Shown here: piece after piece, positions 1 to 64,000 of the stretch | How positions within the stretch are numbered: position 1 is the first letter of the stretch | How the letters are laid out: each line of letters starts with the position of its first letter | Assembly (NCBI GenBank): GCA_043228905.1 | Contig: JBHGNT010000016.1 | Coordinates: 11,718,001 to 11,782,000 of the forward strand | Reading direction: 5' to 3' | DNA length: 64,000 nt | Source: Azolla caroliniana | Taxonomy: Eukaryota; Plantae; Polypodiophyta | Made by a program: the position numbers and the translations under genes | The notes under the pieces: generated by a model | Told to the model about the DNA's origin: nothing | The model's input: the letters and a program-made list of their open reading frames with translations, nothing else | The model's database searches: none

Positions 1-439
1 AGTAATTCTATGTAAGATGGAATGGAAAGATTTTTGTTGTGGAAATAATCAATGCAAGCAAACATATCACATTTGTTTTGGAGATGGAATAGATGGAAAT
101 TGTAAGTCAAAATCTCCACATTGCATGGTTTATATGAATTAAGTTGATGTTAATGTATACTTGAGGTGGAGTTCATGTCTTGATTGTGTTTTACAAACAT
201 GGTTCTCATGATGATATTGTTTACATATGAGGCCTAATCAAGTCAGTATGCTATAATGATAAATAGACAGCAATGCATATTAACAATAGCCAAAACCCAA
301 TAAAGATGCTCACTTAGTTTGCCAATACACTTGTAAAATGGTGTAGTGTCATAGTAAGTAGTTTAGGAGTTTCACAATTGGCATTGAATAGTGAACACAT
401 TGTACTTACTTGGCAAGTGTGTCATGGGTATATGTTCAG

Positions 440-1480
440 ATGGAGGTTTTGTTAAATTTATGTGGATATATATAACTAAAGAAGACAAGGTGTGTAAACA
501 AAAGGATTTAGTTAGAATGTTTCTCAAACCAAGAGATTTGTCCTCTTTTTTTAGTATCTCTAAAAAAGTTCATTGTGCACAACTTCATTTCTTATGGCAA
601 GCCAATCAGTTCAAGACTTCATATTCGATTTTCCAAATAATATAGTTGTCTCAGTAGTAAGTTTTGCAAAGAATTATACATTTATGGAGCAGAATGAAAT
701 TCAATCCAGACTGGTGGTCAATATAGGCAGCAATTTTTATTCATATAATCTATTATCGAGTTTCAGGTGATGTAAAGAAAGTAATTCATTTCTTTATATC
801 TAATGATGAAGCATGATATTTTGTTTGTCCAACATTGTTTTAAATTACACAGGAAATGGTTGTTGGATCAACATTTGGAGCTTACTCAACATTGGGTTTG
901 GTTTGATCGAATTGCTTCACAATTCAAGGCTAAATGATCATTCTATTTTATTGGGAGGTATCCTTGTGAAATGAGATTGGATATGACATGGAACTTTTTC
1001 GAGCCCGGCAACGGAAAAGGTGAACATGATGGAGTAGGTGCATTTATAAAGCGAGCACTTATTAATGAACAACTAAAGGTCGATGATTTGCATATAAATT
1101 GTGTCACTTGTGTTTACTCATATGTTCGGGATATCAAACGCGTATTTTTAGAAAGTGAGGCTAGATGAAGTAAATAGAGAGAAGACATGGGAGTGCCAAG
1201 GAATCCCTCAACTGCAACCTCTCCACTTTGTTCATGGTTATTCCAAAAATGATGGTCAAAATATTGCAGTTAGAGAATTAACATGTTTTTGCTACCATTG
1301 TGTACAAGGTGATTGGAGGCAATGTCCAAACAAAGCATATATTCATAATTGGGTATAATCATATACCATACACTGGTGGACAAGGAAGCAACTGAAGCAG
1401 AGCTAGAAAACACTCAAAAGGAGTTCACATATTAGGGTTCTAGGACACTCTAAGTGCTATCGTATATGTTGGTGATAATT
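440..1480 (+). pseudogene. Degenerate DNA transposase, Sola2-like (DDD)
   Basis: Motifs in order across broken frames: (D)FAKNYTFMEQNEIQS (~660-710), WVWFD..ASQFK (~893-930), WNFFEPGNGKGEHDGVGAFIKRAL (~988-1060), RELTCFCYHC (~1272-1302). The family call comes from recalled motif similarity, not a search. Confidence 0.55.
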
Positions 1481-1672
1481 TCAGCCCAAGTCCTAGCCTT
1501 CTTCTTCACAGCTCTGCTACCTTCGGCCTTGCTTCCTTGTCATTCGGTTGGCTCAAGTTTTGGCTCTCTCTTTCCGCCGCTCCCCCTACAACCGGCTAGT
1601 CCGCACTTAGCCATTTTAATTCCACTTGTCTTCTTGTTTGACGTGTCCTCGGCCATTAGAGTTATGATCTTA

Positions 1673-2078
1673 TGTAAGCATATGATAAAAGATAGATAAA
1701 TAAGAAAGGAGAGAGAGAAAGAAGGGTGCCGATCCACTCGACCACCCCCGGGATCGAGTCAAACTCGAGCCTCGATGCGGTGGCGTCGAGTTGTACCTGG
1801 TGCTGGCGCACTCGCTACAAGAGTTGACCCACCACAATGTCAGAGTCTCGACGTAGTCGTTAATGTGTCCAATGAGGGTAGCTAGACCTCATATTTATAG
1901 CCAGACCTAAGGCCCCCAGGCAAGTTCACACGTGGCCTAATGGGTTGTCTCAATCCCGAGGATTAAAAGTAATCATCCCTTTCTTTACACTCTCGTTTAA
2001 CCCTCACACGTTATCCATGTGTATAGAATATTACGATAAATTCTCACCACGGGATATTATATGGTCATGCTCGTAACA
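1673..2078 (-). repeat. Probable 3' LTR of gypsy element A
   Basis: Ends ...cgtaaca at 2078, next to a minus-strand polypurine tract (ctccccctcttt 2081-2092). The left boundary (tgtaag at 1673) is tentative because no partner LTR is present. Confidence 0.5.
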
Positions 2079-2080
2079 TA

Positions 2081-4015
2081 CTCCCCCTCTTTAAAACATT
2101 GCACTCTTGCAATGGAAAGTTAGGGAAGTTAGTTCTAAGAGTATTTTCGCATTCCCATGTGGCATCTTTGATAGATTTATCCATCCATTTAATTTTAAAT
2201 TCTCAGATTATTTTAGAACGCAATTTTTTTGTTTAACATCAAGAATTCTTTCAGGTACATGTGGTTTAGAAGATAATTCTTCAGAAGTAACCAGAGTTTC
2301 AGTTGTAACTGTATTGTCGCAAGAACCTAGAAGTTCTTTTAGAAGTCTTACATGAAAAACTGGATGAATTTCAACGCCATCAAGAAGAGCGAGATGATAG
2401 GCCGATGAACTAATGCATTTGAGGGCTGTAAAAGGTTCACAAAACCGTGGGGCTAACTTAGCGCACTTATCTGTAGACAATGTCTTAGAATTGTGAGGTA
2501 CATGTAAAAATACCTTCTATCCAGGGTTGAATACACGAGGTTGCCTGTTATGATCGGCATAAAAACGCACTCTATCTTGAGCAGTTTTTATATTATCTCG
2601 TGCAATATGCAACATATCTTGCATATCCCGAAGAAAGTTTTGCGTACTTCACAACTCATCATGATGTATATTAACATCAATCGGGGCTCGTGGCTGAAAA
2701 CCATACATCAACATAAAAGGACTATATCCCGTCAATGTATGTTTAGAGTTGTTATAAGCAAACTCCAAAATTGGGAGATAACGTTCCCAATTTTTTGGTT
2801 TTGTACCAACATATGCACGGAGCATGTCCTCAATAATTTGAGTTACTCGTTCTGTCTGTCCATTGGATTGAGGATGATCAATGGAGCTCATGCTCAATGT
2901 AGTTTCTAACTTCTTAAAGATTTGCATCAAAAAGTCGCTATTAAACTTTGGATTTTGATCACTCATGATATCCATTGGTAATCCATAAAAATGAAATAAC
3001 TCGTCAATGAATTGATAAGCCAATTCATGAGCTGTTACCGTGGTTTTAGTAGCAATAAATCTAGCCATTTCAGTTAGTCGATCAACCACAACCCAGATGG
3101 CATCATGACCTTTTTGGATGTGAGGAAGGCTAACAATAAAATTCATGCATATACTTTCCCATTTATTATTGGGAATGTCCAAAGGATGTAAAAGTCCAAC
3201 AGCTTTAAGTCGCCCGACTTTGTTAACTTGACACTGGTGACATTTTGTCACATAGCTATGTATGTCAGGACGCATCTTAGGCCAATACAATTGAGTGGAG
3301 ATGAGAACGAGTGTACGATGTATTCCAGGGTGCCCTAATGAGGGTACATCATGACATTAAAAAAGAATTCTCTTTTTGACCTCAGGCAAATTCGGAACAG
3401 AAACCTTCCCATTACGGCAGAGCAAACCGATATCAATGTGGAAGGATTCCTTCGAGGATGTGGTGGTGTTTGTTCCAGACTTAACTCTTGCCCAATATTT
3501 TGCAAAATAACTTCCATCAGGATACTTTCCTCGAAGGTGATGATAAAGATATGATGTTATTTCAGTGAAGCTAAGCATGTTAACTTCACGGATGCGACTT
3601 AGTGCATCAACGATAGTGTTCATGGAACCTTTACGATATCGTATGGAAAAATCAAAGTCCTAGATGAGATCTACCCATCGTGCCTTACGACCTTTCAGGT
3701 CTTGTTGGTCACAAAAATATTTCAAGGACTCGTGGTCCGTAGTTACCACAAAACGATTTCCATAAAGATAATGGCGCCATGTCTTGAGCACATGAATAAC
3801 TGCAAATAATTCCTTTTCTTGAATAGTATACCGACATCGAGCAGAATCAAGTTTCTTACTCTTGATTGCTATTGGTTTACCATCTTGATATAAGACAACA
3901 CCTATAGCATAATCACTTGCGTCGGTTTCAACCTGACAAGGTTTTAAAGGATCTGGTAAAAGAAGTGAAGGAGCCTTGCACACCAAGTCCTTGAGTTCCT
4001 TAAAGGTGAGTTCAG
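2081..4015 (-). mobile_element. Gypsy chromovirus A, degenerate pol 3' half (RNase H, integrase, chromodomain)
   Basis: RNase H ETDASDYAIG...EKELFAV (3660-4028); integrase core (2649-3290); HPVFHV/PERILD chromodomain region (2208-2480). Truncated at ~4015. Confidence 0.85.
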
Positions 4016-4111
4016 TGTAACATTCCACACAATAGGTTTTGTAGACTTACGCGTTTCGAACTTCTCGAATATTCCGAAGTGTGGGCCAAAGTTTGATTTT
4101 CTCAATGCGAG
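4016..4111. repeat. LTR-like fragment beginning TGTAAC, split by element B (continues ~14755-14820)
   Basis: Element A coding stops abruptly at TGTAAC (4016). The TSD of B (GCGAG) joins 4107-4111 to 14750-14754. Confidence 0.35.
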
Positions 4112-4558
4112 TGTCATGATATGGCAAGACTCGAACCCATGACCTTATGGTATATGGGTCGAGCTCTTAACCATCACACCATCTATTGTAATTTGTAGAA
4201 TATTATTTTCATTTATGCTTTATTATAAGAAATTAATGTATATTCCAGATTTCTCTGGAACATTCTAGAAGCTTTAGGACTACTCCTGAGAGCACTATAA
4301 AAGGAGGCACAAGGCATTGTTTTGAACCAAATTGGTTCAACGCCAATCTTAAGCCTCTTAGCCACTTTGTACTTATCCTTCACATAATATATTAGCTGTT
4401 ATCATTATCTCTCTCTCTCTCTCATCCTCGTTATCTCTCTCTCCTCTTCTCTCTCTCTCTCTCTCTCGGGAATCTTACGCAGTCCCGTCCTCTTAGTACT
4501 AATAGTACTTCTCTTCTTTAGTACTAATTCTCTCTCTGCTTTAATACTATTCCTGATA
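4112..4558 (+). repeat. 5' LTR of element B
   Basis: TGTCATGA...TCCTGATA; TATAAAA 4296-4302; matches 14454-14749 and 35484-35928. Confidence 0.92.
4123..4183 (-). promoter_or_regulatory. tRNA-like Pol III internal promoter (A box + B box) inside the LTR
   Basis: Minus strand TGGTGTGATGG (4181-4171), a 33-nt spacer, then GGTTCGAGTC (4137-4128). Confidence 0.6.
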
Positions 4559-4560
4559 GT

Positions 4561-4574
4561 TTGAACCAATTTGG
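4561..4574 (+). promoter_or_regulatory. Self-priming primer binding site of B
   Basis: ttgaaccaatttgg is the exact reverse complement of LTR 4327-4340 (ccaaattggttcaa); there is no TGG-starting tRNA PBS. Confidence 0.75.
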
Positions 4575-5740
4575 GTCCTCAAGTCTACTTATCGTTCTCC
4601 CTCATCCTCCTACCCTTTTCCCTATACTATGGCTACTGTTAGCGCCCAAGAATATCAATCCGTTTTCTTCGAGCTATAATGCCTAAAAGAAAAATTTGTT
4701 GCCTTGGAACAAGAAAACCAACGGCTGATAGGGGATCTGCAACAAATCGCTCTAGAAAAACAACAAACGTAGCAACAACATGGGGAGTTAGCGTTACGGG
4801 TACAACAACTCGAAGCAGAGCATTGCAACAACAAGGATCAAGTCCCCAAGGATTTCATAAAGAGCCGAAGATTAGACTTCCTATGAAATTTAATGGAACA
4901 CGATCGCAATTAAGGGGATTCCTTAATCAGGTACGATTAGTCATCCAAATGCATCCTTCCCGATACCCCACTGATGCATCCCGAGTCGGCCTAATAGGCA
5001 CGTTGCTTAGTGGCTCAACCTTAGCATGGTTTGCTCCGCTTCTAGAAAAACAATCGCCCTTGCTTAATAACTTTGAAGATTTTATTAGTGAGTTTAAAGC
5101 CTGCTTTGGAGACACCGACAACATCAGGACGACAATCAACAAGATCCGACGATTGCGTCAAGGCGATCGTCCAACCTCTGCCTACACGACGGATTTCCGT
5201 CTACTCGCCTCAGATATACCCTGGGATGATTAGGCACTAATGGAGCAGTTTTGCTACGGCTTGCGATGTAAAAGATTTACTTTTAACCTTCCTCGAAGAA
5301 CCAAAATCTCTTACAGAGGCAATTAGTCGAGCGGTTCGATATGACAACCGCCTTTTCGAACGGCGTTCCGAACGTCAATTACAAATACCACGCTCTAGGC
5401 CGGAGCCCACATACGCCTCAGTCGCGGCTAAAGCGTTCGCACGCGACGTACCTCAAGCAAATACTCCGACACCGATGGAGATTGACACCATGTGTCGAGG
5501 TGGCCCGTTATCGGAAGAAGAAAAGCAACGACGCCGTGTGAATCGATTATGTCTTTATTGCGGTGGACCAGGGCATATCGCAATCAATTGTCCCCATAGG
5601 CCAAGAAGACAGGTAAATCAAATTGTAGCATGTACTAAACCCGAGTCAATTCTTCCCTTAGGAGTGTCTGATAGTATTAATAGTACTAATAGCCCAAGTA
5701 TCTCAAACAAATTTGAAATCCTTAGTCAATTAGATGAAGA

Positions 5741-5785
5741 GTTAAACGATTGAGTCCAGCCAAAATACGAGCCGTTTAGTTGGAC
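5741..5785 (+). promoter_or_regulatory. Putative -1 ribosomal frameshift signal (gag-pol) of B
   Basis: G TTA AAC just before the gag stop, followed by a stem gtccagcca (5754-5762) / tagttggac (5777-5785). The protease ORF is in the -1 frame. Confidence 0.6.
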
Positions 5786-6847
5786 AACCCTAGATCTGTA
5801 CAACCCATTAGTGGTTCCATTCCCTCCAAGCAAGTTAGCAATGTGTTCCTAACCCAAGTCATGGTTAGTACTAAAAGTACTCCCCTAGTACAAGTCCTAA
5901 CACTTTTAGATTCCGGAGCCAATTCCTGTTTCATGGATCGAAATTTTCCCCAAGCTTCTCAGATATCCTTAAGAAACTTCCTTGCCTTGCATCTGTAGTA
6001 GTCATTGATGGTCGTCCCATTGCTTCCGGGAATATTGTAGAAGAGTCAGAACCCATTCAGGTTGTCCTAGGTAGTTTTGTGTGTGTAGTATCATTTAATA
6101 TAATTAGTAGTCCAGAGCATCCCATTGTCTTGGGATTACTTTGGTTTGAACTACATAATCCAGACATACATTGGAGAACAAGAGAAGTCCGATATCGACA
6201 ACCCCAAGGATCTACTCATCGAGTTTCGACCATTTCACTACGTGAACTATGCGAAGAAGGACACAAGGAGGCAATGTTCCTATTCGCCATATCAGTACAT
6301 CCTTCCAGCAATATTAAGGAGGAATCCTTAGTGCAACTTCTGGCGAAATATCATCCTTATGCCGACGTATTTGACAAGGTAAAAGCTGGTACTCTTCCTC
6401 ATCATCGTCCCTACGAATCCCTATGATTTACAACCAGGAGTAGAGCCACCATGGGGACCAATCTACAACTTGTAACCCACCGAGTTAGAAGTCCTTCGAG
6501 CCTACATAGAGGAGAACTTGGCAAGCAGGTTTATTCGTCATTCGAAATCTCCGGCCGGAGCACCCATCTTCTTTGTCAAGAAGAAAGATGGCTCACTTCG
6601 TCTGTTCGTTGATTACCGTGGCTTAAATAAAGTCACCATCCGGAATAGGTATGCACTTCCTCTTATATCAAGTCTTTTAGAGCAAGTTAATGGTGCCAAG
6701 TTTTTTACAAAAATCGATCTACGAGGAGCGTATAACCTCGTGCGGATCCGACCGGGAGATGAATGGAAGACCACCTTTCGCAAGCGGTATGGGCATTTCG
6801 AATATACTGTTATGCTGTTCGGTCGAACCAATGCACCCGTAGTCTTC

Positions 6848-6887
6848 TGTAAACGTAAGTGTTTGCAGAAGCGTAAAATAGAGAACA

Positions 6888-6954
<67 letters not shown>

Positions 6955-9900
6955 AGAACACAATTTCAAAATTATATCAAGCCTCCTTAACAACACACTG
7001 TGCTAAGTAGCACTATTTATACAAGTCCTCTTGGGACTGACAGAAGTACCATGTACTTCAATGCTCACACGAGCATCTGACACTTACTACGAGACTATAG
7101 CTACCTAGTGGTCTATCCTATACTAGGCTTCCGATTGGACTGCCGGTTACGGATTGCACCCGGCCTCCACTGCTTGCCGGTTCGGTTGCTCACCGTCATA
7201 CCGATCCGTTTCGCCCGATCCGTCTCGCTTACCGGCTCCGGCTTATTCAGCCGATCCGGCTCCGGTTGAGCTTGCCGCTCAACACTCCCCCTCAAGCTCA
7301 ACCTGAGGTGGGGTCGTAGTGTCGACCTTTGTGGCAGTCGGTTCTTCCAACCGACTTCTCCTGGCGACACTCCGCCTTGCTCGCGCTCCTCGTCCGGTTC
7401 GGTCCCGTTTGCCGCGACCCCTTTGGTTCTGCGTGCCTCGACCCTCTCGGTCAGTATGTCTGCTCAATCGGCCCATCTCAGCAGTCACGTTGCTGTGACT
7501 CCGGCGCTTGCCGATCCGTCGGTTCTCCCACGATGGCATCGACTTCCGCTGTGTCCGTGTCCCCTTGGCCTTCAGTCGATCCGTCTCATCCAGATCCACC
7601 TGTTGATTCGAGTCAGATGTCTCCGACTCGTTTCGGCTCTTGTCAGAATCGGTACACTCCGATTCGACTTCCGGCGTCAGGCCTCTCACCACATTGGACC
7701 ACTTCCGAGTCCTGGCCTTCTCCATGCTTCCCTCGGCTTCTTCAGCCGGTGAACCGAAATCGAATTCTTCATTCGACTCTGTATCATGGTCAGTACCGTC
7801 GTGATGACCTCCGCACAACATGCGCTTCTCTTCCTGAGTGCACAACTCTTCTTCACAGCCGCTTGCTCCGACCTGTTCGGATGTGTCGACTTCCTTCGTC
7901 GACTCAGCTTCCTTCAGCTTCTTGTCTCCTCTTCTTCCGGCTCTCCTCTTACTGACGGGTTCAACAGGTTTTTGGCCTTTGCCCGTTTCGGTAGAGACTT
8001 TGCCCTTGCTTCTCCCCCTCAAGTGCGACACGTCGAGATGCTGAATACCAAGCATGTCGGTAAAGTGCTGCAACTTGTCCCATCCGAGCGGCTTGGTGAA
8101 GATGTTGGCAACTTGCCGATCCGTATGAACATACCGTAGGTCAACTTCACCGTTCAGGACCCGCTCACGCACGAAGTGGTAGTGCACCTTGATGTGCTTT
8201 GTGCGTGCATGGAACATAGGGTTCCTGGCGAGCTGCAGGCTGCTCATGTTATCGCAGTAAATTGGGATCGGGGTCGGTACCTCGATCCATATGTCTCGCA
8301 ACAGTTGCCGAAGCCAGATGGCTTCATAGGTGGCAACGGTAGCGGCCCGGTACTTAACCTCAGTGCTTGACAAAGCCACTGTGGGCTGCTTCTTGCTGCT
8401 CCACACAACGGCCGCGCTACCTATGGAGAACATGTATCCGGAAGTGGAGCGGCGATCAGACGCATCGCCGGCCCATTCAGCATCTGTGTAACGGACAAGC
8501 TCTTCGGGTATACCTCGCCGGTATAGCAGTCCCCGGTCCTTAGTGCCGCTGACATACCGTAATATTCGTTGCGCGCACTGAAGGTGCTCCATGGTCGGCT
8601 TCTGCATGAACTGGCTTACCATGCCGACCGGATAGCTGATGTCGGGTCAGGTGATGGTTAAGTAGATCAGGCTTCCGACAACCTGTCGGAACCGTTTCTC
8701 ATTGCAGGCCGGTCCGGAGTTGGGACGGAGCTTCTGGTTCCGGTCCAGGGGTGTGGAGACAGGTCGGCAATCCGTCATGCTGAACTTATACAACATATTC
8801 AACACGTAATGTCGTTGTGAGAGCAATATGCCGTCAGGGGTCCGGATCACTTCGATCCCAAGAAAATAATGAAGGTCCCCCAGGTCCTTCATTTCGAATG
8901 CTTCCGACAACTGGGACTTGACGCGGTTGATTTCGGGAAGACCCGGTCTGGTGATGACTAAATCATCCACATACAAGAGTATACATACCGGACCGTTAGA
9001 GCCTTGTCGGATGAACAACGAAGAGTCCGACTTAGAGACAACAAACCCCAGCTTACGCAACCGGTGCGTGATCTTCGTGTTCCAAGCTCGGGGGGCTTGC
9101 TTCAAGCCGTAAAGCGACTTCTTCAGTCGGCATACCGCCGACTTGTTCATCTCCGAGTGAAATCTGGGGGGTTGAGTCATAAAGACTTCTTCTTCAAGCT
9201 CACCTTGAAGGAAGGCGTTCTTCACATCCATCTGGTGAAGATGCCACCCCCTTGCCGCAGCAACCGCCAGTACCACACGAACCGTCGTCATCTTCGCCAC
9301 AGGAGCGAAGGTCTCGTCGTAGTCGATTCCGTGGGTCTGCGCGTATCCCTTCGCCACTAACCGGGCTTTGTACCGGTTAACAGAACCATCGGCGTTGTAC
9401 TTGACCTTGTACACCCACTTGCATCCGATCGGTTTACAGTGACGGGGAGGATCAACTAGGTCCCAAGTTTCGTTGGCATCGAGCGCCCGCATTTCTTCAT
9501 CCATAGCGGCATGCCAATTTGCGTCCTTTGCCGCTTCTGCGTAGCTCTCTGGCTCATGCACTTCTGTCACCTTAGTCATGTATGCATAATGATGCACCAT
9601 GTATTCATTGTACCCGTACCGTATGACGGGATCCTTCTGGTGGGTTGATCGGCGCAACGCACCATCACCTGATTTGAGGCCTTTCTTGGCCAATTCGGTA
9701 TTCGTTACTGAAGATCTGCCTTTCTCCTTTCCGGAGTCGGATACACACCGATCCGACTCATCGTTGCCGGTTTCGAATTCCGGCATCTTCCTCTTCCCCT
9801 TCTCTTTGCGCGTGAACCGTTTCCTCGGTTCCTTGCGTGGGGAGAGCACGGCAGAGTCTCCACCACTTGCCGTCTCTTCATCCAACTGGTCCAACCGACT

Positions 9901-12808
9901 CAGTCGCTCGTTCGGTCCACTCAACCGTAACGATTCCGGACTCTCATCTTGAGTCTCGGCTTTATCATCCTCTGCCAGGGCTGATTCAGGCTCATTGGCC
10001 TGATCTTCCGGCATTCGGTTGGGATCGGAAGTCGGAGTCGGTACGGAGTACCAGGATGCCGATTCATCAAACTCGACATCCCGGCTAATTCGGACTTCCT
10101 TCGTCCGGGGGTTATAGCACTTATACCCCTTTTGCTCTTGAGCATAGCCGACTAGGATGCATTTTTCCGATTTTGCATCCAGCTTTCTCCACTTCTGATC
10201 CGGCACATGCACATACGCTATGCTACCAAATATCCGAAGGTGTCTTAAGTTCGGCTTGCGCCCGAAATACAGCTCATGAGCTGACACCTTATCACCAATG
10301 CGGTTTTATATGTAGACGGCCGTCTGGACCGCCTCCGCCCAGTAGAACCGGGGCATGCTCTTCTCCTCCAGCATTGCCCTTGCCGCTTCGACGAGTGTCC
10401 GGTTCTTCCTTTCGGCCACACCGTTTTGCTCCGGTGTGTATCTGCAGCTGAACTCTCGCTGAATTCTCTTCTGCTGTAGATAACTAGTGAATTGGCCGGA
10501 AAAATATTCCTTTCCGCCATCCGACCGAAGGCATTTGATCTTCCTCTCCGATTCCCGTTCCACCATCTTCTGGAGGCTCCGGAAACAGTCGAAGACTTCG
10601 CTCTTCCGCTCAATGAGGTAGATCCAAGTATGTCGAGTAAAGTCATCGATGAAGGAGACGAAGTATCGGCTCCCGCCAAGGCTTACACTTTGTGCCGGTC
10701 CCCACACATCCGAATGGATGAGATCGAGCTTGTTACGGCTTCGGTTCCGTTCGGTGGGGAATGGAAGCCGGTGTTGCTTCCCAAGTTGGCAAGCTTCACA
10801 AATTTCGGCTCTCCGGCCGCTGAACTTCGGCAAACCGAAAACGACTTGTTTCGTTTGCAAGTCTTGAAGCCTCTGGTAGTTGACGTGGCCTATCCGCTTA
10901 TGCCACAGGTCGATGTCCGACTCGACCTTCTGTCGTTCCGCGAACAGAGCGGTGCCAAAGTCATTGGTGTTGAGGATAAACATCCTCCCGTCTCTGCGCC
11001 CTTGCGCAATGACTTCGCCCTCATCCTCAATGAAGCACCTGAGGTGCGTAACCCGCACCTGCATCCCCTGGTCGACAATCTGACCGACGGACATCGGGTT
11101 CTTCGTGATTGTCGGAACGTGTAATACGTTCATCAGCTTCCCTTTCTGTCCTACGTGGCTTAGAGGGACTTCTCCGACGTGCATGATTGGGTGAGGAGTG
11201 TCGTCTCCGGTTTCGACTACTCCTGGTTGATCCGGTTTCTCCAGAAAGGAGAACCACTCTTTGTGGCTTGTCATGTGGTTCGACGCGCCGGAATCAACAT
11301 ACCACACTTCCTCCGTTTTGGAAGTGGTCTTCTTCATTGAGTTTGCCTTGTGATTCATCACCAAGGCTGGCCCCTTACCGGCATTTCCGGTTCCGGATTC
11401 TCCTGATCCGTTTGCGTAGTGCGAGTTTTGCCGGCCATCCTTATTGGTCTTGTCGGATCCGGATTTGTCCGAATGGGCACGCTTTCTCCAGCAGTCACTT
11501 TCCTTGTGGCCTTTTTTGTCACAGTACCAGCATTCCGTAGCGGATTTGTCTTGCCGGCCTCCGGCACCGCCTTGACTCCCCCTGCTTGTGGAAGTCCCGG
11601 AACTGCTGTCGGCACGCTCATAGTGCCTCCGTTCCTGCTCTTGCCGGCCGCCTCCATCGCGTGCCGACCCACCTCTTCCACCACGCCCACGGAGCCGATC
11701 CGTTCCCGTGTACAGCATTTGGCTGTCCGGGGATGCACTGGTAGATGCACCGGCGTGGTTCTCCTCTACAAGGAGCATCGATTGTAAGTCGAAGAATGAG
11801 GGGGTATTCTCCCTTGTACACACCGCAATCTGGAACGCTCCGAACTTGGATGCCAGGCCTCCGAGACATACCTGCACCATCTCGTCTTCTTCTACGGTAA
11901 CATTGATAGAGGCGAGCGAGTCGCAGATCTCCTTTATCCGGCCCGTGTAGTCTGCCACGAACATGTTCTTCTGTCGAACATTGCTCAACTCCTGTCTGAG
12001 TTGCAGCTTCCGGGCAGTGGTGCTTGCGGCGAAAACCTTTTTCAGGTTCCCCCAAGCATCCTTCGGTGTCTTGGCGTCACGGATGTGGCTGAGCAACTGA
12101 TCGCCGACACTGGACGCGAAGCAGTACATCACCTTGCTTGCCGCCTGTTCCCATACCGGGAAGTCCTTGTGTGCCGTGTCTGGCGCCGCATCATTCGCTC
12201 CTTCGACATAACTCCAGTACCCGTGTCCAAGCAGGTACTGGTGCATCTGGTAAGACCAGGATGCGTAGTTGCTCCTCTCGAGCTTCTCCACCGGGAGCGA
12301 CGTAGCCATGCCTCTATCCATGTCTTCTACTGTGTCTGTTTTTGACCTGTTAGGGTTTTCCTCTCAAGAGTAAATGTCTGCAGCAGAGGTTCTCAACCCT
12401 CGTGCTCTGATACCATGTAAACGTAAGTGTTTGCGGAAGCATAAAACAGAGAACAACACAGAGAGAGAGAGAGAGAGCAGAACACAATTTCAAAATTATA
12501 TCAAGACTCCTTAACAACACACTGTGCTAAGTAGCACTATTTATACAAGTCCTCTTGGGACTGACAGAAGTACCATGTACTTCAATGCTCACACGAGCAT
12601 CTGACACTTACTACGAGACTATAGCTACCTAGTGGTCTATCCTATACTAGGCTTCCGATTGGACTGCCGGTTACGGATTGCACCCGGCCTCCACTGCTTG
12701 CCAGTTCGGTTGCTCACCGTCATACCGATCCATTTCGCCCGATCCGTCTCGCTTACCGGCTCCGGCTTATTCAGCCGATCCAGCTATGGTTGAGCTTGCC
12801 GCTCAACA
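6848..12808 (-). mobile_element. Ty1/copia element C, full length
   Basis: LTRs 6848-7284 and 12416-12808; TSD TCTTC; PBS-iMet 12404-12415; PPT 7285-7296. Confidence 0.96.
7279..12321 (-). pseudogene. Gag-pol polyprotein of C (one frame, two premature stops, C-terminal extension)
   Basis: ORFs 10306-12321, 8647-10287 and 7279-8622 are in the same frame. Gag CCHC, VDSGAS, integrase, RT YVDD and RNase H are present. Stops at 10306-10308 and 8647-8649 fit CAA>TAA and CGA>TGA. Confidence 0.92.
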
Positions 12809-14824
12809 TCTTCCAACACATGGCAAATGATATATTCAGAGACCTCTTGGATATTTGTTTGATCATCTATCTGGATGATCTAGTGATTTATTCGAAAACC
12901 CAGGAAGAGCACGATTCTCATGTACTATTAGTACTAAATCGACTCCGCAAGAATGGTCTTTATGACAAGCTAGAAAAATGTAGCTTTGACTGCAAACAAG
13001 TGGAATTTCTAGGCTACGTTATCTCCTCAAAGGGCATCTCCATGGATCTAGCTAAAGTCCAAACTATGCTAGAGTGGCAAATTCCACGGTCAGTACGAGA
13101 TGTACAATGTTTTCTAGGTTTTGCTAACTTCTACCGCAAGTTTATACAAGATTACTCGAAGATTATTTTACCTCTCACACAACTTACAAGGAAGGGACAA
13201 GCATTTCTTTGGTCCAATGAAGCGGACATGGCTTTTCGGCATCTTAAGAAAGCCTTTACATCATCACCTATTCTAGCTCATGTGGATACAAGCAAACCAT
13301 TCATCATGGAGGCCGACGCATTAGATTTCGCCCTCGTAGCATCCTTTCTCAACAACAAGATACAGACGAGTTACATCCTGTGGCTTTCCATTCGTGCAAA
13401 TTCGATGTTGCAGAAATCTACTACGAAATACATGACAAGGAGTTATTAGCCATCGTGGATTCATTTGTGCAATGGAGGCATTTTTTGGACGGCTCTCCAC
13501 ATCAAGTCATCGTCTTCAGTGATCACAAGAATCTTTCTTATTTCCAGAATGCTCGTGTGCTAAATCGACGGCAAGCTAGGTGGGTTCAATTCCTCACACG
13601 TTTTGATTTCAAAATCGCATATTGACCAGGGAAGCAGCAAGGAAAGGCAGATGCACTATCACAATGTTCATTTCTTGCACCTCGTCTTGGTGATCCAGCG
13701 TTCGATAATCAAAAGCAAGTAATCTTGGGACCAACACAATTGCACACAACGCGGATTTTTCACACCCCAATGGATTCCCAGATTATCGACACCATACGTG
13801 CGAACTTGAAGATGGGCAATTTTGCTCAAGACATTCTGGCGCACACTGATACCTCTCAGGCATCATGTACCTAAGGCGCACACTGATACCTCTTAACCAT
13901 CGTCGATCGATATACAAAGATGGCACATTTTGTGTCGTGTACTAAGGCCATCACTAGCGAGGAAACCGCCGCCCTTGTCATGCGTGAGGTATTTCGGCAT
14001 CATGGCCTCCCAGACAGTATCATTAGTGACCGAGGACCGCAATTTGTCTCCAAATTTTGGCAGCATCTCTTCAAGATGCTCAAGTTCTCTTGCAACCTCT
14101 CCTCTGGCTACCATCCTCAGACCGATGGGCAGGTGGAACGAACAAACCAAACGCTGGAGCAATACCTCTGGTGTCTCCTGAGTTATCAACAGGACGATTG
14201 GGCCAAGATTCTCCACTTTGCGGAGTTTGCGTATAAGAATATTGTTCACTCCTCGACTCGAGTCTCCCCATTCTACACTTATACTGGTTCTCATCCTCGT
14301 TGGTCGGTGATCGACACCCCAGAGCTACCTACCAATCCTCGTGCCGAGGATCATTTGGAGAGACTACGCAAGATCCAGATGGATCTCTCTACTCATCTTC
14401 GTCATGCTCAACAGACACAGAAGACTTATGCGGATCGTCATCGGCTTCCCTCCTGTATATTCCAGATTTCTCTAGAACATTCTAGAAGCTTTAGGACTAC
14501 TCCTGAGAGCACTATAAAAGGAGGCACAAGGCATTGTTTTGAACCAAATTGGTTCAACGCCAGTCTTAAGCCTCTTAGCCACTTTGTACTTACCCTTCAC
14601 ATAATATATTAGCTATTATCATCATCTCTCTCTCTGTCATCCTCGCAATCTCTCTCTCGGGAATCTTACACAGTCCCGTCCTCTTAGTACTAATAGTACT
14701 TCTCTTCTTTAGTACTAATTCTCTCTCTGCTTTAGTACTATTCCTGACAGCGAGAAGGATCAATTTCAACTCCTTGTTCGGTTATGAGATGTCCAAGATA
14801 AGTAATTGATACCTTGTTCGGTTT

Positions 14825-17800
14825 ACTTTCGATCAGGTAGATCCACATGTGCCGGTTGTAATCGTCAATGAAGAAGAAGAAATATCGGCTCCCACCAAGA
14901 CTAACATTCTATGTCGGTCCCCATACATCCAACTGGATTGAGTTGAGCTTATTACGGCGTCGGTTTCTTTCGATGGGGAATGGAAGCCGGTGTTGTTTCT
15001 CGAGTTCACAAATTTGAGCCTTCCGGCCACCAAATTTTGGCAATCCAAAAACAACCTGTTTTGATTGCAGCTCTTGAAGCCTTTGATAGTTGACGTGGCC
15101 GATGCGCTTGTGCCACAAGTCGATATCGGACTCGACTTTCTATCCTTTTGTGAACAAGGCAGTGCCTAACGCTACGGAGTCAATGTACCACACTTCGAGC
15201 GATCTGGAAGTGGTCTTCTTCATTGAGTTCGCCTTGTGCTTCATCACGAAGGCTGACCCTTTTCTAGTCTTTCCAGTTCTAGATCCTTTTAAACCTTCTG
15301 CATAGTGCGAGCTCTGTCGGTGTCCTTATCTGGCCTTACTGGATCCAGATTTATTTGAATCGGCATGCTTTTTCCAGCACTTGCTCTCGCGGTGGCCTTT
15401 CTTGCCACAGTACCAACATTTTGTGTCGGCCTTCCTTTGTCGATTTCCAGTGCCACTTTGACTCCCCCTGCTTGTGGAGGGTCCGAAACTATTGTCGGCA
15501 CCATCTCTGTGCCTCTGATTTTGCTCTTGCCGGCCGTTGCTATTATGTGTGGTACCTAGCTCGTCCTCCATGCCCACGAGGCCTATCCACCTCAGTGTAT
15601 AGCATCCGATTGTCTGATTGAGTGGTCCTTGCCCCATTCGCTGGTTTTTTTCAACCATGAGCATTGATTGTAAGTCGAAGAAGGATGGTGGACTAGCCTG
15701 TATCGTTGTGTTAGACCACCGAGACAAATCTCAACCATCTCTTCTTCGTCTACCGTCACATTGGTGGACCCCAGCGCATCACAGATCTCCTTGATCTTTG
15801 TGGTGTAGTCGGCGACGAACATGTCCCGTTGCTGGATATTGTTGAGCTCTTGTCAGAATTGCAACTTCCGAGTCGTGGTACTTGCGGCGAAAATCATCCA
15901 GAGATTTTCCCAGGCCTTTTTCGGTGTTTTTGAATCCCTGGTGTAGCCCAGCATCTGGCCATGCACACAGGACACAAGCAAATACAACACTCTGCTCGCT
16001 CCTTGCTTCCATGCCGGGAATTCCTTGTGTGCCGAATCCGGCGCTCTTACATTCGCTCCTTCCACGTAGCTCCAGTATCCGTGCCCCGACAGGTACTGGT
16101 GCATTTTATACAACAAGGACGCATAGTTGCTCCGGTCGAGCATTTTTGTAGGAAGTGAGCTCGCCATGTTTCTGTCCATATCTTTCTTCTCTCTTCTGTT
16201 CTTTACCGGTGATTAAGGTTTGTTTGTCTCGAGTAGTTATCAACAACAGAGGTTCTCAACCCTCGCGCTCTAATACCATGTCAAAGTTAATATGTGGAAG
16301 CTTTGACAAACCGGTTTATCTGGATAGCAACAGAATCATAGAGAATGAAGGTTTAATAGAAGCTTAAGAATACACAGTACACGGGAGAGACAGAGAGAGC
16401 AAAATAGCACAAAACTCAATTCAAAATAATAACACTCTATATCTATACAAATGTCCTACAGAATACTTTTTAGACAAGTCCTTTAGGACTGACAGAAGTA
16501 TTGACATGTACTTCAATGCTCATACGAGCAACTGACACTAACTCCAAGGAATATGCCTACGTACTAGGTGACGTGGAATACACGGAATAATCTCCGGCTA
16601 CAACCGAAGGGTAAATCACTTGATAACAATCGAACACAGAAGAAATGGGAATGGAGGTAAGTGCACAAATAGGAAAAAGAGAATACACCGGATATTAACG
16701 TGGAAAACCCTGAGAGGGAAAAACCACAAGAGTCCACAGACTCCAAACTATCACTATGTAAAGTAATACAACAGGGAGCACCGAGGCAACAACCTCTTGC
16801 TCACAATCTTCGCCTCGCGGCGGTTACAACAGAGACACAATCTCTGTATATCACTCTCTCTCTATCTTTTACGCACTGTACAGAAGTTACACCAATAACT
16901 CTATCATCATCATTATTAAGTTTTCCCTAGGTCATATTTATACTAATATGACTTTCGGGCTATTTACAAATATAGCCCAAGTGGGCTCTCTGGAACATAT
17001 TTACATATATGTCCCTTCCATCCGATGAGAGGTTCTCACCGGGTCTGCAACATCCGGTTCTCACCGGATCTTCCGTTGTCGGGTACTCGTCATCCAGTTC
17101 TCACCAAGTCTTCCGTTGACGGGTACTCGTCATCCAGTTCTCACGGGGTCTTCCTTGCCGGGTACTCGTCATCCGGTTTCGGCCTCGACCGAGTTGCTCA
17201 TCAACACTGTTCTTCTCAATTCCCATCCGGAGGGACTTGTTTCCTAACAAACTCCCCCTTCACTCCGGCATGGAATGTCTTACTAGTCCGATCCGCTTTC
17301 GACATGCATCCAACTTGTCGGGTATCAGTACTTTGGTCAGCATATCTGACCCGTTCTCGGCCGTGTGGATCTTCGTCAGCGCGAACTCTCGATCTTCTAC
17401 TCGCTCCCGGATCCAGTGATACCTACACTGGATGTGCTTCGTCCTGGAATGGTACGCTGCATTCTTAGCAAGGTGGATGGCACTTTGACTGTCGCAATAG
17501 AGCCGGTATTCATCTTGCCAGATACCGAGCTCACCGATGAAGTCCTTCATCCATAATATTTCCTTGCCGGCTTCCACAGTTGCCATGTACTCCGCCTCCG
17601 TGGTTGACAACGCAACCGTCTTCTGCAACCTCAATTGCCACGAAACAGGTCCTCCTGCATATGTCATTACATACCCGAATGTAGATCAGCTGGTATCCAC
17701 ATCAATCGACATGTCTGAATTGATAAAACCGTCAAGTTGAGGTTTACCGGAGCCGAATCGGAGACACATATTCGAAGTGCCCTTCAAGTACAGGAGTATC

Positions 17801-20800
17801 CATTTGACCGCGTTCCAGTGCTCCTTGTCGGGATTGCTCATAAACCGGCTCACCACTCCGACTGCGTATCCAATATCTGTTCGAGTACACACCATTGCGT
17901 ACATTAAGCTCCCAACGGCAGAGACATATGGCACCTTCATCATATCCGTCTTCGGACTTTGCTTACCGGATAGTCTACAGTTTGCCGGGAGTGTCGATCC
18001 GATCAGTTTTGCTTCTAACATGTTAAACCGCTGAAGCGCCTTTGTCACTTATTTCTCCTGTGACAGCCACAATTGCTTCGTTGGCCGGTCCCAGATGATA
18101 TGCATCCCCAACATCTGTCTTGCCAGACCCAAGTCTTTCATTGCGAAAGTTCAGTTGAGAGCCTTCTTCAGCATCCGTATTTTGGTTTGGTCCCATCCAA
18201 CGATCAACATGTCGTCCACGTACAGAAGGAGTATCAGGAAGTCACCTAATTCAAACTTCTTCACAAAGATGCAATGATCAGCCTGCGTCTTGTGGTACCC
18301 TTGATCGGTCATGAAGTAGTTGAACTTCCGGTACCATTGTCGAGGAGCCTACTTCAGTCCATACAGTTCTTCAACTGGCAAACCAGGTGCTCCTTCCCTT
18401 TCTCCACGAATCCTTCCGGTTGCTGCATGTAGATCTCCCCTTCGGGGTCCCCGTTAAGGAATGTTGTCTTCACGTCCGTCTTTAGGTCCATGCTTGCCGC
18501 TATACTCAACACCGTCCGAATGGAGGTCATCTTTACTACCGGGGCAAATATCTCGTTGAAGTCCACACCCTTCTTCTGCTGGAACCCCTTCACCAAGATC
18601 CTGGCTTTGTATCTCGGGGGTTTGTCGGCATCTCCTGGTTTCAACTTGTACACCCACTTGTTTTGGAGTGCCCGCTTTCCTTTCGGCAACTCCACCAATT
18701 CATACGTATGGTTCTCATGCAGGGAATCCATCTCATCCTACATGGCACTTAACCATTTGCGGCTATGGGCGTCACTTTTAGCTTCCTCGAAGCTTTCTGG
18801 CTCCCCCTCATCGGTTAGTAGCACATGCTCCGCATCTGGAAATCTCTGGGAGGTCCTTCTCTCTCTGAGAGGATATCTCCGTCTTTGGCTTTCCGCAACC
18901 GGCTCCTCTATTTGTTCTTCATCCGAAACCGATTCGGGGTCTTGGCCGGTTTTGATTTCACCTATTCCTTCTTCTTCGGCCTGTCTTGTCTCCTTACCGT
19001 CACCGGCCGGTTCATCGAGTGCTAACCAATCTCTTGCCGGTTGGGTCTGCTCATCGTAGAATCGATCCTTACCGGTTGACTCAGAGTTCATTATCTTCTT
19101 CTCCGACTCCAGTCGGCGAGCGTCTTCTCCTCCATGAAGATAATATCTCGGCTCCGGAATACCTTCTTGTCGACCAAGTCCCACACTCGGTAGCCGAACT
19201 CATCGTCGCCGTAACCGAGGAATATGCGTGGCCGGGTCTTCGGATCTAATTTTCCTCTCTAGTCCTTAGCTACGTGCACATACGCAAGACACCCGAATAC
19301 CTTCAGATGCCGGTAGGACACTTCATTACCCGTCCAGACTCTCTGTGGCGTGCTCCGTCCAAGGGTACTGAGGGTGATCTGTTTATCACATATATCGCCG
19401 TCGACAGTGCCTTAGCCCAAAACTTCTTGGGTAGTTTTGCATGCGCCAACATACTCCGGACCCTCTCCATTATGGTCCGGTTCATCCTCTAGGCCAGTCC
19501 GTTTAGTTCCGGCGTCTTCGGCACGGTAAATTCGAGCCGGATTCCCTTTGAGCGACAGTACTCCTCGAACTACCCCCGGTATTCACCTCCGTTATCTGCT
19601 CGAACCGCCTTCAGCTTCCGGCCGGTTTCTCTTTCCACTCTCGCGTGGAGTTCTTTGAAGATGAATAGCACCTCATCCTTCGTCTTCAACGGTGTGGTCC
19701 ACATATATGAACGTCACGAAGTACTGCGATCCGGCATGTGACTTCGTGTCCACTTGACACACATCAGTATGCACCAACTCCAGTGGTGCATTACGTCTCA
19801 TCGGTGGCCTTGGTCGGAAGGAGGTCTGGTTTTGCTTACCGGCCAAACAATCAGTGCACTTCTCCAAGTGCACGTTCTTCACCGGAATGAGGTTATTGTT
19901 TGCAAGCCTCTTCATCCCCTTCTCACTCATGTGACACAACCTCTTGTGCCACAACTCACCGTCAGTGTCGGATGCCACGTTCACTTCTTCCGGGCATAAT
20001 CAAGCATTCATCAGGTACAACGTGTTGACCTTCCGGGCCCGAGCAATTATCAGGCTCCCTTTGCTGAATTTCATGACTCGGTTCTGGATGCTACCCGTGT
20101 AGCCTTCATCATCTAGCCAACCGGCTGATATAAGGTTCAGAAGAACCTCCGGAATGTGTCGGACATCCTTCAGCAACAGCTTGCATCCGGTTGGTGTTGT
20201 CAACCACATGTCTCCTATGCCGACAATTCGGCATGTACCTTCATTCCCCATCCGGACACAACCGTGATCACCGGTTGTGTAGGATGAGAAGTATTTACGG
20301 TCCGGGGTAAGGTGGAACGATGCTCCGGAGTCAACAACCCACGTTGTCTCGTCGCCGGCAAGGTTCAACTCACTCTCCTCGGTGATGAGCATCAACTCTT
20401 CTTCGCTTGCCGCGATTGCCGTCGTTCCCTTCCGGTCCGTTCCCCTCCGGTCTTTATCGTTCCGGTCCGGTGTCCGCTTCGAATCAGTACTATCAGTTTC
20501 CTTGTCTTTTTGGAACTGTTGACGGTTCTTCTGGAAGTGTCCCGGCTTGTCGCAATAGGAGCAAGTAGGCCTCCCCCTTGACTTTGACCGTGTCCCCGAC
20601 TTCTCCCGGTTCTGGGGACTACGGTTCCTTTGTCTTCCGCGTTCCGATTCGGTAAGGAGCGCTTTGGAGTCGCAGCTCGTATCTTTATCTTTCCGACGCG
20701 CCTCCTCATCTAGCAAGCTCGACTTCACTCTTGCTAGGGATAACCGTTTCCCTTCCGGCCCGGCGTTGCCCAAAGTGACAACCAACGTCTCCCAGCTATC

Positions 20801-22075
20801 TGGGAGGGAACCGAGTAGGAGCAGCGCTAGTACCTCATCGGCAAGAGGTACTTCCAATGATGTTGCCTGGTGGATCAGCCCCTGGAAGGCATTCATGTGC
20901 TCCGCCATGCTGGAGCCATCTTGGTACCGGAGTCTTACTAGCTTCCGAAATACCGAAACCTGATTAACAACATTTTTGTTCTAAAACATAATGCCGATCT
21001 TCTCCCAGAGCTCATGAGCCTTGCTCTCTTCATTGAAGTTGTTGGATAGACTCATGTCAAGGAAGCACCATATGTACGCCGTTCTCTTCATGTGCATCAC
21101 CTCCCATATCGTGGCATCGATTTTGTCCGGTCTCTTGTCCCCGAACTGAACCGTCAACCAAAGATCTTTAACCACGAGCATGTCCCTCATCTTCGACTTC
21201 CACACGGAATAGTTGGAGCCGGCGAGCTTGAACATGCTTCCCAACGAATCGTCCATTTTTCTGTGTCGTTTCACTCTGATACCAATTTGACGTGGAATAC
21301 ACGGAATAATCTTCGGCTACAACCGAAGGGTAAATCACTTGATAACAATCGAACACAAAAGAAATGGGAAGGGAGGTAAGTGCACGAAAAGGAAAAAGAG
21401 AATACACCGGATATTAATGTGGAAAACCCTGAGAGGGAAAAACCACAGGAGTCCACAGACTCCAAACTATCACTATGTAAAGTAATACAACAGGGAGTAC
21501 CGAGGCAACAACCTCTTGCTCACAATCTTCGCCTCGCGGTGGTTACAATAGAGACACAATCTCTGTATATCGCTCTCTCTCTATCTTTTACGCATTGTAC
21601 AGAAGTTACACCAATAACTCTATCATCATCATTATTAAGTTTGCCCTACGTCATCTTTATACTAATATGACTTTCAGGCTATTTACAAATATAGCCCAAG
21701 TGGGCTCTCTAGAACATATTTACATATATGTCCCTTCCATCCGATGAGAGGTTCTCACCAGGCCTGCAACATCCGGTTCTCACCAGGTCTTCTGTTGCCG
21801 GGTACTCATCATCCGGTTCTCACCGGGTCTTCCTTGCCGGGTACTCGTCATCCGGTTTCGGCCTCGGCCAAGTTCTTCTCGCTTCCCATCCAGAGGGACC
21901 TATTTCCTAACACTAGACTCCAACCGTAGGCCCCAACGGCCTACCGGTTCTCACTATTCCGGAGTACGATCCGGTTCTCCGGTCCGACACTAGGTTCCAG
22001 TTCTCTGTTTTGAATACCGATCTGTCTCTGGCTTACTTCAGCCGATCCGGATCTGGTTGAGCTTCCCTCTCAACA
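14825..22075 (-). mobile_element. Degenerate C-family copia (gag/integrase fragments + 5' LTR split by D)
   Basis: Gag 15326-16179 is homologous to C; PBS 16267-16278; LTR 16279-16568 + 21913-22075 resembles the C LTR. Confidence 0.82.
16569..21912 (-). mobile_element. Ty1/copia element D, degenerate full length
   Basis: LTRs 16569-17249 and 21288-21912; TSD ctagg/ctaga; PBS 21273-21284; PPT 17250-17260; gag-PR-INT-RT-RH fragments. Confidence 0.93.
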
Positions 22076-22378
22076 CCTTTTTCTGCAGATAACTTGTGAA
22101 CTGGGCAAAAATGTATTCTTTTCCGCCATCCAATCTTAGACACTTGATCTTCCTCCTAGTTTCCCGTTTGACAAGACTCTTTAAATCCCGGAAACATGAG
22201 AAGACTTCGCTTTTCTTCTCAATCAAGTAGACCCAAATGTGCCGGCTAAAATCTTTAATGAAGGAGACGAAGTATCAGCTCTCGCCTATGCTCATTCATT
22301 GTGTCGGTCCCCATACATCCATGTGGATTAAATCGAGCCAATTCTGGCTCTGATTCTTCTCATTAGGGAATGGAAGCC
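22076..22378 (-). mobile_element. C-family copia integrase fragment
   Basis: IEKKSEVFSCF...KIKCLRLDGGKEY and DVWGP. Confidence 0.8.
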
Positions 22379-23613
22379 TGATGGGATCAATTCGTAGATC
22401 AGTGAGGAAGATATGTTGAAATGTACAAACAAAATGTGAAAACAATAGATACAATGCACACACTTTTACATGGAAACCCTAAACGAAGAAAACCACGGGA
22501 ACCGAGATTCTACTATATCAAAAATATACACGACAGAGTAAGTTCTGCAAAGTGTAATAGCTACACAAGGATCTTGGCATCTAACCTCACTCAATTATGG
22601 CACCACTCACAATCTCTCTCACTATATTCTGCACTTTCTGTTCAACTCTAACTTGAGTTCTACTCTTTGTGTTTTCCCTAAGTGTATTTATACTTACACA
22701 TCATATGGGCTATTTACAAATGTAGCCTCTACCACTATTATTATTATTATTATTATAGTAATAAGAGTAACAGTTAATTAGCCGGTTAGTCAACTAGCCA
22801 ACTCCTATGTTGACTATCCAATCAGCTCAACTAGTCGCCGGGTCTTCGACTTGGATCACTTATACAATGTCATCGACTCTCTTAGTCGACTCTTCTTGTC
22901 ATCGACTGTCAACTCTCAGCCCGACTAGTTGGCTACTCCTTGTCTTTGATTGTCGGCTCGAACATTCAGCTCCTCCCACATGAGGGACATATTCCTAACA
23001 AACTCCCCCTTCACTCCTGTGGGAGGGAGTCAACTAGTCCCATCTTTTGTCAACAGACTCAAAGTTTTTCTATTGGTAGGTTCTTCATGAGCATGTCGGA
23101 TCCATTGTCGTCAGTATGGATCTTCACGAGGATAAACTCCCCTTCATCCACTTTCTCTCGCAACCAGTAATACCTTCTCTGTATATTCTTGGTCCGGTAG
23201 TGGTATGCAACGTTCTTGGCTAGATGTATGGCGCTCTAATTATCACAGTGGAGTCGGAATCACACTTGCTTCATTCCTAGTTCACTGAGAAAATTTCTCA
23301 TCCAAATCAGCTCTTTGCCAGCCTCTACCATTACCATATACTCTGACAGGAACTCAACGCTCCTTATGCGCAATGCTCGGACACAACCGAGCTTAAAATC
23401 ATACACAGAAAAATGGGAATGAATGCACGACACAAGAGAAGAGACGAGTACGCAGGATGTTTACGTGGAAAACCCAAACTAAGGGAAAAACCACGGCAGC
23501 CCACAGGCTGCAAACTATCACTATGCTAGAATGTACAACAATGAGTTCACGGAGGCAACGACCTCGTGCTCACGATCCTCGCCATAGGCGGCGGTTACAA
23601 CAGAGGCAACGAC

Positions 23614-23654
<41 letters not shown>

Positions 23655-25752
23655 CATGGTTACACGCTATCTCTCTTCTTGCACCAACAAGAATAACAAC
23701 AACTTCAAAAGTTTGCCCTAAGTCATATTTATACTAATATGACTTTTCGGCTATTTACAAATATAGCCATGATGGACTCTCAGAATATTTACGAATATGT
23801 CTCTTCATCCGGTGAGCACTTTTCACCGGGTCTACACCATCCGGCTCTCCGTAACCAGGTACTCCTCATCCGGTTCTCACCGGGTCTGTACCATCCGGCT
23901 CTCCGTAGCCGGGTACTCGTCATACGGTTCTTCTCCCTTCCCATCCGGAGGGACCTGTCTCCCAACAAACTCCCCCTTCACTCCGGCATGGGGTGTCTTA
24001 CTAGTCTGATCCGCTTCCGGCATGCATCCAGCTTGTCGGGTATCAACACTTTGGTCAGCATATCTGACCCGTTCTCGGCTGTGTGGATCTTCGTCAGCGC
24101 GAACTCCTGGTCATCTACTCTTTCCCGGATCCAATGATGCCTTCGCTGGATATGCTTCGTCCGGGAATGGTAGGCCGCATTCTTAGCAAGGTGGATGGCA
24201 CTTTGACTGTCACAATAAGGCCGGTATTCATCTTGCCGAATACCGACCTCTCCAATGAAATCCTTCATCCATAATATTTCCTTGCCGGCTTCCACAGCCG
24301 GCATGTTCTCCGCCTCCATGGTTGACAACACAACCGTCGTCTGCAGCCTCGACTGCCACGAAACAACTCCCCCTGCATATGTCATTACATACCTGGATGT
24401 GGACAAGCTGGTATCCACATCAGCCGACATGTCGGAATCGGTAAAACCGTCAAGTTGAGGTTTTCTGGAGCCGAATCGAAGACACATATGCGAAGTGCCC
24501 TTCAAGTAACGGAGTATCCATTTGACCGCATTCCAGTGCTCCTTGCCGGGATTGCTCATGAACCGGCTCACCAATCCGACTGCGTATCCTATATCCGGTC
24601 GGATACACACCATTGCGTACATCAAGCTCCCGATAACCGGCATATGGAATCTTCATCATATCCGCCTTCTCTACTTTCGTCTTCGGGCTTTGCTTACCGG
24701 ATAGCCTGCAGTTTGCCGGAAGTGTCGATCCGACTGGTTTCGCATCTGACATGTTGAACCGGTGAAGCACCTTTGTCACGTACTTGTCCTGTGACAGCCA
24801 TAACTGCTTCACTGACCGGTTCCGGATAATATGCATCCCCTGCATCTGTCTTGCCGGACCCAGGTCTTTCATTGAGAAAGTCCGGTTGAGAGCCTTCTTC
24901 AGCATCCGTATTTTGACTTGGTCCCGTCCGATGATCAACATGTTATCCACGTACAGAAGGAGTATCAGGAAGTCGCCTCCTTCGAACTTCTTCACAAACA
25001 CGCATAGATCGGCCTGCGTCTTGTGGTACCCTTGATCGGCCATGAAGGAATCGAACTTCCGGTACCATTGTCGGGGGGCCTGCTTCAACCTGTAGAGGCT
25101 CTTCTTCAACCGGCATACCAGGTGCTCCTTCCCTTTCTCCACGAATCCTTCCGGTTGCTACATGTAGATCTCCTCTTCGAGGTCGTCGTGAAGGAATGCC
25201 ATCTTCACGTCTAGCTGCTCTACCTCGAGGTCCATGCTTGCCGCTATACTCAGCACCGTCCGGATGGAGGTCATCTTTACTACCGGGGAAAATATCTCAT
25301 CAAAGTCCATGCCCTTTTTCTGCTGGAACCCCTTCACAACGATCCTGGCTTTGTATCTCGAGGGGTTGCCGGCATCTCCCGGTTTCAACTTGTACACCCA
25401 CTTGTTTCGGAGTGCCCGCTTTCCTTTCGGCAACTCCACCAATTCGTACATATGGTTCTCATGCAGGGAATCCATCTCATCCTGCATGGCACTTAACCAT
25501 TTGCGGTTGTGGGTGTCATTCTTCGCTTCTTCGAAGCTTTTCGGCTCCCCCTCATCGGTCAGCAGAACATGCTCTGCATCCGGAAATCTCCGGGGCACCC
25601 TTCTCTCTCTGAGAGGATATCTCCGTCTTCGGGCTTCGGTAACCGGCTCCCCCATTTGCTCTTCATCTGAATCTGATTCGGGGTCTTGGCCGGTTTCGGT
25701 TTCAGCTTCCTCTACTTCTTCTTCAGCCTGTTCGGTATCCTCACCATAACCG

Positions 25753-28603
25753 TGTTAAACACAGCGCTCGGCCACAACCGAGGAATAGGATCAACTCACT
25801 GAAAACAGGAAATACAAAATGCGCGAAGACAATAGAGAGAAGAGTACACAGGATGTTTTACGTGGAAAACCCTAAATGGGAAAAACCACGGGAGTCCTCA
25901 AACTCCAACTATCACTATAAACAGAGATGTACAATGGTGAAGCTACAAGGCAACAACCTTGAGCTCACTGTCTTCGCCACAGGCGGCGGTAATACACAGA
26001 GGCAACGACCTCTTCGTCTCTCTCTCTCTCTCTCTCTATCTCTCGGCTGCTCACTTAGCTCCCTCTAAGTGGAAAACAGAAAAATGAGTAACAACTACAA
26101 AAACTGTTTGCCCTAGGTCATATTTGTACACATATGACTTTCGGGCTATTTACAAATATAGCCTCAAGGGCCCTTGGCAAACATATTCACAAATATGTCC
26201 CCGCATCCGGATCTCTCTCCGGGTACATTCGTCATCCGGCTCCGTAGCCGGGGTCATCATCATCCGGATCTGTAGCCGGGTACTCTTCATCCTCCGGTTC
26301 CGTAACCGCAACCGGGCTTGCCGTCATTCATCTCCGGACATCCCATCCGGAGGGACCGAAATCCCAACAAACTCCCCCTTCACTTCGGCATGGGATGTCT
26401 CTGCAATCCAATCCTCTTCCGGCATGCTTCCAGCTTGTCGGGTGTGAGTACCTTGGTCAGCATATCCGACCCGTTCTCGTCCGTGTGGATCTTCGTCAGC
26501 ACGAACTCCTTGTCTTCTATCCTTTCCCGAATCCAGTGATATCTACGCTGGATGTGTTTCGTCCGAGAATGGTAGGCCGCGTTCTTCGCAAGGTGGATGG
26601 CACTCTGACTATCGCAGTAGAGCCGGTACTCCTCCTGCCGGATACCGAGCTCTCTAATGAAGTCCTTCATCCATATTATTTCCTTGCCGGCTTCAACAGC
26701 TGCCATGTACTCCGCCTCCGTGGTTGACAACGCAACCGTCTTCTGCAACCTCGACTGCCACGAAACGGCTCCCCCTGCATATGTCATTACATACCCAGAT
26801 GTAGACCGGCTGGTATCCGCATCAGCCGACATGTCCGAATCGGTAAATCCATCGAGTTCGGGCTTACCGGAGCCAAATCGGAGGCACATGTTCGAAGTGC
26901 CCTTTAAGTATCGGAGTATCCATTTGACCGCGTTCCAGTGCTCTTTGCCGGGATTGCTCATGTACCGGCTCACCACTCCGATTGCATATCCTATGTCCGG
27001 TCTGGTACACACCATTGCATACATCAAGCTTCCGACGGCAGAGGCATATGGTACTTTCATCATGTCCTCCTTCTCAGCCTTTGTCTTGGGGCTTTGCTTG
27101 CTGGACAACTTGCAGTTTGCCGGGAGGGTTGACCCGACCGGTCTTGCTTCCGACATGTTGAACCGGTGAAGCACCTTTGTCACGTACTTCTCCTGTGACA
27201 GCCACAACTGCTTCTTCTTCCGGTCCCAGATGATGTGCATCCCTAGTATTTGCCTTGCCGGACCCAGGTCCTTCATTGAGAAGGTTCGGTGAAGCGCTTT
27301 CTTCAGCATCCGTATCTTGACCTGGTCCCGTCCGACGATCAACATGTCGTCCACGTACAGGAGGAGTATTAGAAAGTCTCCTCCTTCGAACTTCTTCACA
27401 AACACGCAGTGATCGGACTGCGTTTTGTGGTACCCTTCGTCGGTCATGAAGGAGTCGAACTTCCGGTACCACTGCCGGGGAGCCTGCTTCAGTCCGTAAA
27501 GGCTCTTCTTCAACCGGCATACCAGGTGCTCCTTCCCTTTCTTCTCGAATCCTTCCGGTTGTTGCATGTAGATCTCTTCTTCGAGGTCACCGTGAAGGAA
27601 TGCCGTCTTCACGTCCATCTGTTCTACCTCGAGGTCCATGCTTGCCGCTATGCTCAGCACCGTCCGGATGGAGGTTATCTTCACTACCGGGGCAAATATC
27701 TCGTCGAAGTCGACGCCCTTCTTCTGCTGGAACCCCTTCACCACGATCCTGGCTTTGTATCTCGGGGGGTTTCCCGCATCTCCCGGTTTCAGCTTGAACA
27801 CCCACTTGTTTCGAAGTGCCCGCTTTCCTTTCGGCAACTCCACAAGTTCATATGTGTGGTTCTCATGCAGGGAATCCATCTTTATCTTCCAGTCGGCGTA
27901 GTTCTGTGAGTTCAACACCATCATGCCCGGAGGCCCACTACCGACGCCTTCCATTTTCTGTGTTAACCTCGGCTCTGATACCACTTTGTTAAACACAGCG
28001 CTCGGCCACAACCGAGGAATAGGATCAACTCACTGAAAACAGGAAATACAAAATGCGCGAAGACAATAGAGAGAAGAGTACACAGGATGTTTTACGTGGA
28101 AAACCCTAAATGGGAAAAACCACGGGAGTCCTCAAACTCCAACTATCACTATAAACAGAGATGTACAATGGTGAAGCTACAAGGCAACAACCTTGAGCTC
28201 ACTGTCTTCGCCACAGGCGGCGGTAATACACAGAGGCAACGACCTCTTCGTCTCTCTCTCTCTCTCTCTCTATCTCTCGGCTGCTCACTTAGCTCCCTCT
28301 AAGTGGAAAACAGAAAAATGAGTAACAACTACAAAAACTGTTTGCCCTAGGTCATATTTGTACACATATGACTTTCAGGCTATTTACAAATATAGCCTCA
28401 AGGACCCTTGGCAAACATATTCACAAATATGTCCCCGCATCCGGATCTCTCTCCGGGTACATTCGTCATCCGGCTCCGTAGCCGGGGTCATCATCATCCG
28501 GATCTATAGCCGGGTACTCTTCATCCTCCGGTTCCGTAACCACAACCGGGCTTGCCGTCATTCATCTCCGGACATCCCATCCGGAGGGACCGAAATCCCA
28601 ACA
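25753..28603 (-). mobile_element. Short copia element H (2851 bp) lacking most of gag, protease and integrase
   Basis: 617-bp LTRs 25753-26369 and 27987-28603; perfect TSD AACCG; PBS 27972-27983; PPT 26370-26380. Confidence 0.96.
26380..27954 (-). CDS. Gag N-terminal peptide fused in frame to complete copia RT-RNase H (524 aa)
   Basis: Uninterrupted ORF from the ATG at 27954: MEGVG...NYADWKIKM|DSLHENHTYELV...YVDD...RNase H. Confidence 0.88.
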   Translation of the reverse strand: MEGVGSGPPGMMVLNSQNYADWKIKMDSLHENHTYELVELPKGKRALRNKWVFKLKPGDAGNPPRYKARIVVKGFQQKKGVDFDEIFAPVVKITSIRTVLSIAASMDLEVEQMDVKTAFLHGDLEEEIYMQQPEGFEKKGKEHLVCRLKKSLYGLKQAPRQWYRKFDSFMTDEGYHKTQSDHCVFVKKFEGGDFLILLLYVDDMLIVGRDQVKIRMLKKALHRTFSMKDLGPARQILGMHIIWDRKKKQLWLSQEKYVTKVLHRFNMSEARPVGSTLPANCKLSSKQSPKTKAEKEDMMKVPYASAVGSLMYAMVCTRPDIGYAIGVVSRYMSNPGKEHWNAVKWILRYLKGTSNMCLRFGSGKPELDGFTDSDMSADADTSRSTSGYVMTYAGGAVSWQSRLQKTVALSTTEAEYMAAVEAGKEIIWMKDFIRELGIRQEEYRLYCDSQSAIHLAKNAAYHSRTKHIQRRYHWIRERIEDKEFVLTKIHTDENGSDMLTKVLTPDKLEACRKRIGLQRHPMPK

Positions 28604-30057
28604 AACCGGCTGGTCCCTCGAGTGCTAACCGGTCTCTTGCCGGTTGGGACTGTTCATCGTAGAGTCGATCCTTACCGGTCGACTCGGAGTTCATTATCTT
28701 CTTCTCTGACTCCCAGCTGGCGAGCATCTTGTCCTCCATGAACATAATATCTCGGCTCCGGAATACCTTCTTGTCGACCAGGTCCCACACTCGGTATCCG
28801 AACTCATCGTCACCGTAACCGAGGAATATGCATGGCCGGGTCTTTTGATCTAACTTTCCTCTCCGGTCCTTAGCTACATGCATGTACGCGAGACACCCGA
28901 ACACCTTCAAATGCCGGTAGGATACTTCCTTACCGGTCCATACTCTCCATGGCCTGTCTCCGTCCAAGGGTACTGAGGGTGATTTGTTTATCACATATGT
29001 CGCCGTCGACAGTGCCTCAACCCAAAACTTCTTGGGTAGTTTTGCATGCGCCAGCATACTCTGGACCCTCTCCATTATGGTCCGATTCATCCTCTCGGCC
29101 AGTCCGTTTACTTCCGGCGTCTTTGGCACGGTAAATTCGAGCCGGGTTCCCTTCGAGCGACAGTACTCTTGGAACTGCCCCCGGTATTCACCTCCGTTAT
29201 CTGCTGGACCGCCTTCAGCTTCCGGCCAGTTTCTCTTTCCACTCTCGCGTGGAGCTCTCTGAAGACGGATAGCACCTGATCCTTCGTCTTCAACGGTGTG
29301 GCCCACAGCTTCTGGCTGTGGTCATCTATGAATGTCACGAAGTACTGCGCTCCGGCATGTGACTTCGTGTCTACTTGATACACATCCGTATGCACCAACT
29401 CCAGTGGTGCATTACGTCTCATCGGTGGCCTTGGTAGGAAGGAGGTCCGGTTTTGCTTACCGGCCAGACAATCAGTGCACTTCTCCAAGTGCACGTTCTT
29501 CACTGGAATGAGGCTGTCGTCTGCAAGCCTCTTCATCCCCTTCTCGCTCATATGACACAGCCTCTTGTGCCACAGCTCACCGGCAGTGTCGGATGCCACG
29601 TTCACTTCTTCCGGACATAACCGAGCATTCATCAGGTACAGTGTGTTGACCTTCTGGGCCCGAGCCACAATCAGGCTCCCTTTGCTGAACTTCATGACAC
29701 CGTTCCGGATGCTACCCGTGTAACCTTCATCATCTAGCCGACCGGCTGATATCAGGTTCAGACGAACCTCCGGAACGTGTCGGACATCCTTCAGCAACAA
29801 CTTGCATCCGGTTGGTGTTGTCAACCACACATCTCCTATGCCGACAATTCGGCATGTACCTTCATTCCCCATCCGGACACACCCGTGATCACCGGCTGAG
29901 TAGGATGAGAAGCATTTCCGGTCCGGGGTAAGGTGGAACGACGCTCCGGAGTCTACCACCCAGGTCATCACATCGCCAGCAAGGTTTATCTCACTCTCCT
30001 CGGTGATGAGCATCAACTCTTCTTCACTTGCCGCGATTGCCGTCGTTCCCTTCCAGT

Positions 30058-30249
30058 CCGTCCCCCTCCGGTCTTTACCGTTCCGGTCCGGGGTCCGCTT
30101 CGAATCGGTACCATTGGTTTCCTTGTCTTTTCGGAAATGCCGACAGTTCTTTACCGTCCCCCTCCGGTCTTTACCGTTCCGGTCCGGGGTCCGCTTCGAA
30201 TCGGTACCATTGGTTTCCTTGTCTTTTCGGAAATGCCGACAGTTCTTTT
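30058..30249. repeat. 96-bp in-frame tandem duplication in gag of F
   Basis: KNCRHFRKDKETNGTDSKRTPDRNGKDRRGT occurs twice; D and J have a single copy. Confidence 0.9.
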
Positions 30250-31273
30250 GGAATTGTCCCGGCTTGCCGCAATAGAAGCAAGTAGGCCTCCCCCTTGACT
30301 TTGACCGTGTCCCCGACTTCTCCCGGTTCTGGGGACTACGGTTTCTATGTCTTCCACGTTCCGATTCGGTAAGGAGCGCTTTGGAATCAGAGCTCGTATC
30401 TTTATCTTTCTGACACGCGTCCTCATCTAGCAGGCTTGACTTTACTCTTGCTAGGGATAACCGTTTTCCTTCCGGCCCGGCGTTGCCCAAAGTGACAACC
30501 AACGTCTCCCAGCTATCAGGGAGGGAACCGAGCTGGAGCAGCGCTAGTACCTCATCGGCAAGAGGTACTTCCAATGATGTTGCCTGATGGATCAACCCTT
30601 GGAAGGCATTCATGTGCTCCGCCATGCTGGAGCCATCTTGGTACCGGAGTCTTACTAGCTTCCGGAATACCGAAACCTGATTGACAACATTTTTGTTTTT
30701 AAACATAATGCCGATCTTCTCCTAGAGCTCATGAGCCTTGCTCTCTTCATTGAATTTGTTGTATAGGCTCATGTTGATGAAGCACCGTATGTACGTCGTT
30801 GTCTTCATGTGCATCACCTCCCATATCGTGGCGTCGATTTTGTCCAGTTTCTTGTCCCCGAACTGAACCGGGAACCAAAGATCTTTAACCACGAGCATGT
30901 CCCTCATCTTCGACTTCCACACCGAATAGTTGGAGCCGGTGAGCTTGAACATGCCTCCCAACGAATCGTCCATTTTCTGAGCCGTTTTTGCTCTGATACC
31001 ACTTGACAGGAACTCAACGCTCCTTATGCGCAATGCTCGGACACAACCGAGCTTAAAATCATACACAGAAAAATGGGAATGAATGCATGACACAAGAGAA
31101 GAGACGAGTACGCAGGATGTTTACGTGGAAAACCCAAACTAAGGGAAAAACTACGGCATCCCAGAGGCTGCAAACTATCACTATGCTAGAATGTACAACA
31201 ATGAGTTCACGGAGGCAACGACCTCGTGCTCACGATCCTCGCCACAGGCGGCGGTTACAACAGAGGCAACGAC

Positions 31274-31312
<39 letters not shown>

Positions 31313-32825
31313 CACGGTTACACGCTATCGCTCTTCTTGCACCAACAAGAATAACAACTTCAAAAGTTTGCCCTAAGTCATATTTATACTAATATGACTT
31401 TTCCGCTATTTACAAATATAGCCATGATGGACTCTCAGAAACATATTTACGAATATGTCTCTTCATCCGGTGAGCACTTCTCACCGGGTCTGCATCATCC
31501 GGCTCTTCGTAGCCGGGTACTCCTCATCCGGTTTTCACCGGGTCTGTACCATCCGGCTCTCCGTAACCGGGTACTCCTCATCCGGTTCTCACCGGGTCTG
31601 TACCATCCGGCTCTCCGTAGTCGGGTACTCGTCATACAGTTCTTCTCCCTTCCCATCTGAAGGGACCTGTCTCCCAACATACTCTGCCTCTATGGTCAAC
31701 AAGGCCACAGACTTTTGCAGTCTTGATTGCCATGACACTGCTCCACCTACATAGGTCTTCATGTACCCAGGAGTGGATCGACTTGACTCTACATCGATCG
31801 ACTTGACTCTACATCCCCCGACATTTCCGAATTGGTAAATCCTTCGAGCACGGATTTTTCAATTCCAAAACCTTGAGGTGCTTTTTAGGTACCTGAGTAT
31901 CCCTTTGAAAGCTGTCGAGTGTTCTTGTCCTAGATTACTCATATATCGTCGTACTGTTCCCACAACATCAAACTGATGACGGTCGAGCCATATGGTACTT
32001 TCCTCATTTCAACTTTCTCCTTTTCACTCTTTGGGCATGCTTAGCATTCAACCTGTAGTTTGTCGGCAACATAGAACCCACTGGCTTTGCTTCCGACATG
32101 TTGAATCTTTCTAAGATCCTTGTCACATATTTCTTTTGTGACAACCACAACACATTCTTAGTTCTATCTCGAACGATGTGCATCCACAAGATCTATTTAG
32201 ATAGTCCAAGATCTTTCATGGCAAACGACTTTCCCAAAGCTTTCTTCAAGCTCACGATCCTCTTCATGTCTTGTCCGACTATCAACATGTCATCCACGTA
32301 TAATAAGAGAATCAAGAAGTTTGCTTCATCATACCTTTTGACGAACACACAGTGATCTGCCTATGTTTTGTGGAACCTATGTTCCAACATGAAGGAACCT
32401 TTTCACTCATGTAGTCATGCCTCTTATGCCATAACTCTCTGCTTGAGTCGGTTACCACATTTGCATTCAACTTGCACAGTCGGGCATGCATCATATATAA
32501 TGTGCCCTCTTTCTGTGCTTGGACCACAATCAGATTTCCCCGACAAAACTTCCATTTGCCATTTCGGAAGCTACCACTATAGCCTTCATCATCCAATCTT
32601 TCAGTTGATATCAGGTTCAATCTTATATCGGGGACATGTTGAACTTCCTTTTGAGTCAGTCGACAACCTATCAACGTTTTCAAGCATACACTTCCTATGC
32701 CGACTATCTTGCATTCTTCGTTATCTCCTATCTTTACAGAAGCACTCTCTCGAGGGAGTTATATGGAAAGATGCACCAGAGTCAATCACCTAGGTGCACT
32801 CTTCTCTTGCAAGATTTGCACTTGT

Positions 32826-35058
32826 TGTCACGACCCAAGCTTCAAAGACGATGTTGATTTGGAAGAAAAGAATATAATAACAAAGAAGAAGACAATAATA
32901 GGACAAAAAGACAATAATTTCTATTACCGAAAACCAAGATTTCAAGGTTGCTGAAGACTGGTGTTAAACCGAAATGGTTCAATACTAAGAAGATCTTCGA
33001 CTAATATAGTGTACATCGGATTGCGCATGATCGCCATTTGGCATACATGTTATGTGCCACTTGGCATACACGCATGCATGCTATTTGGTGGTCACTTACT
33101 GTGTCTAGTGCCCCTAATTCTTGAATAATAATAATATGAAAATACATTTATTAAGATAAATATGTGTAATGGTTAGAGTGTAAGACCGTTGCCTAAAAGT
33201 ACAAGTTCGAATCTTGATATTGACATTTTGTGACATCATCCTCCTTTGGCGACGAGTTCCATGAGTGGCAATGCATGAACTAGGTTTTGGTTTATGGGGA
33301 TAACGAGGATGAAAATCTTGTATAAGTTTAGAGGCATTAATGATGTTCGTTGCAGGTTCCCATGTTCAATCCGCAGGCGTGTATCCAAGACAATCTAGAT
33401 AATATAGCTTATTGTGGATGATCTTGGAGTCCAAAATAGCTTCTACTTCATATTGGGGTCCTTCAGCAAACTGAACAGGAGGTAGTGGTGGAATAACCCG
33501 ATTTGGGATAGAACTTGATGTCCATGGTTCTAGCAATGAAACATGAAATACTGGATGAAGACGCATATGTGAAGGTAGGTCCAGATGAAATGCAACATCG
33601 TCCACGTGATGACAGATTACAAATGGACTTAGACGTTGGAAATCCAATTTGTTACATGGTCGAGTAGTTTTCACATTACGACGGAATAACCATACATAAT
33701 CACCAACTTTAAACTTAGGGTCCTCAAGTCTAGAATCTAAGTGATGTTTATCTGCCACCTTCTTGTACTTGGCTTGAGGATGAAGCAAATTATAGGAAAG
33801 GTTGGCTTGAATTTCTTTGAGTTGTTTTAGACAATCCTTGACCACGAGATTGTTTGGGACTTTTGGACATTCGAGCATCATCCATCGAGGATGATATCCA
33901 GTGTTTCCAAAGAATGGAGTGAATCCCGTAGAAGAATGGATTGAATTATTGTAAGCAAATTTTGCCATATATAAGAAATTCATCCCATCATCTTGTTGAT
34001 AGTTGATAAAGCAACAAAGATATTGTTCTAATGTTTGATTTGTGCGTTCTATTTGACCATCATTTTGAGGATGGTAGCTTGAAGATAGTTTACGAGAAAG
34101 TCGAAGGATCTCAAGTAAGTGTATCCAAAACTTTGCAATAAATTCTGGCCCACGATCACTAATGATTTCATCTGGAAGGCCATGGTGCTTGAAAACTTCT
34201 TGCATAACAAGACTTGTTATTTCCTGACTAGTAAAAGTCTTTCTACATGGAAGAAAATGTGTCACTTTCGTAAAGTGATCCACCATTGTAAGAATAGCAT
34301 CATAGCCTTCAGAAGATGGGAGATCTATGATGAAATCGATAGAAATGGATTTCCACAGACCATTTGGAATGGGCAATGGGTGCAACAAACCATATGGTCG
34401 ATGTCGAGGCATCTTTGATTGACAACATACATCACAAGTAGAAACATAGTCTATGACAAATTGACGAACCTGAGGCCACCAATAGTTTCGGGTTATTGGC
34501 TCTAATATTTTCAAAACTCCGAAATGTCCAGCTAATGGTGAATAATGGCAATGTTGCAAGACTTCAAGTCAAGAAGGTTCATCAGGAATATAAGTACGTT
34601 TGTTTCAAAAAAGCAACCCATCATGCCCATTGAAATTCCCATAATCCATGCGAGAAAACTTGGAGCGTGAACAAGAAGCATGATCTGGAACAATGTGGTC
34701 TAAAATATCTTGTGCAAAATCATCTGAACCAATGCTCGAGCAAATAGAATCAAGAAATTTTGAATCTAAATTTGTCTTAGAAACCAAGATTAAAACATTA
34801 TTGAAGACTGGTTCAACGCAAAATATCAATATCAAGATTCGAACTTGTGACCTTTAAACAATGCTAGTGTACATCCGATCGTGCATGATCACCATTTGGC
34901 ATACATGCTATGTGCCACTTGGCATACATGCACGCATGCCATTTGGCGGTCACTTACTGTATCTAGTGCCCCTAATTCTTGAATAATAATAATATGGAAA
35001 TATATTTGTTAATTAAGATAAATGGATGTAATGGTTAGAGTGTAAGATTATTGTGACA
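32826..35058 (-). mobile_element. Gypsy chromovirus G (B-related), internally deleted
   Basis: 3' LTR 32826-33235 (TGTCAC...GTGACA); PPT ~33236-33248; integrase + chromodomain ORF 33366-34559; rearranged 5' LTR ~34802-35058; TSD cttgt/cttgc. Confidence 0.88.
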
Positions 35059-35319
35059 CTTGCCTATTCACAAATGAACATAATTTCTTCTTCGCTCGTA
35101 GCGATGGCTGAAGTGCCCTTTTCATAAGAAATCTTCATGGGTTCAACATCATTGCAAACACCTTTGTCCTTCTTGAGTTGTCAGCAGTCCTTCTCCAAGT
35201 GTCCAAGTTTTCCACAATAGAAACATGTAAGCTTGCCTCTGAACTTGGATTTGGCATGGGATTCGTCCCTCCTTTGTGGACTTCTCGGTCTATTCGTTCC
35301 TCTACTGGAATGTGGAGTC

Positions 35320-38300
35320 AGGGTCCGACGATCAATATGTAACCCACATACAACAGGAGTATCAGGAAGTCTCCTCCGTTGAACTTCTTCACAAATACGC
35401 AGTGGTTGTCCTGTGTCTTGTGGTATCATTGGTTGGTCATGAAGGAGTCAAACTTCCGGTACCATTTCCAGGGAGCTTGTTGTAGTCATGATATGGCAAA
35501 ACTCGAACCCATGACCTTATGGTATATGGGTCGAGCTCTTAACCATCACACCATCTATTGTAATTTGTAGAATATTATTTTCATTTATGCTTTATTATAA
35601 GAAATGAATGTATATTCCAGATTTCTCTAGAACATTCTAGAAGCTTCAGGACTACTCTTGAGAGCACTATAAAAGGAGGCACAAGGCATTGTTTTGAACC
35701 AAATTGGTTCAACGCCAGTCTTAAGCCTCTTAGCCACTTTATACTTATCCTTCACATAATATATTAGTTGTTATCATCATCTCTCTCTCTCTCATCCTCA
35801 CTATCTCTCTCTCCTCTTCTCTCTCTCTCTCTCTCTCGGGAATCTTACACAGTCCCGTCCTCTTAGTACTAATAGTACTTGTCTTCTTTAGTACTAATTC
35901 TCTCTCTACTTTAGTACTATTCCTGATAGCTGTAGTCAATATAAGATCTTCTTCAACTAGCATACCAGGTGGTCCTTCCCTTTCTTGACAAATCCCTCCA
36001 GTTGTAGGAACGTCACCGTGTAGATCTCTTCTTTGATGTCACCGTGTAGGAACGTCGTCTTGATGTCTACTTTCTCTACCTCGAGGTCCATGCTCGCCCC
36101 TATGCTCAAAACAGTCCGGATGGATTTCATCTTGACTACCGGGGCAAAGATCTCGTCGAAATCCACTCCCTTATTCTGCTGGAAGCCCTTCACCACTATC
36201 CGAGCTTTGTATCTTGGTGGATTTCCAGCATCTCCTGGTTTTAGCTTGCACACCCACTTGTTCCGGAGCGCTCTCTTTCCTTTTGGCAGCTCCGTCATTT
36301 CATATTTGTGGTTCTCATGCAGGGAATCCATCTCAACCTGCATGGCACTTAACCACTTGCGGTTGAGGGTGTCTTTCTTTGCTTAGTCGAAGCTTTCCAG
36401 CTCCCCCTCGTCGGTTAGCAGCACATGCTCTACATCCAAAAATCTCTAGGGGGGCTCTTCTCTCCCTGAGAGGATATCTTCTTCTCCCTTAGTTCTCGAC
36501 CACCGGTTCCTCCATTTGTTCTTCATCCAAATCCGATTCGGGGTCTTGTCTGGTCCCGATGTCCGATTCTTCTTCTTCTTTGATCAGTTCGGTTTCTTTT
36601 CCGACTCTGACCGGTTCGTCAAGTGTCATTTGGCTTCCGGCCGGATGAGTCCTTGTATCTTCTAACCGATCTCTATCGATCGACCCGAAGTCCACTATCT
36701 TCTTCTCCAACTCCCAGTTGACAATGTTCTTGTCTTCCATGAAGACTATGTCTCAGCTCCGGAATACCTTCTTGTCGACCAAATCCCACACTCGATAGCC
36801 GAACTCATCATCACCATATCCAAGGAATATGCATGGTCGGGACTTCGGATCCAACTTTGCTCTCCTGTCCTTTGCTACATGCACATAGGCAAGACAACCG
36901 AACACATTCAGATGCTAGTAAGACACATCTTTACCGGTCCATACTCTTTGTGGTGTGTCTCCGTCCAGGGGTGCTGAAGGTGATCTGTTAATCACATAGT
37001 TTGCCATCGTCAACGCCTCAGCCACTTCTTAAACACCTTAGCATGTACAAGCATACTTCAGACTCTCTCCATTACGGACTGGTACATCCTTTCGGCCAGC
37101 CCGTTTAGTTCTGGCATCTTCGGCACGGTGAATTCGAGCTGGATTCCCTTCAACCGGAAATACTCCTCGAACTTCCCCCAGTATTCTCCTCCATTGTCCA
37201 CTCGAACCACCTTCAGCTTTCGGCCGATTTCCATTTCCACGCTCGCCTGGAATTCCTTAAAGACAGATAATACCTGGTCCTTCGTCTTCAGTGGTAATAC
37301 CCACAGCTTCCGGCTGTGGTCGTCTATGAATGTCACGAAGTACTGCGATCCGGCATATGACTTCGTGTCCACTTGGCATACATTGGTATGCACAAGTTTC
37401 AACGGTGGTCGGGTTCGGAAAGAGGTTTGGTTTTGTTTGCTGGCCAAAACATCGGTGCACTTCTCAAGCTACACGTCTTTCACCTCTATAATGAGGTTAA
37501 CTTCGGCAAGTCTCTGTGTTCCCTTCTGGCTCATGTGGCACAACCTCTTGTGCCACAGCTCACCGACAGTGTCGGATGCCACGTTCACTTCCTCCCAACA
37601 AATCCAGGCATGCATCAGGTACAAAGTTTTGATCTTTCGGGCTCGGGCCATGATCAGGCTTCCTTTGCTAAACTTCATGACTCCGTTCCGGATGCTACCC
37701 ATGTAACCTTCATCATCCAACTGATCGACTAATATCAGGTTCAACCGAACCTCCATAACATGTCAGACATCCTTCAGCAGCAACTTGCACCCGGTTGACG
37801 TTGACAGCAACACATCTCCTTATGCTGACAATTCGGCATGCACCTTCATTTCCCATCCGGACACAACCGTGATCTCCAGCTGTGTACGATGAGAAGCATT
37901 TCCAGTCGAGTGTCAAATGGAACGATGCTCCGGAGTCGTCTCATCACTGACAAGATGCAGCTCATTTTCCTCGGTGATGAGCAGCAGTTCTTCTTCACTT
38001 GTCGTGATTGATATCGTTACTTTCCGATCCAAACTCCTCCGGGCCAGACCCTTATTCGCGTCGGCATTGTCGGTTCCTTTCTCCTTCCAGAAGTGTCGGC
38101 AATTCTTTTGGAAGTCCTCTGGCTTCTCACGGTAGAAGCAAGTGGGCCTCCCCCTTGACTTCGACCTCATCCCTGATTTGTCCCAGTTCTGGGGACTCCG
38201 ATTCCGGCCTCTTCCCCAATTATGGTCGTCTTCCATAACTAAGGCCTTCGAATCGGTTCCAAACTCCTGGTCCTTCCTGCGAGCTTCTTTGTCTAGCAAA

Positions 38301-39456
38301 CTCGACTTCACTCTCGCTAGGGATGGGTGTTTCCCGTCCATCCCAGTGTTGCCCAAAGTGACAACCAAAATCTCCCAACTATCCAGGAGGGAACCGAGCA
38401 GCAGCAATGCGAGTATCTCGTCAGCTAGAGGTACTTCCTATGAGGTTGTTTGGTTTATCATCCCCTGGAATGTATTCATGTGCTCTACCATGTTGGATCC
38501 TTCTTGGTCTCGGAGTCTCACTAAGTTCCGGAATACCGAAACCCGTTTCACGACGTTCTTGCTCTCCAACATGGTGCTGATTTTCTCCTAGAGGACATGC
38601 ATTGGGCCTTACTTTCTTCGTTGAAGTTGTTGTATAGTCTCTTGTCGATGAAGCATTGAATGTATGTTGTCGTCTTCATGTGCATCATCTCCTAGTTTGC
38701 GGCATCAATTTTATCTAGTCTTTTGTCTCTGAACTATACCGGCAGCTAGAGATCTTTGACCACCAACGTGTCCCTCATCTTCGACTTCCACACTAGATAG
38801 TTGGAGCCGGTGAGCTTGAACATGCCACCGAATGGATCTTCCATGCTCTGATACCAGATTGTGCGGAATAGTGCTCGGCCACAACCGAGTCTCGAACTCA
38901 CAATGCAAGAAATAAACAGAAAATAGCAATGCACTTACACAGACAACAGAGACGACGCCAAATGTTTACGTGGAAAACCCTAATAGGGAAAAATCACGGG
39001 AACCCACAGACTCCAACTATCACTATGAGAGGAAGGATACAACGCGAGACTCAGAGGCAACGACCTCGAGCTCTATGTCTTCGCCAACTGACTGTTACAA
39101 CAAGAAATACTTTCTCTTTCTCTCTCACTCTCTCTCTCTCTCTGTCACTCTTTGTCTATACAATAATAACAATAATAATGTCATCATAAAACACTATTTT
39201 CCCTAGTTATATTTATACTCATATAACTTATGGGCTATTTACAAATATGACCTCAACGGTCACGTTTGAACATATTTACAAATATGTTCCTATTTGCTTG
39301 TTCATACCGGATCCGGCAGGACTCGTTCTGGATCCATCCGATCCGGTATCCGGATACCTTGCGGATCCATCCAGTTCAGTTCCTCCTTTCATCCCTTCTG
39401 ATCCGATTCGTCCGGTTCTCATCCAGATCCCATCCAGAGGGACTTGTTTCTCAACT
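35320..39456 (-). mobile_element. Degenerate copia I (D/F-related), 3'-truncated
   Basis: RT, INT, PR and gag fragments; PBS 38845-38856 with the ATG directly adjacent; 5' LTR ~38860-39456. Confidence 0.85.
35484..35928 (+). repeat. Solo LTR of family B inserted in the RT of element I
   Basis: Near-identical to 4112-4558; TSD gttgt/gctgt. Confidence 0.9.
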
Positions 39457-39663
39457 ATCTCTGTAATGTCTGCAAAAACGAGCATAATCACACTCACTAA
39501 GCAACAAAAATATTAGAAAATAACAATAGGACAAAACAACATTCCTTGACCAAAATAAACTATTTCTTGAATATTTCTAGACATAATCCATTACATGAGT
39601 ATTCTATGCAACGGAATGAAGATGTAAAGAATCAAGTGTATAATTCTATGCAACGGAATGAAG

Positions 39664-39664
<1 letters not shown>

Positions 39665-39727
<63 letters not shown>
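39665..39727. repeat. (GT)n-(GA)n compound microsatellite
   Basis: Read directly from the sequence. Confidence 0.95.
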
Positions 39728-39729
<2 letters not shown>

Positions 39730-40032
39730 ACACAATGTAGTTAGAAAACAAGAAGATCATATTATCAAGAAAAATAGCAACCAACAGTTACAAAGGAGAG
39801 GAGAAGGTGCTTATATGGTCACCTCCTCTCTACATTCTCTCACTAACTCTTGGGAAAGAGGTGGGGACTGAACTACCTACCTATCAACTATGTGTCATAG
39901 AAGTTATGATACAAAGTGGTGGAATGTTCACACACTTGGCTATTCCTATGGTGTGTTCCACACTAGGAATAAACCAATAAGGATTTTACTTGTACAAACA
40001 CATGTTACTTATATATTAATCTTCAAATGGAA

Positions 40033-40663
40033 AGTCAACTAAGCAAGTCCACTAAATTGTGATCTGGTAGGATTTCGGTCCCTCCGGATGGGATATGAGT
40101 ACCCGACAACAGAAGACCCAGTGAGAACCGGATGACGCAGGCCCGGTGAGAACCTCTTACCGGATTAAGGGACATATATGGAAATATGTTTCTGAGAGCC
40201 CATTGGGGCTATATCTATAAATAGTCCTAATGTCAGATTAGTATAAATATGACCTAGGGCAAACAATGTGTGTGTGTATCATTGTGTTGTCATTTTTCCT
40301 GTGATATAGAGTTATTTGGTGTAATTGCTATATAGAGTCCACTAAATTGTGATATAGAGTCAACTAAGCAAGTCCACTAAATTGTGATCTGGTAGGATTT
40401 CGGTCCCTCCGGATGGGATATGAGTACCCGACAACAGAAGACCCAGTGAGAACCGGATGACGCAGGCCCGATGAGAACCTCTTACCGGATTAAGGGACAT
40501 ATATGGAAATATGTTTCTGAGAGCCCATTGGGGCTATATCTATAAATAGTCCTAATGTCAGATTAGTATAAATATGACCTAGGGCAAACAATGTGTGTGT
40601 GTGTATCATTGTGTTGTCATTTTTCCTGTGATATAGAGTTATTTGGTGTAATTGCTATATAGA
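40033..40663. repeat. ~325-bp tandem duplication of the flank plus the first part of J's 5' LTR
   Basis: agtcaactaagcaagtccactaaattgtgatctggtagg... occurs at ~40033 and ~40358. Confidence 0.9.
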
Positions 40664-43600
40664 GTTTAGCAAAGAGAGAGAGAGAGAGAGAGTTAGATAT
40701 ATAGAGTGATTCTCTGTTGTAACCGCCGCGAGGCGAAGAGAGTGAGCATGAGGCCATTGCCTCTGTGCCCCTTGTTGTATTCTTTAACATAGTGATAGTT
40801 TGGAGTCCATGGGCTCCCGTGGTTTTTTTCCCATTTAGGGTTTTCCACGTTAACATATTGTGTACACTTTGTGGCCGAGAATTATTCCGCATATTCTCGT
40901 CAATCTGGTATCAGAGCGAAATGACACAGAAAATGGAAGATTCGTTGGGAGGCATGTTCAAGATCAACGGCTCGAACTACTCAGTATGGAAGTCGAAGAT
41001 GAGGGACATGCTTGTGGTTAAAGATCTTTGGTTGCCGGTTCAGTTTGGGGACAAGAGCCTAGACAAGATCGATGCCACGATGTGGGAGGTGATGCACATG
41101 AAGACGACGGCATACATTCGGTGCTTCATCGACATGAGCCTGTACAACAACTTCAATGAAGAGTGCAAGGCTCATGAGCTCTGGGAGAAGATCGGCATTA
41201 TGCTTCAGAACAAAAATGTTGTTAATCGGGTTTCAGTATTCTAGAAGCTAGTAAGACTTCGGTACCAAGATGGCTCCAGCATGGTGGAGCACATGAATGC
41301 CTTCCAGGGGCTGATTCACCAAGCAACGTCGTTGGAAGTACCTCTCGCCGATGAGGTACTAGCACTACTCCTGCTCAGTTCCCTCCCGGATAGTTGGGAG
41401 ACGTTGGTTGTCACTTTGGGCAACGCTGGGCCGGAAGGCAAACAGTTATCCCTAGCTAGAGTCAAGTCGACCTTGCTAGATGAGGAGGCACATCGGAAAG
41501 ACAAGGATACGAGCTCCGACTCCAAAGCACTCCTTACCGAATCGGAATGTGGAAGACAAAGGAACTAGAGTCCCCAGAACCGGGAAAAGTCGGAGACACG
41601 GTCAAAGTCAAGGGGAAGGCCCACTTACTTCTATTGTGGGAAGCCGGGACACTTCCAGGAGAACTGTCGGCATTTCCGGAAAGACGAGGTAACCGACAGT
41701 ACCGATTCGAAGCGGTCACCGGACCGGAACGGCAAAGAACGAAGAGGACCGGACCGGAAGGGAACAACGGCAATCACAGCAAGTGAAGAAGAGTTGATGC
41801 TCATCACCGAGGAGAGTGAGTTGAACCTTGCCGGTGACGAGATAATGGTTGTCGATTCCGGAGCGTCGTTCCACCTTACCTCGGACCAAAAATGCTTCTC
41901 ATCCTACACGGCCGGTGATCACGGTTGTGCCCGGATGGGGAATGAAGGTACATGCCGAATTGTCGGCATAGGAGATGTGTGGCTGACAACACCAACCGAA
42001 TGCAAGTTGCTGCTGAAGGATGTTCGACACATTCCGGAAGTTCGACTGAACTTGATATCAGTCGGTCGGCTAGATGATGAAGGCTACACAGGTAGCATCT
42101 GGAACGGTGTCATGAAATTCAACAAAGGGAGCCTGATAGTGGCTCGGGCCCAGAAAGTCAACACGTTGTATCTGATGAATGCCCAGTTATGCCCAGAAGA
42201 CGTGAACATGGCATCTGACATTGTCGATGAGTTGTGGCACAAGAGACTGTGTCACATGAGCGAGAAGGGGATGAGGAGGCTTGCTGATGACAACCTCGAC
42301 TGCCTGGCCGGTAAGCAAAACCGGATCTCCTTCCGATCAAGGCCACCGATGAGACGTAATGTACCACTAGAGCTGGTGCATACCGATGTGTGTCAAGTAG
42401 ACACGAAGTCACATGCCGGAGCGCAATACTTCATGACGTTCATAGATGACCACAGCCGAAAGTTGTGGGCCACACCGCTGAAGATGAAGGATTAGGTGTT
42501 ATTCGTCTTCAAGGAGCTCCACGCAAGAATGGAAAGAGAAACCGGCTGGAAGCTGAAGGCGGTTTGAGTAGACAACGGAGGTGAATATCGGGGGCAGTTT
42601 GAGGAGTATTGCCACTCGAAGGGAATTCGGCTCGAATTTACTATGCCGAAGATGCCAGAACTAAACAGGTTGGCCAAGAGGATGAACCGGACCATAATGG
42701 AGAGGGTCTAGAGTATGTTGGCACATGCAAAGTTACCTAAGACGTTTTGGGCTGAGGCGCTGGCGACAGAGACGGATGTGATAAACAGGTCACCCTCAGT
42801 GCCCTTGGACGAAGACACACCAGAAAGAGTGTCTTACCGGCACCTAAAGGTGTTCAGGTGTCTCACTTACGTGCATGTGGCAAAGGACTGGAGAGCAAAG
42901 TTGGATCCAAAGTCCCGTCCTTGCATATTCCTCGGATACGGCAATGATGAGTTCGGCTACCGAGTGTGGAATCCAGTCGACAAGGTGTTCCGGAGTCGAG
43001 ATATTATCTTCATGGAGGACAAGACCCTTGCCGATTGGGAGTCGGAGAAGAAGATAATGAACTCCAAGTCGACCGGTAAGGATCAGTTCGATGAGATTCG
43101 GACCTACCCAGCTGAGAGCCGGTTGACTCTCAAAGAACTGGCCGGTTACGGCGAGGATACCGAGCCGGCAGAAGAAGAAGAAGAAGAAGCAAAAACCGGA
43201 ACCAGCCAAGACCTCGAATCAGATTCAAATGAAGAACAAATAGAGGAGTCGGTTGTTGAAAGCCAAGGACGCAGATATCCTCTTAGAGAGAGAAGGCCCC
43301 CTCGGAGATTTCCGGATGAAGAGCACGTGTTGCTAACCGATGAGGGGGAGCCAGAAAGCTTCGAAGAAGTAAAGGAGGACACCCACAGCCGCAAGTGGTT
43401 GAGTGCCATGCAGGACGAGATGGATTCCCTGCATGAGAACCACACGTATGAACTGGTGGAGTTGCCGAAAGGAAAGTGGGCACTCCGGAATAAGTGTACA
43501 AGTTGAAACTAGGAGATGCTGATAACCCCCCGAGATACAAAGCCAGGATCATGGTAAAGGGGTTCCAGCAGAAGAAGGGCGTGGACTTCGACGAGATATT

Positions 43601-45512
43601 TCCCCCGGTAGTAAAGATGACTTTCATCTGGACAATGCCAAGCATAGCGGCGAGCATGGACCTTGAGGTAGAGCAATTAGACGTGAAGACAGCATTCCTC
43701 CACGGCGACCTCGAAGAGGAGATCTACATGCAATAACCGGAGGGATTTGTGAAGGAAGGGAAGGAGCACGTGGTTTGCCGGCTGAAGAAGAACCTCTACG
43801 GTTTGAAGCAGGCTCCCCGGCAATGGTACTGGAAGTTCGACTCCTTCATGAAGGATCATGGATACCACAAGACGCAGGCCGATCACTGCGTGTTCGTGAA
43901 GAAGTTTGAAGGTGGAGACTTCCTGATACTCCTCCTGTACGTGGATGACATGATGATCGTCGGACGAGACTAAGTCAAGATATGGACGTTGAACAAGGCT
44001 CTGAACCGGACCTTCTCAATGAAAGACTTAGGTCCGGCAAGATAGATATTGGGGATGCATATCATCCAGGACCGGTCAAAGAAGCAATTGTGGTTGTCAC
44101 AGGAGAAGTATGTGACAAAGGTACTTCAGCGGTTCAACATGTCAGATGCGAAACCGGTCGGATCAACACTCCCGGCAAACTACAAGTTATCCGGTAAGCA
44201 AAGCCCGAAGACGAAGGCAGAGAAGATGCATATGATGAAGATACCATATGCCTCTGCCGTCGGAAGCTTAATGTACGCAATGGTGTGTACCCGACCGGAT
44301 ATTGGATACGCAATCGGAGTGGTGAGCCGCTTTATGAGCAATCCCGGCGAGGAGCACTGGAATGCGGTAAAATGGATACTCCGGTACTTGAAAGGCACCT
44401 CAACTGTGTGTCTTCGATTCCGCTCCGGTAAACCCCAACTTGACGGTTTCACCGACTCGGATATGTCGGCTGATGCGGATACCAGCCGGTCAACATCGGG
44501 ATATGTTATGACATATGTAGGGGGAGGTGTTTCGTGGCAGTCGAGGCTACAGAAGACGGTTGCATTGTCAACCACGGAGGTGGAGTACATGGCGGTTATG
44601 GAAGCCGGCAAGGAAATACTATGGATGAAGGACTTCATCGAAGAGCTAGGGATCTGGCAAGAGGAATACCGGCTCCATTGCAACAGTGTCATCCACCTTG
44701 CGAAGAACGCAACGTATCATTCCAAGACGAAGCACATCCAGCAGAGGTACCACTGGATTCGGGAGCGAGTGGAAGATCAAGAGTTCGTGATGACGAAGAT
44801 CCACACTGAGGAGAATGGGTCGGATATGTTGATCAAGGTGTTGACACCCGACAAGTTGGGTGCATGCCGGAAACGGATCGGACTGACGAGGCATCCCATG
44901 CCGGAGTGAAGAGGGGGTTTGTTAGGATTTCGGTCCCTCCAGATGGGATGATGAGTACCCGGCAACAGAAGACCCGGTGAGAACCGGATGACGCAGGCCC
45001 GGTGAGAACCTCTCACCGGATGAAGGGACATATATGGAAATATGTTTTTGAGAGCCCAATGGAGCTATATTTGTAAATAGTCCTGATGTCATATTAGTAT
45101 AAATATGACCTAGGGTAAACAAAGTGTGTGTGTATCATTGTGTTGTCATTTTTCCTGTGATATAGAGTTATTTGGTGTAACTACTATATAGAGCGTAGCA
45201 GAGAGAGAGAGAGAGAGTTAGATATAGAGTGATTCTCTATTGTAACCGCCACGAGGCGAAGAGAGTGAGCACGAGGTCATTGCCTCTGTGCCCCCTGTTG
45301 TATTCTTTGACATAGTGATAGTTTGGAGTCTGTGGGCTCCCGTGGTTTTTTCCCATTTAGGGTTTTCCACGTTAACATACTGTGTACACTCTCTTTTAGT
45401 GTTTTGTGTATACGTTCATCTATCTCCACATTCCCATTGCTATGTTTGTAATTCACAACGAAGTGATTGAAGACTCGGTTGTGGCCGAGAATTATTCCGC
45501 ATATTCTCGTCA
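40390..45512 (+). mobile_element. Ty1/copia element J (D/F family), degenerate full length
   Basis: LTRs 40390-40902 and 44920-45512; TSD tgatc/taatc; PBS 40906-40917; PPT ~44907-44917. Confidence 0.93.
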
Positions 45513-46309
45513 TAATCCACTAAAGGAAAGTTCCACTAAAATGTAAATTTAGGGCCTTGACCAAGTAGCTAGTTCCTTCCTTGATGGAGCTCCCTTCTTC
45601 TGCAACTCCCTTCTTCTGCCTTTTTCATGACGACAATCCATTTTCCCTAGTCTCTTCACCTATTGCGCAAGTGTGTCCTTCGACAACATATGCACTACCT
45701 TCTCCTCCTCCAAAAGCTCACTAGCAACTTCCTTCATTAATGGTTCTACACAATAAGGTGTAGGGCTAGGTTGGGTCGTTACAAAGTTAGAGGACTCAAA
45801 GAATTGTTATATGAAGTGTTCAAAAACACAGTTATTTTGCATGCCTAAATCACGCACTTGGCCAACTAATTTGTTATTTTGGGTAACATTGCCTAGTTCA
45901 ATGCACTCTTCCACAAGCAAAGAATTAAGCTAATTTGAAGGAGATATCTAGGCAAGTGTTGTGACATGTGAGAAAGAGAGAGAGAGAGAAAGAGAGAGAA
46001 TAGAATAAGATGAAGATAGAAGGTAGAGAGAGAAAAAGAAGACTTGAAACGGAAAGGAGTTTATATTATAAGAGAACAAGGGTTACAAAGATTAGGCTAA
46101 GGGGCTGAACACTGGTGTTGAACTAAATGAGTTTTGATGAATGAGTAGACACCTATTTATATGTCCTTATGGAGTATTCTAGAATGTTCTAGAGTTTTTT
46201 AGATATTTATGATATTTAAGATAATCATAGAATATTCTAGAATGTTTTAGAATACTCTAAATATCTTATAATAACTAATAATATAATTCTTGTAAATTAT
46301 ATATTGTAT

Positions 46310-48318
46310 TGTGAAATGCTCTCAAGAATTGCCCCCTTTCATTATGTCTCAAGTTACATTTTATAGACTCTCTCTTAGCGTGGAGGGTGTTCTCCCGCTC
46401 CAATTAGCTCTACTAATTATGGGGCTTGGTGGGGGCCTAGTTTGGGTGTGGTGCATGAGGCTTGGTAGGGGCCTAATTTGGGTGTGGTCTATGTGTGGTG
46501 CATGGGGCTTGGTAGGGGCCTAATCTAGGTGTGGTCCATGTGACCACCACAATTCCCCCTTGTAAAAAAAAAGTTATTGTGCAGTCGAAGTGCGACGAGG
46601 CGTGGACGACGGTTCTAGACGGGGGGATGACACAGGCGTGGGCGTAGGCATGAGTGTGGGCGGGGGCGGTGGTAGTTGATGGAAGGGCTTCATGCGAGAC
46701 TGGTGAGCAAAGGTAGGACGGTTGTTGGAGGCGCGGCGGAGCAGGTATGTAGTGTCGTGTATCTGCTTTTGAACTTCGAAGGGACTGATCCATCGGTGCA
46801 TGAGCGATTCGTTGAGACCGCGACGACGGATGGGGAAGTAGACGAGGACTTTGTCACCGACGTGGTATTGATGGTCGACACGGCCTATATCGTGTTGTCG
46901 TTTTTGGCGTAGTTGTGCCTGGTGCAGGTTGCTCGTGATGGCTTTGCGGAGGAGGGGCTGGAGTTGTTGTAGGTGGGACCACCAAGACACTGCGTGAGCG
47001 TGGAGTTGTGTGGTTGGTTGCGGGACTGCCACTTCTGGGGGTAAGCGCGGGTCCCTTCCGTAAAGGGCCCGAAATGGGAGCTCAGAGAGGGAGGCAGCGT
47101 CAGCTAATTGGACGTTCTGCTTCTGTTGGTGATTCTGCCACTTTCGGTAGTGACGCCGAATGTGGCCATAGTTGTTGCAGTAGAAACATTTGGGGCGTCC
47201 CTGGCTGTCTCGTTCGGGCAATGCACGCTTGGCACGTAATTGCGCATTCTGGATGTCGATGTCCATGGGAGTGACGGCTGGTATAGTGTTTGTATGATCA
47301 TGACTGAGATTACCTGGTGTGTGCATGTCGTGCGCGTCTGCAGCTTCGATGCGTTGGGCAGTGAGGATGGCTTCGTGTAGTGTCGTCGGGCCTTGATCGT
47401 GTACACGGCGGCGGAGGTCATGTCGTATACACGGCCAGAAAAAAAACAACTTCATGTCCTCCGACATGTTGGCGTCAGCCCAGCGTAGGATCTGCACAAA
47501 ACGAACCGCGAACTGGGTGATGGGTTCGCGTGGTTGTTGGGTAATTGACTCAAGTTGTTGTAGGGCCGTTTGGCGGGAGTCTTGATGAGCAAAATTCCGA
47601 ATCATGGCTGCCCGTAACAGATCCCAGTCGTTGCGTGTCTCTTCGGGTTGTTGTACAAGCCATGTTGTCGCGATATTCTCGAGGAGTGTCTTCATCTCCA
47701 TTGCCTTCCGAGGGTGTGGCCACTGGTGGTAACTGGCCACCATTTCGAAATGATCCAGCCAAGAGAGGACGTCTTCCGATGGTAGGCCGGAGAACGGTTT
47801 TGGGCGAACTCGAGAGTCCGGGAGATTTTGTTGTGGCTCGGATCGTGCTGAAAGAAAGGACAACATGGCTTGGTTAGTATGGTTAACTTGTAAAATGATG
47901 TTGGACAGAGCTTGAACCAGTTGGTCGATTGGCGATGTGGGCTGGTGTCCTTGATTGTGTTGTAGGAATTCCGGATTCATCGAGTTTGCGTTGTCGTCGT
48001 TGTTGTCGTGTTGCATCGTGGCGGGCGTTGTTGGGGTCGTGAGTTGGGGTGGCTTTGCCCGTCTTCTCCACCAAGATGTGAAATGCTCTCAAGAATCGCC
48101 CCCTTTCATTATGTCTCAAGTTACATTTTATAGACTCTCTCTTAGCGTGGAGGGTGTTCTCCCGCTCCAATTAGCTCTACTAATTATGGGGCTTGGTGGG
48201 GGCCTAGTTTGGGTGTGGTGCATGAGGCTTGGTAGGGGCCTAATTTGGGTGTGGTCTATGTGTGGTGCATGGGGCTTGGTAGGGGCCTAATCTAGGTGTG
48301 GTCCATGTGACCACCACA
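46310..48318 (-). mobile_element. Short gypsy-type element K (2009 bp), no PR/RT/RH/integrase core
   Basis: 242-bp LTRs 46310-46551 and 48077-48318 (one difference seen); 4-bp TSD GTAT; PBS TGGTGGAGAAGACGGGC (48073-48057, tRNA-Ala-like); PPT 46552-46561. Confidence 0.94.
46574..48016 (-). CDS. Gag fused to the integrase C-terminal (GPY/F) domain, 480 aa
   Basis: PKPFSG...WLDHFE capsid-like region, CFYCNNYGH knuckle, then PFRALYGRDPRLP...RQKRQHD...VGDKVLV...WISPFEV. Confidence 0.82.
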   Translation of the reverse strand: MQHDNNDDNANSMNPEFLQHNQGHQPTSPIDQLVQALSNIILQVNHTNQAMLSFLSARSEPQQNLPDSRVRPKPFSGLPSEDVLSWLDHFEMVASYHQWPHPRKAMEMKTLLENIATTWLVQQPEETRNDWDLLRAAMIRNFAHQDSRQTALQQLESITQQPREPITQFAVRFVQILRWADANMSEDMKLFFFWPCIRHDLRRRVHDQGPTTLHEAILTAQRIEAADAHDMHTPGNLSHDHTNTIPAVTPMDIDIQNAQLRAKRALPERDSQGRPKCFYCNNYGHIRRHYRKWQNHQQKQNVQLADAASLSELPFRALYGRDPRLPPEVAVPQPTTQLHAHAVSWWSHLQQLQPLLRKAITSNLHQAQLRQKRQHDIGRVDHQYHVGDKVLVYFPIRRRGLNESLMHRWISPFEVQKQIHDTTYLLRRASNNRPTFAHQSRMKPFHQLPPPPPTLMPTPTPVSSPRLEPSSTPRRTSTAQ

Positions 48319-48499
48319 GTATATGTTACCATAATTGTTAAAGGTTTAACATGTATACCAAGATATTGTGGGTTCAAATCCTTGTAAGCCAAAATGTTTG
48401 TCATCATGACATTATTTCCCCTTTTCAACGACGAGTTCCTCGAGTCATAAAGAAGGACTTCGGACTTCGCTTATGTGGATATTTGTTGTGAATAGCAAT

Positions 48500-51400
48500 G
48501 GGCATGGTTCGGTTTCTGTTCGGTCCGGTCTTAGCCTTAAAACAAACCAAACCATTTATTCATAATAAAAACCAAACCGTTTAAAATTTTTGAAGTCATT
48601 TAAACCAAACTGTTTAAAAAGAAAGAGAAACCAAACCGTTTACGAAAATTTTAGAACCCAACCAAACTGGTTTACCACAAATCAAAACCAAACTGGGTTA
48701 TCATAGATCAAGACCAAACCGGTTTCACATAAATCAAAACCAAACCAAACCAAATAGTTTTCGACATAATCCAACCAAAATTGAACTATAGATCGAACCA
48801 AACTAGAGACTCTAGAACATCATAATAAACAAAAATTTACACAACATTTTCTAAAGAATTTAAAGAATCAAATAAAATACAAAATAGTAAAAATTACAAT
48901 GACTTTGACGATCTCCAATTGCAATTGCCATTGTCCCTAACTTGTGAAGAATCAACATGGTTCCAGTATGTATAAAATACATAAAACAAGTATGTACTTA
49001 GTAATAAAAATAATAATTAAAGACTCAAATAAAAAACAAAATAGTAAAAAGTATGCACACCTTATTTTCCATTGACCATCATGTAATATATAATCTATTA
49101 CCTCGTCTTCACCAACAAGATCATCCAAATCCATTCTTAGTTCTTCATAAGTAGCATGAAAATTATCCGTCAACCGAACATTAGATTCTTGTAAAACATC
49201 CATCCATGATCAAATACACATTTCAGCTTTGAATGTGCATGAATGAAGTTTGATCCTATTATCAAAGGTCTTTTTTGTTGCCGAATTAGCCTCTTCAGTA
49301 GGTACTAATGATGTTGGTACAACGAGGCAATCACATGCCATGATATATAGTTGTGGCATTGCGGGGTCCTTGTCCGTGCCAGCTGAAGAGGTCTTATAAA
49401 GTGATCAATTTATGATCGTGAATCGGAAACAAGGATTTTATTATTTACACCCTTTAACCTCCAAATTTTAGAGTTATTATCATTTGGAGGTATTGTGGTT
49501 GAAGCCGAAGGTGGTTCGACATCACTTGAGAACGAGTGGTAATGGGATGCAATCATGCTTTCAACCAACTTAATATCTAACTCTCTTTGTGTATGATCAT
49601 TTGGAGAGGGAAATGAATTGTATATATACAACATGTGGACTTCTCCAAATGCTTACCAAATTTTTGACTTCATTAGTACAATTTGGATGGAAAGAAAGAA
49701 CCATTTTGTTATCCTTTCCACACGGGGTGCTCAGAGGTGTTGTAAATAGATATTTCTTCGATGTAATTTCTCATACTAGGAGAAAAGACATGATGAATCC
49801 CTTCTCAATTACAAATAGTTCCATTGGGGGGGGTCGGCGGGTGCCTCTTTTCACACCATTATAATTTTTTCTTGATTGATAGCAAATCAGCATTGAAGCA
49901 TGCTGATTTTTCCTTTGTAAATTTATTATCCCCTCTCAATGTATCTATCATAAGGATGATCTTTTAGAGCTTTCAGGCAATGTTATGCACTATGTAATGA
50001 TTGAGGAAAGGTTGGTGGAATCATTAAAGATGAAGTGGGGAGATGCTAAGAGGAAAAAACTAGAATACTACATTACAAATGTCAACCCTAAATGTTGGTC
50101 TCAATATAAAGCAAGAATGCTCATTGATCATATCCAACCTTATCTCATTACCAATATGAGTAGTAATGCTCGTAGAGCCCTTACACTACTTCGCACTCAA
50201 TCTCACAAGTTAGGTATTGAAGTTGCATCATGGTATCAAAATGTAACTAATTTGAAGACATGCAAAGTATGCAATTAAGGCATGGTAGATGATGAATGTC
50301 ACTTGCTCTTCACATGCTCGACATATAGTGCAATTCGTTCAAGATATGTTGACATACTACGAGGGAGTGATAACTTAAGTGCCATACGTAAGACACCACC
50401 TAGAAGGTTGAGCTCATATGTGTATGCTTTAGTCACACATAAAGACTTTGTGCTTCAATGTATGAATACCCCTTCTCAGGAAGGAGACACATATCAAGAA
50501 CACATGTATACTCTGGTCCCATAGGTCAAAATTGGCCTCTTTATGGATGATAAAAATTCTATTTCTAATAAAAATTTCTGAATTGATAACAATGAGCATT
50601 ATTGTGGCAGCTGGATTTATTTTTTCATGGTAAATTTTTTATGAGGATGGGAAATTCCTATTGGATAGGTTTGCCAAAAGATTCTGGTGACCCACTTTCG
50701 TGGGGTTGTTTTGTCTCTATGTTAAGGAAACATGAGAAGTTCATGTAGCCCACACAATGAGTTATGCTTCCAATGGGTGATAATGGTTGATATTCCAACG
50801 TCTAAACATTATGGGGCAGCATCCATGTATTAGATACCAACTATGTTATGCTTCAAGCGGCTGATAGTGGAACGTCTAAGAGATTAATGGTCCAACATCC
50901 ATGCATCAGATACTAACTATGAGACATCAATTGTTCCATTATGTCCTTTTTCATGTCTCACCTTTCATCCTATCTAGACTAATCTTGGTCATTGCCAGAA
51001 ACTGTTTGGAGACGAAATTACATGAGGTCTTATTTAGGTTTTTCAAGCTTTTTGAAAGATCAGTGAGGGAAGAGAAAAGAGAACTTTTTATAATATTATC
51101 AAGGAATACCTATATGCTCTTGCTATCTTGACAAATCTTAGTCATTGGAAAATGATATTTTACAAGTCTTAGTTACAAAATCAAACTTCTAATAGGGTAT
51201 TAATTGGATTGTAATCATTGTGCATTTAATTGGATTGCACGTAATGTGTAAAACTTATTGTGCATTTTACTTGTGCATCTAATTTTTTTATCTAGGTTTT
51301 GACCTCTATAAAAAGTGCACTTAAAAGAATGACACGCTTAAGTGGACGCACACTAATTCAATATTTCATATGCTTTTGAAAACTCACTTGAGAAAATAAT

Positions 51401-52010
51401 TAGTGATAAATAAAAGTTCAACATTTGACATGCTTTCAAAACTCACTTGAGGAACAATGAGTGAATCGTGATAGATAAAGGTTCAACATTTCACGTGCTT
51501 TCAAAACTCACTTGAGAAAACAACCAGTAATAGATAAAGGTTTGAACTTACGACGCTACAAACTCAGAACTATTTAAATTCTGAATTTCAAACCGAACTG
51601 TGAACCTTTAAATTGTTCTCAGATGAACGGGTCAAGACACCTACAAACCGCCAAACCACTAATTCCATGGTTCAATTTCAGCTCAAACCCAAAAAATTGG
51701 GAAACGCACTCAATTTTCCACAAAAGGGTTATGTTTTGAACTCCAAAGGAGAACAGGATTCAAAGTCAAAATTTCATAATAGTGTATAATAATAGTATAC
51801 ATATTGTAAAGTTAATTTCTACATTTAATTAATATTTCAAAAATGACCCGAAAATCATCAAGTCATTTAAACACCAATTTGAAGCTGAATAAACCACAAG
51901 CTATTACGCCAGTAAAATAAAGTCTTAAACCAAATCAAACCAAACCCTTGAATCCCAAAGCCAAGCTAAGCCACACCATATACAAAATTTTAAACTTGAG
52001 CTAAATCGAT
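48500..52010 (-). mobile_element. Degenerate hAT DNA transposon
   Basis: AAACC subterminal arrays at ~48540-48800 and ~51925-51975. The minus strand at 49200-49360 reads MPQLYIMACDCLVVPTSLVPTEEANS...AEMCI*SW, resembling the hAT dimerisation domain. Ends are uncertain. Confidence 0.6.
49940..50580 (+). mobile_element. 5'-truncated LINE 3' fragment
   Basis: LRTQSHKLGIEV...CKVC...DDECHLLFTC C-terminal zinc finger and a short tandem A-rich tail. Confidence 0.7.
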
Positions 52011-52523
52011 GAAGCCTTTTAAGTCATAGTTTTGTGGCCGTATGTAGAGAAGGTTTTTAGTATTTTTATACTCTATTGTAAGTTCTCCGATAGCTAGCAA
52101 AAATCTTATCAGGTAGTCTTCATTATCCGATGTAATCAATTAAAACATTGTCGATTGACTTCATATGAGGTTGAAGTTCCCAAGAGGTGAATATTTGATA
52201 GTTTAGAAATGTCAAGGCGTCTGAACCATTGAGACACACTTCATTAAGACTGAAAATCTACATTCGTCTCAGTTAAAAGTATTTCAGGTAGAATTGATTG
52301 AACATAGTCACATCTATCTACTCTACAATGCTCATCTCTATCAATCGCTTAGCACATCCCAAATGATGCTGAATTTTACAATATAAGTTTCAGAAAATGC
52401 CTAATTTTATTATTTGGTATTTAAGCACACCTTGGTTCTTGAAACAATAACATTTTCTCACGTTAAGGAACTATACTTTGAATGGAACTTTCTTCCATAA
52501 AGCAGTCGGTTGATGTGGAAGCA

Positions 52524-52622
52524 TCACAACAACCTTAAGAAAACAGATGCTGCAGCTACCCGGCATCGCAAATCTGCAATGTCTATATCATGACCTCCTT
52601 CAACAAGTCCCCATTCTTCAAT
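52524..52622 (-). CDS. ATP12: Terminal coding exon of mitochondrial F1-ATP synthase assembly factor ATP12/ATPAF2
   Basis: After the acceptor ttgttgcAG it reads IEEWGLVEGGHDIDIADLRCRVAAASVFLRLL*, matching the plant ATP12 C-terminal WGLVEGGHDIDIADL motif. It is too short for the ORF track. Confidence 0.85.
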   Translation of the reverse strand: MEEWGLVEGGHDIDIADLRCRVAAASVFLRLL

Positions 52623-52984
52623 CTGCAACAAGATTAGAAACATACCATGAGCCTATTAGTATGTATAAAACTCTTATCTAAAACTCAACTAGGGTTGTCC
52701 AAGAGAGGGAATGACGTTTGAAATGATGAAGCAAATGCTAAAGAGAGGGAATGATACTTTCTCCTTTAATTACAATATATCAATAGAATTCTACCATTAT
52801 TTCATGGTGACAACTTTCAAGGTAATCATCGGAGATAAATTGAGGAATGGCATTCCAAATGGGACATTCATGGGAGCAAGCACATGACAGAAATCTGGAG
52901 TTTGCTATTTTAATCTGTTTTAACATTTCTTATCAGTGTCTATGGCTGGCCGTATTTGTTCATAGAACAAGTTACTTCTCTCTT

Positions 52985-53225
52985 TTTCAATCACATGGCA
53001 TAAGCATAAATACATTACCCCCATTCCAATATAGCTTGGATTGACCCATCTAAACATGACCAAAGCAGAAAAGAATAGAGTGATCCAAACTGGTATTATT
53101 AACTTGGAAAACAAGATAACATCGATCGCCCCAAAATATCACTTGATAGGAAGATGGCACATTATAAAACACCTTTTACACACATCAGAGGATGGATTCA
53201 TCATCAGGCCATCATATAAGGATGC
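52985..53225 (+). mobile_element. LINE fragment homologous to ~54830-55070
   Basis: SHGISINTLPPFQYSL...HTSEDGFIIRP is shared with the downstream LINE. Confidence 0.8.
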
Positions 53226-55790
53226 CATATATTGTATCAAATACAAAATATAAAATACAATATATATGGAAATGGCTAAACTAATTACACAAAACTAGCA
53301 TAAAACCTGGACCAAGAGAGGATAAAGGCCCCAAGGCCTTTTTTTGTTTATATTTTGTCCCATCTATGTGAAAGCTCCCTTTGAGAGCTTTCTAGACATA
53401 TATCTTCACTATATATTTGCCCCCAATTTGAAGGGTTATAGGCATTTACATTATCTTTATAATTTTTGGTCATTGGCCATGTGTGAACATGGCCAAATGA
53501 CCTAAAAGTTACTTATCAATAAAAAATGGTCCCAAATCTCAAATAACAAGATAAGGACTTTTGGCAGCAAGGGTTTCCTCTCCATTTTTCTGTATAGTTT
53601 TCTCTACTATAGGACAATGATGCTTGGCCATGATGCCAAGCAACTATAGGACAATCATGATTGGCCATTACTTGGCTAAACTATATGGCTCGATTCTAGA
53701 ATCAGAATTGAGTATATGGGCAGAGTGGAATGGCTGCCGTTCAGTTGGACAGGCAGGCTTTCGAAAGGGGTTCACAACTTTGGATCACACATTGACCCTC
53801 CAGGCCCTTATTGAGGAGGGCAGACCACATAATAAGAGGATTTAATGCTGCTTTGTGGATTTCCGAAACACTGTTGACACTGACACGTGCTCGGCTTATG
53901 CAGCAGCTAGAAAACCTTGGTGTTCCTACAGATATGCAATGGGGAATCTATGCACTCTATGAATCCATGTCAGGAAAAGTGCGGTCTTCTAAGGGTTTGT
54001 CAGAGGCGGTGGCTAGCACAGTCGGAGTGAAGCAAGGATGCCCACTATCACCCACTCTCTTCGGTCTCTATATAGATGAGGTATCACATTACATAGAGAG
54101 ATTCGGGGGTTCCTGGCAGGCATAGCTATACAAATATTACTATATGCTGATGATATTGTGCTGATTTCTGACTCTTCGAGGGACTACAAAGACATCTAAA
54201 TGTCTTGAACTATTTTGTATAGACAAAGGTTTGTCAATCAACATGGATAAAACTAAAGTGATGGTGTTTAACACCACTCAAGCATGGGTAACAAGATCAG
54301 AACCGGAATTCTTCTTGGGAGAGGAAAAGGTGGAATACACATGCTCCACATACCTAGGCGTAACATTTACAGGGCCTAGGTTCTCCTTACAGGAGGCTGC
54401 TTGTGCCCAACTTTGTCGTGGATATGCAGCCCTTGGTGCTCTCAAGAGACAATGTGCACATTTGCCGTTCCAAGAGCCACGAACTCAGCTATGGTTATTT
54501 GATGCACTTGTCACATCAACTCTTCTCTATGGAGTAGAAACATGGGGACTGAGTCTTAACAAGGCAAATCATTGGAAAGATTTTGAGAGACCTTTAGTGT
54601 CAATGATTGCCCGCATGATAAGGAGCAAAGCATCAGTGCCCCACGATAAAATCCGGGCAGAGATGGGAGCTGCACCTATAATCACAGAGGCATTGTTCTG
54701 AGCAGTGACATTTATCCAACGTCTTTGGGAGCTCCCTAAAGAAAGGTACCCAAGCTTGGCACTTATGTCGTCAAGACAACTGGCTAAAAATGGAGACATT
54801 CATTGTTGGTATGCTGAAATGCAGCAATGGTTCGAGTCACATGGCATGAGTATAGATGCACTACCCCCATTCCAATATAGCTTGAACTATCCCCATCTAA
54901 ATATGACCAAAGTGGAAAAAAAATAGAGTGATCCGAACTGATATTATTAACTTGGAAAACAAGATAACATGGATTGCCCCAAAATATCACTTGGTACGAA
55001 GATGGCCCACTATAAGACACTTCTTACACACATCGGAGGATGGATTCATCATCAGGCCACCTTATATAGACATACATCTATCTTACGCGTTGCGCAATGT
55101 GATAGGGCAATTGTGAACTTCATCACATCAATTACAAATTGAGGTAAGCAGATATACACGAATACCTCTAGAAGAAAGAATTTACCAATTGTGTCATCAA
55201 GGAGTGGAATCTGAAGAACACTATGTTTTTCACTGTAGTGTCTTTTATAAAATCAGAGGGGGATACCATTGCCTCATTAAACAAGGCTTTGGCCCGCTAC
55301 GCAAGGTAATGGAATATGAAGACCAATGGTGCCTAGGACTTTTTTTGCTAGAGCTCAAGAGACATCGGCAAAAGTTGTTGAAGAATACAGCCACACAAGG
55401 TCATCCACAAAGAACAATCACAACTTTCATTAGGCCCATCACTCCTACTAATGCTACAAGTCAATCAAGGGATACACAAATGGGATCCCGACCAAGACAT
55501 AACAAAGGGGTTACAATTGATCGGGCAATAGTAATTTGTTTTGCACGTAGGCCCCAGCCCTAGGGATCGGCAACGGTTCGGTTTAGGCTTAGCCAGTTTG
55601 GCCTGATCCAAGACAAACCGGCTAAGCCTAAACCATTTACGAAATCTCAAACCTGAGCCGAGCCCAGCCACAAACCGGTTTAGCCTAAACCGGTTTGTGA
55701 ACCGATTTGGTAAATGGCTTGTAAACCGGTTTCCAAACCTCCCTCTCTCTCTCAGATGATCCACTATATACTATACATTGTACAAGCTCT

Positions 55791-58700
55791 TGTTAGGTGT
55801 AAAGGCCCGTAGTTCACAAATTAGGTAATTATTCGTATATGTGAACACATTGTTCACTTGGACAGGACACCTCCTTTTATAATGTGAACACACCACTTTC
55901 TATGTAAGGTTAACTAATATAATAACCTTCTTTTTTCTTGTGTACCAATCAAGGCGGTTGGGTACACCAAAGATCTGTGTGTCTCTACTCTCATCTCTAC
56001 TACAGTCCTGTTTTGCTGAACGTCATCTCTCAATAGCTGATCCGTCAAACATCCCTCTTTACCTTTAACTGGTATCAGAGCCAAATTTCTTTTCTCTACT
56101 TTGCTGTTTTTCTTTAGATTCAGAATCAGCAGAAAACACAGATTTAAAAAATAAAAAAAAATAAAAAATAAAAAATCTGTCTGACCCTTTTCTATTGGTA
56201 TTCTGCTCAATTTCTGAAGGCATCTGTCATAAATCTTGGGAGCAATGGCCTCCACTTCAGCTGAAGTGAAAAACCTCTTTGAAATCAAGAGATTTGATGG
56301 AAAAGGTTTCGAATTATGGAAAGAGCGTATGCTGGGCATCCTCTTTCTAAGAGATTGTGAAGATGCTCTTGTAGAAACGAAACCAGAGAGCATGGAAAAT
56401 GATGCTTGGAACACTCTGAATAAGAAAGCCATTACATATATTAAAATGGCTGTTTCTGATGAAATTCTTGTAGATGTAAAGGGCTTGACTACTGCCCATC
56501 AAGTTTGGGAGAAACTTAAGAAAACTTACGAGAATACTACTCCTGTGAATCAGGTGCATTTGATGAGAAAACTTGTCAGTATGAGGCTTGATGAGTCGAA
56601 AGGTGCAACAGAGCATCTATCTTTATTCACAGGTACTCTCTCCCAACTACAAGATTCAGGATTACCAGCTTTTGATGACAAGCTCAAAGCTATCTTCCTA
56701 CTTATGACTTTACCGGATTCGTGGGAAACATTAGTTGTTTCACTATCTAATAGCCCCACCTTGACCTTCGATGGTGTGCGGGGCTCTATTCTCAGTGAAG
56801 AGATTAGAAGACAATCTAGCAGAGAAGGTAGTGGTTCAGCATACAATATTAGGGGGAGATATGATAAGAGGAACCCAAATGTAGGACAAAGAAATAGAAG
56901 TAAGAGTAGAGGGAAAGGAAAACAGCAAGATATCACTTGCTATCATTGTGGCCGTAAAGGTCATAAGAAACCTGATTGTAGATATTGGAAGATGGAACTA
57001 GAAAGGAAGAAGAATGTTGGAGAGAAGAAAAACAAAGAGGATAAGTTTAATACAACAGAGAAAGCTAATATGGCTTCAAATGTTATCATTGAAGAGCTAT
57101 CTGGTGAAGATGGTGATGTACTTTGTATTACAGGTGATGCCTTTATAGCTCATGTTCAAGACATGCAAATCACCAAAACAGATGTTATTGATGCTTTATT
57201 GTCAATCGATGATGGATTGACACAGACATGGATAGTAGACTCTGGGGCTTCGTTTCATGTTACTCCATGTTTGGAGTGCTTTACCACATTTGATGCAGGC
57301 AGTTATGGAAAAGTTTATCTTGGTAACAATAGTGCTTGCAATATTGATGGTATTGGAACCATACACTTGTCTTTGGATAATGGTCAAGAGCTTGTGCTCA
57401 AAGATGTTAGGTATGTACCTGGCATAAAGAAAAGTTTGCTATCTGTAGGACAGATGGATTTGCATGGTTACACCACATTATTCGGTGGTGGATTATGGAA
57501 ACTAAAGAAAGGATCTATGGTTATTGTGAAAGGTTGCAAAAAGGGCACTCTGTACTGTTTGCAATGTAAAGCTTTACCTGGAAAGTTTCTTGCTATTGCT
57601 GAATTCGACTCTCGTTTAGAGCTTTGGCATAAGAGATTAGGACATATGAGCCAAAAAGGACTTGAAGTCCTTTCTGCTTTAAAAAGATTTGATGTTAAAG
57701 GATCAAAGCTGGTTTTTTGTAATGATTGTCTATTTGGCAAACAAGTGAGAAATTCTTATTATTCTGGTATCTCTCGTAAACCAAATGTGCTAGATTTGGT
57801 GCATTCTGATGTATGTAGCATGCCTGTAAAATCCTTGGGCGGTGCTGCATATTTTATTTCCTTTATCGATGATTATTCTAGGAAGATTTGGGTGTACTTG
57901 ATGAAAAGAAAAGGTGATGCATTTGATGCATTTAAATCTTTTCATGCATTTGTGACTACTCAAAAAGGGACAAAACTGAAATGTCTCAGAACAGATAATG
58001 GGGGTGAGTTTACATCTGCAGAATTTAAGTCTTATTGTGACTTACATGGTATTAAAAGAGAGCTTACTGCTCCATATAACCCTTCATCAAATGGGGTGGC
58101 AGAAAGGTATAATAGGACCTTGTGTGAGCGAGTACGATGCATGCTGTCCACAGCTAATCTCCCTCATGAATTTTGGGGAGAAGCATTAAAAACTGCGGTT
58201 CATATATGTAATCGTTCTCCCAACAAGTCCTTAAAAAATGGAATCCCTGAGGAGGTTTGGTCTGGCAAACCAGCTTCATATGACCATTTACGAATTTTCG
58301 GTTGTGATGCGTTTGTACACATTAGAAGTGAGCTGAGAAATAAGCTCGATGCTAAGTCCACCATGGGCATTTTTATGGGCTATGGTGATGAAGGTGAAAT
58401 GGGCTATAGGATTTGGTTACCTCAGTCCAGAAAAATTGTACGCAGCCGGGATGTTGTTTTTAATGAAGAAAAATTGCTGAAAAATGCTTGTTCCTCTGTT
58501 GGGAACTCTAAGAGCGTTACATTTCAGCAATTACAGCCATCCACAAAATCTGAAAATAAACCTCATGATGCTATACCAAAGGTTGAATATGATGGTCAAC
58601 CGGTTATCTTTGAGCCAGAAGAAGTTGGACAGCAAAGAGATGCTCATGAAGATATTGGTCAACGAGATGAAGGTACTGAAGAACAAAATATAGATGTCGA

Positions 58701-60731
58701 ACAACATGCTGGACATGGTTCGCAACAGCCAGAAAGTGCTGAAAATGATTTTCCTCCAGATTTAGAACCAATCCCAGAAAATACTGATCATTGGGTACGT
58801 AGGTCTAATCGTTCAAGGAGGCAGGTATATAGATATGACCCCTCTTTGCATTATGTCATGCTGTCAGATGAGGGTGAACCTCTTACTTATAAGGAGGCAA
58901 TGTCATGTGAACTTAGTAGTAAGTGGGAGCTTGCAATGCAAGAAGAAATAAAATCTTTATATGCAAATGATACATGGGATCTTGTGTCCTTACCTCAAGG
59001 AAGGAAAGCTCTTCCAAATAAGTGGGTTTATAAGGTAAAGGAAATTGAAGGGAAACCAAAATACAAGGCAAGATTAGTTGCCAAGGGTTATGCACAGAAG
59101 GAAGGTATTGACTTCCAAGAGGTCTTCTCTCCTGTTGTGAAGATGACCACACTTCGTGTGCTATTTGCTCTCACTGCAATGCTTAATTTGGAGTTGTACC
59201 AAATGGATGTAAAGACCGCTTTTTTGCATGGTGATATTGATGAAGAGATCTACATGAAACAACCTGAGGGTTTTGTAGTCTCTAACAAGGAGCATTTGGT
59301 ATGCAAACTAAAACGTAGCTTGTATGGCCTAAAACAAGCACCACGACAGTGGTATAAGAAGTTTGATACTTTTATGCTTTCTCAAGGCTTTGATCGTAGC
59401 TATGCAGATCATTGTTTATACACAAAAAAGGATATCGATGACAGTCCTATCATACTTGTTCTATATGTGGATGATATGTTGCTAGCTGGGAAAAGAAAGA
59501 CTAGTCTTGATGCTCTAAAAGATCAACTGAAATTGGTCTTCTCTATGAAAGATTTGGGAAATGCAGAGCATATTTTGGGCATGAGAATCAATAGAAACAG
59601 AAAAGACAAATTGTTGTTTTTGTCACAAGAAAAGTACATTGAAAAAGTGCTTAACAGATTTAATATGGCAGAAGCAAAGTCTCTTGGAGTTCCTTTGCCG
59701 TCATATCTTAAACTCAGCAAGGCTGATTGTCCAAAGGATGAGATGGAAATCAATGCTATGAAGGGAATTCCTTATGCATCAGCATGTGGTTCTCTAATGT
59801 ATGCTATGGTAGCTACTCGTCCAGATATTGCTTATGCAGTGGGAGTTGTTAGTCGCTATATGTCTAATCCCGGGAAAGCACATTGGGAGGCTGTCAAGTG
59901 TGTTTTCAGGTATCTTAAAGGTACACAAAGAAAATGTTTATGCTATGGGAAGGGTGCATTAAATTTGCAGGGATATTGTGATGCAGACATGGCAGGTGAC
60001 TTGGATACACGTAAGTCTACTAGCGGGTATATATTTACAGTTGCTGGTGGAGCAGTGTCTTGGTGCTCCAAATTGCAAAAGATTGTAGCACTGAGTACTA
60101 CTGAAGCTGAATATATTTCAGCTTCAGAAGCTTCAAAGGAAGCTATATGGCTCAGCAGACTTGGTGAAGATCTTGGCATGTCTGTTAGTACTCCTGTGTT
60201 AGGATGTGATAGCCAGAGTGCTGTGTATCTGGCTAAGAATGCCATGTTTCATTCGCGCACCAAACACATTGATGTGCGACATCACTTTATCAGACAAGTT
60301 TTGGAGGATGGTCTAGTCACATTGACCAAGATCAAAACACAGGATAATCCTGCAGATATTCTCACTAAAAGTCTTGGCAAAGCTCAACATGAGCATTGCA
60401 TACAGTTAGTGGGAGTTACTTGAATGTTCACATCGGACCTTTAAGTGGGAGGTTGTTAGGTGTAAAGGCCCGTAGTTCACAAATTAGGTAATTATTCGTA
60501 TATGTGAACACATTGTTCACTTGGACAGGACACCTCCTTTTATAATGTGAACACACCACTTTCTATGTAAGGTTAACTAATATAATAACCTTCTTTTTTC
60601 TTGTGTACCAATCAAGGCGGTTGGGTACACCAAAGATCTGTGTGTCTCTACTCTCATCTCTACTACAGTCCTGTTTTGCTGAACGTCATCTCTCAATAGC
60701 TGATCCGTCAAACATCCCTCTTTACCTTTAA
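55791..60731 (+). mobile_element. Intact Ty1/copia element L
   Basis: LTRs 55791-56068 and 60454-60731 read as identical; TSD (A)GCTCT; PBS-iMet 56070-56082; PPT ~60443-60452. Confidence 0.97.
56245..60423 (+). CDS. Complete copia Gag-PR-INT-RT-RNase H polyprotein (1392 aa)
   Basis: Single open frame: CYHCGRKGHKKPDC, VDSGAS, HKRLGH, D..D..E, YVDD, RNase H. Confidence 0.97.
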   Translation: MASTSAEVKNLFEIKRFDGKGFELWKERMLGILFLRDCEDALVETKPESMENDAWNTLNKKAITYIKMAVSDEILVDVKGLTTAHQVWEKLKKTYENTTPVNQVHLMRKLVSMRLDESKGATEHLSLFTGTLSQLQDSGLPAFDDKLKAIFLLMTLPDSWETLVVSLSNSPTLTFDGVRGSILSEEIRRQSSREGSGSAYNIRGRYDKRNPNVGQRNRSKSRGKGKQQDITCYHCGRKGHKKPDCRYWKMELERKKNVGEKKNKEDKFNTTEKANMASNVIIEELSGEDGDVLCITGDAFIAHVQDMQITKTDVIDALLSIDDGLTQTWIVDSGASFHVTPCLECFTTFDAGSYGKVYLGNNSACNIDGIGTIHLSLDNGQELVLKDVRYVPGIKKSLLSVGQMDLHGYTTLFGGGLWKLKKGSMVIVKGCKKGTLYCLQCKALPGKFLAIAEFDSRLELWHKRLGHMSQKGLEVLSALKRFDVKGSKLVFCNDCLFGKQVRNSYYSGISRKPNVLDLVHSDVCSMPVKSLGGAAYFISFIDDYSRKIWVYLMKRKGDAFDAFKSFHAFVTTQKGTKLKCLRTDNGGEFTSAEFKSYCDLHGIKRELTAPYNPSSNGVAERYNRTLCERVRCMLSTANLPHEFWGEALKTAVHICNRSPNKSLKNGIPEEVWSGKPASYDHLRIFGCDAFVHIRSELRNKLDAKSTMGIFMGYGDEGEMGYRIWLPQSRKIVRSRDVVFNEEKLLKNACSSVGNSKSVTFQQLQPSTKSENKPHDAIPKVEYDGQPVIFEPEEVGQQRDAHEDIGQRDEGTEEQNIDVEQHAGHGSQQPESAENDFPPDLEPIPENTDHWVRRSNRSRRQVYRYDPSLHYVMLSDEGEPLTYKEAMSCELSSKWELAMQEEIKSLYANDTWDLVSLPQGRKALPNKWVYKVKEIEGKPKYKARLVAKGYAQKEGIDFQEVFSPVVKMTTLRVLFALTAMLNLELYQMDVKTAFLHGDIDEEIYMKQPEGFVVSNKEHLVCKLKRSLYGLKQAPRQWYKKFDTFMLSQGFDRSYADHCLYTKKDIDDSPIILVLYVDDMLLAGKRKTSLDALKDQLKLVFSMKDLGNAEHILGMRINRNRKDKLLFLSQEKYIEKVLNRFNMAEAKSLGVPLPSYLKLSKADCPKDEMEINAMKGIPYASACGSLMYAMVATRPDIAYAVGVVSRYMSNPGKAHWEAVKCVFRYLKGTQRKCLCYGKGALNLQGYCDADMAGDLDTRKSTSGYIFTVAGGAVSWCSKLQKIVALSTTEAEYISASEASKEAIWLSRLGEDLGMSVSTPVLGCDSQSAVYLAKNAMFHSRTKHIDVRHHFIRQVLEDGLVTLTKIKTQDNPADILTKSLGKAQHEHCIQLVGVT

Positions 60732-61329
60732 GCTCTCCCTCCCTCCCTCTCTCTCTCCACGTCTGTGTAGTTCTCCCTCCCTCCCTCTCTCTCTCTCTCT
60801 CTTTCCCCTTGTGTGTTGTCTCTCTCACCCTCTCTCTAAAGTTTATAAACGGCTTAAACAGTTTAGCCGGCTTAGCCGGCTTGGGCTGGTTTGGCGAGGC
60901 TCAAGCCGAGCCGAGCCGAGCTCAAACCGTTAAGGCAAGTTCAAGCCTAAACCGAGCCGAGCCGAGCCGAGCCACTAAGCCGTTTTCAAGCCGGCTAAGC
61001 CAAACAGTTTAGGCTTGAGCCGAGCCGAGCCGCTACGCCGTTTTCAACCCGGCTAAGCCAAACGGTTTAGGCTTGAGCTGAGCCGTTGCCGATCCCTACC
61101 CGGCCCCATGGACCACGACCTCAACATCCTTGTCATCGACAGATAAAAGCAATTATCTGCCGCCATCACACGTGCTTCCCTCGCTTCGGAGACCTTTCCA
61201 TTTTGGATCAACCTATGCTAGAGATCTTTCGAAGCCAAAAGTTACAATACATCTAACTTGAGAATCTCACATGTGCCAAAAACCAGTTTCCCTTGTCTCT
61301 TTTTATCTTATTTATTTTTATATTTACAG

Positions 61330-64000
61330 AATAACATTTATTTTATTTTGATTTGTTGATTTGTTGTTCTCAAAGTTGAGACAACACTTAAGATGTAATC
61401 TCTTGTTTGGTCTTATAGGCCATTTTGGCCTCTTAAAAGACATTAATATAACTTTCTTTCTTTCTACTCTCCTCACACAACAGCCCACTCCCTTGATGTT
61501 TTGGAGCAACTGACCACACCATCATCTCTCTTTCAACTCATATTAGAGCTAGAGAGTTTCATCATGAAGAATTTCTCTCATCAAGTGATTGTGCACATGA
61601 CAGTAGGTGATTTTACCCGTTTTAGTGAAATTTTTATTAAATTGTAAAGTGCAAACATGACTACTACTGCCTCTAATCTCACAAGCTTGTTTGAGATCAA
61701 GAGATTTGAGGTAGTGATTATGATTTATGGAAAGAGAGAAATGTTAGGCGTTCTCTTTCTTAAAGGTTGTGAAGGGGCACTTCTTGAAGTCAAGCCTGAA
61801 GATATGATATCCATAGTATGGATTAAACTAAATACAAAGGCCATCACTTACATCAAGATGGTTGTATCACATGAGATCTTAAAGGTTGTGAAAGGGCACT
61901 TCTTGAAGTCAAGCTTGAAGATATGACATCTGTAGTATGGATGAAACTAAATACAAAGGCCATCACTTACATCAAGATGGTTGTATCAAATGCGATCTTA
62001 GTGGATCTGAAGTGCCTCACAATTGCTTTTAAGGTATACGAGAAGCTGCAAGCTACTTATGAAATTACCACGCTTGTAAATCAAGTTCATCTCATGCGTA
62101 AGCTCGTGTGTATGCAACTTGATGAGTCAAAAAGTGCAACTGAGCAATTATTTGCCTTTACAGATTAAGCTTAAGGCCATCTTCTTGTTGATGGCATTAC
62201 CTGATTCATGGGAAACATTGGTTGTTTCACTCTCGAATAACCCTAATCTTACGTTTGGTATCGTAAGGGGTCCTATTTTGAATGAGGAAGTCAAGTGGAA
62301 ATTTAGTGGGGGAAGTGGTTCAGCCAATGTGGCTAGAGGAAGAACATAAAAGAAAAGTGAAAATCTACAGAGGAAAAGGAGCAAAAGCAAAGCCATGGCT
62401 AAAGTGACTTGTTATCAATGTGGTCGGAAGGTCATAAGAAGCCTGATTGCAGATCTATAGAGCTGAATTAGAAAGAAAGAACACAGGTAACAAGAAGAAA
62501 AGGACAACAAGAATGAAGCATGTAACAACTTTAAGGACAAGCACAACGAGAATGCTAATGTGGGAGGGTGTCATCGTTGAGGAATCGTCAGATGCAAAAA
62601 ATATTCTTTATGCTACCATGGAAGTAGATCATGGTGAAGTTAATGATGCTTTTGTGTATATTCATGCACAAGATATGCAAATTACAAAGAGCGATCTAAT
62701 TGATGCCTTTCTTACTCTAAATGATGTTTTCTCACAAACTTGGATTGTGGATTCAAGTGCATCATTCACGTTACTCCAATTATGGCGTGTTATACTAATT
62801 TCCATGCAAGTAGCCATGGACATGTATATCTTGGAAATAACCATGGTTGTTCTATCGAAGGTATTGGCACAATGGATGGTACTAATGGGCTAGTTTTTGC
62901 ATGATGTAAGGTATGTACCAAGCATCAAGAAAAAGCTTATTGTCTATTGGACACATGGATATGCATGGATATATTACCCTCTTGGAGAAAGGGTCATGGA
63001 AGCTTATCAAAGGCTCTAGACTAATTGTTAAAGGTACTCTGTATTGATTGCATAGTAAATCTCTGATGGGCAAGTTTATTTCTTTGGCTGAAATCCATTC
63101 ACATATGGAATTAAGGCATAAAAGGCTAGACCACATGAGCCAAAACGGTTGTTGATGACTACTCTAGGAAGCTTTGGGTATATTTGTTAAAACCTAAGGA
63201 TGAAGCCTTTGATGTAGTTAAGAAATTTCATGCATTTATGTCTACCCAAACAGTTAGAAAGTTAAAAGCTTACACACTGATAATGGGGGTGAGTTTATAA
63301 CTGCTGAATTTAATAGATTTTGAGCGAATCTTGGTATTAAGAAGGATCTAACAGTCCCATACAGCCCCTCTTCCAATGGTGTGGCTGAAAGGTATAACAA
63401 GACTTTATGTGAGAGGGTGAGATGCATATTGTCTAGAGTTAAATCTCCCTCATGGATTTTGGGGAGAGGCCTTGAAAACTGCAGTTTGTGTTTGCAATAG
63501 ATCCCCTCATATGTCGTTAAAAGGTGGCATTCCTGAAAAGGTTTGGTCTGACAAATCAGCTTCATATGACCACCACCTATGCATCTTTGGCAGTGATGCT
63601 TTTGTGCATATAAAGCCTAAGTTAAGAAGCTAGTTAGACGCAAAGTCCATGAAAGGAATCTTTATGGGTTATGGAGATGAAGGTGAAACAGGCTACAGGA
63701 TTTGGCTACCTCAACTCAAGAAGGTAATCGCAGCCGAGATGTATTTAATGAGGCAAGTCTCATAAAAAATGATTATGCCTCTGAGAGTGAACATAAAAGA
63801 GTCAAATTTTAGAATAATTTAATGCACTCTGAATGCTCTAAAACAGAAGCTGAACTTTGCATTCTCAATGAAAGACCTTGGGGAAGCTGAGCATATTATG
63901 GGTATGCGAACAAACAGGAATAGGCAGCAGTATACTTTGCATTTATCCCAAGGAAAGTACATTGAAAAAGTGCTGGACAGATTTAAAGTGGCTGATGCTA
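61330..64000 (+). mobile_element. Degenerate relative of copia L, running off the window end
   Basis: Decayed PBS 61538-61549; gag from 61657 (with an internal duplication); PR and INT; a deletion jumps to late RT at ~63860. The LTR start is uncertain. Confidence 0.82.

Follow-up and report, generated by a model that had tools for sequence, protein, structure and literature searches.

In plants, LTR elements with an internal Pol III promoter have been described among the TRIMs. Helenus (TRIMp3; Kojima 2024, PMC10886601), which includes one family from a plant (Selaginella), presents conserved tRNA-derived A and B boxes in its LTRs, like the LTRs studied here, and in both the tRNA-derived part mostly lacks the capacity to specify a functional tRNA. 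Cassandra, like the present elements, is a plant LTR element with a Pol III internal promoter under selection (PMC10886601, 10.1101/2023.07.14.548913).

In fission yeast, tDNA barriers are reported to need the A box, a TATA element and TFIIIC/Pol III and to work in either orientation (PMC2040200), and tDNA barriers are undescribed in plants (PMC13578239). TFIIIC is reported to tolerate an A-B spacing of 30-67 bp (PMC11811891). In yeast, one of its contacts is with a base lying just ahead of the B box, and mutations between +44 and +47 affect its binding or transcription (PMC11724288). The chromodomain CHD_I of the element MAGGY was found to bind H3K9me (PMC3350952).

Here, we describe an antisense A/B-box module at the 5′ end of the LTRs of chromoviruses B, G and H, in a window (the whole stretch of DNA analysed) of 64,000 nucleotides from Azolla caroliniana. 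B, G and H are self-priming, Tcn1-like chromodomain Ty3/gypsy elements.

Results

Modules in the window

The 5′ LTR of chromovirus B (4112-4558, plus strand) exhibits on its minus strand the A box TGGTGTGATGG at 4181-4171 (tRNA positions 8-19), followed after 33 nt by the B box GGTTCGAGTC at 4137-4128 (positions 52-61). Between them lies an AGGTC block (4141-4145, minus; positions 44-48), the best conserved part across families, and upstream of the module an AT-rich stretch (4189-4218, minus) is a putative TFIIIB site. Element B extends from 4112 to 14750, with the TSD GCGAG, and interrupts the pol region of a different gypsy element. Its 3′ LTR (14454-14750, plus) is truncated by a deletion reaching back to LTR position ~126, through which the module was lost. 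A solo B LTR (35484-35928, plus; TSD GTTGT/GCTGT) inside a copia element carries the same module on the minus strand at 35553-35500 (A box 35543-35553, B box 35500-35509), in which the B box ends in ...GAGTT, one change in comparison with the 5′ LTR. Among the variants listed for family B (40 of 79 rows, covering sites away from contig ends), the A box changed at positions 12 and 14 only and the B box at none.

The putative Pol II promoter of B has its TATA box at 4296-4302 (plus). A self-primer sequence at the predicted R start (4327-4340, plus) is complementary over 14 nt to the PBS (4561-4574, plus), which shows no tRNA-type TGG start. The U3 also contains an array of three units (4258-4270, plus) resembling heat-shock elements; this array was seen only in the families of B, H and L008.

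The 3′ LTR of chromovirus G (32826-33235, minus) carries on the plus strand the A box ATGTGTAATGG (33162-33172) and, 31 nt further, the B box AGTTCGAATC (33204-33213). It adjoins a coding remnant of integrase, SH3 and chromodomain that continues into the polypurine tract (33236-34568, minus). A second, rearranged LTR (G2; 34769-35059, minus) starts without the B-box piece, which is found inverted at 34819-34865.

The third module, on the plus strand, presents the A box TACCATAATTG at 48327-48337, 33 nt, and the B box GGTTCAAATC at 48371-48380. It lies beside N, a non-autonomous gypsy element with gag and an integrase C-terminal remnant (46310-48318, minus) and two LTRs of 242 bp (46310-46551 and 48077-48318). 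N is nested, with a 4-bp TSD (GTAT), within the LTR of another chromovirus, H, which spans 48411 to ~45960 on the minus strand, with its 5′ part at 48323-48411 and the rest, beyond N, at 45960-46309. A polypurine tract and pol C-terminal remnant adjoin it at 48412-48480. As LTR H matches the L011 LTR in two pieces flanking N and contigs from four of four runs join across the insertion site, the third module is assigned to H and not to N. The TSD of N falls at module positions -1 to +3 of H, and the LTRs of N themselves contain no module (antisense A+B score 13).

All the modules of the window are located 70-85 bp from the LTR start and directed out of the element. The strict A-(25-45)-B motif was seen once against 0.02 expected from 100 local shuffles, while the B box alone or TGG plus B box carries little weight, with 3 matches against 1.29 expected; one TGG plus B match, at 54791-54838, sits within a LINE-like coding stretch and was rejected as chance. 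An earlier, sequence-only reading of this DNA had reported the motifs in B, the solo B LTR and G, near the U3 start and pointing outward, and we recovered them at the same positions and in the same direction. Its attribution of a third module to the LTRs of N has to be replaced by H, and its assignment of the module to family B LTRs holds for the 5′ and solo LTRs and fails for the 3′ LTR of B itself.

Distribution among related elements

Among 65 scorable related loci, 15, all drawn from one series of assembly accessions, contain the module just inside the LTR start. Their antisense A+B scores are 14-17 of 18, against 13 or less in the other 50, and 9 of 1000 shuffles reached 14. The orientation is antisense in 15/15. 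Fourteen of them, together with B and G of the window, group in one clade (support 0.98, SH-aLRT 98), in which 16/16 scorable members have the module. The integrases of the module families are 65-78% identical among high-coverage contigs and 57-60% identical to L025.

The pol ORFs measure 1183-1282 aa in L001, L004, L005, L008, L010 and L030, and RT, RH, INT and chromo domains were found in four of these loci that were scanned. The PF00385 chromodomain scored above cut-off at the integrase C-terminus in L001, L008, L010 and L030, with the aromatic residues Y..W..Y present. Judged by this coding capacity, the module families are autonomous. The PBS is complementary to the element's own R start over 12 nt in L001, L004 and L008, as it is over 14 nt in B; for L009, L010, L031 and L044 the candidate rows lay away from the LTR end and were dropped.

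Named relatives among the 120 matches listed were mostly fungal, vertebrate and algal elements (41-65%), and no relatives were found in viral contigs. A module profile search ranked every known copy first, followed by tRNA-like genes from viral loci and by a pair of SINE-like sites (L049, L008). This ranking is mostly circular because the 12 viral loci had been preselected by a module-like pattern.

Conservation of the boxes and loss of the tRNA

Across ten families, identity is 0.59 in the A box, 0.85 at positions 44-48 and 0.75 in the B box, compared to 0.37 in the anticodon arm and 0.32 at positions 66-76, with 0.26-0.29 expected from composition. T8, A44, G46, T47, G53, T54 and T55 are invariant in 10/10, whereas position 12 takes all four bases, 59 three and 57 either purine, so that variation follows promoter degeneracy. 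The conserved 44-48 block was unexpected and matches the yeast TFIIIC contacts and effects at +44 to +47. On the other hand, position 10 of the A box differs from the tRNA consensus, with T in 5/10 families.

The A-B spacing is 32-33 nt in 10/10 families, within the 30-67 bp of type-2 Pol III promoters, and the distance from B box to LTR edge is 16-49. The 30 nucleotides upstream of the module (-30 to -1) are 86% AT with no conserved sequence, and CAA at -10 to -3 occurs in 0/10 families; both features are weaker outside flowering plants (PMC13578239). There is no conserved terminator, the first T4 lying +1 to +531 past the B box and, in one family of the ten, none within 600 nt. The module lies 113-206 bp from the TATA box, in a constant head-to-head arrangement.

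ARAGORN called no tRNA in the window or in 39/39 loci scanned, and the Rfam tRNA model gave no match at E≤10. Cloverleaf pairing was 60.9% against 58.4% in shuffled sequences, 73 of 500 shuffles being as high; the anticodon stem is ~43% paired, and no fold is shared across families on either strand. Relaxed ARAGORN settings returned mixed, inconsistent isotypes and matched AT-rich DNA too, and were discarded. With no ARAGORN or Rfam signal and cloverleaf covariation at shuffle level, a functional tRNA gene was rejected; cloverleaf, acceptor stem and terminator have all been lost.

The sequence-only reading had claimed that a chromovirus lineage retained, at the 5′ end of its LTR and in antisense, an A/B-box site derived from a tRNA, which the 16 scorable clade members bear out. 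The comparison it proposed, boxes against neighbouring sequence, came out in favour of the boxes (0.59-0.85 against 0.37 between them and 0.32 at 66-76). Its tRNA-Gln-like identity finds no support, since no tRNA was called and the relaxed isotypes were mixed. It had also named two outcomes as telling against itself: boxes no better conserved than their surroundings, or a silent covariance model together with no Pol III/TFIIIC binding. The boxes are better conserved than their surroundings; the covariance model and ARAGORN are indeed silent. This silence speaks against an RNA resembling a tRNA but leaves a DNA element untouched.

Discussion

Boxes and spacing were kept while the anticodon arm drifted and cloverleaf and terminator disappeared, a pattern that points to the footprint of a DNA element read by TFIIIC and not of a tRNA. 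As read from the aligned families, the conservation shows selection without telling which job was selected. We tentatively propose that the module is a tRNA-gene-derived A/B-box promoter that likely binds host TFIIIC and would act as a portable chromatin barrier for the element's own promoter. What was selected is probably the DNA itself, as a site for TFIIIC; TFIIIB and Pol III would likely be positioned on the AT-rich stretch behind it. With integration directed to H3K9-methylated chromatin, as predicted for the class I chromodomain, the complex would stand between the flanking heterochromatin and the Pol II promoter of the LTR; if TFIIIC does bind, we judge the chances evenly balanced that this would slow the spread of silencing. 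The outward direction would stop Pol III from running through the element's Pol II promoter. The origin was likely a single event in which an ancestral U3 captured a tRNA gene or the head of a SINE. Counting against this proposal are the T at position 10 of the A box, the lack of CAA at -10 to -3, the fixed 32-33 nt, stricter than binding alone requires given the tolerance of TFIIIC, and the Tcn1-like relatives that thrive without the module in 50 of 65 loci.

A selected TFIIIC/Pol III promoter could serve purposes other than a barrier, either outward transcription, with an antisense Pol III transcript over the polypurine tract and chromodomain region or the flank, or promoter opening, with a nucleosome-free, TBP-rich zone boosting the divergent Pol II promoter. 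The retention of both boxes and of the AT-rich upstream stretch, as a full transcription complex requires, and the constant head-to-head layout with the TATA box fit such a role; the missing terminator, the lack of a shared fold on either strand and the variable TATA distance (113-206 bp) do not, and we consider it rather unlikely. It is highly improbable that an ancient tRNA or SINE insertion merely persists here as a neutral remnant, copied with the LTR. Neither fold nor terminator was kept and the module is lost in some copies (B 3′ LTR, G2), as drift would have it, but identity in the boxes stays at 0.59-0.85 and has dropped to 0.37 in the intervening stretch, which is free of indels, and the boxes are kept across families whose integrases are 65-78% identical, and 57-60% to L025. 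The relic reading is largely refuted by these box and spacer identities.

Other readings place the function in the RNA or at the LTR end. In the genomic RNA, the module might pair with a host tRNA, to whose D and T arms it would be complementary, and so aid strand transfer, dimerisation or packaging. The model predicts an antisense position in U3 beside the polypurine tract and conservation of the D- and T-arm stretches, as observed, fixed spacing would be explained, and Ty3 is reported to use its U3 likewise (PMC5371799); nevertheless, these elements have a self-complementary PBS (14 nt in B, 12 nt in L001, L004 and L008) and, since they self-prime, there is no primer tRNA to bridge, while the variation at positions 10, 12 and 59 is unpairable with one tRNA partner, even allowing G-U, which renders the model improbable. 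Alternatively, the conserved block may fold onto the LTR terminus (GTCATG/CATGAC) for plus-strand priming, end processing or integration, its likeness to a tRNA being ancestral. In the RNAalifold consensus, columns 136-141 are paired to the terminus of the LTR, both sides change together in family G, and the pairing recurs in single-sequence folds of several families. This amounts, however, to one compensatory event between sides conserved for other reasons, with a consensus energy of only -1.59 kcal/mol, and it leaves the A and B boxes unexplained, so we find it very improbable. Equally doubtful is a docking site, in which the module would recruit TFIIIB and offer Pol III-seeking integrases of the same family or of other elements a self-made safe target. 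The insertion of N at module positions -1 to +3 of H suggests it, but this is a single event, with an estimated chance of about 1 in 20 if the zone is taken as 20 bp of an LTR of 450 bp, and both TSD-bearing B copies lie within coding sequence of other elements, away from any module.

Returning to the barrier, a wider and more speculative possibility is that heterochromatin-seeking autonomous retrotransposons carry their own tDNA-type barrier, a captured Pol III promoter at the edge of each LTR recruiting TFIIIC/Pol III so that the element would stay transcribable in silent chromatin, with thousands of LTR copies seeding boundaries throughout the host genome. The module offers a single compact test case both for how chromoviruses that aim at heterochromatin remain active there and for tDNA barrier function in plants. 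If true, the barrier reading would describe a transposon with a device acting in cis against silencing, and plants would have their first tDNA barrier. Many additional TFIIIC sites would be implied in these genomes, and Pol III promoter capture, so far seen in short parasitic TRIMs, would extend to elements that are autonomous and carry it in the reverse orientation.

Comparison with known systems

Our literature search found no autonomous element with an antisense Pol III module in its LTR. A tRNA-like stretch exists in the U3 of HIV-1. No passage on it was found in PMC12789967, and PMC3601003 mentions neither B boxes nor Pol III.

With the Tcn1 clade (Tf1/Sushi group), the present elements share the aromatic chromodomain, the absence of a tRNA PBS with predicted self-priming, a 5-bp TSD, LTRs of ~415-465 bp and close fungal and vertebrate relatives; the portions of the clade descriptions available to us mention no tRNA-like U3 module, which here is carried by one subclade only (PMC6317226, PMC2864245). 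The tDNA and B-box barriers of fission and budding yeast likewise combine A/B boxes with upstream AT/TATA sequence and are orientation-independent, but they are genes of the host that stay at one locus and whose barrier role was established experimentally, whereas here the module is a mobile, non-coding relic and the boundary is a predicted one (PMC2040200). In Ty3, too, part of the bipartite primer-binding site lies in U3 and can pair with the D and T arms of a tRNA; Ty3 is tRNA-primed and pairs with one tRNA, in contrast to the present elements, which self-prime and vary at pairing-critical positions (PMC5371799).

The Cassandra promoter is of the 5S type 1 and transcribes the non-autonomous element itself, unlike the present module (PMC10886601, 10.1101/2023.07.14.548913). 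Helenus, finally, is non-autonomous, below ~1.3 kb and tRNA-primed, whereas the present elements are autonomous, with pol ORFs of 1183-1282 aa, and have a self-complementary PBS in B, L001, L004 and L008 (PMC10886601). The tRNA-like part of Helenus runs in the sense direction in all three LTRs inspected, Helenus-1_SMo among them, and is proposed to produce the RNA of the element itself; the present module is antisense at the U3 edge, in elements that have a TATA-type promoter (PMC10886601).

Antisense A box/B box modules in the LTRs

The window is composed of nested plant LTR retrotransposons, and the public sequencing runs containing its element B are DNA runs, made from several organisms as well as from plant and leaf metagenomes. 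We re-read the sequence and located three tRNA-gene-like modules (an A box and a B box, the signals of type-2 Pol III promoters) at the positions reported by the sequence-only reading, all three beginning 70-85 bp inside the LTR start and pointing outward, antisense to the element. The third had been assigned to N, a non-autonomous gypsy element; the LTRs of N (242 bp, with a 4-bp TSD) lack the module, whose owner is H, the host of N. An A box followed after 25-45 nt by a B box, strictly defined, occurred once in the window against 0.02 expected from 100 local shuffles; the solo B module, the G module and the third one each depart from this definition by at least one base.

B, G and H are chromodomain Ty3/gypsy elements. 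Element B (4112-14750) has a 5-bp TSD and a self-priming PBS, whose 14 nt are complementary to 4327-4340 in its own LTR; its 3' LTR has lost the module through a deletion. The LTRs of G and H are 3' LTRs; before each lie the last part of a chromodomain pol and a polypurine tract. The H LTR aligns with that of L011, a related locus outside the window, as two pieces with their junction at the N site, and contigs from four of four runs span the empty site; N is nested inside the H LTR. This single insertion (46306-46309 and 48319-48322) falls at H module positions -1 to +3, near the would-be Pol III start, and the N PBS begins TGGTGGAGA, of the tRNA type. In a second G LTR (34769-35059), the B-box piece is absent from the start and lies inverted about 190 bp further in.

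An intact copia at 55790-60731, with 279-bp LTRs that are 100% identical and an ORF of 1396 aa, is a very recent insertion. Another copia (6848-12808) lies inside the RT of B, its pol extending about 240 low-complexity charged residues beyond RNase H to the LTR, and at least six related copia copies, nested and in tandem on both strands, are found at 16569-45506. The decayed stretch 53700-55300, partially duplicated at 52991-53218, looks by eye like a LINE reverse transcriptase, and AAACC-type short-repeat arrays (48500-48800, 55570-55760) resemble the ends of non-autonomous DNA transposons.

Relatives and distribution of the module

Relatives were gathered by an SH3-chromodomain alignment search, and the best 80 of 604 confirmed stretches were used. 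Some of these have a complete pol ORF (1183-1282 aa) encoding RT, RNase H, integrase and chromodomain, and L001, L004 and L008 have self-priming sites of 12 nt. We call the elements Tcn1-like on the strength of two features that fit the Tcn1 clade, the chromodomain and self-priming (PMC6317226). The close pol relative P0153 (78% over RT-RH) is listed with the extra domains PF00692 and PF22769, which we take to be of the dUTPase family.

A locus was scorable when its LTR start had at least 110 nt behind it (65 of the 80; 15 unscorable), and A and B box matches were summed (maximum 18, spacing 31-36), with a cut of 14 set after the scores were seen. Antisense scores were 14-17 in 15 loci and 13 or less in 50; on the sense strand 14 was reached in 2 of 65 loci, and in shuffled controls in 9 of 1000. 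The 15 loci all come from one accession series and therefore document diversity among families rather than the range of hosts; L011, L019, L025, L064 and L079 are more decayed and occur as single copies at low coverage. An 83-row integrase tree groups 16 scorable members, all with the module, and three cut contigs in a single clade (support 0.98; SH-aLRT 98 in a 36-row IQ-TREE quick tree). L030, outside the main clade, combines a good B box with an A-box-like site at a distance of 37 or 44 nt, possibly through recombination between co-resident LTRs or through an older origin with losses; it also carries a tandem B-box-like pair at 4496-4580. The module profile additionally picks SINE-head-like A/B or B-box sites distant from LTR starts (L049 13505-13559, L008 1009-1051).

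Conservation of the boxes

The module is real, clade-wide and under selection. Mean pairwise identity, calculated on ten rows, one per family, reached 0.59 in the A box, 0.75 in the B box and 0.85 at positions 44-48, compared to 0.37 in the anticodon arm, the fair control, which lies within an indel-poor segment; the boxes are better conserved than the intervening and neighbouring sequence. Positions 66-76 gave 0.32 and upstream sequence 0.36-0.42, flank identities being ungapped and hence understated, with expected values of 0.26-0.29 inside the module and 0.32-0.38 upstream. All ten families keep the A and B boxes 32-33 nt apart, the B box lies 16-49 nt from the LTR edge, and the A box 113-206 nt from the TATA (8 of 11 rows having one). 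Positions 12 and 59 vary freely and 57 is a purine, as in promoters. Contigs over the B LTR (40 of 79 variant rows, a partial view) show no variant in 4112-4149, and the A box varies at positions 12 and 14 alone, the change at 14 being toward the consensus A. The 44-48 block lies beyond the textbook limits of the B box; yeast TFIIIC touches a base in this region, and changes at +44 to +47 affect binding or transcription (PMC11724288).

The U3 of some families also holds nGAAn arrays (window 4258-4270 in B and 46170-46250 in H; L008 4340-4430; L011). They are present in the B, H and L008 families and absent from G, L004, L005, L025 and L030. We take them to be heat-shock-element-like, which makes B, H and L008 a candidate heat-responsive subgroup.

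Search for a tRNA gene

Of the outcomes that the sequence-only reading listed as counting against it, boxes no better conserved than the LTR around them were not seen, and a missing tRNA signal was, which speaks against a tRNA-like RNA and not against a DNA element. ARAGORN gave no tRNA gene in the window or in the 39 related loci scanned, Rfam gave no tRNA match at E<=10, and relaxed ARAGORN calls were of mixed isotypes. Cloverleaf pairing was 60.9% vs 58.4% when shuffled (73 of 500 shuffles as high), with about 43% in the anticodon stem. No common fold was found on either strand, and neither a conserved terminator nor CAA in the ten families. A tRNA gene is ruled out by the ARAGORN/Rfam negatives, the shuffle-level cloverleaf and the lack of a conserved terminator.

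Possible function of the module

What is selected is probably a DNA site recognised by TFIIIC, as the pattern of conserved bases suggests. By analogy, this putative site, placed between flank and Pol II promoter, might act as a chromatin barrier, tentatively the favoured job given that position, the binding of H3K9me by the class I chromodomain of MAGGY (PMC3350952) and the tDNA barriers of fission yeast, which are orientation-independent and depend on the A box, TATA and Pol III (PMC2040200). Against a barrier, the 32-33 nt spacing is tighter than TFIIIC requires (range 30-67 bp; PMC11811891), related elements do without the module, and tDNA-type barriers are undescribed in plants (PMC13578239). 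The strongest alternative, somewhat unlikely in our estimate, is that the site drives outward transcription or opens the promoter.

Pairing of the U3 module with a tRNA would agree with the antisense orientation and has a precedent in Ty3 (PMC5371799), but is at odds with self-priming and with variation at 10, 12 and 59, and we consider it improbable. Rated lower still is a hairpin with the LTR end, for which GTCATG (alignment A2 columns 136-141) can pair with the LTR terminus (columns 194-199), both sides changing together in G. A docking site for insertions, into which N went at -1 to +3 in one event, is equally hard to credit, as is a neutral relic.

Comparison with known Pol III promoters in LTRs

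Full-text searches of the openly accessible literature, judged mostly by titles and abstract openings, turned up no description of autonomous chromoviruses with an antisense module, and the available text of PMC2864245 does not mention one. PMC10886601 mentions other Repbase LTRs resembling tRNA and pursued only TRIMs; elements of this kind may therefore already exist as unpublished database entries. LTR-borne Pol III promoters are known from Helenus, Ajax and Cassandra (PMC10886601; 10.1101/2023.07.14.548913; PMC13570524); they are short and non-autonomous, whereas the module-bearing relatives here include some with whole pol ORFs. In three LTRs of the PMC10886601 supplement Helenus is sense-oriented, while the present module is antisense. 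Judged by its bases, the module would resemble a type-2 Pol III promoter in its mode of working, and is neither a tRNA gene nor Helenus.

What the first reader, a model, noticed from the sequence alone, without database searches (positions are those of the whole stretch)
4296..4574. tRNA-independent self-priming structure (Tf1 type) in a plant gypsy element
Seen: just after the 5' LTR, where a PBS belongs, is ttgaaccaatttgg (4561-4574). It is a perfect 14-nt complement of LTR 4327-4340, which lies ~30 nt downstream of TATAAAA (4296), i.e. at the predicted transcript 5' end. The site is half of a palindrome (ttgaaccaa-a-ttggttcaa, 4322-4340), and related motifs occur in G (~32963-32981) and N (~46117-46138). 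Known: S. pombe Tf1 primes with the first 11 nt of its own mRNA, and this is predicted for the Tf1/sushi group. Inference: B self-primes. It is notable that an element needing no tRNA primer carries a tRNA-like module in its LTR.
Basis: partly seen in the sequence, partly recalled or inferred. Interest (0 to 1): 0.75.

Follow-up and report, generated by a model that had tools for sequence, protein, structure and literature searches.

The report
Self-priming chromovirus that misprimes on itself
This broken jumping gene, like hundreds of relatives in the same genome, has a copying start site that matches its own end repeat and not a tRNA end, so it likely primes itself as already predicted for its group; the copies also show misprimed, fold-back insertions that a small hairpin in the repeat may help to prevent.

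Summary
In detail: 4561-4574 complements 4327-4340. The family-wide match is 12 nt (4329-4340 with 4561-4572); the last two pairs are private to this copy. The element is a defective chromodomain-family Ty3/gypsy, likely Tcn1 (Tf1/sushi group). Self-priming is already predicted in print for that clade (Neumann 2019: 83% of 1500 elements). Genomic support is strong but indirect. Primer site and PBS change together in five variants in this genome and in one distant relative. The primer site starts at C|A exactly 33 nt after TATA in three families. The bases just past the PBS are hypervariable (16 of 24 closest pairs differ; 0.8 expected). I had no RNA data, so the start site and the cut are inferred. 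Not found in my paper searches: integrated fold-back copies in which the PBS runs on into inverted U3. They make up 24 of 728 junctions in this hairpin-bearing family and 39 of 185 in a family lacking the hairpin. The palindrome may therefore mask the primer site, but this rests on few families. The scan earlier noted self-priming in other gypsy lineages and genomes; my look-ups showed none on this family.

The parts
4112..4558 (+). 5' LTR of element B (TG...TA, decayed from CA)
   Evidence: 89% identical to an uninterrupted family LTR
4128..4181 (-). antisense A-box-like and B-box-like (tRNA-like) motifs in U3; role unknown, not needed for priming
   Evidence: no Rfam tRNA match
4296..4302 (+). 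TATA box, 33 nt before the predicted start
4322..4328 (+). U3 arm of the hairpin, a second copy of the PBS 5' part lying upstream of the predicted start
4329..4340 (+). predicted 12-nt self-primer at the transcript 5' end (C|A start)
   Evidence: start and cut inferred
4341..4348 (+). conserved R motif after the predicted cut; can pair with the U5 end and the GT spacer (5 interrupted pairs)
   Evidence: only one-sided changes
4559..4560 (+). 2-nt GT spacer between LTR and PBS
4561..4572 (+). primer-binding site, complement of 4329-4340
4573..4577 (+). hypervariable tail beyond the PBS; in this copy its first two bases extend the match to 14 nt
4643..5750 (+). gag, broken by stops
   Evidence: Pfam Ty3_capsid, Retrotrans_gag, zf-CCHC
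5751..6847 (+). 5' part of pol up to the inserted element
6848..12808 (-). nested Ty1/copia element interrupting pol (ends approximate)
12809..14453 (+). rest of pol, with two deletions; the second removes the integrase end, chromodomain, PPT and the first 125 nt of the 3' LTR
14454..14749 (+). truncated 3' LTR; 5-bp target-site duplication at 4107-4111 and 14750-14754
32964..32975 (-). decayed primer site in a 3' LTR of related family G
46118..46128 (-). decayed primer site in a 3' LTR of related family N

Best explanation
Element B is a defective copy of a chromodomain-bearing Ty3/gypsy family (likely Tcn1, Tf1/sushi group) whose PBS matches its own R region, and the family likely primes minus-strand DNA with the first 12 nt of its own RNA. 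Shown: the complementarity, its covariation, the fixed TATA spacing, the hypervariable tail and the fold-back copies. Inferred from Tf1: transcription starts at A4329, the 5' 12 nt pair with the PBS, RNase H cuts after A4340, and RT extends through the GT spacer into U5. Inferred here: the plus strand copies the primer, and extra bases at its 3' end (non-templated, cap-templated or upstream-templated) are fixed just past the PBS. Because the plus strand holds both primer site and PBS, these sometimes pair and prime a copy of U3, which gives integrated elements with an inverted U3. The upstream arm of the palindrome is absent from the 5' end of the RNA but present in plus-strand DNA and in the 3' repeat, where it would mask the primer site.
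For: Covariation: at PBS positions 8-11, 504 of 528 cells are Watson-Crick pairs in 132 LTR+PBS units, against a shuffled mean of 403.5 and a maximum of 430. Five primer/PBS variants occur in this genome. A sixth, with a changed core, occurs in metagenome locus L342 at 66% RT identity. Of 30 loci picked only by a variant PBS, 22 had a locatable R and 18 of these carried the compensating base. TATA-to-primer distance is 33 nt in 88 of 89 B, 24 of 24 G and 26 of 27 N LTRs, always at C|A, though the primers are 12, 12 and 11 nt. PBS position 12 is T in 86 of 87 copies; position 13 is T 68, G 10, C 7, A 2. The tail differs in 16 of 24 disjoint closest pairs (0.81 expected; control C/T run 2 of 24; highest of 599 background windows 5). 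Tf1 RT adds non-templated bases and copies the primer (PMC11042837, PMC3185545, passages). The PBS does not begin with TGG. Predicted primer:PBS pairing is 0.64-0.94 in six family copies when the RNA starts at the primer, and 0.00-0.11 in the four B and G copies when 20 nt of U3 are added. An uninterrupted family copy has a chromodomain (E 1e-13). The 31 homologues with a visible organism name are 16 vertebrate, 8 fungal, 4 algal and 3 amoebozoan, none a seed plant.
Against: No RNA evidence for the start site or the cut. The 132 units are related, so covariation amounts to about five independent changes, and part of the sample was picked by PBS pattern. Four of 22 variant-PBS copies lack the compensating base. 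In the window copy itself, predicted pairing is only 0.47 from 4329 and 0.11 from 4330, and still 0.78 from 4320 with the palindrome included. Only 40 host tRNA sequences of 12 types were compared. The third duplex of the Tf1 'pretzel' was not established. No tree with named Tcn1 references was built. The hairpin idea rests mainly on B against N; G has the strongest hairpin yet 1 fold-back in 11.
Confidence: 0.88

Rival explanations
1. The PBS binds an internal fragment of a host tRNA; its core is complementary to the common T-loop sequence.
For: A 9-nt complement to the T-arm of tRNA-Asn, 16-17 nt from its 3' end. Half-molecule tRNA primers exist in copia lineages (PMC6317226).
Against: The match needs a zero spacer and stops at 9 nt, while the own-R match is 11-12 nt. 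R follows every PBS change. In L342 the T-loop-like core is replaced on both sides. The published half-tRNA primers are cut in the anticodon stem.
Confidence: 0.04
2. The primer is self-derived but comes from the 3' copy of R, or from a second packaged RNA, rather than from the 5' end of the same RNA.
For: The sequence occurs in both repeats. An earlier unchecked scan note (e1-7857552) proposed this for an animal lineage. Sequence alone cannot separate cis from trans pairing.
Against: The site begins at a fixed initiator 33 nt after TATA. Variation starts at the base just beyond that start. In B and G the 3' copy is predicted to be locked in a hairpin.
Confidence: 0.06
3. The complementarity is a by-product of DNA fold-back that keeps rewriting the PBS from R, and priming works some other way.
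For: Fold-back does occur. One copy has a PBS extended by about 9 nt of R/U3 complement before normal internal sequence (L104).
Against: Fold-back needs the complementarity to exist first. It offers no primer, and it does not explain the exact stop at the predicted start site in three families.
Confidence: 0.02

Closest known systems
Tcn1 clade of plant chromoviruses (Neumann et al. 2019, PMC6317226: passages and one supplement row; Novikova et al. 2010, PMC2864245: passages and section 6)
   Same: Chromodomain integrase, separate overlapping gag and pol frames, about 5.7 kb, 5-bp TSD, no tRNA PBS, LTR complement of 10 nt or more just after the LTR; self-priming predicted for 83% of 1500 elements.
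   Different: In what I read, the prediction is a BLAST complementarity call, with no covariation, start-site spacing, PBS tail, hairpin or fold-back analysis. The per-element table (Additional file 1) was not among the files I could see and may list this family. Novikova 2010 found no self-priming site in the clubmoss member.
Tf1/Tf2 of Schizosaccharomyces pombe, Tj1, Tosmo (PMC7175516, PMC11042837, PMC4600332, bioRxiv 10.1101/2022.12.06.519325: passages only; the Levin primary papers were not held)
   Same: 5' end of the RNA complementary to the PBS; RNase H cut; a neighbouring duplex; primer copied into the plus strand; non-templated 3' bases.
   Different: Primer of 12 nt in B and G (11 in N and Tf1); a U3 hairpin arm over the primer site; third pretzel duplex not established; only Tf1 is shown by experiment.
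RLG1-RLG3 gypsy families of Physcomitrium patens (PMC7466625, passages)
   Same: A dominant chromodomain gypsy family with smaller related families in a genome of similar size.
   Different: No sequence comparison was possible, so identity with these families is not tested. The passages seen do not mention the PBS (0 occurrences).

Membership tests
Chromovirus (Ty3/gypsy) | PR-RT-RH-IN order with a C-terminal chromodomain | tested here: met
   Met in family copy L227. The window copy is 91-92% identical in its internal pieces but has lost the chromodomain by deletion.
Tcn1 clade | RT/IN grouping with Tcn1 and fungal/vertebrate Tf1/sushi elements | tested here: inconclusive
   Named homologues are vertebrate, fungal, algal or amoebozoan, none a seed plant; no tree with named Tcn1 references.
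Tcn1 clade | Chromodomain keeps the aromatic cage | tested here: met
   Tyr, Trp and Tyr at the expected places, read by eye; the cage positions are recalled.
Tcn1 clade | Overlapping gag and pol frames, 5-bp TSD, 5.5-9.4 kb | tested here: met
Tcn1 clade | Host is a moss or clubmoss | not tested
   Host not identified; a non-seed plant is inferred only from the clade's published range.
Tf1-type self-priming | PBS complementary to own LTR and not to a tRNA 3' end | tested here: met
   tRNA set incomplete (40 sequences)
Tf1-type self-priming | Primer lies at the transcript 5' end | tested here: inconclusive
   Fixed 33-nt TATA spacing and C|A start; no RNA data.
Tf1-type self-priming | Three-duplex 'pretzel' structure | tested here: inconclusive
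   Central duplex supported. A 5-pair interrupted neighbour duplex is possible in 125-132 of 132 units per pair, with one-sided changes only, and the motifs were used to find the units. Third duplex not established.
Tf1-type self-priming | RNase H cleavage releases the primer | not testable with these tools
   Weak hint only: R-derived pieces begin at LTR position 229-230 in four independent rearranged copies.

The most novel reading that the evidence does not exclude
Self-priming carries a built-in cost. The plus strand can prime on its own R, so 3-21% of LTR-PBS junctions in the genome belong to integrated elements with an inverted U3, some of them palindromic solo units with U3 at both ends. 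Families B and G carry a second half-PBS just upstream of the start site as a guard hairpin: it is absent from the RNA 5' end, but it masks the primer site in plus-strand DNA and in the 3' repeat, and it allows only correctly started transcripts to prime. The hypervariable PBS tail is a genomic record of the copied primer end.
Probability: 0.4. Interest if true: 0.62.

Novelty: new member of a known kind. Interest (0 to 1): 0.42.

Why it matters
Self-priming has been shown by experiment for yeast Tf1; in the papers I could read it is only predicted for plants. A family with at least 728 LTR-PBS junctions turns that prediction into a well-supported one with an exact, testable start site and cut site. 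It also gives genome-only signatures (covariation, TATA spacing, hypervariable tail, fold-back copies) that can be applied to any suspected self-priming lineage. If the guard-hairpin reading holds, it explains a design constraint on tRNA-independent priming. The inverted-U3 insertions could also be a source of hairpin RNA against the family's own promoter (speculative).

Tried and rejected
RNA evidence: no RNA holder listed; this says nothing on expression, and no reads were laid. The 14-nt primer from 4327 is rejected as the family state. The palindrome as a requirement for priming is rejected: N lacks it and pairs well. Homopolymer slippage as the cause of tail variation is mostly rejected: the control run differs in 2 of 24 pairs, and 15 of the 16 differing tails are not simple T-run length changes (read by eye). 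The tRNA-like U3 module as a real tRNA gene: no hit. Breakpoint patterns to locate the cut gave few cases: 4 matches at position 230 (3 rearrangements, 2 independent, both with microhomology; 1 an intact LTR), 1 at 218 (a U3 deletion), 0 at 236, and 30 at 224 (the 15 fetched were variant LTRs). One search excluded most N fold-backs through a pattern error and was redone. The nearest-neighbour test was faulty and was redone. Of 78 metagenome loci, 25 had a repeat pair; three showed a 12-nt self-complement by automatic search, and L342 was resolved by hand. Four primary Tf1 papers were not held. Paper searches for fold-back or inverted-U3 products, a hypervariable PBS tail, or a tRNA-like LTR module in moss chromoviruses listed nothing on point (listings only). 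Subscription papers, including the 2008 moss chromovirus paper and Butler 2001, are not covered.

Full report
1. Observation. All coordinates hold. The 5' LTR is 4112-4558, then GT, then the site at 4561. The 14-nt complement is far beyond chance: none of 20,000 resampled LTRs reached 13 nt. The element spans 4112-14749 with a perfect 5-bp target-site duplication. It is broken by stops, a nested copia element and two deletions. The 14 nt is not the family state: 16 of 30 close copies stop at 12 nt, 4 are longer and 10 shorter.

2. What the element is. The first look of a DNA search gave 3,763 candidates, and 728 exact LTR-PBS junctions exist. An uninterrupted copy has overlapping gag and pol frames and a chromodomain. 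Of 120 homologues listed, 31 show an organism: 16 vertebrate, 8 fungal, 4 streptophyte algal, 3 amoebozoan, no seed plant. This fits the Tf1/sushi group and, in a plant, Tcn1, but no tree with named references was built. Families G and N in the window are relatives, about 71-73% identical in internal DNA.

3. Covariation. Five primer/PBS pairs occur in the genome: B main, two B variants, G and N. In 132 units, PBS positions 8-11 pair in 504 of 528 cells, against 403.5 after shuffling R among units (maximum 430 of 2000 shuffles). The copies are related, so this reflects about five changes, not 132. In 30 loci chosen only by a variant PBS, R was found in 22, and 18 had the compensating base; 4 did not. 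Metagenome locus L342 (66% RT identity) has an 11-nt primer with a different core, the same following motif, the same GT spacer and a matching PBS with one decayed base.

4. Where the primer starts. In LTRs where primer and TATA could both be located (89 of 100 B loci, 24 of 30 G, 27 of 30 N), the primer's first base lies 33 nt after the TATA start in 88, 24 and 26, always at C|A; in L342 it is 32. This puts the start at 4329. It is an inference: no RNA reads were available.

5. The tail. PBS position 12 is nearly fixed (86 of 87) and variation begins at 13. Among 49 copies of one young subfamily, 16 of 24 disjoint closest pairs differ in the next five or so bases. The expectation from background divergence is 0.81, a C/T run just downstream differs in 2, and the worst of 599 background windows differs in 5. 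Tf1 copies its primer into the plus-strand 3' end and adds non-templated bases (PMC11042837 and PMC3185545, passages). I infer that the tail records this step. The two extra pairs in the window copy belong to the tail.

6. The tRNA rival. The PBS does not start with TGG. Against 40 distinct tRNA sequences of 12 types, from 30 of 62 listed loci, the best complement is 9 nt to a T-arm. The set is incomplete, but covariation with R and the changed core in L342 make a tRNA fragment unlikely.

7. Fold-back copies. In some copies the PBS continues as the reverse complement of U3 back to LTR position 1. In B main, 25 exact and 11 one-mismatch junctions were found; 29 of 30 fetched continue as inverted U3, giving 24 of 728 exact junctions (two look like one insertion assembled twice). 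B variants give 4 clear and 1 uncertain of 88, G gives 1 of 11, and N gives 39 of 185, with 12 of 12 fetched confirmed, two from one locus. The other side varies: a full LTR, or part of R-U5 joined to internal sequence at many different points, so most are separate events. Target-site duplications with at most one mismatch flank 5 of 11 B units tested, and also L091, L062 (by eye) and L287. At least these were likely inserted by integrase as products of reverse transcription. They show that PBS and R pair during copying; they do not by themselves prove an RNA self-primer.

8. The palindrome. Its upstream arm lies before the predicted start. Median hairpin energies with DNA parameters are -7.2 (B main), -3.6 (B variants), -10.4 (G) and -0.5 (N) kcal/mol. 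Adding 20 nt of U3 drops predicted primer:PBS pairing to 0.00-0.11 in four B and G copies but not in two N copies; the window copy is less clean (0.47 from 4329, 0.78 from 4320, 0.28 from 4312). The family without the hairpin has the most fold-backs (Fisher p 6e-14 if copies are treated as independent). This fits a masking role. It is in effect a comparison of two families, G is too small to tell, and N's shorter primer is a confounder.

9. Known and new. Neumann et al. 2019 predict self-priming for most Tcn1 elements from complementarity of 10 nt or more, so the headline is a new member of a known kind. Their per-element file was not among the five supplements held and may bear on this. My searches listed nothing on the tail, the fold-back copies or the hairpin, but the primary Tf1 papers were not held and subscription journals are not covered. 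The tRNA-like U3 stretch has an A-box-like motif in B, G and N and a B-box-like motif that met my pattern only in B; it is not a tRNA gene by Rfam or ARAGORN and is absent from L342.

10. Verdict. Self-priming 0.88; interest 0.42; guard-hairpin and mispriming reading 0.4, worth 0.62 if true.

Noticed in passing
L091 (G000:C1:12398457-12399150), L062, L100, L122, L287: Palindromic solo units: full LTR, GT, PBS, inverted U3, with TG...CA at both ends and a 5-bp duplication. They could be mistaken for MITEs.
   Followed up: yes
window 4128-4181 (-), about 33165-33215 and 48320-48400 (+): Antisense tRNA-like A-box and B-box motifs at the start of U3 in families B, G and N; best partial likeness to tRNA-Ile(UAU) among 40 tRNAs; possibly a Pol III factor site; unexplained.
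   Followed up: partly
L104 (G000:C9:8706609): Otherwise normal element whose PBS runs about 9 nt further along the R/U3 complement before internal sequence resumes.
   Followed up: partly
L196, L197, L203, L204 (G000:C5:17.99-18.02 Mb); L213-L215: Tandem arrays of tRNA-Lys(UUU)/Asn genes at about 300-370 bp spacing, and clusters of other tRNA genes.
   Followed up: no
window 46310-48318: A small element with 242-bp direct repeats and a gag-like frame (46574-48088, minus) is inserted into the U3 of the N LTR.
   Followed up: no
window 55790-60731: Copia element with identical 279-bp LTRs and an unbroken 1396-codon frame; a very recent insertion.
   Followed up: no
L093:252-351; window 46170-46270: N-family U3 carries a long AT-rich inverted repeat (weak miRNA-model matches below cut-off).
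   Followed up: no
L069 (G000:C11:9639830-9641096): Tandem expansion of a 40-60 bp U5 stretch inside an N-family LTR.
   Followed up: no
L338, L344, L311, L326, L298 (metagenome loci): More distant relatives (53-59% RT identity for most, 46% for L326) with 8-12-nt self-complement after the LTR; L326 has a hairpin over the site.
   Followed up: partly
protein P0035: A relative at 70% identity carries a dUTPase domain (PF00692).
   Followed up: no

What the first reader, a model, noticed from the sequence alone, without database searches (positions are those of the whole stretch)
25753..28603. RT/RNase H-only LTR element with an intact in-frame fusion ORF
Seen: complete cis signals (LTRs, PBS, PPT, perfect TSD) flank a single stop-free 524-aa ORF. 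About 26 gag codons are joined at ...AAG|ATGGAT (~27875-27881) to the region just upstream of RT. I counted 4 differences in the 617-bp LTRs, while all longer relatives here (D, F, I, J) are broken. Known: non-autonomous LTR elements usually keep no ORF (TRIM/LARD) or gag only (TR-GAG). Inference: either a chance microhomology (AGATG) deletion or a replicating subfamily that supplies RT and borrows Gag/PR/INT.
Basis: partly seen in the sequence, partly recalled or inferred. Interest (0 to 1): 0.72.

Follow-up and report, generated by a model that had tools for sequence, protein, structure and literature searches.

The report
Internally deleted copia retrotransposon keeping RT
A young copy of an abundant plant jumping gene has lost about 2.4 kb of its middle between two 7-base repeats, leaving an unbroken reverse-transcriptase reading frame; this is likely an ordinary one-off deletion, and the layout has already been named in sunflower.

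Summary
Observation confirmed: 617-bp LTRs (4 differences), 5-bp TSD, PBS, PPT and one stop-free 524-aa ORF. It is a Tnt1-like copia element whose codon 26 of gag is joined to pol at a 7-nt direct repeat (AGATGGA). Against intact 1,340-aa relatives (85% identical) 816 codons are missing: capsid, zinc knuckle, protease, integrase and the conserved first ~30 residues of RT. Undeleted forms of both junction sides occur in 4 of 4 sequencing runs laid, the gag side at high depth. An open in-frame fusion is unsurprising: about half of such repeat pairs are in frame and a copy this young stays stop-free 55-74% of the time (joint about 0.3). The layout is published as TR-RT-RH; gag-less elements (Tos17, BARE-2) and an in-frame gag-pol fusion (IAP 1delta1) are known. 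No second copy of the junction was found, but no genome or raw reads were available, so a small mobilised subfamily is not excluded. The scan noted similar deleted copia elements in other genomes, not on this DNA. Low interest.

The parts
27987..28603 (-). 5' LTR, 617 bp; carries T at all four sites that differ from the 3' LTR
27972..27983 (-). Primer-binding site TGGTATCAGAGC (initiator tRNA-Met type; same 12 letters as given for Tos17)
   Evidence: PMC3977881
27877..27954 (-). First 26 codons of gag (matches the N-terminus of intact polyproteins P0274/P0277, of P0237 and of L001)
27875..27881 (-). Deletion junction: single copy of the 7-nt direct repeat AGATGGA; 816 codons (about 2.45 kb) missing relative to P0274
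26380..27954 (-). 524-aa ORF: 26 gag residues + N-terminally clipped RT (YVDD at 200-203) + RNase H
26370..26384 (-). Polypurine tract, overlapping the stop codon
25753..26369 (-). 3' LTR, 617 bp
25748..25752 (.). Target-site duplication AACCG, left copy
28604..28608 (.). Target-site duplication AACCG, right copy
23344..31620 (-). Host: older, broken copia element of a sister subfamily (LTRs about 96% alike) into whose pol region the element inserted; right end approximate

Best explanation
This is a recently inserted Ty1/copia (Tnt1-like) retrotransposon that lacks about 2.45 kb between two AGATGGA repeats, likely through a single microhomology-guided deletion, and its open RT-RNase H frame is likely a chance leftover. 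The deletion would have happened either by a template jump of reverse transcriptase while this copy was being made, or by end-joining repair after insertion; one copy cannot tell which. The RNA keeps LTRs, PBS and PPT, so it could in principle be carried by Gag, RT and integrase of full-length family members; the fusion protein itself is predicted to contribute nothing, having no capsid domain to enter the particle, no integrase tail and a clipped RT N-terminus. Shown: anatomy, breakpoints, size of the loss, existence of undeleted relatives. Inferred: single event, neutrality of the ORF, non-function of the protein.
For: Intact 1,340-aa polyproteins P0274/P0277 share the N-terminus and are 85% identical over the last 500 aa; fusion = residues 1-26 + 843-1340. 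The undeleted gag continuation is also in P0237 and in DNA locus L001, which carries AGATGGA at that place; 4 of 4 window relatives carry the repeat at the pol side. In 4 of 4 runs laid, contigs stop at 27875 (6-10 contigs per run) or 27881 (23-32 per run) and go on into undeleted sequence; an exact gag-side 48-49-mer has depth 18,788 (X1) and 6,759 (X5), roughly 200-450 times the shallowest contigs (rough, not a copy number). 300 of 608 repeat pairs of 7 nt or more in the window's intact copia ORF are in frame (0.49); chance of no stop at the LTR divergence 0.55-0.74; joint 0.27-0.37. The lost RT block holds columns 96-100% conserved in 50-65 homologues (G6, E7, P8, E13, W23, M27, E30 of P0016), is modelled at pLDDT 86-88 and aligns from HIV-1 RT residue ~24 on; the gag piece in its place has pLDDT 27-65. 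Of 21 ORF sites listed (40 of 200 rows shown), the 9 where the window's letter is rarest give 4 amino-acid changes, two at columns invariant in 65 of 65 homologues, against 0 of 12 among commoner alleles (one-sided p about 0.02 by hand; biased subset). Ty1 RT needs the integrase C-terminus for activity (PMC8487063, passages).
Against: Copy number of the junction could not be measured: no genome is held and only contigs were available. All catalytic motifs of RT and RNase H are present. AlphaFold2 continues the first RT helix with the gag residues 16-25, and the fusion model matches solved RTs as well as the undeleted one (Z 14.7, rmsd 4.2, 385 aligned against Z 14.8, rmsd 4.5, 382 aligned for 8wus_E), though the alignment placed the gag piece on the native block. 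Departures at conserved columns (6) lie within the range of the 65 homologues (0-20, median 2). 17 of the 21 listed ORF differences are synonymous, as expected from the parent lineage but also from a maintained ORF. P0274/P0277 are close relatives from unnamed assemblies, not the direct parent.
Confidence: 0.75

Rival explanations
1. A small non-autonomous subfamily: the deleted RNA was mobilised in trans a few times by full-length relatives, like a mini-Ty1; the ORF is a passenger.
For: All cis signals are intact; Ty1 tolerates up to 5 kb of internal deletion when proteins come in trans (PMC4974528, passages); sugar beet has seven non-autonomous families with pol remnants and no gag/protease (10.64898/2026.03.01.708851, section 21); the helper family is abundant.
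Against: Only 26 gag codons remain, whereas Ty1 packaging signals reach nt 237-380 of the RNA (extrapolated from yeast). The window's letter at LTR site 28057 has residual contig depth of only 153 (X1) and 71 (X5) out of 19,674 and 9,739, about what one element's two LTRs would give (weak).
Confidence: 0.13
2. A selected subfamily in which the in-frame gag-RT fusion matters: either translation of the fusion aids mobilisation in cis (as for IAP 1delta1) or it supplies RT to partners.
For: In-frame, stop-free, catalytic motifs intact; gag residues modelled as a substitute helix; precedent of a cis-acting gag-pol fusion in mouse IAP 1delta1 (PMC6466679, passage).
Against: Frame and lack of stops expected by chance at about 0.3; capsid, zinc knuckle and integrase tail lost; invariant N-terminal RT residues lost; full-length relatives already encode RT, so RT alone fills no gap; four C-to-T changes in the 5' LTR suggest methylation (inference).
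Confidence: 0.05
3. Assembly artefact: a mis-join across the 7-nt repeat inside a highly repeated family.
For: The region is a nest of related elements.
Against: The window resolves nested elements, TSDs and LTR pairs differing at 4 of 617 sites, which points to long-range information; short-repeat-bounded deletions are the ordinary form of LTR-element decay (recalled: Devos 2002, Ma 2004; texts not held).
Confidence: 0.06
4. Retrocopy of a spliced transcript, the missing part being an intron.
For: An AG precedes the pol-side ATG in 4 of 4 window relatives; copia elements do splice (PMC9784723, passage).
Against: No GT or GC at any cut within the repeat on the gag side of the undeleted relative L001; the ends would read AT...AG, and the 7-nt repeat explains the joint by itself.
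Confidence: 0.01

Closest known systems
TR-RT-RH elements of sunflower (PMC9784723; results section and passages read)
   Same: Two LTRs flanking one ORF that encodes RT-RNase H only.
   Different: The sunflower case (1 locus) was found as a transcript; no expression is shown here. Its mobility was not assayed (the copy-number assay used 24 full-length elements). Its lineage and junction are in supplementary figures that I did not read.
Tos17 of rice (PMC3977881; first 10,000 of 16,043 characters read) and BARE-2 of barley (passage in 10.64898/2026.03.01.708851)
   Same: Copia elements without functional gag that keep pol-derived coding capacity and rely on a partner's Gag.
   Different: Tos17 keeps integrase and RT in a 1,058-aa ORF and is shown to move; this element has lost integrase and protease too and is known from one copy.
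Mouse IAP 1delta1 (PMC6466679; passage)
   Same: Internal deletion giving an in-frame gag-pol fusion ORF in an element with intact cis signals.
   Different: 1delta1 is a highly active retroviral subtype whose fusion acts in cis; here only 26 gag codons remain and no amplification is shown.
Mini-Ty1 donors (PMC4974528; passages)
   Same: Large internal deletion with LTRs, PBS and PPT retained.
   Different: Laboratory constructs mobilised by helpers; mobilisation of this element is untested.
Tnt1-like copia elements (names on hits P0042 and P0079; lineage name Tork recalled, not tested)
   Same: RT-RH 57-85% identical to plant copia polyproteins; Met-type PBS; inferred full length about 5.3 kb.
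   Different: Lacks 816 of 1,340 codons.

Membership tests
Ty1/copia LTR retrotransposon | Direct LTRs TG...CA with 5-bp TSD | tested here: met
Ty1/copia LTR retrotransposon | PBS and PPT next to the LTRs | tested here: met
Ty1/copia LTR retrotransposon | Copia-type RT (Pfam RVT_2) and gag-PR-INT-RT-RH order in the undeleted form | tested here: met
   RVT_2 E 2e-75; order in P0274/P0277
Autonomous copia element | Gag capsid, protease and integrase encoded | tested here: not met
   Residues 27-842 of P0274 absent
TR-RT-RH (PMC9784723) | Two LTRs and one ORF encoding RT-RH only | tested here: met
   RNase H fold at model residues 365-502, Z 11.3, rmsd 3.1, 123 aligned to 4e19_A
TR-RT-RH (PMC9784723) | Transcribed (how the sunflower case was found) | not testable with these tools
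   No RNA data could be laid
Non-autonomous retrotransposon family (TRIM/TR-GAG/BARE-2 sense) | Several insertions sharing the same deletion, with different TSDs | tested here: inconclusive
   One copy in the window; contigs cannot show rare forms; no genome
TR-GAG | Gag domain retained | tested here: not met
   Retrotran_gag_2 starts at residue 27 of P0274, i.e. at the breakpoint
Tos17/BARE-2 type gag-less elements | Integrase retained together with RT | tested here: not met
IAP 1delta1-like fusion | In-frame gag-pol fusion from an internal deletion | tested here: met
IAP 1delta1-like fusion | Amplified subtype whose fusion acts in cis | not testable with these tools
   Needs a genome and a mobilisation readout
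Retrocopy of a spliced copia RNA | GT-AG (or GC-AG, AT-AC) ends of the missing part | tested here: not met

The most novel reading that the evidence does not exclude
A replicating TR-RT-RH subfamily: the deleted element has spread to several loci on borrowed Gag, protease and integrase, and its frame is kept open by selection because the first gag residues rebuild the clipped first helix of RT or because translation helps its RNA into particles. It would be the first TR-RT-RH shown to move (among the papers my searches reached) and a plant counterpart of IAP 1delta1.
Probability: 0.07. Interest if true: 0.55.

Novelty: new member of a known kind. Interest (0 to 1): 0.14.

Why it matters
As a one-off deletion it matters little: it is a clean, datable example of how LTR elements decay, with breakpoints mapped to a 7-nt repeat, and a warning that an open fusion frame in a young copy is weak evidence of function (about 0.3 by chance). 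If further copies existed it would make testable whether TR-RT-RH elements, so far a descriptive class from one sunflower locus, are mobile and whether a copia RT can work without capsid and integrase tail.

Tried and rejected
Whole-genome search for the junction: no genome held. Contigs across the junction: none of the 32 longest pieces listed (of 2,729 laid, 4 runs) bridges it, and a clean junction piece would be 53 letters, longer than any listed; contigs drop rare forms and none of the 32 pieces listed bridged this locus's own insertion ends either, so there is no positive control and this is no proof of absence; it speaks only against a very large subfamily. The depth plateau at 27883-27902 mostly ends at 27905-27906, too far for junction pieces; read as sister-subfamily gag. 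No RNA holder listed; no evidence either way. Exact 30-mer of the junction: 0 matches in metagenome contigs and viral contigs, 1 in the window; these collections hold little of this plant (the gag-side 32-mer gave 1 match). Protein searches for a second fusion: exact sequence not in the collection; residues 1-50 gave 2 hits, RT side only; longer proteins none; of 122 proteins none of those whose RT start could be located showed a gag-like stretch before it (about ten had no locatable start); of the best 150 of 549 representatives none covered query 1-60 in one stretch, and 9 were read in full. No solved copia RT by sequence. Contigs joining 25747 to 28604 (empty site) say nothing on polymorphism because the host family is itself high-copy. 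All four LTR changes in one LTR: p 0.125, not significant. Earlier findings by sequence: none. Devos 2002 and Ma 2004 are not held; cited from recall and from the reference list. Literature searches for this layout; only PMC9784723 holds the TR-RT terms.

Full report
Observation. The element occupies 25753-28603 on the minus strand. Its LTRs are 617 bp, end TG...CA and differ at 4 sites; AACCG is duplicated at both ends; a Met-type PBS and a PPT are in place; one 524-aa ORF runs 27954-26380 without a stop. Pfam finds RVT_2 at aa 32-273 and nothing else up to E 1; the C-terminal part folds as RNase H. It sits inside the pol region of an older, broken copia element in a nest of related elements 79-82% identical to it. 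LTR divergence of 4/617 gives about 0.25 million years at 1.3e-8 per site and year and up to 1.5 at slower rates (rates recalled); all four changes are C-to-T in the 5' LTR, which suggests methylation and may inflate the age.

What was lost. The neighbours have a different gag start, so the parent is not in the window. The cluster of the best protein hit holds two intact 1,340-aa polyproteins, P0274 and P0277, with the same kind of N-terminus and 85% identity over the last 500 residues. The ORF equals their residues 1-26 followed by 843-1340: 816 codons are gone, in line with 2,421-2,459 bp between the equivalent sites in three window relatives. The lost part holds the gag capsid family, zinc knuckle, protease, integrase and SH3-like tail. 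An undeleted sister element (L001) carries AGATGGA at the gag breakpoint, and 4 of 4 window relatives carry it at the pol breakpoint; one copy remains at 27875-27881. The ends do not fit splice sites.

Copies elsewhere. No genome is held. Twenty listed runs from ten studies hold part of the element. Four (two of organism A, one each of B and C) were laid as contigs. The family is very abundant. At the junction, contigs in 4 of 4 runs stop exactly at the edges of the repeat and continue into undeleted gag or undeleted pol; an exact gag-side piece has depth 18,788 in X1 and 6,759 in X5, some 200-450 times the shallowest contigs. So undeleted forms with the same gag start are plentiful. Whether the deleted form has further copies is not settled by contigs (see Tried and rejected).

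Is the open frame surprising? In the intact copia ORF of this window 300 of 608 repeat pairs of 7 nt or more and 500 bp or more apart are in frame (0.49; 48 of 86 in the element's own pol), because repeats follow codon structure. At the LTR rate about 5.6 C/G transitions are expected in the ORF, 44 of 837 such sites give a stop, and the chance of none is 0.74 (0.55 at twice the rate). Jointly 0.27-0.37, ignoring indels. Among the 21 ORF sites shown (40 of 200 rows), the 9 with the rarest window letter split 5 synonymous and 4 not, close to the neutral 0.42 synonymous share, with residues 243 and 325 departing from columns invariant in 65 of 65 homologues; the 12 commoner alleles are all synonymous. 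That is what an unselected terminal branch of a selected family looks like, but the subset is biased, the rare letters are not strictly private, and the total of 6 departures at conserved columns is within the homologues' range.

Would the protein work? The junction removes the block GEP..EA..W..M..E, whose columns are 96-100% conserved (65 of the 120 hits were aligned). In a natural homologue this block is modelled as two confident helices and aligns to solved RTs from about HIV-1 RT residue 24. In the fusion the gag residues are modelled in the same place at low confidence (pLDDT 27, 44, 65 for residues 1-30) and the model still matches RTs equally well, so folding does not exclude activity. 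But Pol reaches the particle as Gag-Pol, and Ty1 RT needs the last 115 integrase residues for activity (PMC8487063 and PMC4974528, passages). By inference the fusion could not be packaged and is probably inactive, and full-length relatives make their own RT. The RNA, in contrast, could be a passive substrate, as mini-Ty1 donors are.

Comparison. Two LTRs around a single RT-RH ORF were named TR-RT-RH in sunflower (PMC9784723; results and passages read, supplementary figures not read). Tos17 and BARE-2 lack gag but keep more of pol; sugar beet has seven non-autonomous families with pol remnants and no gag/protease; IAP 1delta1 is the precedent for a functional in-frame fusion. The element meets the structural definition of TR-RT-RH, fails those of TR-GAG and of Tos17-type elements, and its status as a family is open.

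Verdict. Real, correctly described, most likely an ordinary single deletion (0.75); passive small subfamily 0.13; assembly mis-join 0.06; functional fusion 0.05; splice product 0.01. New member of a known kind; interest 0.14.

Noticed in passing
window 55791-60731 (+): A different copia family with a fully open 1,396-aa frame (all domains) and 278-bp LTR copies with 0 differences, flanked by GCTCT: a very recent, possibly still competent insertion.
   Followed up: partly
window 46310-48318 (-): 2.0-kb LTR element, 242-bp LTRs with 1 difference, one 504-aa open frame with a Ty3/gypsy gag hit and a C-terminal part that looks by eye like an integrase tail: TR-GAG-like, internally deleted gypsy element. 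A better candidate for a replicating non-autonomous family than the finding itself.
   Followed up: partly
window 33007-35047: Repeat pair about 180 bp, 90% alike, around a 400-aa open frame with gypsy integrase domains only.
   Followed up: no
window 52991-55066: Repeat pair of about 230 bp, 87% alike, around a 178-aa frame without Pfam hit that looks by eye like a LINE fragment.
   Followed up: no
window about 30056-30249: Exact tandem duplication of about 96 bp inside the host element's gag-protease region, keeping the frame.
   Followed up: no
window 4113-35929: A gypsy element with 96% alike LTRs (4113-4559, 35485-35929) appears to enclose the whole nest of copia insertions.
   Followed up: no
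L001 1394-2065: Sister subfamily with a nearly identical gag start but an LTR that matches only over its last ~140 bases: LTRs turn over faster than gag in this family.
   Followed up: partly
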